From: Scyliorhinus canicula
Lineage: Eukaryota
Assembly: GCF_902713615.1 (NCBI RefSeq)
Contig: NC_052154.1
Span: forward strand, 92,015,030-92,079,029
Length of the DNA stretch: 64,000 nt
Reading direction: 5' to 3'
Part shown: one piece after another, positions 1 to 64,000 of the stretch
Numbering within the stretch: the stretch's first letter is position 1
How the letters are laid out: every line of letters begins with the position of its first letter
Program-made: the position numbers and the translations under genes
Notes under the pieces: generated by a model
Seen by the model: only the letters and a program-made list of their open reading frames with translations
Databases searched by the model: none
What the model was told of the DNA's origin: nothing

Positions 1-439
1 CAATACCCGTCTGGCCTCAATAAAACTCGAGAGGGATTTGTAGCTATAGTATTGTATATTTTTTAACAACTTGCAAGGCTGACCCGCTCTATCGAGATTC
101 AGAACACATGCAGTCTTCTGAAGCCTCATAAACGAGTAAAGTCGGAGACAAAGAGAACTCTGCACATATCATTCAAATTGCATCAAGTTTCACATACAAG
201 ATTCCCATAGGTCATGCTATGTACCTCCTGACCTGTCCATATATCCTGATTGGCTCACTTTGCATTCCTCAACCCAGGGCCTCTTGTTACCCAGCATCCT
301 TTTCACCACCCTGCACGAGGCTCCCCCCCCCCCTCCTCGCCATGCTTTGCTGAATCCCTTTGTTCTTTGTCTGTGAGCTCACTACCATCAGACTGGCTCA
401 CATCTACATTATTCTAACTAATAATCCTATTTTATATCA

Positions 440-898
440 CATTCGTTTGTTCAATTCCTCACTAGGGCTAGTCTTTCTTTTTACCTTTCTTCGCATTCAA
501 GCTGCTTCAATTATTTTCCATGTTGAAGCTGTTTGATCTGTAATTCAATTCTTGCCATTTCCAATGATTCTGACTGTGTCTCGAACAATTGCAAATGCTC
601 AACTACCGCCACAATGACCTCTTCTTTTCGTATTTTGTCAGGCACTGTTAAGTGCAATGTTTTTGCGAAATCAAAAAGCCATTTTTAATCTCTGTCTGTA
701 AGGTACTGCGTGAGACATTCTTCACCCCCCAAAACTTCTGAACCTCTGAAATAGCCATTGTCCACAACACACTCCCTTCTTAATCTGGAATACACCACCT
801 GAAAAGCAAACACAATTATGATCGCCCTTTACTGTCTTTAAGTTCACGAAGCCAACCCAATCACGAAAGATCGAGTTTTATCCCTCGAGCCCCCAATT
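440..898 (-). mobile_element. Gypsy LTR retrotransposon internal 5' region: PBS and degenerate gag N-terminus
   Basis: Directly after the LTR end on minus is AATTGGGGGCTCG (886-895 = TGGGGGCTCG, complementary to the tRNA-Pro 3' end). A broken coiled-coil gag-like ORF follows (MAISEVQKF.../...PDKIRKEEVIVAVVEHLQLFETQSESLEMARIELQIKQL). Confidence 0.6.
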
Positions 899-3061
899 TG
901 TTATGCACCAGGGTTTAGAGAACTCCATCTCGCGGAGTTCACCTGAGGTACAACTGTTTATAGATTTTGGTACGATTAGGGCCTGTCTTTCAGGTGCTAT
1001 TGAATAGAGGCCTCAAAGCACTTATCATTAAAAACAAGCTTTATTCTACAAAAGCAGTTAACATTTTTATAAACACACACAGTAAGCATGTTTATCAACT
1101 ACAAACTTAAATACCCCACACAACTACATTAGTCTATGTAACACTCGTAACAAATGTTGCCCTTCATCTGTTCCATTTTATCAACAAGATCCCAACAACA
1201 AGGAGGCGTTAGTTATGATCTTTCAAAAGTCACTGGAATCAGGGAAAGTCCCAGAGGATTGGAAAATCGCTGTTGTAACCCCCCTGTTCAAGAAGGGAAC
1301 AAGAAAAAAGATGGAAAATTATAGGCCAATTAGCCTAACCTCGGTTGTTGGCAAAATTCTAGAATCCATCGTTAAGGATGAGATTTCTAAATTCTTGGAA
1401 GTGCAGGGTCGGATTAGGACAAGTCAGCATGGATTTAGTAAGGGGAGGTCGTGCCTGACAAACCTGTTAGAGTTCTTTGAAGAGATAACAAGGAGAGCCA
1501 ATGGATGTTATCTATCTTGACTTCCAAAAGGCCTTTGACAAGGTGCCTCACGGGAGACTGCTGAGTAAAATAAGGGCCCATGGTATTCGAGGCAAGGTAC
1601 TAACATGGATTGACGATTGGCTGTCAGACGGAAGGCAGAGAGTTGGGATAAAAGGTTCTTTTTCGGAATGGCAACCGGTGACAAGTGGTGTCCCGCAGGG
1701 TTCAGTGTTGGGGCCACAGCTGTTCTCTTTATATATTAACGATCTAGATGACGGGACTGGGGGCATTATGGCCAAGTTTGCCGATGATACAAAGATAGGT
1801 GGAGGGGCAGGTAGTATTGAGGAGGTGGGGAGGCTGCAGAAAGATTTAGACAGTTTAGGAGAATGGTCCAAGAAGTGGCTGATGAAATTCAACGTGGGCA
1901 AGTGCGAGGTCTTGCACTTTGGAAAAAAGAATAGAGGCATGGACTATTTTCTAAACGGTGACAAAATTCATAATGCTAAAGTGCAAAGGGACTTGGGAGT
2001 CCTAGTCCAGGATTCTCTAAAGGTAAACTTGCAGGTTGAGTCCGTAATTAAGAAAGCAAATGTAATGTTGTCATTTATCTCAAGAGGCTTGGAATATAAA
2101 AGCAGGGATGTACTTCTGAGGCTTTATAAAGCACTAGTTAGGCCCCATTTAGAATACTGTGAGCAATTTTGGGCCCCATACCTCAGGAAGGACATACTGG
2201 CACTGGAGCAGATCCAGCGGAGATTCACACGGATGATCCCAGGAATGGTAGGCCTAACATACGATGAACGTCTGAGGATCGTGGGATTATATTCATTGGA
2301 GTTTAGGAGGTTGAGGGGAGATCTAATAGAAACGTACAAGATAATGAATGGCTTGGATAGGATGGACGTAGGGAAGTTGTTTCCATTAGCAGGGGAGACT
2401 AGGACGCGGGGGCACAGCCTTAGAATAAAAGGGAGTCACTTTAGAACAGAGATGAGGAGAAATTTCTTCAGCCAGAGAGTGGTAGGTCTGTGGAATTCAT
2501 TGCCACAGAGGGCGGTGGAGGCCGGGACATTGAGTGTCTTTAAGACAGAAATTGATAAATTCTTGATTTCTCGAGGAATTAAGGGCTATGGGGAGAGAGC
2601 GGGTAAATGGAGTTGAAATCAACCATGATTGAATGGTGGAGTGGACTCGATGGGCCGAATGGCCTTACTTCCACACCTATGTCTTATGGTCTTATGGTCT
2701 TATAAACCAGTACTCACTTTTCAAAGGTGTAGCCCAACATACAGCACTCAAGACCTTGTATATATGCTCTTGGTTTCTTTCCAGAATTACTGGAATTCCT
2801 TCCAGAAAGCTATAATTTATTTTCGAGTCATCAAGCAGTTGGGAAATAGCTATTATAGTGAGGATAGCGAGACAGGACAAGACTTCTCTGTCTGAATCCA
2901 GCAGCCAAATGTGAAAACGAAAGCAAAATCTCAGACCCACACCAAGCCCCAAACCCAAGCGAAAGTAAAACTCAGAGTCGCAGACCAGCTCCACCCACAC
3001 AATAACATCACTGAAGCCATGTGTTAAGACAAACATTTCTCAAAGGGACACTCCCATGACA
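899..3061 (-). mobile_element. Gypsy 5' LTR (TG...CA) split by a CR1 insertion
   Basis: Termini tgttatgcaccagggtttagagaac (899) and ...cccatgaca (3061) match the LTR at 54211-54823. Interrupted at ~1201-2702. Confidence 0.7.
1201..2702 (+). mobile_element. 5'-truncated CR1 LINE (RT half of ORF2, one frameshift at ~1501)
   Basis: ORFs 1215-1520 and 1501-2616 carry [36 protein letters not shown] and FADD. The 3' tail ends in (cttatggt)n. Confidence 0.95.
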
Positions 3062-3129
3062 AATTACTAAACGTTATTATTCAGACACAGCAAGGCATAA
3101 GGTCGTCATATTGGATATTGTTATTTATT

Positions 3130-3620
3130 ACAAGGCAAATATGAGAAAACAGTGGGAAAGATGTACCGCACTTGTTCAGGGCCTTAGCAAGATCACACAT
3201 GAAGGAACGTTTCTCTGTAATTAAAATGAGTACCCTCTGGACTTAACAGTTCGGAAAATGTTCATTCTCCTCATTCTTGGGATGGAGTACGTATCATATG
3301 AATAAACCTTTAACTAGTTGGGACTACACCCTTTGACGTTAAGAAGAATGAAAGGTCATCCAGTTGTAAAGTTATAAGATCGGAAGGAAATCAGGCAGTG
3401 TGGGTACCGAGAGAGTTTTTCCGTTAGTTGGTGAGACAAGAACTGTCGGAAATGCCGGCATTATAAGTTTCAGTCACAGGGTTGGAGCATGTGACAGTAC
3501 TTGCCGAGGAAGTAGTGACGGCTGAGTAACTGAAAATATGTGAGGCAGACTTTGATGGATTTATGATAGAAAAGCGTCAAGGTGGTAGATTAGAAAGCAG
3601 AGTTGAGACTATAGACAGTC
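3130..3620 (+). mobile_element. Highly decayed CR1 3' fragment
   Basis: Recognisable remnants of the CR1 ORF2 C-terminal region (ggatggagtac...agaagaatgaaaggt...gtgagacaagaact). No ORF. Confidence 0.5.
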
Positions 3621-4534
3621 CAGACATTATGTTATTGCATATGATTCATGCTCAAGGATCCAAAACTTCTACTAAATCCAATATTCCTCTGATTGGTCAA
3701 TATTTAGTGATGGTAGAGGAAATGACCGATGGTATTTTTTTGTTTCAGGATGTTGTCCGTGTACCATTAAAGCAGTGCACGAATGCGCAGTCGAGTAAAA
3801 TTTCGGGAAATTGATATATTTAATAAATTTAACTCTGTATCCGAAATTCCGAATTGCTGAGGGTCTCACTGGACCTTTCTACAAGGAAAAAGCAGGCAAT
3901 AGGCATACGGTCTTTGTGGTTTACAGCATGAAAACAGACCCTTCGGCCCAACTTTCCCACTTCGCCCAGTTATTGCATAAAGCTAGCCCCAGTTGCCAGC
4001 ATTTGGCCCATGTCACTCTATACCCAGCTTTCCTTTATAATTTTGTAAATGCTTTTGAAAATACAAAATTGTACCCGCCTCTACAATTGCCTCTGGCAGC
4101 TTGTTCCAGACACTCAGCATAACTTGTTTGAAAACATTGCCCCTCTGGACCCTCACCCTCTCACTTTAAACCTGAGCCTTTAGATTTATACTCCCCTACC
4201 TTTGGAAAAATATGTTGACTATCTACCTCATCTGTGCCTCTCATTATTTTATAGACCTCTATAAGTTCACCTCGAAGCCTCCGACACTCACTCCAGGGAA
4301 ACTATTCTACCCAGCCTCTCCTAATAATGCATACCATCAAGTCCCGGTAGCATCCTAGTAAATCTTTTCTGCACACTTTGTACATGAAAAATATAATTTC
4401 TATAATAGGACAACGAGAACTGTAAATAGTATTCCAAGTGTGGCCTGAGTAATGACTTTTACAACTTTAGCAAGACGTCCCAACTCCTATATTCAATGTT
4501 CTGTCCAATTAAACCAAGCATGCCAATTGCCGAT

Positions 4535-5369
4535 TTGCAGGTTACAGAGGGACATAGATAAGCTGCAGAGCTGGGCTGAGAGGTGGCAAATGGAGTTTAA
4601 TGTGGAGAAGTGTGAGGTGATTCACTTTGGAAAGAATAACAGGAATGCGGAATATTTGGCTAATGGTAAAATTCTTGGTAGTGTGGATGAGCACATAGAT
4701 CCCTGAAAGTTGCCACCCAGGTTGATAGGGTTGTGAAGAAGGCCTATGTTGTGTTGGCCTTTATTGGTAGAGGGATTGAGTTCCGGGGCCATGAGGTCAA
4801 GTTGCAGTTGTACAAAACTCTAGTACGGCCGCATTTGGAGTATTGCGTACAGTTCTGGTCGCCTCATTATAGGAAGGACGTGGAAGCTTTGGAACGGGTG
4901 CAGAGGAGATTTACCAGGATGTTGCCTGGTATGGAGGGAAAATCTTATGAGGAAAGGCTGATGGACTTGAGGTTGTTTTCGTTAGAGAGAAGAAGGTTAA
5001 GAGGTGACTTAATAGAGGCATACAAAATGATCAGAGGGTTAGATAGGGTGGACAGCGAGAGCCTTCTCCCGCGGATGGGGGTGGCTAGCACGAGGGGACA
5101 TAGCCTTAAATTGAGGGGTAATAGATATAGGACAGAGGTCAGAGGTGGGTTTTTTACGCAAAGAGTGGTGAGGCCGTGGAATGCCCTACCTGCAACAGTA
5201 GTGAACTCGCCAACATTGAGGGCATTTAAAAGTTTATTGGATAAGCATATGGATGATAAGGGCATAGTGTAGGTTAGATGGCCTTTAGTTTTTTTTTTCC
5301 ATGTCGGTGCAACATCTAGGGCCGAAGGGCCTGTACTGCGCTGTATCGTTCTATGTTCTATGTTCTATG
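4535..5369 (+). mobile_element. Young 5'-truncated CR1 3' end
   Basis: Near-identical to 53327-54200 apart from a ~22-nt deletion at ~4694. (ttctatg)n tail. Confidence 0.92.
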
Positions 5370-6267
5370 CCCTTTTTCACCCCCCTGCCCACCTGTGACT
5401 ACACTTTCAAGGAGATATGAATATGTACGCCTAGGTTTCTTTGTTCTATTACTCTCCCCAACTCCCAAACATTAACTGAGCATGTTCTGCCCCGATTCGA
5501 TCTACCAGAATTCATCCCATCACATTTATCTAAATTAAACTCCATTGTCGACTCATTGGCTCACTGGCCGAATTGATCAAGATGCCGGGGACTCACTGCT
5601 TGGTGTCACCTGCAAACTTACTAACCTTGCCTCCTAAATTCACATCCAAATCATTAATGTAAATAAAAAATAGCAAATGACCCAGCACTGATCCCTGACG
5701 CACACCGCTGATCAAAGACCTTTAGTTTGAAAACAACCCTTTGCCATCAACTTTTGTCTTCTGCTGTCAAGCCAATTTTGTATCCAATTAGCTATTTCTG
5801 GATCCCATGAGATTTAACCTTATGCGACAATCTACCATATGTTACCTTGTCAAGGCCTCGATGAAGTCCAGTGCAGGCAATGTCGATTGCACTGCCCTCA
5901 TCTACCTTCTTGGTTATCCATTCAAAGAAATAAATCCGATTTGTGATATATGATTTTTCACTCACAAAGTCATGCTGACTGTCCCTAATCATCCCTGCCT
6001 CTCTGAGTGCCTGTAGTTCCTGTCACTCAGATTACATTCTAACAACCTACCCACCACAGGCGTTACGCTCAGCGGTCTGTAGTTCCCAACCTCTTTTTGC
6101 GACCTTTCTGAAAATCAAGGCACAAAATTTGCTACCCTGCAATCTTCAAGCGCCTCAACTGTGGCTGTCGACAAAAAAAATCCTTGCCCGGAGATCGGCA
6201 ATTTCCTCCCTAGCCTTCCGCAACGTCGTGGGATACATTTCATCAGGTCGTGGGATTTATCTACCTA

Positions 6268-6630
6268 GGGGCAGCAGGGTAGCAGGGGCAGCAGGGTAGC
6301 ATGGTGGTTAGCATAAATGCTTCACAGCTCCAGGGTCCCAGGTTCGATTCCCGGCTGGGTCACTGTCTGTGTGGAGTCTGCACGTCCTCCCCCTGTGTGC
6401 GTGGGTTTCTTCCGGGTGCTCCGGTTTCCTCCCACAGTCCAAAGATGTGCGGGTTAGGTGGATTGGCCATGCTAAATTGCCCGTAGTGTCCTAATAAAAG
6501 TAAGGTTATGGGGGGTTTGTTGGGTTACGGGTATAGGGTGGATACGTAGGTTTGAGTAGGGTGATCATGGCTCGGCACAACATTGAGGGCCGAAGGGCCT
6601 GTTCTGTGCTGTACTGTTCTATGTTCTATG
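6268..6630 (+). mobile_element. HE1-type V-SINE, young copy with duplicated 5' head
   Basis: tRNA-like head (A/B boxes tggtggttagc, ggttcgattcc), V-core gtgggtttc..ccgggtgctccggtttcctcccaca, and a CR1-shared tail gggccgaagggcctgt...ttctatg. Confidence 0.92.
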
Positions 6631-7384
6631 TGATTGAAGACTTCCAGCACCTCCTTCTCTGTAATCTGTACGTGTTGGAGGTAATCAGCTGTGTTGATGA
6701 AGATATCATTCAATAAACAGGATTGGAAGATAATCTTAACAGAAGGCTTTTCTCCCCACGAGAGGCCAGGATCTGACATTTGCCGACCGCACCGCCGAAT
6801 GTTCTGACATTGTCCTGTTTTTAATGGTGCATTAGGAGATGTACCACCACAGGAAGAACGGTGGTACAGTCTGCGCCAATGCTGCGTGAAAACCTTCCAT
6901 ATGTATTCATCGCTCCGTGGCACCTCCTGCAATAGATGAACATGGTTTGCATTAATTCCTTCCTTTGGCCATATTTTTCTTCATTAGGTCGATTATCACC
7001 TACCTGAATTGTCAATACACGAGTTAAACACATGTTCGTTATGTTCGTTTCCAATTGAAATTGATATGTGTTGTTGCAGGACGTGCAAATATAGATTTGA
7101 TATTGTGCGCAAAAGATTAGAACCTCAGTTTGTTCTTAGTGCAATCTGAAACAGAGTCGTTTGATGAGTATACTTGGACAATGAAGCATTCAGCTCTGAT
7201 CATCACGGAAATGGTCACATTACTTGCAAAATGTTCATGTTATATTCTGTTTGAAGGCTACATTTTCATTGCAGTCAGTCATTAACTGTTTAATTAACTT
7301 CTGGCGGAATTTTCCGATATTTTGGCAAGGTGTCAAAAGGTGCAGGAAAACTGGTGTGATGCCTACCAGCGGCAGCTCTGGTTT

Positions 7385-8100
7385 ATTCTGCTGTATCTTT
7401 AGCCCCTGAGACAGAGGGCGGCGATTTTGAGCGCGCCCTCTCTACCCGTGAGAAACTCGGCAAGGGAGCAAATCCGGAGCGATACAAAAATGCGATTCGC
7501 TCCTCCATGGCAGTATTTTGTAATTTTCAACGCTACCCACGCCATCCACCCTCTCGCACACACGCACACACTAATGCACACAAACCTTTCGATGGATTCG
7601 TGCGAATTGAGCCGTGTGAACCCTATAATCTCGTTGTGATGAATCGGTATTGAAATCGCGAACACTCTCTCCAAACCCTACACCTTCACGGAACATTCAC
7701 TGGGCGTCGACTTCACGTCATGCCGTTGTCATTGACGACAGGTTTGGCCAACCCTGAGGCAGTCGAATGGATGCCTCCCGGTCCAAGACGTGAATATCGG
7801 GGGTGGGGGGAGTTTTTTGGGGATTGGGTTACGGGAAATCATGGGAAGTGCATTAGCACAGCCCAGGCACATTTTGACACTGTCACGCTTGCCCTGCCAG
7901 GTATGCACTTGACGATTCGCACTGCCAGTTGGAGACTACCAGGTTAGCAAAATTGGCAGTGCAAGCCTGTGCCGGGTGCATTGCGAGGGCACTGCACCTT
8001 TACTCCCGACCCTCGAGCCGTGTAAGGCACTGTGCCCGTGGATAGATGCTTTCGACTTCCTCATGCCTGGCAAACCTGTTTTATTGACTCCAGTGTGAGA
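7385..8100. repeat. GC-rich interspersed repeat, unclassified (possibly non-autonomous DNA-transposon derivative)
   Basis: CpG-rich block (gggcggcgattttgagcgcg...) that contrasts with the AT-rich flanks. A similar-looking block lies at ~36270-36830. No coding capacity seen. Confidence 0.35.
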
Positions 8101-8859
8101 TCACCGCACTCCAGCTGTCCCTCTATCCCAAGAATTAAATGAAATTTCCACGAGAATCCCGAGGCAGAAGGAATGTTTGGCATTGTGTGGGCCCTATACC
8201 CGGGAGCTTTGCGTGCGTCCAGTCCATCGGACACCCCCTCCCCATCTGTGACCATTCCAGCACCAGCCTCGCACACCACGGAGCGTGCTTCTGCTGCACC
8301 GCAGTACCCCGAACGTCTCCAAGCCCCAGCCCCTCAGACATCACAATAATCACTGAAAACGTGAAGCAGCAGAAGACTCCCTCCACTTCTGCTGTCGAAT
8401 CTGGACAGACACTGAGATGTAGATATGGTTTTACAATGTTCATAGAGACATGGAAATCAAGAGTACAAGAGTTTGTGCTTTCGGCCGCAATATTAATCCC
8501 ATTTTCCAGCATTTGGATTGTAACCTTTATTGTCTTGCCAGTGCAAGTATGCATCTAAGTACATCTTAAATGTTATGTATGCCTCCGCCTCCACCCTCTG
8601 TTCAGGCATTGCAATCCAGAATCCCACCTCACTCAGGGGAAAGACTTTTTCAGTCAAATACGCTCCAAACCTTCTGTCCATTGCCTTAAATCCCCGCCCC
8701 GTCATTGGTTCCTCCACAAAGGGGCATTAAGAGGACGAGCAGCCTCGGCTGCAATATCAGACCCAGTGCGTCCAGGCGTTATTTCACTTATTCTTTGACA
8801 TTGCTGGGCACAGCTGCAATTCTAATCCCCGAAAGATTATTGAAGTTATTTGATCTGGA

Positions 8860-9305
8860 GTGGCAGGATGGCACAGTGATGAGCACTGCTACCTCACGGT
8901 GCTCAGGATCAGGGTTTGATTCCGGGTCCGTGTGGATTTTGCAATTTCACCCGTGTCTGCATGGGTCTCAACTCCACAATCCAAACGTAGGCAGGTTAGG
9001 TGGAATGGCCCCGTTACATTGCCCCTTAATTGCAAAAACAAGAATGAAGGTGTTTGAACCGAAACGATGTTGATCTCTATTTTTTTTTAAATTTAACGTA
9101 TCCACTTCATTTTTGCCAATTAAGGGGCAATTTAACGTTGGCAATCCACCTAACCAGCACACCTTTGAATTGTGGGGGTGAAACCCACGCAGACACGGGG
9201 AGAATGTGCAAACTCCACACAGACAATGACCCAGAGCCGTGATTGAACCTAGGACCTCAGCGGCGTGAGGCAGTAGTGCTAACCACTGCGCCACCGTGCT
9301 ACCCC
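8860..9305. mobile_element. Two short V-SINE copies, tail to tail (+ at ~8860-9040, - at ~9070-9305)
   Basis: Heads ggcacagtg.../ggggtagcacggtggcgcagtggttagcac, V-core remnants, and A-rich tails. Confidence 0.75.
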
Positions 9306-9309
9306 CCGA

Positions 9310-10520
9310 TGTTGATTTCTTACTGGAGCCTACGTCCTGGAGCATTTCACCACAAACTTGTGCTTCACGGCTATGCTGCGGTACATACTCACAAAACAAC
9401 GGTCATGCTCTTTCAAACCCCAGGAGCTTGGAGATCAGATCTAGCCAATCGCCCATCTCCAGTACCTCTGTCCTTAACCGTTCTCCTCCCTCCCAGAAAA
9501 TGGATAGGATCCCCCTTGTCCTCACTTTTCACCCCACCAGCCTCCACATCGAAAGGATTATCCTCTGCCAGTTCTGCCAACACCAGCATTGTTGCCGCAA
9601 ACACATCTTCCCCTCATACTGAGAATTAGCACTGAGTCATTAAAAAATAGATGATTCCCGCTGTTACCAGACTTCTGATTTACACTCTCGGCGACTGATC
9701 TGGTCTCTTCACACATCTTCTCGACTTAGTAGTATTGCGTTCCGTAAGCTCATCCTGTGTTTATGCCTTTACAGTGTGTATTTATGTAGGTCCTGTGATT
9801 TTTTTTCTTGCATGGGATGATCTGTCTGGACTCTATGCAGAACAATACGTTTAATTGTACCTCGATATACATGAAAAAGAGAACAACTCCAATTCCATTC
9901 CCGCAGATAGTATTCTGTTGTGACCATTCCAGCCAGGATATCCCGGACCACTCTTCAAACACCCAACATCTCACCCTCTCCCCACGGCACTTGTCCATGC
10001 AATAGCAGAAGGTGTTACAGTGGATCGTCTACCTCCTCGCTGCTCATGATCCAAATACACATTTCAGGTGAGGCAGCGCTTTATGTGCACCTCCTTCAAA
10101 CTGGGCTATTTCATTCTGTGCTCCCAATGTATCTACTCGACATTGGACAGACTAAACGCATACTGAGTGGCCGTTTTGAAGACCGCAAGAAGGAGCCATT
10201 TCAACTGATAGTCCTGCTGTCATGTTTATGTGACAACCAACGCAAACTGCACAATCAGCACCTCACATTCCCACGCGGAACGTTACAGCTTTCCAGACTT
10301 AACATTGATTCAACAAATTCAGAATGTGAACTCTCCTCCACATTCACCCGTTTAAATTTTTACTTATTTATTTTCATTTCTTCCATCGATTCGTTATTCC
10401 TCTCACCATTGTCTTTCCTCCCAGCATCTCACCCCACTGAGGCTACTTGTTCCCTGCTCCAAGTTACCCTTTGTCACATGATTACTTCTGTTTGTGCCAG
10501 TAACACATTCTGATCTCTAA
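9310..10520 (+). mobile_element. Penelope-like element fragments (RT linker and GIY-YIG region)
   Basis: KMDRIPLVLTFHPTSLHIERII linker motif (9490-9560) and YLLDIGQTKRILSGRF GIY-YIG-like motif (~10130-10180). Interrupted at ~9620-9870. Confidence 0.75.
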
Positions 10521-10544
10521 ATGTGCAACAAACAGCATTTTACT

Positions 10545-11025
10545 TTGTCATGCAGGCTGGTTTAGCTCAGTTGGCTGGGCAGCTAGTTTGTTGATGCAGA
10601 GCAAAGCCAGCAGCACGGTAGCATAGTGATGGGCAGCATAGTGATTGGCAGCACGGTAGCATCGTGAGGGCAGTACGGTAGCATAGTGATTAGCACAATT
10701 GCTTCACAGCTCCAGGGTCCCAGATTCGATTCCCGGCTTGGGCCACTGTCTGTGCGGAGTCTGCATGTTCTCCCCGTGTGTACATGGGTTTCCTCCAGGT
10801 GCTGCGCGTTCCTCCCAAATTCCAAAGATGTGCAGGTTAGGTGGACTGGCCATGCTAAATTGCCCTTAGTGTCGAAAATTGCGCTTAGTGTTGGGTGGGG
10901 CAACTGGGTTATGGGGCTAGGGTGGAGGTCTGCGGTTGGGAAGGTTGCTCTTTCCAAGAGCTGGTGCAGACTCGATGGGCCGAATGGCCTCCTTCTGCAC
11001 TGTAAATTCTATGAATCCATGAAAA
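10545..11025 (+). mobile_element. V-SINE with reiterated 5' head, preceded by the head of a second SINE family
   Basis: About four copies of g(g)cagca(c/t)(g/a)gtagcat precede a normal V-SINE body with a CR1-type tail. Confidence 0.8.
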
Positions 11026-11219
11026 AATCCCATTCAATTCACGTCACGACTGAGGTTATTCATAGAAACATAAAAAATAGATGCAGGAATATGTTCCATA
11101 AGATGCCCTCCGACTCATCGCGGAATGGATTCTGTTTGTTGTGGGCACAGAGAATTATACCCAACGTCTATGCTGCATTGATGGCATCAAGAGATTGCCC
11201 ATCGTTGTTTTCTATAAAG

Positions 11220-12255
11220 GGTTGGCACAGTGGTTTGCACTACACTCTCACAGCTCCAGGGACGAACGTTCAATTCTGGCCTCGGGTGGCTGTCTGCATG
11301 AGGTTTCACTTTCTCCTTGTCTTTGCTTCACACAGTCAAAAGGTATGCAGCTTATGTGGATTTGCCATGCTAAATTGCCCGTTTGGGTCCAAAATGTCAT
11401 GTGGGATTACAAGGTAACGGGAATAAGGTGGAGGCATGAGCAGAAGAAGATCCTTTTTCCAACAGCCAGTGCTTTATCGATGGGACGAATGATCTCCTTC
11501 TGACCTGTAAATTCCATGATTATATGATTACAAAACTGAACATTTCACTCTCTGCACTTAGGTTATCAACGTCAGATAAAGGGTGTCATTGATCATATAA
11601 TTTACAATGACACAGGAGGCCATTCGACCCGTCAGGTCTGCACCAGCTCTTGGAAAGAGCACACCACATAAGATCACACCTCGACCCAATCCCCACCCAA
11701 TTTATCATGGCCAATCCACCTAACTTGTACGTCTTTGGACTGTGGCAGGAAACAGGAGCACCCGGAGGAAACCGACGCAGACACAGGGAGAACGTGCAGA
11801 CTCCGCACAGTTAGTGACCCAAGCCGGGAATCGAACCTGGAGTTGTGGAGCAATTGTGCTATCCACTATGCTATCGTGCTGCCCACATAAAGTTGTCGCC
11901 AGCATCTGGTTTCTTTGCTCGCACTTGATTTCCAAATAATTGATGGAATTCCCTTTTCAGATACTATGTGTGCATCGGTGGTTTTCTCTGACAGAAATAT
12001 TGGCGCCGTTCCCAGATCAATTCATCAACGGGCAACGGGCTTGCACCGGCACCACGTGGAACACGACGATTCTTTTTTCAAAAAATTTCTTTACGTTACT
12101 CCTCCATCTGACCTGTACATATTTGGGTTGTGGGGTAAAACCCACACAAACACGAAAAATGTGCAAACTCCACACGGACAGTGACCCAGGGCCGGGATCA
12201 AACCTGGGACTTTGGCGCCTTGAGGCTGCAGTGCGAGCCACTGCACCACCATGCT
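11220..12255. mobile_element. Cluster of three decayed V-SINEs (+ 11220-11520; - 11600-11885; - 11990-12255)
   Basis: V-core and tRNA-like heads recognisable in each. Confidence 0.7.
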
Positions 12256-12364
12256 ACCCCGAACACGACTGATTTTTTATCGAAAACGGTGACGGATTTA
12301 TCCGAGTCAGGATTGACAATCGATACAAGCTGCAGCTGCACATAAACAATCCACAATCCACACA

Positions 12365-12540
12365 CACCATTGCAGCTGAAAGAACAGCAGCAAAGAGAGC
12401 GGCACCCCATTTCATGGACACTGAAATGGAGACACCAAGAAGGACACGCTGCACCCTGGGGTGGGGAGGTGATTGCAAGCCGCTACCGAGCATGGGCCAG
12501 GGTGCAGGCGGGAGACACCATGAGCATGGTGGGCAACACC
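12365..12540 (+). mobile_element. Decayed Myb/SANT-like DNA-binding ORF fragment of PIF/Harbinger type
   Basis: AAERTAAKRAAPHFMDTEME, then after a frameshift AWARV...SMVGNTGRSGQHCKKKLHELLRAA. This resembles the Myb_DNA-bind (RAPRFS...W..VA...RT..QCRKK..DL) pattern. Confidence 0.55.
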
Positions 12541-12639
12541 GGCAGGAGTGGCCAGCACTGCAAAAAGAAACTGCATGAACTGCTAAGGGCAGCCACGGTG
12601 TACTTTGATATTGATCACGGCCCACAGACCCGTACTCCA

Positions 12640-14045
12640 GAAGACCATAAGAACATAAGACATAGCAGCATAATTAGGCCCATCGGCCCATCGAGTTTGC
12701 TCCGCCATTCAATCATGGCTGATATTTTTATCATTCCCATTCTCCTCCTTTCTCCCCGTAACTCCTCATCCCCTTATTAATCAAGAACCTATTTATCTCT
12801 GTCTTAAAGACACTCAATGATTTGGTCACCACAGCCTTCTGCGGCAAAGAGTTCCACAGATTCACGAACCTCTAGCTGAAGAAATCCCCCCCTCATCTCT
12901 GTTTTAGAAGATTGTCATTTAATCTAAACTTGTACCCTCTGGTTCTAATTATTCCTGGAAGTGGAAACATCCTCACCATGTTCACTTTATGCAGGCCTTT
13001 CAGTCTCCTGCAAGTTTCAAAAAGACCACACCCCCCCCCCCCCCCTCATACATCTAAACTCCAACGAGTACAGAACCAGAGCCCTCAGAAGTTCCTCATA
13101 CGACAAACTCTCATTCCAGGGATAATTCTTGTGAACCCCCTCTGGAACCATTCCAAGGCCGCACATCCTTCCTTAGATACGGGTCCAAAACCTGCTCACA
13201 ATACTCCAAATGTGGGTTGACCAGAGCCTTATACAGCCTCAGAAGTACAACCCTCGTATTCTCGCCTCTCTACATGAATGCTAATATTGTACTTCCATTC
13301 CTGACTGCCGACTGAACCTGCACATTAAGCTTAAGAGAAATGTAAACAAGGAGTCCCAAGTCCCTTAGTCCTTCTGATTTCCTCAGCATGTACTCATTTA
13401 GAACATAGTCTGTGCCTCCATTCGTCCTTCCAAAGTGCATAACCTCACACTTTTACATATTGTATTCTATCCCACTTCTTTGCCACTCTCCGAGCCTGTC
13501 CAAGTGCTTCTGCAGCCCCACTGCTTCCTCAATACTACCTTACCCTCTGCAGATCTTTGTATCGTCTGCAGACTTAGAAACAGTTTCTTCTTGTAGATCA
13601 TTAATGTATCCTGTTAAAAGTTGTGATACCAGCACAAACCCATGGGGCACACCAATTGTCACAGGCTGCCATCCTGAAAAAGAGCCCCGTACTCCCACTC
13701 TCTGACTTCTGCCAGTCAGCCAATCCTATATCTATGCTTGGATTTTCCCCTTAACACCATGGGCTCGTAATCTATTGAACAGACTCCCGTGTGGCACCTT
13801 ATCAAAGGCTTTCTGGGAATCTACATAAATCACGTCCACTGGTTGTCCTTTGTCCAACATCATTGTTAACTCCTCAAAGAACTCTAACAGATTTGTCAGA
13901 CATGATCTCCTCTTGACGCAGCTGAGCAGAATCAGTCCAATTTTACAATGCACTTCCAAGTACTCCGCGGTCTCATATTTGATAACGGACGCTAAAATGT
14001 TACAACTGACTGAAGTCAGGCTAACCAGCCTATAATTTCCTGTTC
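12640..14045 (-). mobile_element. Decayed CR1 LINE RT/3' fragment
   Basis: SCLTNLLEFFEE...DSQKAFDKVPHG (13732-13959). cttatgttcttatg tail at 12645-12660. Confidence 0.88.
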
Positions 14046-14059
14046 AGGAAATTGAGTTC

Positions 14060-14500
14060 AGATAGTTTCCTATCATAAACCTCAAATTAAACGTCATCTA
14101 TGTCCTCTGGAATTCGGAAGAATGAGAAATGATCTCATTGAAATATTCCAAATTATTAACCTTTGACAGAGTAGGCACTGGTGTGTTTTCACTGACTGGA
14201 TATTCTAGAAAATCGGGAAACTGTCTATGGAAAGGTTAAATACTTTCGTGCTGAGGTGAGGAACAAATAACTCAAATAGCTTGAATCTTTGGAATTGTCT
14301 ACCCAGACAACTTGTGGAAGCATCATCCTGAATATTCATAAGGGTGGAATACACATTTGATCAATTAAGGAATCAAGGGAAGTGAAGACCAGGTTAGAAA
14401 CTCGATTTGAAGCCGAAGATCTGCATTCAACATACTAAATGATGAGCAGACTTGCCAGTCCTTGTGATCTTATCTGCCTCCTATTTCTTCCGATCTCATG
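14060..14500 (+). mobile_element. Old CR1 3' fragment
   Basis: Remnants gctgaggtgaggaac...ggaattgtctaccc...aggaatcaaggg of the CR1 3' region. Confidence 0.5.
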
Positions 14501-15099
14501 TTCTACATGTTGAAGTTTTTCATTATAGACCTTGATTGTTTTATTTCTCATTGCAGTTCATAGAATGGAAAATTGACAGCGCAGTATATTGCAATTATGT
14601 TGCGATATTCCGTTGTTGCGGAATTTCTTCCCTCACAGCATTGGAGGAAGTTCAGGAACTGCAGATGTTCAAGACATCCGCTCACTACCCCATTCTCAAT
14701 GTCTCCTAGCGATTGACAATGAATGTGGATCTAACCAGAGACGCCCACCTCACATCAATATACATTCTCCCAGTGCGTACCTCAATGAGAACAATAAATA
14801 ACGGGGTATGTGTAGCTCATCATTGTGTATGGTAACAACCAGAATGCAGCCCGCATCAAGATAGGTTTTGCATCTAAAAGAGCTCTTCAATATGATGGCT
14901 ACGACGGGCATAGTTTGGGATCCGTGAAAGTGGCTTACAATCACAGAGATAATCCTAGATTTTGGGACGACGTTCTCATGTCATTGTATATAGATGTATG
15001 TTTTCTGTTCTCATCTCTTTGTAAGCAACAGCCCTTTCTAATTTTTGGTGCCTTTGCCAAACGTCCCCCTGCACTATTGAATGGACTGTTATACTAATC

Positions 15100-15905
15100 A
15101 AAATCTATCTCCTGGGGGTTGTAACTAAAAAGAAACTGAACTGGATTGACGACGTAAGTACAGCCAGGAGAATATGGCAAAGGCTAGGAATCCTGGAGCG
15201 CATAAGTCAAGTCCTGACTACCTAAGACCTGAACACCATCTGCAAAGTACAACTCAGGTGTGAGATAGTATATACTCGACTTTCCTGCGTGATTGCAGCG
15301 GCTGGTTTAGCACACTGGGCTAAATCGCTGGCTTTTAAAACTGACCAAGGCAAGCCATAAGCACGGTTCAATTCCTCTTCCAGCCTCCCCGAACAGGCGC
15401 CGGAATGTGTCGACTAATAACCAATAAGCATTTTTCATTTAATTTCACCAAAAGCCAACAAGTTTGAATCAATACAGAAAAAAGGCATGTTGGCTTAACT
15501 GCTAGCCCTTCCATAAAAAGTTAATTACAGATCATAAAATCTCAGTTGTGTATAACATTTGCAAGATATATTGCTGAAACTCTCCAATGTTTTTCGACCT
15601 TCCATTCCACGAAAAGCGCAACTGTATAGAAAGACAAGGGCTGCAGGTACTTGGGAATACAACACTCTGGAGCTGCCCCTCCAAGTTGCCTCCCATCCTG
15701 GATTGTGCTTTATTTCCGTTCCTTCCCTGGCGTTGGGCCAATATCATGGAATTTCCTTGCTAACAACACTCTGGATAACCCCATATCTTACGACTGCGGC
15801 GTTTCAAGAAGTCATCTCATCAGTACCATCTCAAGGGCAAAGAGGGATGGACAATAAAGGCTGGCCTAGCCAGCAATGCCCACATCCCCTAAATTGATAA
15901 AAGAA
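15100..15905 (+). mobile_element. Decayed LINE 3' end (CR1/L2 group, different family) with a SINE inserted at ~15298-15440
   Basis: Remnant of LGV...LNW..HI......RLGIL.R...L...L.TI.K.Q.R. The tail ttcaagaag...tctcaagggca..agggatgg.caataaa.gctggcctagccagc is typical of this LINE family. Confidence 0.6.
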
Positions 15906-15914
15906 AAGCCCTCA

Positions 15915-16080
15915 GCTAACACAACATAAATAGATCATCTTGTTTCCAATAGCAATGTTGATTATGTGACCTTTCTGAGAACACATTGGCTGAATGGTGT
16001 CAGCAGTGACCCGACTTCAAAAATATTCCATTCGCTGTAAATAGCTATTGGTGCATACTGTGACCCCGTACACACATGTG
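15915..16080 (+). repeat. Possible ancient DeuSINE (SacSINE1/AmnSINE1-like) remnant
   Basis: Loose match from memory to cattggctg...cagtgac...cttcaaaa..ta.t.catt.gctgtaaa. Needs an HMM search to confirm. Confidence 0.3.
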
Positions 16081-16199
16081 TAAATGATTGTTGCCCTTGC
16101 TTTCTGGAGCATGATTACTGAAACAGAATGTTCCATTCATTGTATGTTTCGCTCACATTACTGGCTAATAAGTATTCGACAGGTCAGCAATAATTCTTC

Positions 16200-16445
16200 A
16201 ATAACATTTGGTTGCCTGCAAAGCGTCAGACAGTCGAGTATACACAGACTTTCTGAAAGAGCACACTACCAATGCCAACTGCCCCGCCGGATCCCGGGCA
16301 TCTATGGGCTGTGCGAAGAAATCCGAGAATCAACAGGAAACCCACGCAAACACCTTGAGAAATTTCCAACTTCACATAGTCATCCAAGGCCGAAATTGAA
16401 CTGGGGTCCCTGGTGCTTTGAGGCAATAGTGCTTACCGCTGCAGA
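16200..16445 (-). mobile_element. Decayed V-SINE
   Basis: Reverse-complement head and core remnants (ggaaacccacgcaaacac...ggtccctggtgctttgaggcaatagtgct). Confidence 0.6.
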
Positions 16446-16631
16446 CCCTCTCGCCCGCAATACACACATTGGCATTGCCATTTTCTGCATGGAAGCAGAA
16501 ATATTTTCCTACTCTGTTGACATTCAGTTTTCATAAAACATTGAAATTTTAACTTCAAATCCAAGATATCAAAGATCGACAAATATAATTAGGGCCATGC
16601 AGTTTTTCGAACCAAAGTATTTTTTTGCACT

Positions 16632-18770
16632 GGAGTGCTGAGCTTGTGGCATTTGAGTGCTACAGTGAGAGTTTGGTGACTGAGGGAGTATAAGGGTTCA
16701 TTTTAAAAAAAAATTTAAAGTCTAGTATTTCTTTATTTAGTTAATTAACTTAAAAGTTGCTGTTTGGTCTATAAGAAGGTGAATTTTGAATCAGCTTTAA
16801 ATAAGATTCTACTTGTACTTACTTGCAGCTGAAGCTTGTTAATTAGTTAATTGCATTAGGCCAGTTTTCAGAGGCTAGGGTCACAGCATAAATTGGAGAT
16901 AGTTACAGTGCTGACTTTGTTTGCCCTGGAGTGCTGAACTTGTGGCATTTGAGTGCTACAGTGAGGGCTTGGTGACTGAGGGAGTATAAGGGTTCATTTT
17001 TTATTTAAAGTCTAGTATTTCTTTTATTTAGTTAATTAACTTAAAAGTTGCTGTTTGGTCTATAAGAAGGTGAATTTTGAATCAGTGATAAACAAGGTTC
17101 TATTTGTACTTACTTACAGCTGGAGCTTGTTAATTAGTTAATTGCATTAGGCCAGTTTTCAGAAGCTAGAATCACAGTATAAATAGGAGCTAGTTACAGT
17201 GCAGATTTTGTTTGCATTGGACTGCTGAGCTTGTGGCATTTGAGTGCTGCAGTGAGAGTTTGGTGACTGAGGGAGTGCTGAGCTTGTGGCATTTGAGTGA
17301 CACAGTGAGAGTTTGGTGACTGAGGGAGTACTGAGCTTGTGGCATTTGAGTGCTACAGTGAGCGTTTGGTGACTGAGGGAGTATAAGGGTTCATTTAAAA
17401 AAAAAATTAAAGTCTAGTATTTCTTTTATTTAGTTAATTAACTTAAAAGTTGCTGTTTGGTCTATAAGAAGGTGAATTTTGAATCAGCGTTCAACAAGGT
17501 TCTATTTGTACTTACTTGCAGCTGGAGCTTGTTAATTAGTTAATTGCATTAGGCCAGTTTTCAGAGGCTAGGGTCACAGCATAAATTGGAACTAGTTACA
17601 GTGCAGACTTTGTTTGCCCTGGAGTGCTGAGCTTGTGGCATTTGAGTGCTACAGTGAGAGCTTGGTGACTGAGGGAGTATAACGGTTCATTTTTTATTTA
17701 AAATCTAGTATTTCTTTTATTTAGTTAATTAACTTAAAAGTTGCTGTTTGGTCTATAAGAAGGTGAATTTTGAATCAGCTTTAAACAAGGTTCTATTTGT
17801 ACTTACTTGCAGCTGGAGCTTGTTAATTAGTTAATTGCATTAGGCCAGTTTTCAGAGGCTAGGGTCACAGCATAAATAGGAGCTAGTTACAGTGCAGACT
17901 TTGTTTGCATTGGACTGCTGAGCTCGTGGCATTTGAGTGCTGCAGTGAGAGTTTGGTGACTGAGGGAGTGCTGAGCTTGTGGCATTTGAGTGCCACAGTG
18001 AGAGTTTGGTGACTGAGGGAGTACTGAGCTTGTGGCATTTGAGTGCTACAGTGAGAGTTTGGTGACTGAGGGAGTATAAGGGTTCATTTTTTAAAAAAAA
18101 ATTAAAGTCTAGTATTTCTTTTATTTAGTTAATTAACTTAAAAGTTGCTGTTTGGTCTATAAGAAGGTGAATTTTGAATCAGCGTTAAACAGGGTTCTAT
18201 TTGTACTTACTTGCAGCTGGAGCTTGTTAATTAGTTAATTGCATTAGGCCAGTTTTCAGAGGCTAGGGTCACAGCATAAATTGGAACTAGTTACAGTGCA
18301 GACTTTGTTTGCCCTGGAGTGCTGAGCTTGTGGCATTTGAGTGCTACAGTGAGAGCTTGGTGACTGAGGGAGTATAAGGGTTCATTTTTTATTTAAAATC
18401 TAGTATTTCTTTTATTTAGTTAATTAACTTAAATTTGCTGTTTGGTCTATAAGAAGGTGAATTTTGAATCAGCTTTAAACAAGGTTCTATTTGTACTTAC
18501 GTGCAGCTGGAGCTTGTTAATTAGTTAATTGCATTAGGCCAGTTATCAGAGGCTAGGGTCGCAGCATAAATAGGAGCTAGTTACAGTGCAGACTTTGTTT
18601 GCATTGGAGTGCTGAGCTTGTGGCATTTGAGTGCTACAGTGAGAGTTTGGTGACTGAGGGAGTGCTGAGCTGGTGGCATTTGAGTGCTACAGTGAGAGTT
18701 TGGTGACTGAGGGAGTACTGAGCTTATGTCATTTGAGTGCTACAGTGAGAGTTGGTGACTGAGTGAGTTA
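16632..18770 (+). repeat. Higher-order tandem repeat forming the 5' region of a CR1 element
   Basis: Seven ~290-300-bp monomers. A 53-bp subunit (gagtgctgagcttgtggcatttgagtgctacagtgagagtttggtgactgagg) is present once or three times in alternating monomers. Confidence 0.9.
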
Positions 18771-20582
18771 GGTGAGGAGGGAGTAAGGTGCTCCTTACAT
18801 TTCATTTCTTATATTTATCAAAGAGTGTGAATGGAGCCAGGAGTTTAGAGTACAGCTGACTGGAAGCAGAGACGGAGGGTGGAGGTCCAGTTGTCCACGG
18901 GGCAGCGAATTCTGTAAAGTAAGAGGGGATGGAGGCTTGGGCAGTTGCATGCTCCTCCTGTAGGATGTGGGTGGTGAGGGACACCACTGGTGTCCCCACT
19001 GACTATACCTGCGGGAAGTGCACCCAACTCCAGCTCCTCAGAGGCCGTGTTAAGGTACTGGAGCTGGAGCTGGATGAACTTCGGATCCTCCGGGAGGCAG
19101 AGGGGGTTATCGAGAAGAGTTACAGGGAGGTAGCCACACCAAAGGTACTGTACAAGACTAGCTGGGTTACAGTCAGGGGAAAGAAAACTAACAGGCAGAC
19201 AGTGCAGGGATCCCTCGTGGCCGTACCACTTCAAAGCAAGTGTACCGTTTTGGATGCTGTTGGGGGGTGACCTACCGGGGGAAGGCCCCAGCGGCCAGGT
19301 CTCTGGCACTGAGTCTGGCTCTGGGGCTCAGAAGGGAAGGGGGGAGCATAGAAAAGCAATAGTAATAGGAGATTCAATGGTTAGGGGAATAGATAGGAGA
19401 TTCTGTGGTCGCGAGTGAGACTCCCGAAAGGTATGTTGCCTCCCGGGTGCCAGGGCCAGGGATGTCTCGGATCGTGTCTTCAGGATCCTGAAGGGGGAGG
19501 GTGAGCAGCCAGAAGTCGTGGTGCACATTCGTACCAACAACGTAGGTAGGAAAAAGGGTGTGGAGGTAATAAACAAGTTTAGGGAGTTAGGCTGGAAGTT
19601 AAATGCCAGGACAGACAGAGTCGTCATCTCTGGTTTGTTGCCGGTGCCACGTGATAGCGAGGCTAGGAATAGGGAGAGAGTGCAGTTGAACACGTGGCTG
19701 TAGGAATGGTGTAGGAGGGAGGGCTTCAGGTATTTGGATAATTGGAGCGCATTCTGGGGAAGGTGGGACCTGTACAAGCAGGACGGGTTGCATCTGAACC
19801 AGAGAGGCACCAATATCCTGGGGTGGGGGGGGGGGGGGGTGGTGGGAGGGGAGGTTTTCTAGTACTCTTCGGGAGGGTTTAAACTAATTTGGCAGGGGAA
19901 TGAGAACCGGATCTCTAGTCCAGCAACTAAGGAAGCCGATAGTCAGGACGCCAAAGCACGTAGTGATGCAGTGGGGAAGGTAACACTGACAAAGGAGAGT
20001 ACTTGCAGGCAAGGAGATGGTTTGAAGTGTGTATACTTTAATGCAAGAAGCATCAGGAATAAGGTGGGTGAACTTAAGGCATGGATCGGTACTTGGGACT
20101 ACGATGTGGTGGCCATCACGGAAACTTGGATAGAAGAGGGGCAGAAATGGTTGTTGGAGGTCCCTGGTTATAGATGTTTCAACAAGATTAGGGAGGATGG
20201 TAAAAGAGCTGGGTGGGGGTGGGGGGGGGGGCGGGTGGCATTGCTAATTAGAGATAGTATAACAGCTGCAGAAAGGCCGTTCGAGGAGAATCTGCCTACT
20301 GAGGTAATATGGGTTGAAGTCAGAAATAGGAAAGGAGCAGTCACCTTGTTGGGAGTTTTCTATAGGCCCCCCAATAGCAGCAGAGATGTGGAGGAACAGG
20401 TTGGGAAACAGATTTTGTAAAGGTGCAGAAGTCACACGGTAGTAGTCATGGGTGACTTCAACTTCCCAAACATTGAGTGGAAACTCTTTAGATCAAATAG
20501 TTTGGATGGGGTAATGTTTGTGCAGTGTGTCCAGGAAGCTTTTCTAACACAGTATGTAAACTGTCCGACCAGAGGGGAGGCC

Positions 20583-23500
20583 ATAGAACATAGAACATAG
20601 AACACTACAGCGCAGTACGGGCCCTTCGGCCCTCGATGTTGCGCCGACCTGTGAAACCATCTGAAGCCTATCTGACCTACACTATTCCATTTTCATCCAT
20701 ATGTCTATCCAGTGACCACTTAAATGCCCTTAAATTTGGCGAGTCTACTACTGTTGCAGGCAGGGCGTTCCACACCCCTACTACTCTCTGAGTAAAGAAA
20801 CTGCCTCTGATATCTGTCCTATATCTATCACCCCTCAATTTAAAGCTATGTCCCCTCGTGTTGGTCATCACCACCCGAGGAAAAAGACTCTCACTGTCCA
20901 CCCTATCTAACCCTCTGACTATCTTATATGTCTCTATTAAGTCACCGCTCAGCCTTCTCCTCTCTAACGAAAACAACCTCAATTCCCTGAGCATTTCCTC
21001 GTAAGACCTTCCCTCCATACCAGGCAACATCCTAGTAAATCTCCTCTGAACCCTTTCCAAAGCTTCCACATCCTTCCTATAATGTGGTGATCAGAACTGC
21101 ACGCAGTACCCCAGGTGCGGCCGCACCAGAGTTATGTACAGCTGCAGCATGACCTTGTGGTTCCGAAACTCAATCCCCCTGCTTATAAAGGCTAGCACAC
21201 CATATGCCTTCTTAACAGGCCTATTAACCTGGGTGGCAACTTTCAGGGATTTATGTACCTGGATGCCGAGATCTCTCTGTTCATCTACACTACCAAGAAT
21301 CTTGCCATTCGCCCAGTACTCTGCATTCCTGTTACTCCATCCAAAGTGAACCACCTCACACTTTTCTGCATTAAACTCCATCTGCCACCTCTCAGCCCAG
21401 CTCTGCAGCTTATCTATGTCCCTCTGTATCCTACAACATCCTTCAGCACTATCCACAACTCCACCAACCTTCGTGTCATCTGCAAATTTACTAACCCATC
21501 CTTCTACACCCTCTTCCAGGTCATTTATAAAAATGACAAACAGCAGTGGCCCCAAAACAGATCCTTGCGGTACACCACTAGTAACTGAACTTCCAGGATG
21601 AACATTTGCCATCAACCACCACCCTCTGTCTTCTTTCAGCTAGCCAATTACTGATCCAAACCGCCAAATCACCTTCAATTCCATACTTCCTTATTTTCTG
21701 CAATAGCCTACCGTGGGGAACCTTATCAAACGCCTTACTGAAATCCATATACACCACATCAACAGCTTTACCCTGATCCACCTGTTTGGTCACCTTCTCA
21801 AAAAACTCAATAAGGTTTGTGAGGCATGACCGACCCTTCACAAAACCGTGTTGACTATCGCTAATCAACTTGTTATTTTCAAGATGATTATAAACCCTAT
21901 CTCTTATAACCTTTTCCAACATTTTACCCACAACCGAAGTAAGGCTCACAGGTCTATAATTACCAGGGTTGTCTCTACTCCCCTTCTTGAACAAGGGGAC
22001 AACATTTGCTATCCTCCAGTCTTCCGGCACTATTCCTGTCGACAAAGACGACATAAAGATCAAGGACAAAGGCTCTGCAATCTCCTCCCTGGCTTCCCAG
22101 AGAATCCTAGGATAAATCCCATCTGGCCCAGGGGACTTATCTATTTTGACATTTTCCAAAATTGCTAACACCTCCTCCTTTTGAACCTCAATTCCATCTA
22201 GCCTGGACGACTGAACCTGAGTGTTCTCCTCGACAACATTGTATTTCTCCAGTGTAAACACCGAAAAATATCCATTTAACACTTCCCCTATCTCCTCTGA
22301 TTCCACACACAACTTTCCACTACTATCCTTGATTGGCCCTAATCTTACTCGAGTCATTCTTTTGTTCCTGATATACCTATAGAAAGCCTTAGGGTTTTCC
22401 TTGATCCTATCCGCCAACGACTTTTCGTGTCCTCTCCTCGCTCTTCTTAACTCTCCCTTTAGGTCCTTCCTGGCTAACTTGTAACTCTCAAGTGCCCTAA
22501 CTGAGCCTTCATGTCTCATCCTAACATAAGCCTTCTTCTTCCTCTTGACAAGTGCTTCAACTTCCTTAGTAAACCACGGTTCCCTTGCTCGACAACTTCC
22601 TCCCTGCCTGACAGGTACATACTTATCAAGGACTCACAGTAGCTGTTCCTTGAAAAAGCTCCACATTTCGATTGTACCCATCCCCTGCAGTTTCCTTCCC
22701 CATCCTATACATCCTAAATCTTGCCGAATAGCATCATAATTGCCTTTCCCCCAGCTATGATTCTTGCCTTGCGGTATATACCTATCCCTGCCCATTGCTA
22801 AAGTAAAAATAACCGAGTTGTGATCACTATCACCAAAGTGCTCACCTACATCTAAATCTAACACCTGCCCTGGTTCATTACCCAGTACCAAATCCAATGT
22901 GGCCTCGCCCCTTGTTGGCCTGTCTACATACTGTGTCAGAAAACCCTCCTGCACACACTGCACAAAAACTGACCCATCTATAGTACTCGAACTATAGTAT
23001 TTCCAGTCCATATTTGGAAAGTTAAAGTCCCCCATAACAACTACCCTGTTACTCCCGCTCCTGTCGAGAATCATCTTTGCAATCCTTTCCTCTACATCTC
23101 TGGAACTATTCGGAGGTCTATAGACAACTCCCAACAGGGTGACCTCTCCTCTACTGTTCCTAACCTCGGCCCGTACTACCTCAGTAGATGAGTCCTCTAG
23201 CGTCCTTTCTACTGCCGTAATACTTTCCTTGATTAACAATGCCACACCCCCCTCCCCCCCCTCTTTTACCATCTTCTCTGTTTTTACAGAAACATCTAAA
23301 TCCTGGAATCTGCAACAACCATTCCTGTCCCTGCTCTACCCATGTCTCCGAAATCACCACAACATCGAGATCCCAGGTACCAACCCATGCTGCAAGCTCA
23401 CCCACCTTATTCCGGATGCTCCTGGCGTTGAAGTAGACACACTTCAAACCAGCGTCCTGCTTGCCGGTGCCCTCTTTCGAACTTTTAACCCTATCCCTGA

Positions 23501-23674
23501 CCTCACTACTCTCAACATCCTGTACACTGGGACTACAATTTAGGTTCCCATCCCCCTGCTGAATTAGTTTAAACCCCCCCGAAGAGCACTAGCAAATCTC
23601 CTCCCCCAGGATATTGGTACCCCTCTGGTTCAGGTGAAGACCATCCTGTTTGTAGAGGTCCCACCTACCCCAGA
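20583..23674 (-). mobile_element. CR1 LINE (end of ORF1 plus whole broken ORF2) inserted antisense into the CR1 above
   Basis: (ctatgtt)n tail at 20583-20605, RT ORFs 20677-22519, EN 22634-23447. Short ccat duplication at the ends. Confidence 0.93.
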
Positions 23675-25084
23675 ATGAGCCCCATGTTAGATTTAGTACT
23701 TGTTAATGAACCAGGGCAGGTGATAGATTTGTTAGTGGGGGAGCATTTTGGAGGAAGTGACCACAATTCTGTGACTTTCACATTAGTTATGGAGAGGGAT
23801 GGTGCGTGCAACAGGGCAAGGTTTATAATTGGGGGAAGGGTAAATACAATGTTGTCAGACAAGAATTGAAGTGCAGAAGTTGCGAACATAGGCTGTCAGG
23901 GAAGGACACAAGTGAAATGTGGACCTTGTTCAAGGAACAGGTACTGCGTGTTTTTGATATGTATGTACCTGTCAGGCAGGGAAGAGATGGTCGAGTGAGG
24001 GAACTATGGTTGACAAGAGAGGTTGAATGTCTTCTTAAGAGGAAGAAGGAGACTTATGTAAGGCTGAAGAAACATGGTTCAGACAGGGCGCTGGAGGGAT
24101 ACAAGATAGCCAGGAGGGAACTGAAGTAAGGGATTAAGAGAGGGCATGAAAAATCTTTGGCAGGTAGGATCAAGGAAAACCCCAAGGCCTTTTACACATA
24201 TGTGAGAAATATGAGAATGACTAGAGTGAGGGTAGGTCCGATCAAGGACATTAGCGGGAGATTGTGTATTGAGTCTGAAGAGATAGGAGAGGTCTTGAAC
24301 AAGTATTTTTCTTCCGTATTTACAAACGAGAGGGGCTATATTGTTGGAGAGGACAGCGTGAAGCAGACTGATAAGCTCGAGGAGATACTTGTCAGGAAGG
24401 AAGATGTGTTGCGCATTTTGAAAAACTTGAGGATAGACAAGTCCCCCGTGCCTGACGGGATATATCCAAGGATTCTATGGGAAGCAAGAAATGAAATTGC
24501 AGAGCCGTTGGCAATGATCTTTTCGTCCTCGCTGTCAACAGGGGTGGTACCAGAGGATTGGAGAGTGGCGAATGTCGTGCCCCTGTTCAAAAAAGGGAAT
24601 AGGGATAACCCTGAGAATTACAGGCCAGTTAGTCTTACTTCGGTGGTAGGCAAAGTAATGGAAAGGGTACTGAGGGATAGGATTTCTGAGCATCTGGAAA
24701 GGCACTGCTTGATTAGGGATAGTCAGCACGGATTTGTGAGGGGTAGGTCTTGCTTTACAAGTCTTATTAACTTCTTTGAGGAGTTGACCAAGCATGTGGA
24801 TGAAGGTAAAGCAGTGGATGTAGTGTACATGGATTTTAGTAAGGCATTGTAGGCTTGTGCAGAAAGTAAGGAGGCATGGGATAGTGGGAACTTTGGCCAG
24901 TTGGATAACGAACTGGCTAACCGATAGAAGACAGAGAGTGGTGGTGGATGGCAAATATTCAGCCTGGAGACCAGTTATCAGTACCGTACCGCAGGGATCA
25001 GTTCTGGGTCCTCTGCTGTTTGTGATTTTCATTAACGACTTGGATGAGGGAGTTGAAGTGTGGGTCAGTAAATTTGCAGATGAT

Positions 25085-25286
25085 GGGGCAGCACGGTAGC
25101 ATGGTGGTTAGCATAAATGCTTCACAGCTCCAGGGTCCCAGGTTCAGTTCCCGGCTGGGTCACTGTCTGTGCGGAGTCTGCACGTCGTCCCCGTGTGTGC
25201 GTGGGTTTCCTCCGGGTGCTCCGGTTTCCTCCCACAGTCCAAAGATGTGCGGGTTAGGTGGATTGGCCATGTTAAATTGCCCGTAG
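25085..25286 (+). mobile_element. 3'-truncated V-SINE inserted in CR1 RT at the FADD motif
   Basis: Identical head and core to 6268 and 29121. Host CR1 resumes at QSWAEKW with loss of host sequence. Confidence 0.9.
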
Positions 25287-26033
25287 AATGCAGAGCTGGG
25301 CTGAGAAGTGGCAGATGGAGTTTAACCCTGACAAGTGTGAGGTTGTCCATTTTGGAAGGACAAATATGAATGCGGAATACAGGGTTAACGGTAGGGTTCG
25401 TGGCAATGTGGAGGAGCAGAGAGATCTTGGGGTCTATGTTCATAGATCTTTTAAAGTTGCCACTCAAGTGGATAGAGCTGTGAAGAAGGCCAATGGTTTG
25501 CTAGCGTTCATTAGCAGAGGGATTGAATTTAAGAGCCGTGAGGTAATGATGCAGCTGTACAAAACCTTGGTCAGGCCACATTTGGAGTACTGTGTGCATT
25601 TCTGGTCGCCTCATTTTAGGAAGGATGTGGAAGCTTTGGAAAAAGTGCAAAGGAGATTTACCAGGATGTTGCCTGGAATGGAGAGTAGGTCATACAACGA
25701 AATGTTGAGGGTGCTAGGCCTTTTCTCATTAGAACGGAGATGGATGAGGGGGGACTTGATAAAGGTTTATAAGATGATTAGGGGAATAGAGTAGACAGTC
25801 AGAGACTTTTTCCCCGGTGGAACACACCATTACAAGGGGACATAAATTTAAGATAAATGGTGGAAGATATAGAGGGGATGTCAGAGGTAGGTTCTTTACC
25901 CTAGAGAGTAGTGGGGGCATGGAATGCACTGCCTGTGGAAGTAGTTGAGTCGGAAACGTTAGGGACCTTCAAGCGGCTGTTGGATAGGTACATGGATTAG
26001 GGTAGAATAATGAAGTGTAGGTTAACTTCTTAA

Positions 26034-26124
26034 GGGCAGCACCGTAGCATTGTGGATAGCACAATTGCTTCACAGCTCCAGGGTCCCAAGTTCGATTTTG
26101 ACGTGGGTCACTGTCTGTGTGGAG
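26034..26124 (+). mobile_element. V-SINE head only
   Basis: gggcagcaccgtagcattgtggatagcac...gggtcactgtctgtgtggag, then an abrupt switch. Confidence 0.8.
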
Positions 26125-26322
26125 CAGTGGCGGCCCTAGGGTTGCTGGCGCCCCGGGCAAGCTGAACTTCGGCGCCCTTGGGGGGGGGGGGCGGAGCGGG
26201 GCGGGGGGGGCGGGGGGGGGGGGGGAGCGGGGCTGGGGCGGGGGGGAGCGGGGCTGGGGCGGGGGGGAGCGGGGCTGGGGGGGGAGGAGCGGGGCCGGGG
26301 CCGGGGGGGGGGGGGGGGCGGG
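26125..26322 (+). repeat. MITE-like head (CAGTGGCGGCCCTAGG) followed by a G-rich 21-bp minisatellite
   Basis: gagcggggctggggcgggggg x3 plus degenerate copies. Many runs of four or more G. Confidence 0.6.
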
Positions 26323-27292
26323 GTATTCAACATTATCTCAGCCAATGGGTTAATACAACAATTACGGGCATTTCCACAGCAATAGTGTGGAATACTTTAA
26401 ACCTTGTTCGATTAGACAAGGAGAGAATAATTAGACAGTGATAACAAATCAGCCTCGACAGTTGCCGTGGGAACAACGTGTTTAGCTGGTCCTTATTTCG
26501 GAAGAATTAAAAATTCTTCAACAATGATTTCAATGATTCTCTTTATAAATATATTTCACCTTTAGCTTGAATTGAACGGAATGACGCCAGCTGTCAATGT
26601 CGGCTGTACTGCTACATTTTTTATTTAATAGAAAAGGTTCAGCAAGCCAACCATCACGAACTGTTGCAGTTGTTGGCAGAAATATGTTGGTTAGTCAATG
26701 TCCTGATTCTCTAGCGCGACAGGTACAACAGAGCATGAATGACTCAAATTCTTTCAAGCAAAACGGCTTTTGTCCTTTCCGACTGCTTGGGTGGCTGACT
26801 GTTAAAATCCACTTCATCTGATCAAAAAAAAACTTTCAAAAGTGGGCCGTTAAGATGCATGCAGAATCGCAGAGTAACGCGGGGGGAAAAAAACTGAAGG
26901 ACGTAGACAGAGCAAAAGATAAGAAACTGATTTTTCCTCTGACAACTTCGCCAGAAATCTACGTTATGTTCTGCGTATTCTGCGTTATCTATACTACCGG
27001 CTGCGTTGAGGCGGCAGCTAATTAAATGTTCATTCAGTGATTTCTTCCAATGTAAACGTGTTTGACCTCATTTGCGACTCCCCCACTTTGCTGAAGTTTA
27101 CTGTTCTCAGAGTTAAACGATTAATAGGTCAATAATGTCTCGCAAATTTGAGTTTATAATCTAGGCTGCCATGTCAATGTAACAGTGTAAAATGGTGCAT
27201 GGCTAGTTCTTACGTAATTATGACATTTGCGGTTGCCCTATAATGGCAAATAATCCCAGCACTGCGGAATTCTTCCACAGCCCTGATCAATA

Positions 27293-27298
27293 TTTATT
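27293..27298 (-). promoter_or_regulatory. Candidate polyadenylation signal AATAAA of the Ig receptor gene
   Basis: tttatt on + is AATAAA on -, ~165 nt after the stop codon. A second candidate lies at 26620-26625. Confidence 0.45.
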
Positions 27299-27463
27299 TC
27301 TGATCCCAAGATACTGCAGCAGTTACATAATCATTAATTTTAATTGTTGCCTGTCGTATATTGATGTATTGAATTTGTTTGCCTCTATTATAGAGTTCTC
27401 GACTATGGTCCGGTAGTTAGATATATGTATCACTAAATGAGGCTGCTGCTTCGTTCACCGCCA

Positions 27464-27631
27464 TTACTTGGCTTTTCTTTGCATATAAGCTACACTTGTT
27501 CTTCGTTTTTCCATCCGAATCTGAGCGTATTCTGTACTATTATCCTGATTATTAGCCATTTCTGGTTTCCTTGAGCCTGTCATGTCGAGAGCAGCGTATG
27601 TAACCGCCTTATCCAGTGGATTGGTCTTCGT
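27464..27631 (-). CDS. Exon 6, cytoplasmic tail with ITIM and ITSM, stop codon
   Basis: Acceptor tttttacag|ACG, phase 0. Encodes TKTNPLDKAVTYAALDMTGSRKPEMANNQDNSTEYAQIRMEKRRTSVAYMQRKAK*. ITIM VTYAAL is at 27587-27604 and ITSM TEYAQI at 27518-27535. Confidence 0.85.
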   Translation of the reverse strand, partial: TKTNPLDKAVTYAALDMTGSRKPEMANNQDNSTEYAQIRMEKRRTSVAYMQRKAK

Positions 27632-29120
27632 CTGTAAAAACAATGTTGGTACTTTCATTAGTTCAAGATTTTTTCTTGATTGTAGTCTAGTGTCAATCAG
27701 ATCTATTAAAATAGACAAAGGAGAACAGATTTTGTGCAGATACAAACGTTTACCACAACAGCATTCAAAGCATTCCATGCACTACGCCCATTTTTTTCAT
27801 GATTACAGTTAAATGGTGCCTCTCTGTTCCCCTTCTCATACCCATCTGAGCATGAACTATCCCTTTTATAGGCTTCGCTTTTGGGGCATTTTGGAAATTA
27901 GTAATGTTCCGTGTAGTATAAAGCACCATCATACTCCTTGTTTTGTGCATCGGTTGAACGAATCAAAAATAAGCACTTATGGAATAAATATCCACCTGTA
28001 TCTATGCTCATTTTTCTCCCTTCTACGTTGAACTCTGACGTTTTATACAGGTAGAAGAACAATGTTCACGGAAAGAAATGCCAGACCAGACATTCTGGAA
28101 CACATTTACTGGAAGGCTGTCAGAATCGAAGAAACAAGAGCAGGAGTAAACAATTTGGCCCTTGCAGCCCACTACTCTGTTGAATAATTTCCATAGGAAT
28201 GTACACATTCTTAAGTCATATCCATATCTCTTAATATCCCCAAATCCTCTGCCGTATCCATTGAGTGTGTTCAACGACAGAGCATGCACAGCCTATTGTA
28301 TCGGCAATTCAAACATTTCCAAAACCATTGAGTAATAAACATACTCCTCATCTCAGTTCTAGCAATTGTTATTCTGAAAATGTGAACAACTGGACGATCC
28401 AGCCCAGAATCAAATATTTGAAGCTCCTTCACAACAATATATGATTCAACTAGATCACGTTTAGCCTTTAAATCTCTGGAGAATTGCCGGCCTATTTCAC
28501 ACAATAATGCCAAGCATTGTAATCCAATTGTTGTAAGAAGCAATTTTGTGAACATTAATTGCACTTGAACAATGAAAAGTATGCCGTTCAATAGGCACAT
28601 TGTACAGGACTCGCACAATACTAAAAATATTTTATGCAATGTGGACTCCATCTGGATGTTAGATAGCACGCTGCCATAGCCCTCTAAGGAAAAGGATATG
28701 CAATTTACTTCCATCCACCCTACCAAAGGATTGTACGGATAAATGTAGAATGCTTGTTGTCACAAATTGTGCTTCGTAACCAGAATAACTCTTTCTGTTC
28801 TGTGTCTTATTGTTGCTTCATGACAACTGTAATCTCAAACAAGAGGCGGTGTATCATAGAAGTCGGCGAGTTAATGCAAAAAAACAAAAGTTCCATCTAT
28901 TACAATATGTGGGGAACGGCCGACAAGTATTTCACATTTTCAAGTGAAATTCTCCGTGACTGCTTAACTCGGATCCCCAGCATATATGTAACAGTGCCAC
29001 CCACGGGAATGCAAGCAAAATATTAAGATTATGTCAAATACCGAACTGGGTAATGCAATGATGGTGGAGACAAATGAAAGGAACATCAAATTCGTGTTTC
29101 TTGACTGCCCGTGTTCTTAA

Positions 29121-29475
29121 CATAGAACATAGAACAGTACAGCACAGAACAGGCCCTTTGGCCCTCAATGTTGTGCCGAGCCATGATCACCCTACTCAAA
29201 CCCACGTATCCACCCTATACCCGTAACCCGTAACCCAACAACCCCCCCCTTAACCTTACTTTTTATTAGGACACTACGGGCAATTTAGCATGGCCAATCC
29301 ACCTAACCCGCACATCTTTGGACTGTGGGAGGAAACCGGAGCACCCGGAGGAAACCCACGCACACAGGGGGAGGACGTGCAGACTCCACACAGACAGTGA
29401 CCCAGCCGGGAATCGAACCTGGGACCCTGGAGCTGTGAAGCATTTATGCTAACCACCATGCTACCCTGCTGCCCC
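29121..29475 (-). mobile_element. HE1-type V-SINE, young full-length copy in intron 5
   Basis: Reverse complement is nearly identical to 6268-6630. Confidence 0.93.
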
Positions 29476-30173
29476 TTGCAGCTAACGTTGCAGAAAATGT
29501 GACATTTTAACAGCTCAATGTTTGTTTCCGTGTGGATCAACAGCGTCGCCAGCAGATGGCTTTACGAAGAACATTTTATTAATTATTTGGATATCGATGA
29601 AAATGTGTATTGCAGCTTGAACTAATAGTTCATACTGGATTTTAAAGGAACCTCTGATGCTTTGTCATAACGAAAAACTGTGGTGCGGATTTGGGTTAAA
29701 GCCGTAGCAGGGTGGCTAAGGAAGACAGCCTAATTGCCTCAGGAGCAGTCGTAATTTGTTTGCGAACCTCCAACAGCCCCGTTGACATTTATAACCTCAG
29801 ATTTTATTGACAGAGTTTGGAAACTGAATATAACATGTCAAGCTACGATGGCAAGACATGCACTGCTGCATTCTGGATCCATTTCAGGTTTGGATAATGA
29901 GAATAAATGGTCGACTGAGAGAGATTTACTCATGCATTGGAGGTACGTTTATTTCGTATGTTAACGACCAGAACATCACAGTTGCAATTAATTTACCACT
30001 GACTATTGATATGCTATGTTATCGTGCGTCTGTTGAACTCCCACTGAATTCAATCTCTCTCATTGTGTTTAAATCTTCTGTGGGACGGTACAAAATGCGA
30101 ACATTGTTGGAATAAATCGATTTAAGTTTGTCTAAACTCAAATTTATGATTGAAATAAATGATGGAAACGTAC

Positions 30174-30205
30174 CTCCGGATCAGGATAGTCATTTACTTG
30201 CACTC
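30174..30205 (-). CDS. Exon 5, short cytoplasmic exon
   Basis: Acceptor ctacttttccag|GA and donor GGAG|gtacgt; 32 nt. Converts phase 1 to phase 0 exactly as needed to join the TM exon to the last exon. Encodes (G)VQVNDYPDPE. Confidence 0.72.
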
Positions 30206-30589
30206 CTGGAAAAGTAGAGGGTTTAACATTAAGCTTTTTACAGCTGGTAAACTCAATATATATCACAACAATCCAGATATCACAATTTTTCAAGGAACTG
30301 CTTGGAATCTGGCATATTTTGACATTGGGGAAATATATTGGCAAATGGATTATTCTGATGGCAGACGAACAACGTCAGTCAGATTGACAAATCTTTGGGA
30401 CATGTTCCAAAATGATATAAACTAGCAGAAACTGACATGATACTTTCTCTTCCCTTCGTGTGACGACATAGATGTTCAACAATGTTTAAGTCACTGTGTG
30501 GAAACCAAACGTGTGTTTTAAATTTCACATGCCGTCAGCTAATGTCTAATGGGAGAAATCCCTTGAGCACTGTTATTTAGACATTTTTA

Positions 30590-31340
30590 GAAGAATGAAG
30601 TGTAAAGATCTCCAAATATGCAGATGATACAATGTTGGTTGGGAGGATAAGCTGTGAGGAGGATGCAGAGATACTTCAGCAGAATTTGGACAGGCTGAGC
30701 GAATGGACACATGCATGGCAGATGCCGTATAATGTAGATGAATGTGCTGTTTTGCGACTAGGTAGCAAAGAGAGCAAAACAGATTATTATTTGAATGGGT
30801 GTAAATCGAGAGAGGTAGATACTCAGTGATAACTGGGTGTCCTAATGCATCAGTCACTGAATATAAACGCACAGGTGCAGCAGGCAGTAAAGAAGGCAAA
30901 TAGCATGTTGGCCTTCATAGCGGCGGGTTTAGAGTAAAGGAATATAGGTTGTTTTCTGCAATTGTATAGCCCTGTGTAGGGGCTGGTTTAGCACACTGGG
31001 CTAAATCGCTGGCTTTTAAAGCAGACCAAGGCAGGCCAGCAGCACTGTTCAATTCCCGTACCAGCCTCCCCGAACAGGCGCCGGAATGTGGCGACTAAGG
31101 GCTTTTCACAGTAACTTCATTTGAAGCCTACTCGTGACAATAAACGATTTTCATTTTCACTTATCAATGTATTGGTGAAGCCACACCTGAAGTTCTGTGT
31201 GTCGTTCTGGTGTCCTTAACTGAGGAAAGTTGTTCTTACTGTGGAGAGAGCGCATCGAACGTTTACCAGGCTGACTCCTGGGATGTCGGACTGTCATATG
31301 GCGAGAGATTAAATCAGTTAGGATTATATTAATTGACGTT
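30590..31340 (+). mobile_element. Old CR1 RT fragment with a second-family tRNA SINE inserted at ~30976-31160
   Basis: KYADDTMLVG..SCEEDAEILQQNLDRL. The SINE reads ggggctggtttagcacactgggcta...gcctactcgtgacaataa..(tttca)n. Confidence 0.8.
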
Positions 31341-31342
31341 TA

Positions 31343-31524
31343 TGAAAATGAAATGAAATGAAAATCGCTTATGGCCACGAGTAGGCTTCAATGATGTTAC
31401 TGTGAAAAGCCCCTAGTATCCACATTCCGGCGCCTGTCAGGGAGGCTGGTACGGGAATCGAACCGTGCTGTTAGCCTGCTTGGTCTGCTTTAAAAGCCAG
31501 CGATTAGCCCTGTGAGCTAAACCA
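31343..31524 (-). mobile_element. Second-family tRNA SINE
   Basis: Reverse complement of the 30976-31160 family. (gaaat)n tail. Confidence 0.8.
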
Positions 31525-34500
31525 ATCAGCAGTTGCTGGGAGAAATTTAACTCTTTGTGTGTTGGTGAGTTTTGTGATTGGTAAGTACAATCTTTATTCC
31601 TTTCACTTATTTATTATTTGATACTATATTTGTAATCAGTTAAGGTAAAGGGTAAAAATAGCAGGAGATCCCAGACCTGTGTTATGCTCCTCGTGCACAA
31701 TGTGGGAGTTCAGGGACCTGGCCGATGCCCCTGACTTCTTCATGTGCGGGAAGTGTGTCCAGCTGCAGCTCCTGTTAGACCGCATGACGGCTCTGGAGCT
31801 GCGGATGGACTCACTTTGGAGCATCCGCGATGCTGAGGAGGTCGTGGATAGCACGTTCAGTGGGTTGGTGAGAAAACTGCAGATTTAGATTGGTGACGGA
31901 GACAGGGAATGGGTGACCAAAAGGCAGAGAAAGAGCAGGAAGGCAGTGCAGGTGTCCCCTGCGGTCATCTCCCTCCAAAACAGGTATACCGTTTTGGATA
32001 CTGTTGGGGGAGATGTCTCACCACGGGAAGGCAGTAGTAGCCAGGCTCATGGCACCGTGGCTAGCTCTGCTAAATAGAAGGGCGGGAAAAAGACTGGCAG
32101 AGCTATAGTCATAGGGGATTCAATTGTAAGGGGCAGTAGGCAGGCGTTTCTGTGATCGGAAACGAGACTCCCGAATGGTATGTTGCCTCCCGGGTGCTCG
32201 GGTCAGGGATGACTCCGGTCGGCTGCAGGACATACTGAAGGGGGAGGGTGAACAGCCAGTTGTCGTGGTGCATACAGGCACCAACGATATAGGTAAAAAA
32301 AAGGGATGAGGTCCTACAATCAGAATTTAGGGAGTTTGGAGATAAGTTAAAAAGTAGGACCTCAAAGGTAGTAATCTCAGGATTGCTACCAGTGCCACGG
32401 GACAGTCAGAGTAGAAATTCAAGAATAGTAAGAATGAATACGTGGCTTGTGAGATGGTGCAGGAGGGAGGGGTTCAGATTTTTGGGACATTGGAACCGTT
32501 TCTGGGGGCGGTGGGACAATTACAAAACGGATGGTTTACACCTGGGCAGGACTGGAACCAATGTCCTAGGGGGTGCTTTTGCTAACACTGTTGGGGAGGC
32601 TTTAAACTAATGTGGCAGGGGGATGGGAACCAGATTAGGAAGTTAGAGGTCAGTAAAGAGGCAGCAACTAAAGTCAGTAAGGTACAAGACAATAAACTCA
32701 ATGTGACTAAGGGGAAGAGTAGACAGGGAAGAGATGATGAACGCAAAGGTGGTCTGAGGTGCATTTGTTTTAATGCGAGAAGTGTAGCAGGTAAGGCAGT
32801 TGAACTTAGGGCTTGGATCAGTACCTGGGAATATGATGCTATTGGTATTACTGAGACTTGGATGAGGGAAGGGCAGGACTGGCAACTGAATATCCCAGGG
32901 TATAGATGCTTCAGGAGGGATAGAGAGGGAGGTAGAAGGGGTGGATGAGTTGCATTACTTGTCAGAGATGATATCACAGCTGTGATTAAGGAGGGCACGA
33001 TGGAGGATTCGAGCACTGAGGCAATATGGGTGGATCTGAGAAATAGGAAGGGTGCAGTAACATTGTTGGGACTTTACTACAGGCCTTCCAAAAGCGAGCA
33101 TGAAGTAGAGGTACAAATATGCAGACAGATTATAGAAAAATGTAGGAGCAATAGGGTGGTTGTGATGGGAGATTTTAACTTCCCCAACATTGAATGGGAT
33201 TCGTGTAGTGTTGGAGGCGTAGATGGAACAGAGTTTGTAAGGAGCATCCAGGAGAGTTTTTAGAGCAGTATGTAAATAGTCCAAATCGGGAAGGGGCCAT
33301 ACTGGACCTGGTATTGGGGAATGATCCCGGCCAGGTGGTTGATGTTTCAGTCGGTGATTACTTTGGGAATAGCAATCACAATTCCGTAAGTTTTAGAATA
33401 CTCATGGACAAGGACTGGAGGGGTCCGAAAGGAAGAGTGCTAAAATGGGGAAAGGCAGAGTATAACAAAATTCGGCAGGAGCTAGGGAATGTGGATTGGG
33501 AGCAGCTGTTTAAGGGGAAATCCACAATTGAAATGTGGAAGTCTTTTAAGGAAAGGTTGATTAGAGTGCAGGACAGACATGTTCCTGTGAAAATGAAAGA
33601 TAGAAATGGAAAGATTAGGGAACCATGGATGACGGGTGAAATTGTGAGACTAGCTAAAATGAAAAAGGAAGCATACATAGGATCGAGGCAACTCAAAACT
33701 GATGAAGCTTTGGAGGAATATCGGGAAAGTAGGACGAATCTCAATCACGCAATAAAGAGGGCTAAAAGGGGTCATGAAATATCTTTGGCTAACAGGGTTA
33801 AGGAAAATCCCAAAGCATTTTATTCGTATGTAAGGAGCAAGAGGGTAACTAGAGAAAGGATTGGCCCACTTAAAGACAAAAGAGGAAATTTATGCGTGGA
33901 CTCAGAGGAAATGGGTGAGATTCTTAATGAGTACTTTGCATCGGTATTCACAAAGGAGAGGGGCAAGACGGATGTTGAGGCTCGGGATGGATGTTTAAAT
34001 ACTCTCGGTCAAGTTGTCATACGGAAGGGGGAAGTTTTGGATATTCTAAAAGACATTAGGGTGGACAAGTCCCCAGGACCGGATGGGATCTATCTCAGGT
34101 TTCTGACGGAAGCGAGGGATCGAAATAGCTGGGGCCTTAACAGATATCTTTGCAGCATCCTTGAGCACGGGTGAGGTCCCGGAGAACTGGAGAATTGCTA
34201 ATGTTGTCCGTTGTTTAAGGAAGGGTAGCAGGGATAATCTAGGGAATTATAGACCTGTGAGCTTGACATCAGTGGCAGGCAAACTGTTGGAGAAGATACT
34301 GAGGGACAGGATCTATTCACATCAGGAAGAAAATAGACTTATCAGTGATAGGCAGCATGGTTTTGTGCAGGTTGGGTCATTTCTTACAAACCTAATAGAA
34401 TTCTTTGAGGAAGTGACAAAGTTAATTGATGAGGGAAGGGCTGTAGATGTTGTATACATGGACTTTAGTAAGGCGTTTGATAAGGTTTCCCATGGCAGGT

Positions 34501-35650
34501 TGATGGAAAAAGTGAAGTCGTATGGAGTTCTGTGTGTACTAGCTAGATGGATAAAGAACTGGCTGGGCAACAGAAGACAGAGAGTAGTGGTGGAAGGGAG
34601 TGTCTCAAAATAGAGAAGGGTGACTAGTGGTGTTCCACAGGGATCAGTGCTCGGACCACTGTTGTTTGTGATCTACATAAATGACCTGGAGGAAGGTATA
34701 GGTGGTCTGATTAGCAAGTTTGCAGATGATAAGAAGATTGGTGGAGTTGCAGATAGCGAGGAGGACTGTCAGAGAATACAACAAAATATAGATAGATTGG
34801 AGAGTTGGGCAGAGAAATGGCAGATGGAGTTCAATCCAGGCAAATGTGAGGTGATGCATTTTGGAAGATCAAATTCAAGAGCGGACTATATTGTCAATGG
34901 AAGGGTCTTGGGGATTTGATGTGCAGAGTGATCTGGGAGTTCAGGTCCATTGTACCCTGCAGGTGGCAACGCAGGTTGATAGAGTGGTCAAGAAGGTATA
35001 CAGCATGCTTGCCTTCAGCGGACGGGGTATTGAGTACAAGAGTTGGCAGGTCATGTTACAGTTGTATAGGACTTTGGTTCGGCCACATTTGGAATACTGC
35101 GTGCAGTTCTGGTCGCCACATTACCAGAAGGATGTGGACGCCTTGGAGAGGGTGCAGAGCAGGTTCACCAGGATGTTGCCTGGTATGGAAGGTGCTAGCT
35201 ATGAAGAAAGGTTGAGTAGATTAGGATTGTTTTCGTTGGAAAGACGGAGGTTGAGGGGGGACCTGATTGAGGTCTACACAATTATGAGAGGTATGGACAG
35301 GGTGGATAGCAACAAGCTTTTCCCAAGAGTTGGGGTGTCAGTTACAAGGGGTCACGATTTCAAAGTCAGAGGGGGAAAGTTTAAGGGAGATGTGCATGGA
35401 AAGGTTTTTACGCAGAGGGTGGTGGGTGCCTGGAACGCCTTACCAGCGGACGTGGTAGAGGCTGGCACGATAGCATCATTTAAGAAGCATCTAGACAGGT
35501 ATATGAATGGGCGGGAACAGAGGGAAGTACACCTTGGAAAATAGGAGTCAGGTTTAGATAAAGGATCTGGATCGGCGCAGGCTGGGAGGGCCGAAGGGCC
35601 TGTTCCTGTGCTGTAATTTTCTTTGTTCTTTGTTCTTTGTTCTTTGTTCT
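31525..35650 (+). mobile_element. Near full-length CR1 LINE (ORF1 plus ORF2 with frameshifts and stops) in intron 4, antisense to the host gene
   Basis: ORF1 LCSSC...CGKCVQLQLL and esterase. EN CICFNARS...LYYRP...GDFNFP. RT QHGF...DFSKAFDKV...[10 protein letters not shown]...FADD. (tttgttc)n tail. Confidence 0.94.
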
Positions 35651-35654
35651 AGAA

Positions 35655-36045
35655 GAGTGAGAGGGAATCTCAGACAAATTTACAAATTTCTATGAGTATT
35701 AGACAAGGTAGATTCAGAAAAAATGTTCGTGATAGCAGTCAACTGCAGAACTAGAGGTCATAGTTTGAAGATAAGGGTTAAAACTTTTATTACTGAGGTG
35801 AGGAGAAATTTCTTCACCGAGAGAGTGGTGAATCTCGGAATTTGCTGTTATAGAAAATAATTGAGGCGAAATCGTTGTGTAATTTCAATTAGAAATTAGC
35901 TATAGCTCTTGGGGCCTATATATAAGGAAAATGGGAGGTTGGCAGGATCAGAGTCTTAAACTTGATGATCAGCCTTGATTGTGACGAATTGTGGAACAGG
36001 CTGGAAGAGCGAATGGCCTCCTCCTGCTTCTACTTTCTTTGTTCC
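35655..36045 (+). mobile_element. Old CR1 3' fragment
   Basis: actagaggtcatagtttgaagataaggg...gaggtgaggagaaatttcttcac...gaatggcctcctcctgctt. Confidence 0.65.
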
Positions 36046-36064
36046 TATGTAAACTATGTCTCAC

Positions 36065-36175
36065 CTTCTGTTTTTGTTGATATGTATCGCTTCATATTGA
36101 TGATACCCAGCACCAATGATAGCAATCCACCAAAAGCAGCAGCAGAAATCAGCAAGTAATGGGTGGTCGCAGTAT
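36065..36175 (-). CDS. Exon 4, transmembrane segment
   Basis: Acceptor aatcctgcag|AT and donor GAAG|gtgaga; 111 nt, phase 1-1. Encodes (D)TATTHYLLISAAAFGGLLSLVLGIINMKRYISTKTE, an uncharged hydrophobic stretch followed by KR stop-transfer. Confidence 0.85.
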
Positions 36176-37629
36176 CTGCAGGATTTAAATGAAATACAGA
36201 ATCGAGGTTCACATCTGTCCAGTTAAAAAATAACTTGCCCTCCAATCCATCTCAGATTGTGAACGTTATGGCATGTAAATTCCTCAGCGTGGTAACCTCC
36301 AGTGGATTTCCACACTCGACAGGTTTTCCCGCGCTGTGATTCTAAAGCGGGCGTTCGGCCAAACCTTCCCTCTCAAGCCGTGGAAGAAAGGAGCAGCGAA
36401 ATTAGCTGGATGCAACGGCATGGAATAACTGGGATGCAAAGAGCTAAGAAATGCCGCCGTTTAACGGGACTAACTGTCTTTAAGGGCGCATATGTTTTGG
36501 GTGGGACGGGGAAGGCACAGGTCAGAAGAGAGAGCCACCTCCACTGGGAGGGGTGGCCAGTGGAGGTAGGGCTGAGGTCGAATCGGTGTAGGGGGTCGGA
36601 CCGGAGGTGGGACAGTTCAGAAGAGAAGGGTAGGGCCTGAGTCAGTGCGCGAAGGGTATGTCGGATCGGAGAATGAGGAGGCGGGGTATTGTGTCAGAGG
36701 GGAAAGTTTAGGGACCCATAGGGGGAGGTGGTCATGCAGGACCGGGGGAGTTCACTTTGGGGGCGGAGTTCATCTTTTAGGCGGGGGCAAATACCGGCGG
36801 CAAAGGGGTGGCTAGTTCAGGAAGGGATGGGGTAGTCCGGGATCCGGAGGATCAATTGCTCCTCAAAGAGCATCACTTGTTGACAGTGAACAAAGCTCTG
36901 CCACTGATATTGGCCCTTATGAAACCATGCTCCTCTCTGCCCCCTCCATGAATATACTTCTGACGCCGTAAATTGATGACCATCCCACCTTTGCATGACG
37001 CATTTTCTGTTGACAGCAATCATTAATAACCATAACCATAAACCCCTTTGTATGCCGGGGCCGCAAGTTTCAAACTGGACAACTATGCGTCGCCGAACAC
37101 CTGCCGGATGAAAATGTACCACTACCACGTGTTCTAGTAGGATATGAGGATCAGCACACATTGTAACTGTAGTCATGCAAGTCAGAACACCGCCCACACA
37201 CTGCAGTTAAGTACGAAGAGCTCCAGTTCATGCAACATAATAACATTCACAATTTATTAGCTGAATCCATTGAATTGATGTTAACCTCGGTATTGAATAG
37301 TAACTGTTTCCCGCGCCATATAGCATCAGACGTCGCTTGCATTTTGATGTACATTTTAAAGATTTATAAATCAAGGAAATAAAAAAATATGCACCAAGCT
37401 TAATTTCTATTCAAACATTCACGCACTAGTCCAGTACACGAGTTGAATATCAACGTGATTGCGTCCGGTTTTTCTTGCAACAGAGCTGCAGTGTAAGTCG
37501 GCAGCAGTTACCTTTTGTGTTAATATCAAATAAGAACGAAAGGTCACAGGCCGACTTAAATTTAATCGATTCACTACATAATGTTTATTGTTCTGTTTTT
37601 TAAAAAGCAAACAACATAAATCATGTTGC

Positions 37630-39285
37630 ATGTTCTAGCTTTGATGTGGAGATGCCAGTGTTGGACTTGGTTGGGCACAATAAGAAGTCTTACAACACCA
37701 GGTAATATCCAACAGGTGTGTTTCGAATCATCAGCATTCAGAGCACAGCCCCGTTTCTTGGAGAGTGAAGTGGTGGGATCCACAACCTCATATATAGACA
37801 AAGTCAATGATGCAAGACGATAATTTGAATGTAAGCATTTGCAAGTAATTAAGTTTTTACAAGTCCAGACGGAGCGACTGGAGAGAGGGATAATCACACG
37901 TTAAAAAGGTGTGAATTCTCTCATGCCACGACAGTTGGTAGGATTTCCCATGCTCAGCCCAGATTGTGGTGGTGAATGTAATGAGTCATGAATCCCCGAT
38001 CCCGGTTGAGGCCATACTCATGTGTGCGGAACTTCGCTATCAGTTTCTGATCGGTGATTCTGTGTTGTCGCACGTCCTGAAGGCTACATTGGAGAACGCT
38101 TACCCGAAGATCAGAGGCTGAATGCCCTAGACTGTTGAAGTGTTCCCCGACTGGTAGGGACCATTTCTGCCTGGCGATTGTCGCACGATGTTCGTCCATC
38201 GGTTGTCACAGCATCAGCATGGTCTTGAAAATGTACCACACCTCGAGTCATCCTTTCCCCCAGCACATGAGGCAGACAACATTGGCTGAATCACGCGAGT
38301 ATATACTGCATACCTGGTGGACGGTGTTCTCACGTGTAATGATGATGCCCATGTCGATGATCTGGCATATCATGTAGAGATTGCCATGGCAGGGTTGTGT
38401 GGTGTCGTGGTCAACATAAAAGACAGCTACAGATGCTGAAACACGTCCTCGTATGTATGGGATATGCTGCTCGACTCATTAATGGACAGTTCCAACGCAA
38501 AACAGCAAAAAACCGCACCGAGCTCCTCGGAAGAATAACACAGGGCACAGCCAACAGAGTACCCTTCGTTGTCCAGTATTTCTCAGCAGCAGAGAAACAA
38601 TGACATCTTCTTTGCAGCCTTCAACACGTCATCGATTAAGAGGAACATCTTGCAAAGGCTATCCCTACACCCCCACTACTTGCCTTCAACCAACCACACA
38701 CCTCGAACAGACCGCTGTTGGAAGAAAACTATCCTGCCGTGAGGTGAACAGCAACCATGAGAACACACAACGCTGCCATGGCAACCTCTGTAGGACGTGT
38801 CAGATACTCATAGAATCAAAGAATTTAGAGTGCAGAAGGAGGTCAGTCGGCCCATTTATCTGCACCGGCACTTGGAAACAGTACCCTTCTCCAGCCCACA
38901 CGCATGAATACGGCCTCCACCGGGACCTGTCTCTATATTCACCCCCCCCCCCTCCACCCCCCCAGCCCTCCCCACCACCACCACCATCACCACCATGTGG
39001 CTGAGCTTGGAAAATGCTATCAACTGTTCTGGCTTGAGACAATTCACACGTTTTTAACCTGTGATTATCCCCTTCTCCAGTTCTGTATGGACCTGTAAGG
39101 ACTTAATTACCTGATAATTTTCGTATTAAAAATATCATCTTGCATTAATGAATTTGTCTATATTTGCGGCTAAGGAACCCACCTCTTCACGAACCTGATG
39201 AAGGAGCTGTGCTCCGAAAGCTAGTGATTCGAAACGAACCTGTTGGACTTTAACCTGGTGTTGTAAGCCTTCTTATTGTTCCAGC
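37630..39285. mobile_element. Penelope-like element with inverted arms (- 37630-38414; + 38415-39285)
   Basis: Minus arm has the GIY-YIG C-terminus (EHRATI...PVGEHFNS.GHSASDLRVSVLQ...KLIAKFRTHEYGLNRD). Plus arm has TANRVPFVVQYF linker and the same THEYGL.RD end. Both terminate in the same pLTR sequence (...aacctgttgga...cctggtgttgtaag). Confidence 0.85.
39191..39230 (+). ncRNA. Minimal type-I hammerhead ribozyme motif in Penelope pLTR
   Basis: CUGAUGA(39195-201)-A-GGAGC/ugu/GCUCC stem II-GAAA(39216-219)-GC-UA. Stem III is reduced to palindromic AGCU. Stem I is only partly paired in this copy. Confidence 0.55.
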
Positions 39286-40269
39286 TATGGGTAGAGAATT
39301 CAATGCCCTGTGGTCTGCCGGTGGCAAGGTTACACTAGAACTGTATGATATGAGTGACAGCTGAATGCACTCAACAGGTCTTTACCTGACCTCGTCTGCC
39401 ACTCCCCCTGGAATAAGAGGTACCAAGTATTAATTTCAGAGACATTAGAAAATGGTACCTGCCAAAATGCCACCGATTAAAGGTAACAAGAAAACAATGA
39501 TGGTGGAATAGGTGACATCAGTTGGCTGTCACCATAACTGAGTGTGATAATTTGCACATCAATAAGGCTTCGAACGAAGATGGGAAATGGTGAGAGACTC
39601 TTGACAAATTAAAACAAAATACCAGTCGGAGAACCCTGGGCACTGCGATATTAAATGAAAATTGTGACTAATGAAAATGATCGATTATTTAAAACAGAAA
39701 AAAACGTGAAAAACATCTGACGATACGTGGATTTCTAAAAAGGCATTTCACTAAAGTTAACCTTAATGGGCTTATTCTGCAAATTTTAATGCACTGTTGC
39801 AAAAAAACGAACGGAGCCCGGTGAATGCAGAAGTAGTTCCACGCATTGCTGTCATCTGCAGCCATGTAACTGAGACTGTCATGACAGCTTGGATTTGATG
39901 AACCGAATCAGATGATGAATCAGATGGAGTTGACGAGCAATGCATATTTTCGCATGATGGAAGGCTGCAAATGAAGGAATACGCCAAGGAATTGTTATGA
40001 TGAGGAAACGGTCAAACAGTATGCATATAGGATCTGAGCTGAAATATCGTGAGAGCAGTTTCGAAGTTCTTTGATGATGGCTAAATGGGTGATTATGACT
40101 TAGGTAACACTGACAGAGAAAGCAGCGGACTTCAGTATGACTCGAAGAGTTTAATGGAATGGTTTCAAGGTAGTTGCAACTTAAGGTGAATAAAGCTGGT
40201 TTGTAAATGCTTCAGGGAAGAGGAGCTACCAAGAAACGGAGACGTGTTTTTCACGTGGCTTGCTGTTGA

Positions 40270-41925
40270 TATTCAGTGGAGCTGGCAGAAGTCAGAGTCG
40301 GAAAAGCCATCCGAGATACCAAGAGAGAGTATCAAACCAAGCGAGAGTCACAGGCAGACTCTCGAGGGTTGTGGCAAGGACTAAACAACATAACGGGCCA
40401 CAAGGCGAAGCCGAACAGTATCTATGGCAGCAACGCACCCCTCCCCAATGAACTCAATGTATTCTATGCTCCGTTCAAGCAGGTAACCAACAATCCGCTG
40501 TTGAGTGCCCCAGCAGCCCATAATTCACCCATACCAACCATCACAGCTTCCGAAGTCAGATCGGCCTTCCTGAAAGTGAAACCTCAAAAGACGACGGGCC
40601 CGGATGGGATTCCTGGTCGTGCACTCAGAGCCTGCACGGACCAGCTGGCAGAGGTATTCAGGCATCTTTAACCTGTCCTTGTTCCACTCCGAGGTCCCCA
40701 CCTGCTTTAAGAAGAGAACCATCATACCGAGACCAAAGAAGAACCAGGCAACGTGCCTCAATGACTAACGTCCAGTGAAAAATGAAAAAAAATGAAAATC
40801 GCCTATTGTCACGAGTAGGCTTCAATGAAGTTACTGTGAAAAACCCCTAGTCGACACATTCCGGCGCCTGTCCGGGGAGGCTGGCCCTGACTTCAGTCAT
40901 AATGAAGTGCTCCTCGAGGTTGATCGTGAAGCGCATCACCTCCTTACTCCCAGAACGCCTTGATCCACTGCAATTCGCATACCGTTGCAACTGGTCCACA
41001 TCAGACGTAATTTCCCTGGCCCTACACTCATCCCTAGAGCATCTCGAAAACAAGGACTCCTACATCAGACTCCTATTTATTGACTACAGCTCCACCTTCA
41101 ACACCATATTCCTAGTCAAGCTCATATCAAAGCTCCAAAACCTAGGACTTGGCTCTCCACTCTGCAACAGGATCCTCGATTTTCTGACCAACAGACCACA
41201 ATCAGCAAGAGTGAACAACAACACCTCCTTCACGATTTTCCTCAGTACCGGGGCCCCGCAAGGCTGCGTACTTAGCCCCCTACTCTACTCCCTATACATA
41301 CACGAATGCGTGGCAAAACTTGGTTCCAACTCCATCTACAAGTTTGCTGACGATGCGACCACAGTGGGCCGGATCTCGAATAACGACGAGTCAGAATACA
41401 GGAGGGAGATAGAGAACCTAGTGGAGTGGTGTAGCGACAATAATCTCTCCCTCAATGCCAGCAAAGCTAAAGAGCTGGTCATTGACTTCAGGAAGCAAAG
41501 TACTGTCCACACCCCTGTCAGAATCATGGAGATGCTTAGCCGTTTCAGATTCCTAGCGGTGCACATCTCCAAAAATCTGTCCTGGTCCACCCACGTCGAC
41601 GCTACCACCAAGAAAGCACATCAACGCCTATACTTCCTCAGGAAACTAAGGAAATTGGGCATGTCCACATTAACCCTTACCAAATTTTACAGATGCACCA
41701 TAGAAAGCATCCTATCGGGCTCAATCACAGCCTGGTATGGCAACTGCTCGGCCCAGGACCGCAAGAAACTTCAGAGAGTCGTGAACACCGCCCAGTCCAT
41801 CACACAAACCTGCTTCCCATCCATTTACTCCATCTACACCTCCCGCTGCCTGGGGAAAGCGGGCAGCATAATCAAAGATCCCTCCCACCTGGCTTACTCA
41901 CTCTTCCAACTTCTTCCATCGGGCA
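40270..41925 (+). mobile_element. Rex1/Babar-type non-LTR retrotransposon RT region, with a SINE fragment (-) at ~40777-40885
   Basis: [46 protein letters not shown]...[44 protein letters not shown]. Confidence 0.9.
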
Positions 41926-42754
41926 GTACACGTGACAATAAACAAATCCAATCCAATCCAATCGAAAAGAACGATGTTGCAGCGGTGAAAAAGTTCTGGA
42001 ATCAATCTTGCGACACCCATGACGTGACGCTACAATGACGAGCGATGGCTATTTTTCATGGGGGAGGAGTTACACTGTGGCTCTTGTAAGTTGCAAATGG
42101 AGCAATATGTTTATGATGGTCAACTTTGTATTGGTCCTTCAGATATAATCTGTGAAGACATGCATTCTAGATGCATTTAAAAGACTTGCGCTAGTACCTA
42201 GCAAGTGCAATTTAGAAGTTATGTATGTCAGGGAAATGGCATTTCAGGTATGCAGCATAGAAAACAGTCGCAACAATCAGAATTACATGAAGTGATCCCA
42301 CACAGAATTGGTCCAACTTAATGCGAATGGCATTGACGTGTGGCCTCTCGGTGAGACGAAAACCATGAGGGGAGCAGTGCAATCTAAATAAAAACATTTT
42401 TGGGCAAAATCAGGAGAACAACAGGATGTATATTCTGGAGACTTGTAAACTAATTTAGGAAAATTGTAAGGTGCTAACGATGTGCCTGGAATGAATTGAA
42501 TTTGTACATAGCGACATTAAATCTAAATTTGCGAAGGTGACGCAAAAGTTAGAAATCACTGCTCAGCCTTCAACTGAAATATTGTCCACAATTCTGCACA
42601 ACACAGGACGGTAAGCATGTCAATAACCTGGTAAATTTACACGGGACGTTTGCGGGAATTAATGCATTCAGTTATTTGCAGAGTTTCTAAAATCTGGGAC
42701 TTTCTCATTAGAGGAGCTAAAATCAAGATCTTCTGTAAATCCTGGTTCAGAATT

Positions 42755-43055
42755 GTGAAGCGTTTGACAGGGCTGCCTCACAGCGCCAGTGATCCAGGTG
42801 TAAATCCTCCCTTGATTAACTGCTGTGAGGAGGTTGCAAGTACTCCTGTGTATGCATGGGTTACTTTCATGTGCTTTGGTTTCCTCTCCCAGTCGAATAA
42901 TGTGCAGGTTAGTTTACAGGGATAGGGCGCAGTGGTCGTGGGGAGTGGGGGTGCGGTAAGTCTGCATGGGGAACTGTTTCGGAAGTTTGCTGTGGACTCA
43001 ATTGGCCAAATGACCTCCTTATGCATTGCCTTATGCCTCCTCTATGATCTATGAT
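42755..43055 (+). mobile_element. Decayed V-SINE
   Basis: ctgcctcacagcgccag...gtgtatgcatgggtt...gtgcaggttag...tggactcaattggccaaatgacctcc. Confidence 0.6.
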
Positions 43056-43355
43056 CTTCTGTGATCCACCTACTGCATACCTAGCTCGCAGCTACATAGC
43101 TATATTTGTTGTCTAAAACTAAAATACATTTGAGGAGAAATATTTTTTTCTTTAAATTATTGTTCGATTAGTATATAAGGAATGTCTGAGCAGCAACCGT
43201 TGAATATGTGATTGAAGACACCTCATTTACAGAGTTATTACAAAACCAAAGATCTGCAGCGTGTGGTTAAATGATATAACATTTTATCTGGAATCCCCAT
43301 AGCTATGCCAGACCGGATATGATTTAAATTTATATTCCACTTTCAGAATCCTTAC

Positions 43356-43667
43356 CTTTGATGGGATAGGTGACAATGTGAGTGGCCGATGCTGGAACCT
43401 GAAGGGTACTGTGAGTTACCAGGCATGTATAAACAGTTCCATCCCGGATTGTCTGTGTCTCTTGCAAACGGCTAGAAGCTTCATATAGTCCATTGATATT
43501 CAATGTAATGACGGTCTTTATTCCTGTTGTGGTTTCTTTGCCATCCTTATACCATGTGAAGCTGATATTCTTTGGGAAAAAGGAAGGTGTTGAGCATAAA
43601 ACAGCAGGGAGCACAAATGCATCATTTTCAAGGTGCTGTGAGTAAATCTTCAGTGGGGTTGGTCGGG
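43356..43667 (-). CDS. Exon 3, Ig C1-set domain
   Basis: Acceptor atgttcctag|CC and donor AAAG|gtaagg; 312 nt, phase 1-1. Encodes LCSTPSFFPKNISFTWYKDG...NGLYEASSRL...YTCLVTHSTL, i.e. C1-type CxxxxF(F/Y)PxxIxxxW and the YxCxVxH Ig/MHC signature. Confidence 0.93.
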
Positions 43668-44209
43668 CTAGGAACATGTAAGAGAAGGGAAAAAGCTGTT
43701 TTTAAAAGTCAGAAAAGATTAACTTTGGGTTCATCCAATGCCTGTCCAAATTTCGCAGCGTTGGAGAATGAAGAGCGTGGCAGGCGTTGAACATGGGTTT
43801 TACTGTACACAATAGGTATCGACACCCTAAACAACATCTTTATAAATACGATCGACAACAATGTTTAGATGCAAGCGGACAAATATCAGGTGAGGGAAAA
43901 GTTCTGCCTATTCCGAAAAATGCACGCTTTTCCTTTTGTTGGAAAATAAATATGGAGTGGACTCTGAACTGACATCCGATGGACTATGCTGTGTGTTATG
44001 ACATGTCTTTGCGAAAATACTATACTGTTGAGCTTCAAAAGTGAAAGTAAAATCTACTACCTGATTCACATGAGGATACAGATGATTCCATCGTTATTGT
44101 GTATCAAAAGGATGATGTAAATGCAGGTTGGGATATGAAGCAGCCTTTACTTCTTAATATTACGAGCTTAAAAATCTTAGCTGTTACTTGTTAATTTATA
44201 GTAGGAGCA

Positions 44210-45325
44210 AAGAGCAAAGAACGATAAAGCACAGGAACAAGCCCTTCTGCCCTCCACACCTGCGCCGACCATGGTACCTGCCTAAACTAAAACCGTATGC
44301 ACTTCCTGAGTCGATATCCTTCCATTCCCACCCTATTCATATATTTGTCTAGATGCCCCTTAAACTCCATTATCGTACCAGCTCCCACCACCTCTCAAGG
44401 CCGTGCGTTCCATATATTTACCACCCTCTGTGTAAAAGACTTGCCTCGCACTTCTGTTCTAAACTTTTCCCCACGTACTTTCAATCTATGTCCTCTAGTC
44501 CCTGACTCTCTTACCCTAGGAATGAGCATCTGACTATCCACTGTGTTCATGCCACTTACAATCTTGGAAATCTCTATCAGGTTGCCTCTCAACCTCCGTC
44601 ATTCCAGTGAGAACGCAATAAGTTTAACTAACCTCTTCTCAGAGTAAATGCCCTCCATTCCAGGCAACATCCGAGGAAATTACTTCTGTACCCTGTAGGA
44701 AGCATCCACATCATTTTGGTAGTGTGGCGTCCAGAATTGTACACACCATTCCAAATCAGGCCTAACTGAGGTTCTGTACAGCTGCAACATGACTTGCCAA
44801 TTTTTATACTCAATGCCCCGACCAATGAAGGCCAGCATGCTGTGTGCCTTAATGACCACCTTATCCACATGCGTTGCCCCTTTCAGTTGTCGGAGGACAT
44901 GCACGCCCAGATCTCTCTGACTGTCAGTACTCGCAAGAGTTCTACCATTTATTGTATAATTCCTACATCCATTGGACCTTCCAAAGTCCATTACCTCACA
45001 TTTGTCCGAATTAAACTCCGTCAGCCATTTTTCCTCCCAAGACTCCAAGCAGTTTATATCTTGCTGTCTCCTCTGACAATCCTCCTCTGTCGCTGCAATT
45101 CCAGCACTTTTTGTGTCTTCCACGAACTTGCTAATTGGACCAGCTACATGATTTTCAAAATTATTTATATATACCATGAACAATGAAGGCCCAAGGACTG
45201 ATCCCTGTGGAACGCCGTTAGTCACAGCCTTTCATTCAGAAAAACACCCTTCTACTTCTTCCCGATGTCATCTGTGCCCAAGCCCGTTCTGTATCCAGCT
45301 TACCTGCTCTTCACTGATCCCAAGG
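44210..45325 (-). mobile_element. CR1 RT/3' fragment with internal deletion, intron 2
   Basis: ORF 44680-45225 [10 protein letters not shown]...QAQLGLI region. Tail ctttgctctttgc at 44205-44220. Confidence 0.88.
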
Positions 45326-45790
45326 GCAGCACTGTAGTACAGTGGTTAGCACAGTTGCTTCACTGATGCAGGGTCACAGGATAGAACATAGAACATAGAA
45401 CATTACAGCGCAGTACAGTCCCTTCGGTCCTCGATGTTGCGCCGAACTGTGAAACCACTCTAAAGCCCATCTATTCCCTTATCGCCCATATGTCTATCCA
45501 ATGAAATCGATTCCTGGGTTGGGTCACTGTCTGCGCGTGGTCTGCACATTCTCCGCATGTCTGTGTGGGTTTCCTCCGGGTGCTCCGGTTTCCTCCCACA
45601 GTCCAAAGATGTGCAGGTTATGTGGATTGGCCATGATAAATTGCCCTTAGTGTCCAAAAACCTTCAGGATTACTGGGGCATGGGGAGAGTGTGGAGGCTT
45701 GGGCTTAAGTGGGGTGCTCTTTCGAAGAGCCGGTGCAGACTCGATGGGCCCAATTGCCTCCATCTGCACTGTAAATTATATGATTCTATG
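45325..45790 (+). mobile_element. V-SINE interrupted by a ~120-bp antisense CR1 3' tail (45383-45505)
   Basis: The SINE head stops at cacaggat and resumes at aatcgattcctgggttggg. The insert is the catagaacatagaac...gttgcgccgaactgtg CR1 tail. Confidence 0.82.
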
Positions 45791-46580
45791 ATATTATGAA
45801 TTCACCTTTTGTACCAGTCTACCGTGAGGTACATTGTTAAGAAGTTTTCATCCTTGGTTACCAAGTTGAAAAAAATAAACGATGAAATATTTAAAAACCC
45901 GTTTGCACGTTTGGGAGTCTCATTACTGGGAACTAGTCGAGTTAAGACATACACGTCATACATACATAGATGCAAGTGTCCTTTAAAGGTACTACTTGCA
46001 TTGTTGCTTTCATACACTACCGCTGCAACATTTCGATTGAACATCTAATAGATTATAATCATCGTGATCAATATTTCTGCAATTCTGGAACATACAATAG
46101 ATTAGGAACTATAGCGGCCGTCTTTGCTATTTTAACGTTTACTAATGAAACAATTGGAAGAGATATCGCTCGTTCTACAGGCTCTACGGTCTTCTGGATT
46201 CTTATTTGGCTTTCCCCAAATGAGGCTCCAGTTCCACTTTGACAAAGGGTCACCTGGACTCGAAATAGTAGCGCTTTTCTCTCCCCACAGATGCTGCCTG
46301 ACCTGCTGAGATTTTCCAACATTTTCTTTTTGGTTCCAGTTCCACTGCATTGTGACTGATTCTTAGCTGCCCTTGGGCATGACGGAGCAGGTAATTCAGT
46401 TCCGTTGCAGTTCGGGATGGGCAACAAAAGTTGATTTTGCCAGTGAAATCCGGCAGACCACGGAAGGGTAAACAATAAGTGTTAGGTTGCAAGGTAAACC
46501 TTCTGAAACACAATCGAGAAAAGATTCGAAGTAAGAAGTAATAGTGATATATTCCAATCTCGTCTTATTTTCATACCTAC

Positions 46581-46901
46581 CACAGACTGTTAACCTGGAC
46601 CCGGTTCCGTTGGCAACAAGTTTACCTCGTCGGGCGACGCTGCAATAGTATACTCCTGCGTCCTGCAAACTCAAATTGTGTATCTGGAGGGTGCCGCTGA
46701 AAGTATTAATCAGGACAGTTACTTTTCTGGCATCTTGTTCCCTGCAAAGATATTGATTATCACCATGTTTCCACCAGCGTATCTTTACAGCTGGGCCATC
46801 TTCAATGTAAGGAAGCGAGCAAAGAAAGGAAACATTTTCACCTGTGTTTTTGGTCACATTTTCTGGGTGCTGGAGTATCTTCGCTGAAGTTTGCTCGGCG
46901 T
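46581..46901 (-). CDS. Exon 2, Ig V-set domain with J-like G strand
   Basis: Acceptor ttctctgtag|AC and donor TGTG|gtaggt; 321 nt, phase 1-1. Encodes (D)AEQTSAKILQHPENVTKNTGENVSFLC...IRWWK...QDAGVYYCSVARRGKLVANGTGSRLTVC, with canonical B-strand Cys, C-strand Trp, DxGxYxC and GxGxxLTV. Confidence 0.93.
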
Positions 46902-47057
46902 CTACAGAGAATCAAAGCCGAATTAATGAAGTGAAATGAAATGTCAAAAAGCGAGTTTGTTCCTCTGTCCGAAGGGAAAAAAAACTATGATGTACGAAAT
47001 GAACGTTATATAATTGCGCGACTTAATCAGAAAAGAACACATTAAATGAGCAGATAC

Positions 47058-47136
47058 CTGTAATGATAAGCGACAGAGCCGAGAGGCTGTGGAATACAAC
47101 ACTCAGGAACATTCTCAACAAGTTGCTGAGCTGCAT
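47058..47136 (-). CDS. Exon 1 (signal peptide) of V-C1 Ig-superfamily ITIM/ITSM receptor
   Basis: Minus strand ATG CAG CTC...ATT ACA G|gtatct encodes MQLSNLLRMFLSVVFHSLSALSLIIT. It is hydrophobic and leader-like, 79 nt, with a phase-1 donor matching the phase-1 acceptor of the V exon 156 nt downstream. In-frame Met9 (agaATG) has the better Kozak context. Confidence 0.8.
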
Positions 47137-47749
47137 CCGCAGACATTGGCTGATGTTTAAATAACGCCAATGTTGTCACGTATGCAATACGTCACAAGCA
47201 AGAGCAAAATACGGTCCGTGTGGTGAGAACATAGTATCTTTAGAATCTCGTTGGCTGATGTCTGCTTAAACAAATAGAAATTTTCAGAAAAAAAATCACG
47301 TAGTCAATTTTCCACACAACAGGAGGGTCGGAAAACCCTAGCAACGTCCTTTCGGAAGGAATGATGTTACGATTGGGCTGTTTAGGAGTTCGGGATTCCA
47401 GTGTTCTGCGCAGAGAATTTCTCTGAATTGCTGAGATGGTTGCAAGGCAGAATCACCGAAAATCTGCTCGTCTTTCTAATTCTGGCAGGCGCTGACTCTT
47501 TCAAGCTTTCTGTTGAAGATCGCGATTGAGATTTTGAGAACTAAAGCAAGGAAAATCATTTCTTCTGTATAAAATTTCAGGTGAGGTAAATGCTTGTTTC
47601 ATGCCGCACGGGAGGAAGAAATGGCTGATTTAAACACTGCGCACCAAATATTGCGTGGGATTGTCCTAATGTCCATTGCTAGCACCGCGATTTCGGATAA
47701 GCGATCCAATCAATATACAGTTTATAGAACCACAGAGTCCCTATAGTAC

Positions 47750-48060
47750 AGCGGGAAGCCATTCAACCCCGAGGGTCTGCATCCACCCTCTGAAACAGCA
47801 CCCTACCGAGGTCCACACCCCGCTCTGTCCCTGGGACCGCACCGAACATGCATATCACGAGAGTCTAAGGGACAAATTAGCATGGCCAATCCACCTAACC
47901 TGCACATCAGTTGACTGTTGAGAGGAACCAGAGAAGCCGGAGGAAATGCAGGCTGAGATGATGCGAAAATCTAAACACCACAGAGACAGCAACCAAGGTC
48001 TGAATTGAAACTCAGTCCCTGGAGCTGTGAGGCAGCAATGCTAACCAAGAGCCACCGTCC
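47750..48060 (-). mobile_element. Decayed V-SINE
   Basis: caaattagcatggccaatccacctaacctgcacatc...ccctggagctgtgaggcagcaatgctaacc. Confidence 0.7.
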
Positions 48061-49239
48061 CTCCCCATATTCATGCTGTTGCTCTGTATTATCACATACT
48101 CGCAAAAATGTTACAGGGGAGAAAGTGGTCATGCAGTGCGCCGTGTCTACGCCGGCTCTCCAAATGAGAATTGTGCTTAATGCCGTTTTCCTCCATTTCC
48201 CCCGTAGCCCCGCACAATGTATCTGTTCAAATCATAATTTTAGCCACTCCGGAATGCTTTGGTAGAACCCATATCAACCAGAAGTCCAGTATGTGCATTT
48301 GAGACCAGAACCACTGGTTGTGTGAAAACATTTGTTCTCACGTATATATTTGTGTTTTTTTGAAAATCAATTTAAAACTGTGCCCGGCCATTCTCAATCT
48401 CTTTGCACGCGACAAAATGTTTTCCCTATATAGTCTATCTTTCACCATTATGATTTCCAGACATTTTTGATATCCCATCTAATTCTATTCTCAGCAGGGA
48501 AAACAAGCCCCAACCTCGCCAGATTTCCTTACACCTGAAGGTTCTCACCTTTGCAACCATGTTTGTAAAATTCTCATGCACTCTCGCCAATACGTCATTA
48601 GTTATTTATGCTTGATAAAATAAACAATACGTATGCTCTGATGGAACGCCTGTGATTCTTCTTGTGAAATCTCTTCAGCAATGCCTTACATTTCCATATG
48701 TTATCCATGTTGGCAAGCACATTCTGTATAATATCGATTGTTTCCCTGGTGTGATTGATGCATCCATTTGTAATTCAGAAATGTTAAACTCCAACAACAT
48801 TAAAACTATTGGCCTCCAGATGTTAACACTTTACTTGGCTGGATTGTCTGACTTAATGTGATTGTGGATGAACGATGGCACGTGTTAGCGATCCAGCTGC
48901 CTGGCACGGCCAGTATCGACTATCCTGTAGGCAAGTCAATTTTGGGCGTCTCAGTGGCTACTGGTCTCGCCCGTGATGTGTCAATGTGTGAATAAAACTG
49001 GAGTGACCTCGCCAAAGTGCAAGTCTTCCCTTATTTTTGGGGAACATCGGATAGCGCACATATCTGGGTCTCTCTCTCTCTCATCTACAAGTGTCAATTG
49101 CGATGCCAAGGGTATATTTGAAGTACTGGCTCAAAAAATGCACACAAACCCGATCTTCTGCCGTTAGACTCAATGGAAATAGTTATCAGTGTCTCGCCCC
49201 CCGAGCCAACTATTTTTCCGATATAGCCGAAAGGTGGTG

Positions 49240-49440
49240 ACATTTCTTTCTTCAAATTCAGAGTCATTAAGCGTGACCAATCCACCTACACTGCATATCG
49301 TTTGTGTTCTGGGGGTTTGAACGACGCAGACAGCGGAAAACGTGCAAACTCCACATGGACAGTGACCCGGGACCACGATAGAACCCGGGTCTTTGGCGCC
49401 ATGAGACATCAGTACACAATTGCGCAACTGTGCCATCCTG
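49240..49440 (-). mobile_element. Short decayed V-SINE
   Basis: aaacgtgcaaactccacatggacagtgacccggg...ggcgccatgagacatcagtac. Confidence 0.65.
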
Positions 49441-50609
49441 ACAATCGTAATTCTACGATCGCTAAGAACTTGGTCCACGAGCTCAGCTGTGTCGCGGTAT
49501 GCCAATGGCCGACAATGCATGCGTTGATAGCAATTATCATTTCCCTCCCAGAATCTTCAATCTGGGGCCACAGCAGATCCAGCTTTACAGTGGTTCCACA
49601 ATAAGGCAAAATGGATGTTCTGATGATGGAGGAGGGGCTGTTTCAGGACACGGAAAGGCAAATGCATTTGACTCTCTCTTTTTGTCCATTGCTCCGAGCC
49701 ACCTTTTGAGTGTCAGCTACTGATCAATAAAGGGAAGAAAATCAAATACTTTCCGTACTAACTAAGTGAATAACATCGATCTGTTCTGATCCTGATGTTC
49801 ACGCTAATCATTAGCAGCTGAGGAACTGCAGTGTGTTGTAATCAGCTGGAGATTTTCGTCAGATTTTTGCCCTAGTAACAATAATTTTCAAGGAGGCGAG
49901 CATTAATTTTGAGGACGTACATGGACATTTTATTGCTGAATGTATTTAACATTGACGCTTGGTAGAAATAAGTAATAGCGAAGGGGACAAAATCCTTTGT
50001 AGGGGTAATTTATAGATCCGCAAATCATGGTTCCTCAGTGGCGCACTCTATAAACCACAAAATACTGGGGCCTTGGAAGAAAGATACGGCAGTAGTCATG
50101 GCAAATATTAATATGCACATGGACTGGATTCATCAAATTGGCAAGGGCAGTCTCGAGGGAGAATTTATTGATTGTGTTAGATATTGTTTCTTGGAACAAT
50201 ATGTTTTGGAACCAATAAGGAGGTAGGCTAATCTCAATTTGATATTGAGGAATGAGGAGAGATTAATTGGTTACCTCATATTTAATTATCATCGTGGGAA
50301 CAGCGAATATAGTATGATAGAATTCAAAATTCGGTATGTGGGGTGAGAAATTCCCACACTAGAATTGTGGAAGTCAACAAAGGTAATTACATCAGCATGA
50401 GGACAAATTTGGCCTGCGAAGAGTGGGCAGGAAGGCTAAAGTGAAGGTCAGTGAGGACAAATTTGTCCCGAGAAGAGTGGGCAGGAAGGCAACAGCAAAG
50501 GACAGCTGGTGCGTAGTGGCAGTTGCTTCGGGATATACTCAAGTCTTCACAACTGACATGTATTCAAGAGAGTAAGACTGATGGTGTGAAGGGTAAAAAA
50601 AAAAATCCA

Positions 50610-50922
50610 TGATGAAGCACGGTAGCACAGTGGTTATCTCTGTTCTTTCAGAGTGCCCGTGCTCCAGGTTTGATTGCCGCTTGTATTGCTATGTGTGCAG
50701 AGTCTGCACATTCTCCCTGTATCGGCGTAGGATTCATCCGGCTGCTCCGGTTTCCTCCCACAAGTTCCGAAAGACGTGCCTGTTGGCTAACTTGGACATT
50801 CTGAATTCTCCCTCTGTGTACCCGAAGAGGCGCCGGAGTGTGATGACTAGGGGATTTTCACAGTAACCTCACTGCACTGTTAATGTAAGCCTAGTTGCGA
50901 TAATAATACGTATTATCATCAT
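50610..50922 (+). mobile_element. V-SINE with non-CR1 tail
   Basis: V-core followed by cgaaagacgtg...ttttcacagtaac...aatgtaagcct...(att)n. The same type lies at ~57880-58095. Confidence 0.7.
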
Positions 50923-50929
50923 CAAATCA

Positions 50930-52150
50930 ACACTATCGGGGTGAAGAAGTTTCTTCTCACCACTGTCCCAAATGGTCTACCCAGTATCCTCAGAGTGTAA
51001 ATCCTGGGTCTAGGCACCCCATCATTGGGAACATCCGTCCTGCATCTACACTGTATGGGCCTGGTAAAATTGTATAGGTTCCTATAATACTACCACCCCC
51101 CATTCATTCTTCCGAACTCCAGCCAATACAATCCTAACTGACTCAATGTCTCCTCACACATCAGTCGCGCGATCCCAGGAATCAGTATGATAAACCTGTG
51201 TTGCACTCTATCTCCAGCAACAACATCGTTCCTCATAAGGAGAGCAAAACTTCAAACAATATTCCAGGTGTGGCATCACCACGGTCCTGTAAAACTGCAG
51301 CAATATCTCCCTGCTCCTGCACTCGAATTCTCTCACATTGAAGGTCATCATTTACCTTCTTTCCTACCTGCTGTACCTGCACGCTTATCGCCAATGACTG
51401 CTGTACAAGGACACCACGATTCCTTAGAACATTGCACTCTCCTAATATATATCCAGTCAGATAGTAGTTTGCATAATCGGTTTTGCGACCAAAGTGTGCA
51501 AAGCATTGCAATTGCCATTTATTTGCCCACCCACTGAACTTAACCAAATTACAATGAAGGAACTATGCATCTTCCTCACAGCTCAGCCTCCTACCCAACT
51601 TGGTGTCATCTGCAAATTTGGAGATATAAAATTTTTTTCCCTCACCCAAATTCTTAATATGTAATTTGTGAATAGCTGGCGTCCTACCACCTATTTCTGT
51701 GTACCCCACTAATCACCTGTCTTCCAATTTGAAAATGACCCCTTAATTAATCCGCTTTGTTCCCTTCCTGACGATCAGTTATCTATCCATCACAATACAC
51801 AACCTCTAATCCCATGCGTTTTAATTTTACACACGAAACTCGTATGTTGGACTTTGTTATAGCGCTTCTGAAAGTCCAAAAAACAACAACCACTGGTTCC
51901 CCCTCATCAACGATACGAGTTACATTCTGAAAAATTTCCAGTAGATTTGTCAAGCATTATTTACCGTTTACAAATCCATTATGGCTCACGCCGATCCTGC
52001 CATTCCTTTTGAAGTGCTCTTCTATAAAATCTTTGATACTGGATTCTAGAATTCTTCCCAATTCCGACGTTACTATTACTGGTGTATCATTTCCTGTTTC
52101 TCTCTACCTCACTTGTTAAATATATTAGCTACCCTGCAATCTGCAAGAAC
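50930..52150 (-). mobile_element. Old CR1 RT fragment
   Basis: Minus-strand remnants KFADDTKL and GVLVQQSL. An old + strand EN remnant lies at ~50000-50560. Confidence 0.65.
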
Positions 52151-52151
52151 T

Positions 52152-54200
52152 GCAGGGGAGGAAGGGGTCGAGCGAGGGAACCGTGGTTTACCAAAGAAGT
52201 AGAATCTCTTGTTAAGAGGAAGAAGGAGGCCTATGTGAAGATGAGGCGTGAAGTTTCAGTTGGGGCGCTTGATAGTTACAAGGAAGCGAGGAAGGATCTA
52301 AAGAGAGAGCTGAGACGAGCAAGGAGGGGACATGAGAAGTCTTTGGCAGGTAGGATCAAGGAAAACCCAAAAGCTTTCTATAGGTATGTCAGGAATAAAA
52401 GAATGACTAGGGTAAGAGTAGGGCCAGTCAAGGACAGTGGTGGGAAGTTGTGTGTGGAGGCTGAGGAGATAAGCGAGATACTAAATGAATACTTTTCGTC
52501 AGTATTCACTCAAGAAAAAGATAATATTGAGGAGGAGAATGCTGAGACCCAGGCTATTAGAATAGATGGCATTGAGGTGCGTAGGGAAGAAGTGTTGGCA
52601 ATTCTGGACAAGGTGAAAATAGATAAGTCCCCGGGGCCGGATGGGATTTATCCTAGGATTCTCTGGGAAGCCAGGGAAGAGATTTCTGAGCCTTTGGCTT
52701 TGATTTTTAGGTCATCATTGGCTACAGGAATAGTGCCAGAGGACTGGAGGATAGCAAATGTGGTCCCTTTGTTCAAGAAGTGGAGTAGAGATAACCCCGG
52801 TAACTATAGGCCGGTGAGCCTAACGTCTGTGGTGGGTAAAGTCTTGGAGAGGATTATAAAAGATACGATTTATAATCATCTAGATAGGAATAATATGATT
52901 AGGGATAGTCAGCATGGTTTTGTGAAGGGTAGGCCATGCCTCACAAACCTTATCGAGTTCTTTGAGAAGGTGACTGAACAGGTAGACGAGGGTAGAGCAG
53001 TTGATGTGGTGTATATGGATTTCAGTAAAGCGTTTGATAAGGTTCCCCACGGTCGGCTATTGCAGAAAATACGGAGGCTGGGGATTGAGGGTGATTTAGA
53101 GATGTGGATCAGAAATTGGCTAGTTGAAAGAAGACAGAGAGTGGTAGTTGATGGGAAATGTTCAGAATGGAGTTCAGTTACGAGTGGCGTACCACAAGGA
53201 TCTGTTCTGGGGCCGTTGCTGTTTGTCATTTTTATAAATGACCTAGAGGAGGGCGCAGAAGGATGGGTGAGTAAATTTGCAGACGACACTAAAGTCGGTG
53301 GAGTTGTAGGCAGTGCGGAAGGATGTTGCAGGTTACAGAGGGACATAGATAAGCTGCAGAGCTGGGCTGAGAGGTGGCAATTGGAGTTTAATGTGGAGAA
53401 GTGTGAGGTGATTCACTTTGGAAAGAATAACAGGAATGCGGAATATTTGGCTAATGGTAAAATTCTTGGTAGTGTGGATGAGCAGAGGGATCTCGGTGTC
53501 CATGTACATAGATCCCTGAAAGTTGCCACCCAGGTTGATAGGGTTGTGAAGAAGGCCTATGGTGTGTTGGCCTTTATTGGTAGAGGGATTGAGTTCCGGA
53601 GCCATGAGGTCATGATGCAGCTGTACCAAACTCTGGTACGGCCGCATTTGGAGTATTGCGTACAGTTCTGGTCGCCTCATTATAGGAAGGACGTGGAAGC
53701 TTTGGAACGGGTGCAGAGGAGATTTACTAGGATGTTGCCTGGTATGGAGGGAAAATCTTATGAGGAAAGGCTGATGGACTTGAGGTTGTTTTCGTTAGAG
53801 AGAAGAAGGTTAAGAGGTGACTTAATAGAGGCATACAAAATGATCAGAGGGTTAGATAGGGTGGACAGCGAGAGCCTTCTCCCGCGGATGGAGGTGGCTA
53901 GCACGAGGGGACATAGCCTTAAATTGAGGGGTAATAGATATAGGACAGAGGTCAGAGGTGGGTTTTTTACGCAAAGAGTGGTGAGGCCGTGGAATGCCCT
54001 ACCTGCAACAGTAGTGAACTCGCCAACATTGAGGGCATTTAAAAATTTATTGGATAAGCATATGGATGATAAGGGCATAGTGTAGGTTAGATGGCCTTTA
54101 GTTTTTTTTTTCCCATGTCGGTGCAACATCGAGGGCCGAAGGGCCTGTACTGCGCTGTATTGTTCTATGTTCTATGTTCTATGTTCTATGTTCTATGTTC
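52152..54200 (+). mobile_element. Young 5'-truncated CR1 LINE with an uninterrupted ORF2 segment containing the complete RT
   Basis: Open frame 52082-54085 (first ~23 codons are flank). All RT motifs present and native stop. 3'UTR with (ttctatg)n. No endonuclease domain. Confidence 0.96.
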
Positions 54201-54210
54201 CAGAGTATAT

Positions 54211-54823
54211 TGTTATGGACCAGGGTTTAGAGAACCACAAAGTGTATCATGGCGTTCACCTGACCCACAACTTTTAATAGATCGTGGTATGGGGAGCACA
54301 CGGCCTACTCGACAGGTGTGGCACAGCAGAAATTGAAAAGTATTTTTTTAAGCAAAACAATGTGTATTCTATGAATTCAAGTTAACCTTTTTAAAACAAA
54401 CAGTGCAACCATTAATTAAAATACAACCCCCAAAGAATACAACAATAAGTAATCCTTTAAGCTTAACTTTTAACATCCATAATACTTAAAACACCTTTTA
54501 CCAGAAGCACATCAGGTTAAAGTCACTACTGTTATTAGATTTAAATCACCAGTATTGTTTTACAGTCTTTAGATTACAGAGAGAAACTAATACATCTTCT
54601 CACTGTGACTGAAGCTATCCAGTTCTGAAAATGATACTAAAACACACCCTGCAGCAAACAGCCTAAAACGAAAGTAAAAAGCTGACAGACACTCACAGCT
54701 CCGCCCCCTCTCTGTGATCACTGCAGTAATAAACACCCATTTCTTAAATCTACTCTCACTACAGATATTTACATACACACCCATTTAGAAACACTCATTG
54801 CTTAAAGGTACGCTCACATGACA
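54211..54823 (-). mobile_element. Gypsy 3' LTR
   Basis: On minus it starts TGTCATGTG right after the polypurine tract GGGGCGGGGGGAGG (54824-54838) and ends CATAACA. Homologous to 899-3061. Confidence 0.85.
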
Positions 54824-56604
54824 CCTCCCCCCGCCCCCAAAAAAATAAACCATCAACTTCAAGATGGTTTCATTTTTCACCTTTTCGCAATCCTTTATGA
54901 AATGCACAGATGGTAATTCTCCAACACAGGAGGATTGGTTATCACAGATTACAGTCAGTCAAGTGCCTGTTGAAAGTCCACTGTCCACTGAAATTTTCGT
55001 TCTTTCTTCAGCAAGTCCATCCGTGGAGCAACCAGGCTACAAAACCTTTGCACAAATGTTCGATCAAATCCACTCATGCCAACAAATCGCATTGTTTCAC
55101 ATTGTCTTCAGGGCATCGGGAACTTCTCAATAACTGTAGGTTTCACATCCCTTGTGACCATACGACACTGTTCGATTGTATCGCCAAGGAGAGCAAATTG
55201 GTATTTTACAAATTCACTTTTGGCTAGGTTTATCACCAAAACCGCCGCCTGAAGTCGATTGAATAACTCCATCAAATGTATTAAATGTTCTCTCCATGTC
55301 TGACTGATAATGACCAGATCGTCGATGTATACCGCACAATTCGGTAATCCGGAAACAACTTTGTTAGTTAACCGTTCAAATGTGGCTGGAGCGTTTTTCA
55401 TGACAAATGGCATAACTTTGAATTGGCATATACCATCTGGAGTCACAAAAGCTGAAATCTCCTTCGCCCGTTCGGATAAAGGTACCTGCCAGTAACCTTT
55501 ACGTAAATTCAGTTTGGAAATAAAAGCTGATTGTCCCACTTTCTCAATGCAATCATACAAACGTGGGGTAGGATAAGAGTCACTTCTTGGAACTGCATTG
55601 ACCTTTCTACAGTCCACACACAACCGTTGGTTACCATCTGGTTTACGTAATATCATTGTGGGTGAGCTCCTTTGTCTGCAAACCACTTCAATTATGCCAT
55701 TTGTAAGCATACTCACAATCTCTTTATTAACCTGTGCCAATTTATAAGGGTGAAGTCTGTATGGATGCTATTTGATTGGAACAGCATTTCCCACATCAAC
55801 ATCATGTATCGTCACTTTAGTACTTCCCAATTTATCTCCACAAATATGCCCATGCGATATCAATAATTTGTCCTAATTTTTAAGAACATCCTCGTTTTCC
55901 AATTTAATTTGAGGTATGTCAAATTCACAGTCATCTAGATTTGGTTCGTCACTTTCAATAAGAATCATGAAAACCTCCTTTTTCTCTGCTTCCCTTTCAA
56001 AGTACCTTTTAAGCATATGCACATGACACACTCGGTGAGTCTTCCTTCTATCTGGTGTTTTACCACATAATTCACCTCACTTAATTTCCTTTCAATCTGG
56101 TAAGGTCCACAAAACCTAGCTTTTAAAGGCCCACCTACCACTGGTAAGAACACTAAAACGTTATCTCCACTGGCAAAACTACGAACTTTGGATTTCTTGT
56201 CCACTACCAGTTTCATCACATTTTGTACAACTTTTGAATGCTCTCTAACCAATTTACCTGCTCTGTTTAACCGTTCCCTAAAATTTGACACGTAATCCAA
56301 TAATGTAATTTCCAATTTCTCACTCACCAATTTTTCCATAATCAATTTAAGTGGTTCTCTTACCAATAATTAATTCAAAAGGACTAAATTTGGTTGACTC
56401 ATTAGGTGCATGCCTAATTGCAAACAGTACGAACAGAATTCCTTTATCCCAATCCTCTGGATAATCGTGACTATAAACCCTCAACCCCCTCTCCGCCATC
56501 ACTGCAGCAAGAAACACCCATTTCTTAAAGGTACTCTCACTACAGATAATTATATACACACCCATTTATAAACACCCATTTCTTAAAGGTACTCTCTCAT
56601 GACA
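54824..56604 (-). mobile_element. Internally deleted Gypsy (Gmr1-like) pol remnant: partial 5' LTR, integrase C-terminus, RT
   Basis: LTR start TGTCATGAG at 56604. IN core end DYPEDWDKG..FVLFAIR..PNESTKFSPFEL and GPY motif (55965-56485). RT PIKQHPYR...RLCVD.RKVN...KGYWQVPL...YIDD (55108-55790). Confidence 0.85.
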
Positions 56605-58110
56605 CTAGAGAATGCTGGAATATGACCAATATTGCTTGCTCTATGTCTGGAGCCCTTCGTTAAGCTCTCAGGGGTGTAGATTATCAGGTCCTGGCGATTT
56701 ACCAGCCTCCAAACACATAAATTACCTCAACACAAGCTCTCTACTAATATTGAGCTTCTTCAGTTTCTCTCGCTCACTGCACCCTGCGTTCCCCAACATT
56801 TCCGGTATCTCATGTCTGCCTTCATTTGTAAAGAGAGATCCAAACTATGTATTAAGTTGCTCAGCAATTTCTTTGCTCCCATAATACAATTATCTGTTTC
56901 CGACATTTGTCTTAACCGATCTTTATCTCTTCAAGTACTTACTTAAATTTACAGTCAGATTTAATGTTATCTGCAAGCTTACTCTCCTACGGTATTTTCC
57001 TCTTCCTTATCAATCCCCTGGTCCTTCTGTGCTGAATTCTAAACTACTCCAAGTTATTTTTCTGGGCCAATTTGTATCCTTCTTCCTTGGACCGCATACT
57101 ATCACTAATTTCATTGATGGTCATGGTTTGGCCACTTCCCATTTTAGTTTTGTGACAGACAGGAATCAACAACGGTTGCAGCCTCCCCATGCACTCCTTG
57201 AATGCTTGCTATTGCATATCTACTGTCATCACTTTAAGAATGTGTCCCAAGCGATCATAGCCAACTCACGCCTCATATCATCACTTTTTCATTTCTTACG
57301 ATTCAGGACCCTAGCCTCAGAATCAACTACTTCTCTCCATATTGATGAAACATTCTAACATATTGTTGTCACTCATCCCGAAGGGGCCTAACACAAAGAG
57401 ATTACCAATTATTCTGTTCTCATTACAGAGTACCCAGTCTAGAATGACCTGTTCTCCAATTGGTTCCTCAATGGATTCGTCCAGAAAACCACCCCATATA
57501 CATTTCAGGAATGTCTCCTCTATGCTATTGTGGTTAAATTAATTTGCCCAATATATATGCCGACCAAGTCACCCAAAATGACTGATGTTCCTTTATTGCA
57601 AATTTCCTGTTTAATGCCATTCTCAACACCACCACTAAAGTTTGGAGTTCTCTATGCAATGACGATTTACGAGTTTTGCCACTTGGCGTTTCTCAGATGC
57701 ACACATACAGATTCGACATTGTCGTATCAACCCTCACTATTGTGTTAACTTCCTTTTTCACCAGCTCTGCCACTCCACCGCGTTATTCAGTTTGTTAATC
57801 CTTCCTAAATACTGGATAACCCTGTACATTCAGTTCCCATCCCTGGTCACACTGCAGCTATTTCTTGGTAACCTCGATCACAGCGTCTGCACATTCTCTC
57901 CGTGTCTGCGTGGGTTTCCTCCGGGAGTTCTGGTTTCATCGCACAAGTCACGAAAGGTGTGCTGTTAGGTAATTTGGACTTTCTGAATTTTTGATTTGTG
58001 TACCAGAACAGGCGCCAGAATGTGACAACGAGGGGCTTTTCACAATAACGTCATTGCAGTGTTAATGTAAGGCTACTTGTGACAATAAAGCTTATTATTA
58101 TTGTAATCCC
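56605..58110 (-). mobile_element. Old CR1 EN-region fragment with V-SINE at its right end
   Basis: Decayed CR1 ORF2 N-terminal similarity on minus. + strand SINE core and tail at ~57880-58095, and a second-family SINE tail at ~58120-58260 with (caattt)n. Confidence 0.6.
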
Positions 58111-58419
58111 GATTATATTCCCATACCAGCCTACCCGGACAGGTGCCGGAATGTGGCGACGAGGGGCTTTTCACAGTAACTTCATTGAAGCCTACTCGTG
58201 ACAATAAGCAATTTTCAATTTCAATTTCAATTTCAATTTATCAATTTTCAATTTTCATTTTTTTCGATTATACTACATCAGTTTATCTCTTTTTGCGGGA
58301 TTAGTTGATCCATTTTATTCTAATGCTCTGCACGTTGAAGCACACAACTGTTACCTTGTCATTTTAAAATTAGTTGTCCCACTCCCAATATTTTTCACTG
58401 TGGTCCTCTTTCAATATCG

Positions 58420-60686
58420 AACACAGAACATAGAATAATACAGCACAGAACGGGCCCTTCGGCCCACGGTGCTGTGCCCAAATTTTGCCCTAGATTAAGA
58501 ACAAATTAATCTACACCCGATAATTCTACCATAATCCATGTACCTATCTAATAGCCGCTTGAAGGTTCCTAATGTTTCTGACTCAACTACTTCCACAGGC
58601 AGTGCATTCCATGCCCCCACTACACTCTGGGTAAAGAACCTACCTCTGACATCCTCCCTATAACTTCCACCATTCACTTTAAATCTATGTCCCATTGTAA
58701 TGGTTTGTTCAGCCCGAGGAAAAAGTATCTGACTGTTGACTCTATCTATTCCCCTGATCATCTTTGCAACCTCTATTAAGTCGCACCTCACCCTTCTCTG
58801 TTCTAATGAGAAAAGGCCACGCACCCTCAACCTTTCCTCGTAAGACCCACTCTCCATTCCAGGCAACATTCTGGTAAATCTCCTTTCCACCTTTTACAAA
58901 GCTTCCACAGCCTTCCTAAAACGAGGCGACTAGAAATTCACACAGTCCTCCAAATGTGGCCTTACCAAGGTTTTGTACAGCTGCATCATCACCTGACGGC
59001 TCTTAAATTCGATCCTTCTGCTAATGAACGCTAGCACACTACAGGCCTTCTTCACAGCTCTATCTACTTGAGTGGCAACTTTCAAAGATCTACGAAAATA
59101 GACCCCAAGATCTCTCTGCTCCACCACATTGCCAAGAAACCTACCGTTAACCCTGTATTCCGCATTTATATTTGTCCTTCCAAAATGGACAATCTCACAC
59201 TTTTCAGCGTTAAACTCCATCTGCCACTTCTTAGCCTAGCACTGTATCCTATCTATGTCTCTTTGCAGCCGACAACAGCCCTTCTCACTATCCACAACAC
59301 CACCAATCTTTGCATTGTCTCTAATTTACTGGCCCACCCTTCAACTCCCTCATCTCAGTAATTAATGAAAATCACAAGCAGCAGAGAACCCAGAAATGAT
59401 CCCTGCAGTATGCCAGTGGTAACTAGGCTCCAGGCTGAATATTTGCCATCCACCATCACTCTCTGACTTCTATCAGTTAGCCAGTTCGTTATCCAACAAG
59501 CCAAATTTCCCACTATCACATGCCTCCTCACATGCATAAGCCTACCATGGGGAACCTTATGAAGTGCCTTAATAGAATACATGTACACTGCATCCACTAC
59601 TTTACCTTCATCCACGTGCTTGGTAACCTCCTTCAAGAATTCAATAAGACTTGTGAGGCAAGACCTACCCTTCACAAATCCGTGCTGACTATCCATAATC
59701 AAGCAGTATCATTCCAGATGCTCAGAAATCCTATCCCTCAGTACACTTTCCATTACTTTGCCTACCACTGAAGTAAGTCTAACTGTCCTGTTATTCCCAG
59801 GGTTATCCCCATTCGCTTTTTTGAACAGCGGCACAACATTCGCCACTCTCCAATACCCTGGTACCACCCCTGTTGACAGTGAGGACGAAAAGGTCATTGC
59901 CAACGGCTCTGCAATTTCATCTCTTGCTTTCCATAGAATTCTAGGATATATTTGGGTAGCACGGTAGCATGGTGGTTAGCATAAATGCTTCACAGCTCCA
60001 GGGTCCCAGGTTCGATTCCTGGCTGGGTCACTGTCTGTGTGGAGTCTGCACATCCTCCCCGTGTGTGCGTGGGTTTCCTCCGGGTGCTCCGGTTTCCTCT
60101 CACAGTCCAAAGATGTGCGGGTTAGGTGGATTGGCCATGCTAAATTGCCCGTAGTGTCCTAAAAAGTAAGGTTACTGGTATAGGGTGGATACGTTGGCTT
60201 GAGTAGGGTGATCATTGCTCGGCACAACATTGAGGGCCGAAGGGCCTGTTCTGTGCTGTACTGTTCTATGTTATATGTTCTATCCCGTCAGGCACGGGGG
60301 ACTTGTCTATCCTCAAATTTTTCAAAATGCACAACACATTTTCCTTCCTAACAAGTATCTCTTCAAGCTTACCAGTCTATTTCACATTGTCCTCTCCAAC
60401 CATATGGCCCCTCTCATTTGGAAATACTGAAGAAAATTACTCGTTCAAGACCTCTCCTATCTCTTAAGACTCAATACACAATCTCCCGCTATTGTCCTTG
60501 ATCGGACCTACCCTCGCTCTTGTCCTTCTCATATTTCTCACATATGTGTAAAAGGCCTTGGGGTTTTCCTTGATCTTACCCGCCAAAGATTTTTCATGCC
60601 CTCTCTTAGCACTCCTAATCCCTTTCTTCAGTTCCCTCCTGGCTACCTTGTATCCCTCCAGCGTCCTGTCTGAATCTTGTTTCCGC
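58420..60686 (-). mobile_element. CR1 LINE ORF2 fragment with deletions, containing a young V-SINE (+) at 59954-60283
   Basis: RRFTRMLPG, MEFNAEKCE, DSQHGFVKG, RVANVVPLF on minus. Host reads ggatatat|cccgtc across the SINE. Confidence 0.88.
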
Positions 60687-63600
60687 AGCTTTTAAAGGCC
60701 CACCTACCACTGGTAAGAACACTAAAACGTTATCTCCACTGGCAAACTACGAACTTTGGATTTCTTGTCCACTACCAGTTTCATCACATTTTGTACAACT
60801 TTTGAATGCTCTCTAACCAATTTACCTGCTCTGTTTAACCGTTCCCTAAAATTTGACACGTAATCCAATAATGTAATTTCCAATTTCTCACTCACCAATT
60901 TTTCCATAATCAATTTAAGTGGTTCTCTTACCAATAATTAATTCAAAAGGACTAAATTTGGTTGACTCATTAGGTGCATGCCTAATTGCAAACAGTACGA
61001 ACAGAATTCCTTTATCCCAATCCTCTGGATAATCGTGACAATAAGCCCTCAACCCCCTCTCCGCCATCACTGCAGCAAGAAACACCCATTTCTTAAAGGT
61101 ACTCTCACTACAGATAATTATATACACACCCATTTATAAACACCCATTTCTTAAAGGTACTCTCTCATGACACTAGAGAATGCTGGAATATGACCACTAT
61201 TGCTTGCTCTATGTCCGGAGCCCTTCGTTAAGCTCTCAGGGGTGTAGATTATCAGGTCCTGGCGATTTACCAGCCTCCAAACACATAAATTACCTCGACA
61301 CAAGCTCTCTACTAATATTGAGCTTCTTCAGTTTCTCTCGCTCACTGCACCCTGCGTTCCCCAACATTTCCGGTATCTCATGTCTGCCTTCATTTGTAAA
61401 GAGAGATCCAAACTATGTATTAAGTTGCTCAGCAATTTCTTTGCTCCCATAATACAATTATCTGTTTCCGACATTTGTCTTAACCGATCTTTATCTCTTC
61501 AAGTACTTACTTAAATTTACAGTCAGATTTAATGTTATCTGCAAGCTTACTCTCCTACGGTATTTTCCTCTTCCTTATCAATCCCCTGGTCCTTCTGTGC
61601 TGAATTCTAAACTACTCCAAGTTATTTTTCTGGGCCAATTTGTATCCTTCTTCCTTGGACCGCATACTATCACTAATTTCATTGATGGTCATGGTTTGGC
61701 CACTTCCCATTTTAGTTTTGTGACAGACAGGAATCAACAACGGTTGCAGCCTCCCCATGCACTCCTTGAATGCTTGCTATTGCATATCTACTGTCATCAC
61801 TTTAAGAATGTGTCCCAAGCGATCATAGCCAACTCACGCCTCATATCATCACTTTTTCATTTCTTACGATTCAGGACCCTAGCCTCAGAATCAACTACTT
61901 CTCTCCATATTGATGAAACATTCTAACATATTATTGTCACTCATCCCGAAGGGGCCTAACACAAAGAGATTACCAATTATTCTGTTCTCATTACAGAGTA
62001 CCCAGTCTAGAATGACCTGTTCTCCAATTGGTTCCTCAATGGAATCGTCCAGAAAACCACCCCATATACATTTCAGGAATGTCTCCTCTATGCTATTGTG
62101 GTTAAATTAATTTGCCCAATATATATGCCGACCAAGTCACCCAAAATGACTGATGTTCCTTTATTGCAAATTTCCTGTTTAATGCCATTCTCAACACCAC
62201 CACTAAAGTTTGGAGTTCTCTATGCAACGACGATTTACGAGTTTTGCCACTTGGAGTTTCTCAGATGCACACATACAGATTCGACATTGTCGTATCAACC
62301 CTCACTATTGTGTTAACTTCCTTTTTCACCAGCTCTGCCACTCCACCGCGTTATTCAGTTTGTTAATCCTTCCTAAATACTGGATAACCCTGTACATTCA
62401 GTTCCCATCCCTGGTCACACTGCAGCTATTTCTTGGTAACCTCGATCACAGCGTCTGCACATTCTCTCCGTGTCTGCGTGGGTTTCCTCCGGGAGTTCTG
62501 GTTTCATCGCACAAGTCACGAAAGGTGTGCTGTTAGGTAATTTGGACTTTCTGAATTTTTGATTTGTGTACCAGAACAGGCGCCAGAATGTGACAACGAG
62601 GGGCTTTTCACAATAACGTCATTGCAGTGTTAATGTAAGGCTACTTGTGACAATAAAGCTTATTATTATTGTAATCCCGATTATATTCCCATACCAGCCT
62701 ACCCGGGCAGGTGCCGGAATGTGGCGACGAGGGGCTTTTCACAGTAACTTCATTGAAGCCTACTCGTGACAATAAGCAATTTTCAATTTCAATTTCAATT
62801 TCAATTTATCAATTTTCAATTTTCATTTTTTTCGATTATACTACATCAGTTTATCTCTTTTTGCGGGATTAGTTGATCCATTTTATTCTAATGCTCTGCA
62901 CGTTGAAGCACACAACTGTTACCTTGTCATTTTAAAATTAGTTGTCCCACTCCCAATATTTTTCACTGTGGTCCTCTTTCAATATCGAACACAGAACATA
63001 GAATAATACAGCACAGAACGGGCCCTTCGGCCCACGGTGCTGTGCCCAAATTTTGCCCTAGATTAAGAACAAATTAATCTACACCCGATAATTCTACCAT
63101 AATCCATGTACCTATCTAATAGCCGCTTGAAGGTTCCTAATGTTTCTGACTCAACTACTTCCACAGGCAGTGCATTCCATGCCCCCACTACACTCTGGGT
63201 AAAGAACCTACCTCTGACATCCTCCCTATAACTTCCACCATTCACTTTAAATCTATGTCCCATTGTAATGGTTTGTTCAGCCCGAGGAAAAAGTATCTGA
63301 CTGTTGACTCTATCTATTCCCCTGATCATCTTTGCAACCTCTATTAAGTCGCACCTCACCCTTCTCTGTTCTAATGAGAAAAGGCCACGCACCCTCAACC
63401 TTTCCTCGTAAGACCCACTCTCCATTCCAGGCAACATTCTGGTAAATCTCCTTTCCACCTTTTACAAAGCTTCCACAGCCTTCCTAAAACGAGGCGACTA
63501 GAAATTCACACAGTCCTCCAAATGTGGCCTTACCAAGGTTTTGTACAGCTGCATCATCACCTGACGGCTCTTAAATTCGATCCTTCTGCTAATGAACGCT

Positions 63601-64000
63601 AGCACACTACAGGCCTTCTTCACAGCTCTATCTACTTGAGTGGCAACTTTCAAAGATCTACGAAAATAGACCCCAAGATCTCTCTGCTCCACCACATTGC
63701 CAAGAAACCTACCGTTAACCCTGTATTCCGCATTTATATTTGTCCTTCCAAAATGGACAATCTCACACTTTTCAGCGTTAAACTCCATCTGCCACTTCTT
63801 AGCCTAGCACTGTATCCTATCTATGTCTCTTTGCAGCCGACAACAGCCCTTCTCACTATCCACAACACCACCAATCTTCGCATTGTCTCTAATTTACTGA
63901 CCCACCCTTCAACTCCCTCATCTCAGTAATTAATGAAAATCACAAGCAGCAGAGAACCCAGAAATGATCCCTGCAGTACGCCAGTGGTAACTAGGCTCCA

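What the first reader, a model, noticed from the sequence alone, without database searches (positions are those of the whole stretch)
27464..47136. Intact, transposon-buried V-C1 inhibitory immune receptor gene (leader-V-C1-TM-ITIM-ITSM, 340 aa)
Seen in sequence: six exons (79+321+312+111+32+168 = 1023 nt) join with canonical GT-AG sites and matching phases into one stop-free ORF across ~19.7 kb of TE-filled introns. Established: V+C1 ectodomains with an ITIM/ITSM tail are the architecture of SIRP-family receptors (SIRPalpha has V-C1-C1), and C1 domains are otherwise largely confined to antigen receptors, MHC and a few MHC-linked genes such as tapasin and B7-H6. Inference: this is a cartilaginous-fish SIRP-like or 'VJ-C1' inhibitory receptor with a single C1. 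It is likely uncharacterised and may belong to a lineage-specific inhibitory checkpoint family.
Basis: partly seen in the sequence, partly recalled or inferred. Interest (0 to 1): 0.85.

Follow-up and report, generated by a model that had tools for sequence, protein, structure and literature searches.

The report
Catshark SIRP-like V-C1 inhibitory receptor gene
This is a real, transcribed small-spotted catshark gene for a two-domain (V plus C1) cell-surface receptor with an inhibitory tail; it belongs to a large shark, ray and chimaera family that databases already label "SIRP-alpha-like", so the main gain is a corrected gene model, not a new kind of gene.

Summary
Six minus-strand exons (47136-47058, 46901-46581, 43667-43356, 36175-36065, 30205-30174, 27631-27464) join through canonical GT-AG sites into a 1023-nt, 340-codon frame.

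- **Domains:** Pfam calls a V-set and a C1-set domain.
- **Organism and annotation:** The window is Scyliorhinus canicula. RefSeq XP_038661941.1 ("HLA-DO beta-like", 221 aa) already joins exons 3-6 exactly as predicted. It replaces the leader and V exons with a 43-nt start exon inside a LINE fragment.
- **Transcripts:** Contigs from four public runs cover the V exon alone. Two show the leader-V joint, and the contigs continue from the V donor straight into the first bases of the C1 exon.
- **Homologue:** The model aligns end to end (53% identity) with a 335-aa Heterodontus protein.
- **Family:** It is one member of a monophyletic family seen in 18 named chondrichthyan species. Long-tailed members have an uncharged membrane span and an ITIM-ITSM pair 23 residues apart. 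Short-tailed members often carry Arg or Lys in the membrane span.
- **Nearest outside relatives:** The first C1 domain of lobe-finned-fish SIRP-like proteins, with moderate support only.

The scan had already found a paralogue 356 kb away. Verdict: real, ordinary in kind, a new member of a database-known but unstudied family.

The parts
47058..47136 (-). Exon 1: start codon and signal peptide (79 nt, ends in phase 1). An alternative in-frame start is Met9 at 47112.
   Evidence: ATG at 47136 and donor ACAG|GTATCT. The joint 47058|46901 is seen in contigs of X25 and X26, and the X25 contig reaches 47119. Homologues start at the position of Met9.
46581..46901 (-). Exon 2: V-set domain with a germline-joined J-like G strand (ANGTGSRLTV), 321 nt.
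   Evidence: Pfam V-set E 8.9e-12. Contigs of X1, X25, X26 and X27 cover exactly this exon. Runs hold 0.54-1.00 of its sampled words. Family alignment A1 has invariant Cys27, Trp42 and Cys86 in exon numbering.
43356..43667 (-). Exon 3: C1-set domain (312 nt).
   Evidence: Pfam C1-set E 9e-13. It is 100% identical to residues 16-118 of XP_038661941.1. The loose-end consensus at 46581 equals the reverse complement of its first 30 bases in X25 and X26, and differs at one base in X1.
36065..36175 (-). Exon 4: stalk, uncharged membrane span (LLISAAAFGGLLSLVLGIINM) and the start of the tail (111 nt).
   Evidence: It is the only 111-nt open AG..GT exon with a hydrophobic run of at least 17 residues in the interval. 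It is present in XP_038661941.1. There is no charged residue in the membrane-span core.
30174..30205 (-). Exon 5: 32-nt cytoplasmic exon (VQVNDYPDPE) that moves the phase from 1 to 0.
   Evidence: It has the best splice context of 10 open candidates. It is used in XP_038661941.1. It lies colinear with the GVKNDGERSSSPEQQ segment of Heterodontus P0160 in the end-to-end alignment.
27464..27631 (-). Exon 6 coding part: the ITIM VTYAAL (27604-27587), the ITSM TEYAQI (27535-27518) and the stop codon. The two tyrosines are 23 residues apart.
   Evidence: tblastn of the tails of five of six relatives tested hits this exon at E 1.6e-14 to 3.6e-4.
26607..27463 (-). Inferred 3' UTR, ending about 20 nt after an ATTAAATAAA signal at 26629-26620.
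   Evidence: The signal lies 835 nt after the stop. This fits the 1480 nt of the X27 contig beyond the V exon.
44560..44602 (-). First coding exon of the RefSeq model XP_038661941.1 (MTEVERQPDRDFQD, 43 nt). It lies inside a LINE fragment and gives no signal peptide. It is probably a modelling artefact or a minor transcript.
   Evidence: Located. It overlaps the LINE 3' ORF at 44395-44592, next to the reverse-transcriptase ORF at 44680-45225.
32610..35544 (+). LINE fragment with reverse-transcriptase ORFs in intron 4, antisense to the gene.
   Evidence: RVT_1 E 7.9e-16 for 34161-34613. ORFs are listed.
40276..42038 (+). LINE fragment in intron 3, antisense to the gene.
   Evidence: RVT_1 E 1.9e-23 for 40902-42038.
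44395..45225 (-). LINE fragment in intron 2, in the sense orientation.
   Evidence: RVT_1 E 1.5e-7 for 44680-45225.
27840..27929 (-). Probable decayed relic of the membrane-proximal ITIM/ITSM exon that other family members carry.
   Evidence: tblastn E 0.017, 33% identity to the Hemiscyllium P0166 tail. The ITIM +3 residue is Arg, the ITSM Tyr is His, and the GT donor is out of phase. This is weak evidence.

Best explanation
The locus is an intact, transcribed gene of Scyliorhinus canicula. It encodes a type I membrane protein of 340 aa (332 aa if Met9 is the start).

Its parts, in order:
- a signal peptide;
- one V-set domain with a germline-joined J-like strand;
- one C1-set domain;
- an uncharged membrane span;
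- a 77-residue tail with an ITIM (VTYAAL) and an ITSM (TEYAQI) whose tyrosines are 23 residues apart.

It is one member of a monophyletic multigene family found across chimaeras, sharks and rays. Databases name these proteins automatically as SIRP-alpha-like, among other names.

Shown here: the gene structure, the transcription and splicing of exons 1-2-3, family membership, and the domain and motif content.

Inferred: the V domain binds a ligand that is still unknown. Src-family kinases then phosphorylate the two tyrosines. The tandem SH2 domains of SHP-1 or SHP-2 dock on the pair, and the phosphatase damps activating signals in the cell that carries the receptor.

Short-tailed relatives with Arg or Lys in the membrane span probably act as activating counterparts. 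That would make this a paired-receptor family working in the manner of SIRP-alpha and SIRP-beta.
For: **Structure:**
- Exons and phases were reproduced.
- Pfam gives V-set 8.9e-12 and C1-set 9e-13.

**Transcription:**
- Four runs hold V-exon words, while 15 other indexed runs of the species hold none.
- Contigs cover the V exon only.
- The E1-E2 joint appears in two runs.
- The loose end in X1, X25 and X26 reads into the C1 exon.
- The contigs are 463-1815 nt long; three of the four exceed 1.1 kb.
- Contig length fits exons 3-6 plus a UTR ending at a poly(A) signal.

**Downstream exons:** RefSeq XP_038661941.1 has exons 3-6 joined identically.

**Family:**
- The model is 53% identical over 335 aa to Heterodontus P0160, from leader to C-terminus.
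- C1 profile scores are at least 75.7 bits for members and at most 55.9 bits for all others.
- The family is monophyletic at 99/99.
- Every named member is chondrichthyan.

**Signalling logic:**
- The ITIM-to-ITSM tyrosine spacing is 23 residues in 18 of 20 pairs.
- Of 43 long-tailed models, 35 have at least two motifs and only one has Arg or Lys in the membrane span. Of 30 short-tailed models, 14 have Arg or Lys there.
- ITIM/ITSM tandems bind the N-SH2 and C-SH2 domains of SHP-2, and the SHP binding residues are conserved across jawed vertebrates (PMC12151841).

**SIRP affinity:**
- The careful C1 tree puts the family sister to the first C1 of lobe-finned-fish SIRP-like proteins at 94/53.
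- A tree that holds the two together is not rejected (p-AU 0.805).
- The V-C1 region aligns colinearly with a Latimeria SIRP-beta-1-like protein (28.6% identity over 220 aa, E 3e-18).
- The top Swiss-Prot fold matches of the Heterodontus homologue's model are bovine and human SIRP-alpha.
Against: - No protein, ligand or phosphatase binding has been shown. The inhibitory function rests on motifs alone.
- The joints E3-E4, E4-E5 and E5-E6 were not seen in reads here.
- The tissues and cell types of the four runs are hidden, so immune-cell expression is assumed.
- SIRP affinity is only moderately supported. SH-aLRT is 53, and a quick tree placed the family beside Ig/UrIg-like C1 domains at 60.
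- By single-sequence search, the best solved-structure match of the C1 exon is UrIg2.
- Fold matches to CD276, PD-L1, NCR3LG1 and Ig lambda are nearly as good as those to SIRP-alpha.
- The sarcopterygian 'SIRP-like' outgroups carry automatic names that I did not verify.
- The protein has one C1 domain, not the two of SIRPs.
Confidence: 0.8

Rival explanations
1. The family is not a SIRP relative. It is a separate relic of the non-rearranging VJ-C1 lineage that gave rise to antigen receptors (UrIg/UrIg2-like), and it later acquired an inhibitory tail.
For: - The best single-sequence match to a solved structure for the C1 exon is UrIg2 V-C1-C2-C3 (E 1.7e-16 summed; best domain 27.2 bits).
- The V exon resembles 'antigen receptor' (VNAR-type) clusters in the Atlas.
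- A quick tree put the family next to the Ig/UrIg-like multi-C1 clade, with weak support of 60.
- The leader is split and the VJ is a single exon, as described for UrIg2 (PMC12227049).
Against: - The careful tree puts the family with lobe-finned-fish SIRP-like C1 at 94/53.
- The constrained SIRP tree had a higher likelihood than the free quick tree.
- UrIg2 has 9-11 C domains and UrIg also has several. This family has one, occasionally two.
- In per-domain profile scores, lungfish and coelacanth SIRP-like proteins are the best and fourth-best non-members.
Confidence: 0.15
2. The protein is a B7/butyrophilin-type ligand (like NCR3LG1/B7-H6, CD276 or PD-L1) and not a receptor. Its tail motifs would serve reverse signalling or be incidental.
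For: - NCBI names several family members NCR3LG1-like, CD276 homolog or PD-L1-like.
- Foldseek matches to CD276, PD-L1 and NCR3LG1 have E near 1e-16, close to SIRP-alpha at 1e-17, and they have higher TM-scores.
Against: - A J-like GxGS/TxLxV strand is nearly invariant in the family. It is a mark of antigen-receptor, SIRP and NKp30-type V domains; this point rests on established knowledge, not on a test here.
- The C domain scores as C1-set (48.8 bits), far above C2-set_2 (16.7 bits).
- The fixed 23-residue ITIM-ITSM tandem and the charged-membrane-span, short-tail counterparts are the pattern of paired receptors.
- TM-scores are inflated for proteins of the same length and deflated for three-domain SIRPs.
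Confidence: 0.07
3. The RefSeq model is the true main product: a V-less, C1-only protein that starts in the LINE fragment at 44602. On this reading the leader and V exons belong to a minor or non-coding transcript, or the gene as a whole is a transcribed pseudogene.
For: - XP_038661941.1 exists with that start.
- I could not lay reads over 43300-45539, so use of the 44602 exon is untested.
- A decayed tail exon in intron 5 shows that the gene has lost parts.
Against: - Contigs in X1, X25 and X26 run from the V exon directly into the C1 exon.
- The RefSeq start gives no signal peptide for a protein with an extracellular Ig domain and a membrane span.
- The start exon lies in a transposon.
- The full 340-codon frame is open, and its canonical Ig residues are those invariant across 23 family members.
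- Full-length homologues all have leader-V-C1.
Confidence: 0.05

Closest known systems
Chondrichthyan 'SIRP-alpha-like' V-C1 predicted proteins, e.g. Heterodontus francisci P0160 (named 'immunoglobulin lambda-1 light chain-like', 335 aa), Callorhinchus milii XP_007902824.2 and Heptranchias perlo XP_067853494.1
   Same: - The architecture matches exon by exon: leader, V with NGTGSxLxV, C1 starting PPTPLKI, uncharged membrane span, short exon, and a last exon with ITIM and ITSM 23 residues apart.
- Identity to P0160 is 53% over 335 aa.
- The group is a monophyletic family.
   Different: - This catshark copy has the short tail form with one ITIM/ITSM pair. Many members have two or three pairs.
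- It has an extra Cys in the V domain (YLC) and a Cys at the V-C1 border (TVC). The second is shared with a few members.
- Its RefSeq model lacks the V domain.
SIRP-alpha / SIRP-beta (SHPS-1; tyrosine-protein phosphatase non-receptor type substrate 1) of bony vertebrates
   Same: - It has a V domain with a J-like strand followed by a C1-set domain.
- It has an inhibitory tail with tyrosine motifs.
- The family has short-tailed members with a basic residue in the membrane span.
- The family C1 is sister to the first C1 of lobe-finned-fish SIRP-like proteins at 94/53.
- SIRP-alpha is the top Swiss-Prot fold match.
- From memory, not tested here: the human SIRP-alpha tail has very similar ITYADL...TEYASI pairs and a polymorphic V domain.
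   Different: - It has one C1 domain, not two.
- Identity to a coelacanth SIRP-like protein is only about 29%.
- No one-to-one orthology or synteny was shown.
- CD47 binding is unknown.
UrIg / UrIg2, non-rearranging shark VJ-C1 genes (PMC12227049; PDB 9dmx)
   Same: - It has a germline-joined VJ exon with a split leader and C1-type constant domains.
- It is found in cartilaginous fish.
- UrIg2 is the best single-sequence match to a solved structure for the C1 exon.
   Different: - UrIg2 has 9-11 C domains and is expressed mainly in gill and liver.
- No ITIM/ITSM tail is described for UrIg2 in the part of the paper I read.
- The family C1 does not group with the multi-C1 chondrichthyan proteins in the careful tree.
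PD-1 and BTLA (ITIM plus ITSM tandem inhibitory receptors)
   Same: - The tail logic is the same: an ITIM followed about 23-25 residues later by a TEYAxI-type ITSM. Together these bind the two SH2 domains of SHP-2 (PMC12151841).
- Ala at ITIM pY+1 matches cartilaginous-fish PD-1.
   Different: PD-1 and BTLA have a single V or I-type domain and no C1 domain. They are unrelated in ectodomain sequence.

Membership tests
Chondrichthyan V-C1 'SIRP-alpha-like' family | Colinear full-length similarity across leader, V, C1, membrane span and tail | tested here: met
   53% identity over 335 aa to P0160, model residues 9-338 against 1-333.
Chondrichthyan V-C1 'SIRP-alpha-like' family | C1 domain scores with the family profile, well separated from other C1 domains | tested here: met
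   The window's own C1 (as P0002) scores 137 bits. Members score at least 75.7 bits and all other proteins at most 55.9 bits.
Chondrichthyan V-C1 'SIRP-alpha-like' family | Falls inside the family clade in a domain tree | tested here: met
   The family clade has 99/99 support. The window's C1 sits in a 100/96 subclade with Heterodontus, Chiloscyllium, Heptranchias, Mobula and catshark P0007.
SIRP family (SIRP-alpha/beta/gamma) | N-terminal V-set domain with a J-like G strand, encoded without rearrangement | tested here: met
   V-set E 8.9e-12. ANGTGSRLTV lies within the single V exon. The X25 transcript contig is identical to the germline.
SIRP family (SIRP-alpha/beta/gamma) | Two C1-set domains after the V domain (V-C1-C1) | tested here: not met
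   There is one C1 exon. No other V or C1 exon exists in the 64-kb window. Most family members have nC1 = 1.
SIRP family (SIRP-alpha/beta/gamma) | Phylogenetic grouping of its domains with SIRP domains | tested here: inconclusive
   The family is sister to the first C1 of lobe-finned-fish SIRP-like proteins at UFBoot 94 / SH-aLRT 53. The AU test does not reject this grouping. A quick tree disagreed at support 60. The outgroup names are automatic.
SIRP family (SIRP-alpha/beta/gamma) | Binds CD47 (SIRP-alpha) and recruits SHP-1/SHP-2 through tail tyrosines | not testable with these tools
   Only the motifs can be read: VTYAAL and TEYAQI.
SIRP family (SIRP-alpha/beta/gamma) | Conserved synteny with the SIRP locus | not tested
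ITIM/ITSM inhibitory immunoreceptors (functional class) | Uncharged membrane span plus a cytoplasmic (S/I/V/L)xYxx(I/V/L) motif and a TxYxx(V/I) motif | tested here: met
   The membrane-span core has no charged residue. The ITIM is VTYAAL and the ITSM is TEYAQI, with tyrosines 23 residues apart. Motif definitions are as given in PMC12151841.
UrIg / UrIg2 | VJ domain followed by several (three to eleven) C1-type domains | tested here: not met
   It has a single C1. UrIg2 has 9-11 (PMC12227049).
Rearranging antigen receptors (Ig/TCR) | V and J segments separate in the germline and joined by RAG | tested here: not met
   The V and the J-like strand are contiguous in one germline exon. The transcript contig is colinear with it and has no junctional differences.

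The most novel reading that the evidence does not exclude
The family is the cartilaginous-fish sister lineage of the SIRPs. It would be a polymorphic, paired (activating and inhibitory) VJ-C1 receptor system that keeps the ancestral single-C1 form.

On this reading the V-exon differences between individuals are allelic diversity kept by ligand-driven or pathogen-driven selection. Three non-reference contigs show nine amino-acid replacements against two silent codons, some in the CDR3-equivalent loop. That would date SIRP-type self/non-self sensing to the base of jawed vertebrates.
Probability: 0.2. Interest if true: 0.65.

Novelty: new member of a known kind. Interest (0 to 1): 0.38.

Why it matters
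- **Annotation:** It corrects a public gene model. RefSeq calls this gene 'HLA class II DO beta chain-like' and gives it a transposon-derived start with no V domain or signal peptide. Names within the family swing between SIRP-alpha, Ig lambda, tapasin-related, CD276, NCR3LG1, PD-L1 and MHC class II beta, which would mislead any comparative immunogenomics survey.
- **Biology:** V-C1 proteins outside the antigen receptors are few, and they matter in arguments about how Ig and TCR arose. This family spans all chondrichthyans, has members that look inhibitory and members that look activating, and shows a moderately supported link to SIRPs. It is a reasonable subject for a dedicated study.
- **Limit:** This single gene adds one well-supported member and does not add a new principle.

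Tried and rejected
- **First read-laying run (43300-47200):** That cost the chance to test the C1 acceptor and the RefSeq start exon with reads.
- **Profile searches of solved structures with the family V and C1 alignments:** Both rankings were dominated by multi-domain proteins (titin, contactins, IgA, IgG heavy chains) whose scores add up over domains. They could not rank families.
- **Foldseek against solved structures:** It returned only antibody light chains at 24-26% identity, which reflects what the PDB contains.
- **Word-seeded searches with P0002, P0160 and the family alignment:** They returned only chondrichthyan proteins. This may partly reflect the word filter, so it does not prove absence from bony vertebrates.
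- **Search for a full-length copy of this exact protein in the databases:** Only the 221-aa model is present.
- **PRARP genes as a possible match:** The only held paper that mentions them lists them with NKp30 as VJ genes and, unlike UrIg, does not call them VJ-C1 genes. The original paper is not in the library.
- **The UrIg J Immunol paper:** It was not held.
- **The spliced 340-aa protein as a query:** It has no reference form. It was used only inside scripts and never sent to the capped database tools.

Full report
**1. What is in the sequence**

The gene lies on the minus strand.

| Exon | Coordinates | Length | Content |
|---|---|---|---|
| E1 | 47136-47058 | 79 nt | start codon, signal peptide |
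| E2 | 46901-46581 | 321 nt | V domain |
| E3 | 43667-43356 | 312 nt | C1 domain |
| E4 | 36175-36065 | 111 nt | stalk, membrane span |
| E5 | 30205-30174 | 32 nt | short cytoplasmic exon |
| E6 | 27631-27464 | 168 nt with stop | ITIM/ITSM tail |

Every border is a canonical AG or GT site and the phases match. The joined sequence is 1023 nt and reads as 340 codons without a stop.

- E4 is the only 111-nt open AG..GT interval with a long hydrophobic run between E3 and E6.
- E5 was one of ten open 32-nt candidates, so it was not secure from sequence alone. It does have the best polypyrimidine tract and donor.
- Pfam scores E2 as V-set (E 8.9e-12) and E3 as C1-set (E 9e-13, 48.8 bits, against 16.7 bits for C2-set_2).
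- No other V-like or C1-like exon exists in the 64-kb window.
- The introns hold three LINE fragments with reverse-transcriptase ORFs (RVT_1 E 7.9e-16, 1.9e-23 and 1.5e-7) and several SINE copies. 'Transposon-buried' is therefore accurate.

**2. Organism and existing annotation**

An exhaustive HMMER search with the C1 exon found a 221-aa protein that is 100% identical over the exon (P0002).
- It is RefSeq XP_038661941.1 of Scyliorhinus canicula, named 'HLA class II histocompatibility antigen, DO beta chain-like'. It sits on a 198.8-Mb chromosome of GCA_902713615.2.
- Its first 15 residues come from a 43-nt exon that starts at 44602. That exon lies inside the LINE fragment of intron 2 and provides no signal peptide.

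The leader and V exons are missing from the public model.

**3. Transcript evidence**

Four runs of this species hold 0.54-1.00 of the V-exon words. Fifteen other indexed runs of the species hold none. I laid their contigs on 45780-47700.
- In all four runs one contig covers exactly 46581-46901, with zero depth in the flanking intron bins.
- X25 and X26 show the joint 46901|47058 (skips 156 nt, ends CT..AC, that is GT..AG on the gene's strand). This is the predicted E1-E2 junction.
- At 46581 the contigs of X25 and X26 continue with 30 letters that are the exact reverse complement of the first 30 bases of E3. X1 does the same with one base different. The V exon is therefore spliced directly to the C1 exon.
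- The contigs are 463-1815 nt long.
- The X27 contig extends 1480 nt beyond the V exon. Exons 3-6 give 623 nt, and the remaining 857 nt would end about 20 nt after an ATTAAATAAA signal lying 835 nt past the stop. This is circumstantial support for the rest of the model and argues against extra exons.
- I could not test the three downstream junctions or the RefSeq start exon with reads.

**4. Start codon**

All full-length homologues begin at the position of Met9 of the model. Met9 (ATG at 47112) has A at -3, while Met1 (47136) has C at -3. Either start gives the same signal peptide core and the same mature protein.

**5. The family**

The 340-aa model aligns from leader to C-terminus with Heterodontus francisci P0160 (335 aa, 53% identity). 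It aligns with dozens of other predicted proteins from 18 named species of chimaera, shark and ray.
- Their automatic names are inconsistent: SIRP-alpha-like (the commonest), SIRP-beta-1-like, Ig lambda-1 light chain-like, tapasin-related, CD276 homolog, NCR3LG1-like, PD-L1-like and MHC class II beta-like.
- The family alignments show the canonical Ig residues, a nearly invariant NGTGSxLxV strand at the end of V, and a PPTPLKI start of C1.
- With a family C1 profile, members score at least 75.7 bits (most above 100). Every other protein among the 150 best hits of the exhaustive search scores at most 55.9 bits. The family is a discrete group.
- In the C1 tree it is monophyletic (98 in the quick tree, 99/99 in the careful tree). 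It holds several old subclades, each with sharks and rays. The window's gene sits in a 100/96 subclade with P0160 and with a second catshark gene, P0007.
- At least four catshark members map to this same chromosome.
- The scan had already reported a paralogue 356 kb beyond this window, plus similar genes elsewhere in the genome.

**6. Signalling logic**

The window's protein has an uncharged membrane span and a 77-residue tail. The tail carries VTYAAL (ITIM consensus) and TEYAQI (ITSM consensus), with the tyrosines 23 residues apart.
- The same 23-residue spacing occurs in 18 of 20 ITIM-ITSM pairs across the family.
- Of 43 family models with tails of 64 residues or more, 35 have at least two such motifs and only one has Arg or Lys in the membrane-span core.
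- Of 30 models with tails of 56 residues or fewer, 14 have Arg or Lys there, and all 30 have at most one motif.
- Some short models may be truncated predictions. Even so, this is the classic pattern of paired inhibitory and activating receptors.
- ITIM-ITSM tandems act together on the N-SH2 and C-SH2 domains of SHP-2. The SHP residues that bind them are conserved across jawed vertebrates (PMC12151841).

The step from motifs to SHP recruitment and inhibition is inference.

**7. Relation to known families**

*SIRP.*
- By per-domain profile score, a lungfish SIRP-alpha-like protein is the best non-member C1 domain and a coelacanth SIRP-beta-1-like protein is the fourth best.
- The coelacanth protein aligns colinearly over V plus C1 (28.6% identity over 220 aa, E 3e-18).
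- The careful tree makes the family sister to the first C1 domain of these lobe-finned-fish proteins at UFBoot 94 / SH-aLRT 53.
- A tree that forces this grouping had a higher likelihood than the quick free tree and is not rejected (p-AU 0.805).
- An AlphaFold model of P0160 (mean pLDDT 74; both Ig domains and the membrane helix are confident, the tail is disordered) has bovine and human SIRP-alpha as its top Swiss-Prot matches (E 1e-17 and 3e-17). CD276, PD-L1, NCR3LG1, TCR beta, Ig lambda, tapasin-related protein and butyrophilins follow within two to three orders of magnitude.
- The defining V-C1-C1 ectodomain is not met, because there is only one C1.
- I therefore file the gene as SIRP-like in architecture and probable kinship, not as a SIRP orthologue.

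*UrIg and UrIg2.* They share the germline VJ exon and C1-type domains, and UrIg2 gives the best single-sequence match to a solved structure. However, they have many C domains and do not group with the family in the careful tree.

*Rearranging receptors.* They are excluded because V and J are one germline exon and the transcript is colinear with it.

**8. Variation between individuals**

Compared with the reference, the V-exon contigs of X1, X26 and X27 differ at 7, 4 and 8 positions. X25 is identical to the reference.
- Together these are 13 variable sites in 321 nt.
- They give nine different amino-acid replacements: H38R, E40K, T43N, N45S, L90F, I91K, L105S, R117P and K120I.
- Two further codons change only silently.
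- R117P and K120I lie in the CDR3-equivalent loop.
- The numbers are too small for a test. Contigs show one consensus per run, and a near-identical paralogue is not excluded. This is a lead, not a finding.

**9. Literature**

Seven full-text searches found no description of this family. The shark MHC paper and the UrIg2 section I read discuss VJ and VJ-C1 relics (NKp30, PRARP, UrIg, UrIg2). A term search of the MHC paper found no mention of SIRP or ITIM. The library lacks most subscription journals, so this is not proof that no description exists.

**10. Verdict**

The gene is real, intact and transcribed, and its public model is wrong at the 5' end. It is one more member of a family that is large, spans all chondrichthyans, is named only automatically, and appears to be unstudied. 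The family consists of SIRP-like V-C1 paired receptors. This is ordinary in kind and modest in interest as a single locus. The family as a whole deserves a proper study.

Noticed in passing
window 27840-27929 (-): A stretch in intron 5 reads MVLYTTRNITNFQNAPKAKPIKGIVHAQMG. It resembles the membrane-proximal ITIM/ITSM exon of other family members (tblastn E 0.017). The ITIM +3 residue is Arg, the ITSM Tyr is His, and the GT donor is out of phase. It is probably a decayed exon, which would explain why this copy has only one ITIM/ITSM pair.
   Followed up: partly
family proteins P0024, P0012, P0171, P0091, P0098 and others: Short-tailed family members often carry Arg or Lys in the membrane-span core (14 of 30). 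Long-tailed ITIM/ITSM members almost never do (1 of 43). This suggests paired activating and inhibitory receptors in sharks, rays and chimaeras.
   Followed up: partly
window 46581-46901 (V exon), runs X1, X26, X27: There are 13 variable sites between individuals. They give nine amino-acid replacements against two silent codons, including two replacements in the CDR3-equivalent loop. The V domain may be polymorphic, or a near-identical paralogue may exist.
   Followed up: partly
window 46235-46364: Many short contigs lie in intron 2 at very high summed word depth (5,000-21,000) in all four runs, with loose ends on both sides. This is a fragment of a highly expressed or highly repeated element, not part of the gene.
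   Followed up: no
window 47372-47548 (+ as laid): One 177-nt contig of run X25 (depth 2.4) lies 236-412 nt upstream of the start codon. It could be a 5' non-coding exon, promoter-proximal transcription or an unrelated transcript.
   Followed up: no
window 45507-45760, with copies at 6344-6494, 10726-10991, 25153-25286, 29266-29416, 60012-60164 and others: A SINE family with a conserved core occurs at least a dozen times in the window. One copy tripped the read-laying filter.
   Followed up: partly
window 38850-39100, both strands: There are ORFs rich in Pro, Gly and His runs (for example PPPPPPPQPSPPPPPSPP and HHHHHHHH). This is low-complexity sequence in intron 3, probably part of a transposon.
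   Followed up: no
window 46662-46664 and 46582-46584 (model residues Cys79 and Cys133): There are two cysteines beyond the canonical Ig pair. One in the V domain (YLC) is unique among the 23 aligned members. One at the V-C1 border (TVC) is shared with Callorhinchus P0157 and P0099. They may allow a disulfide-linked dimer.
   Followed up: no
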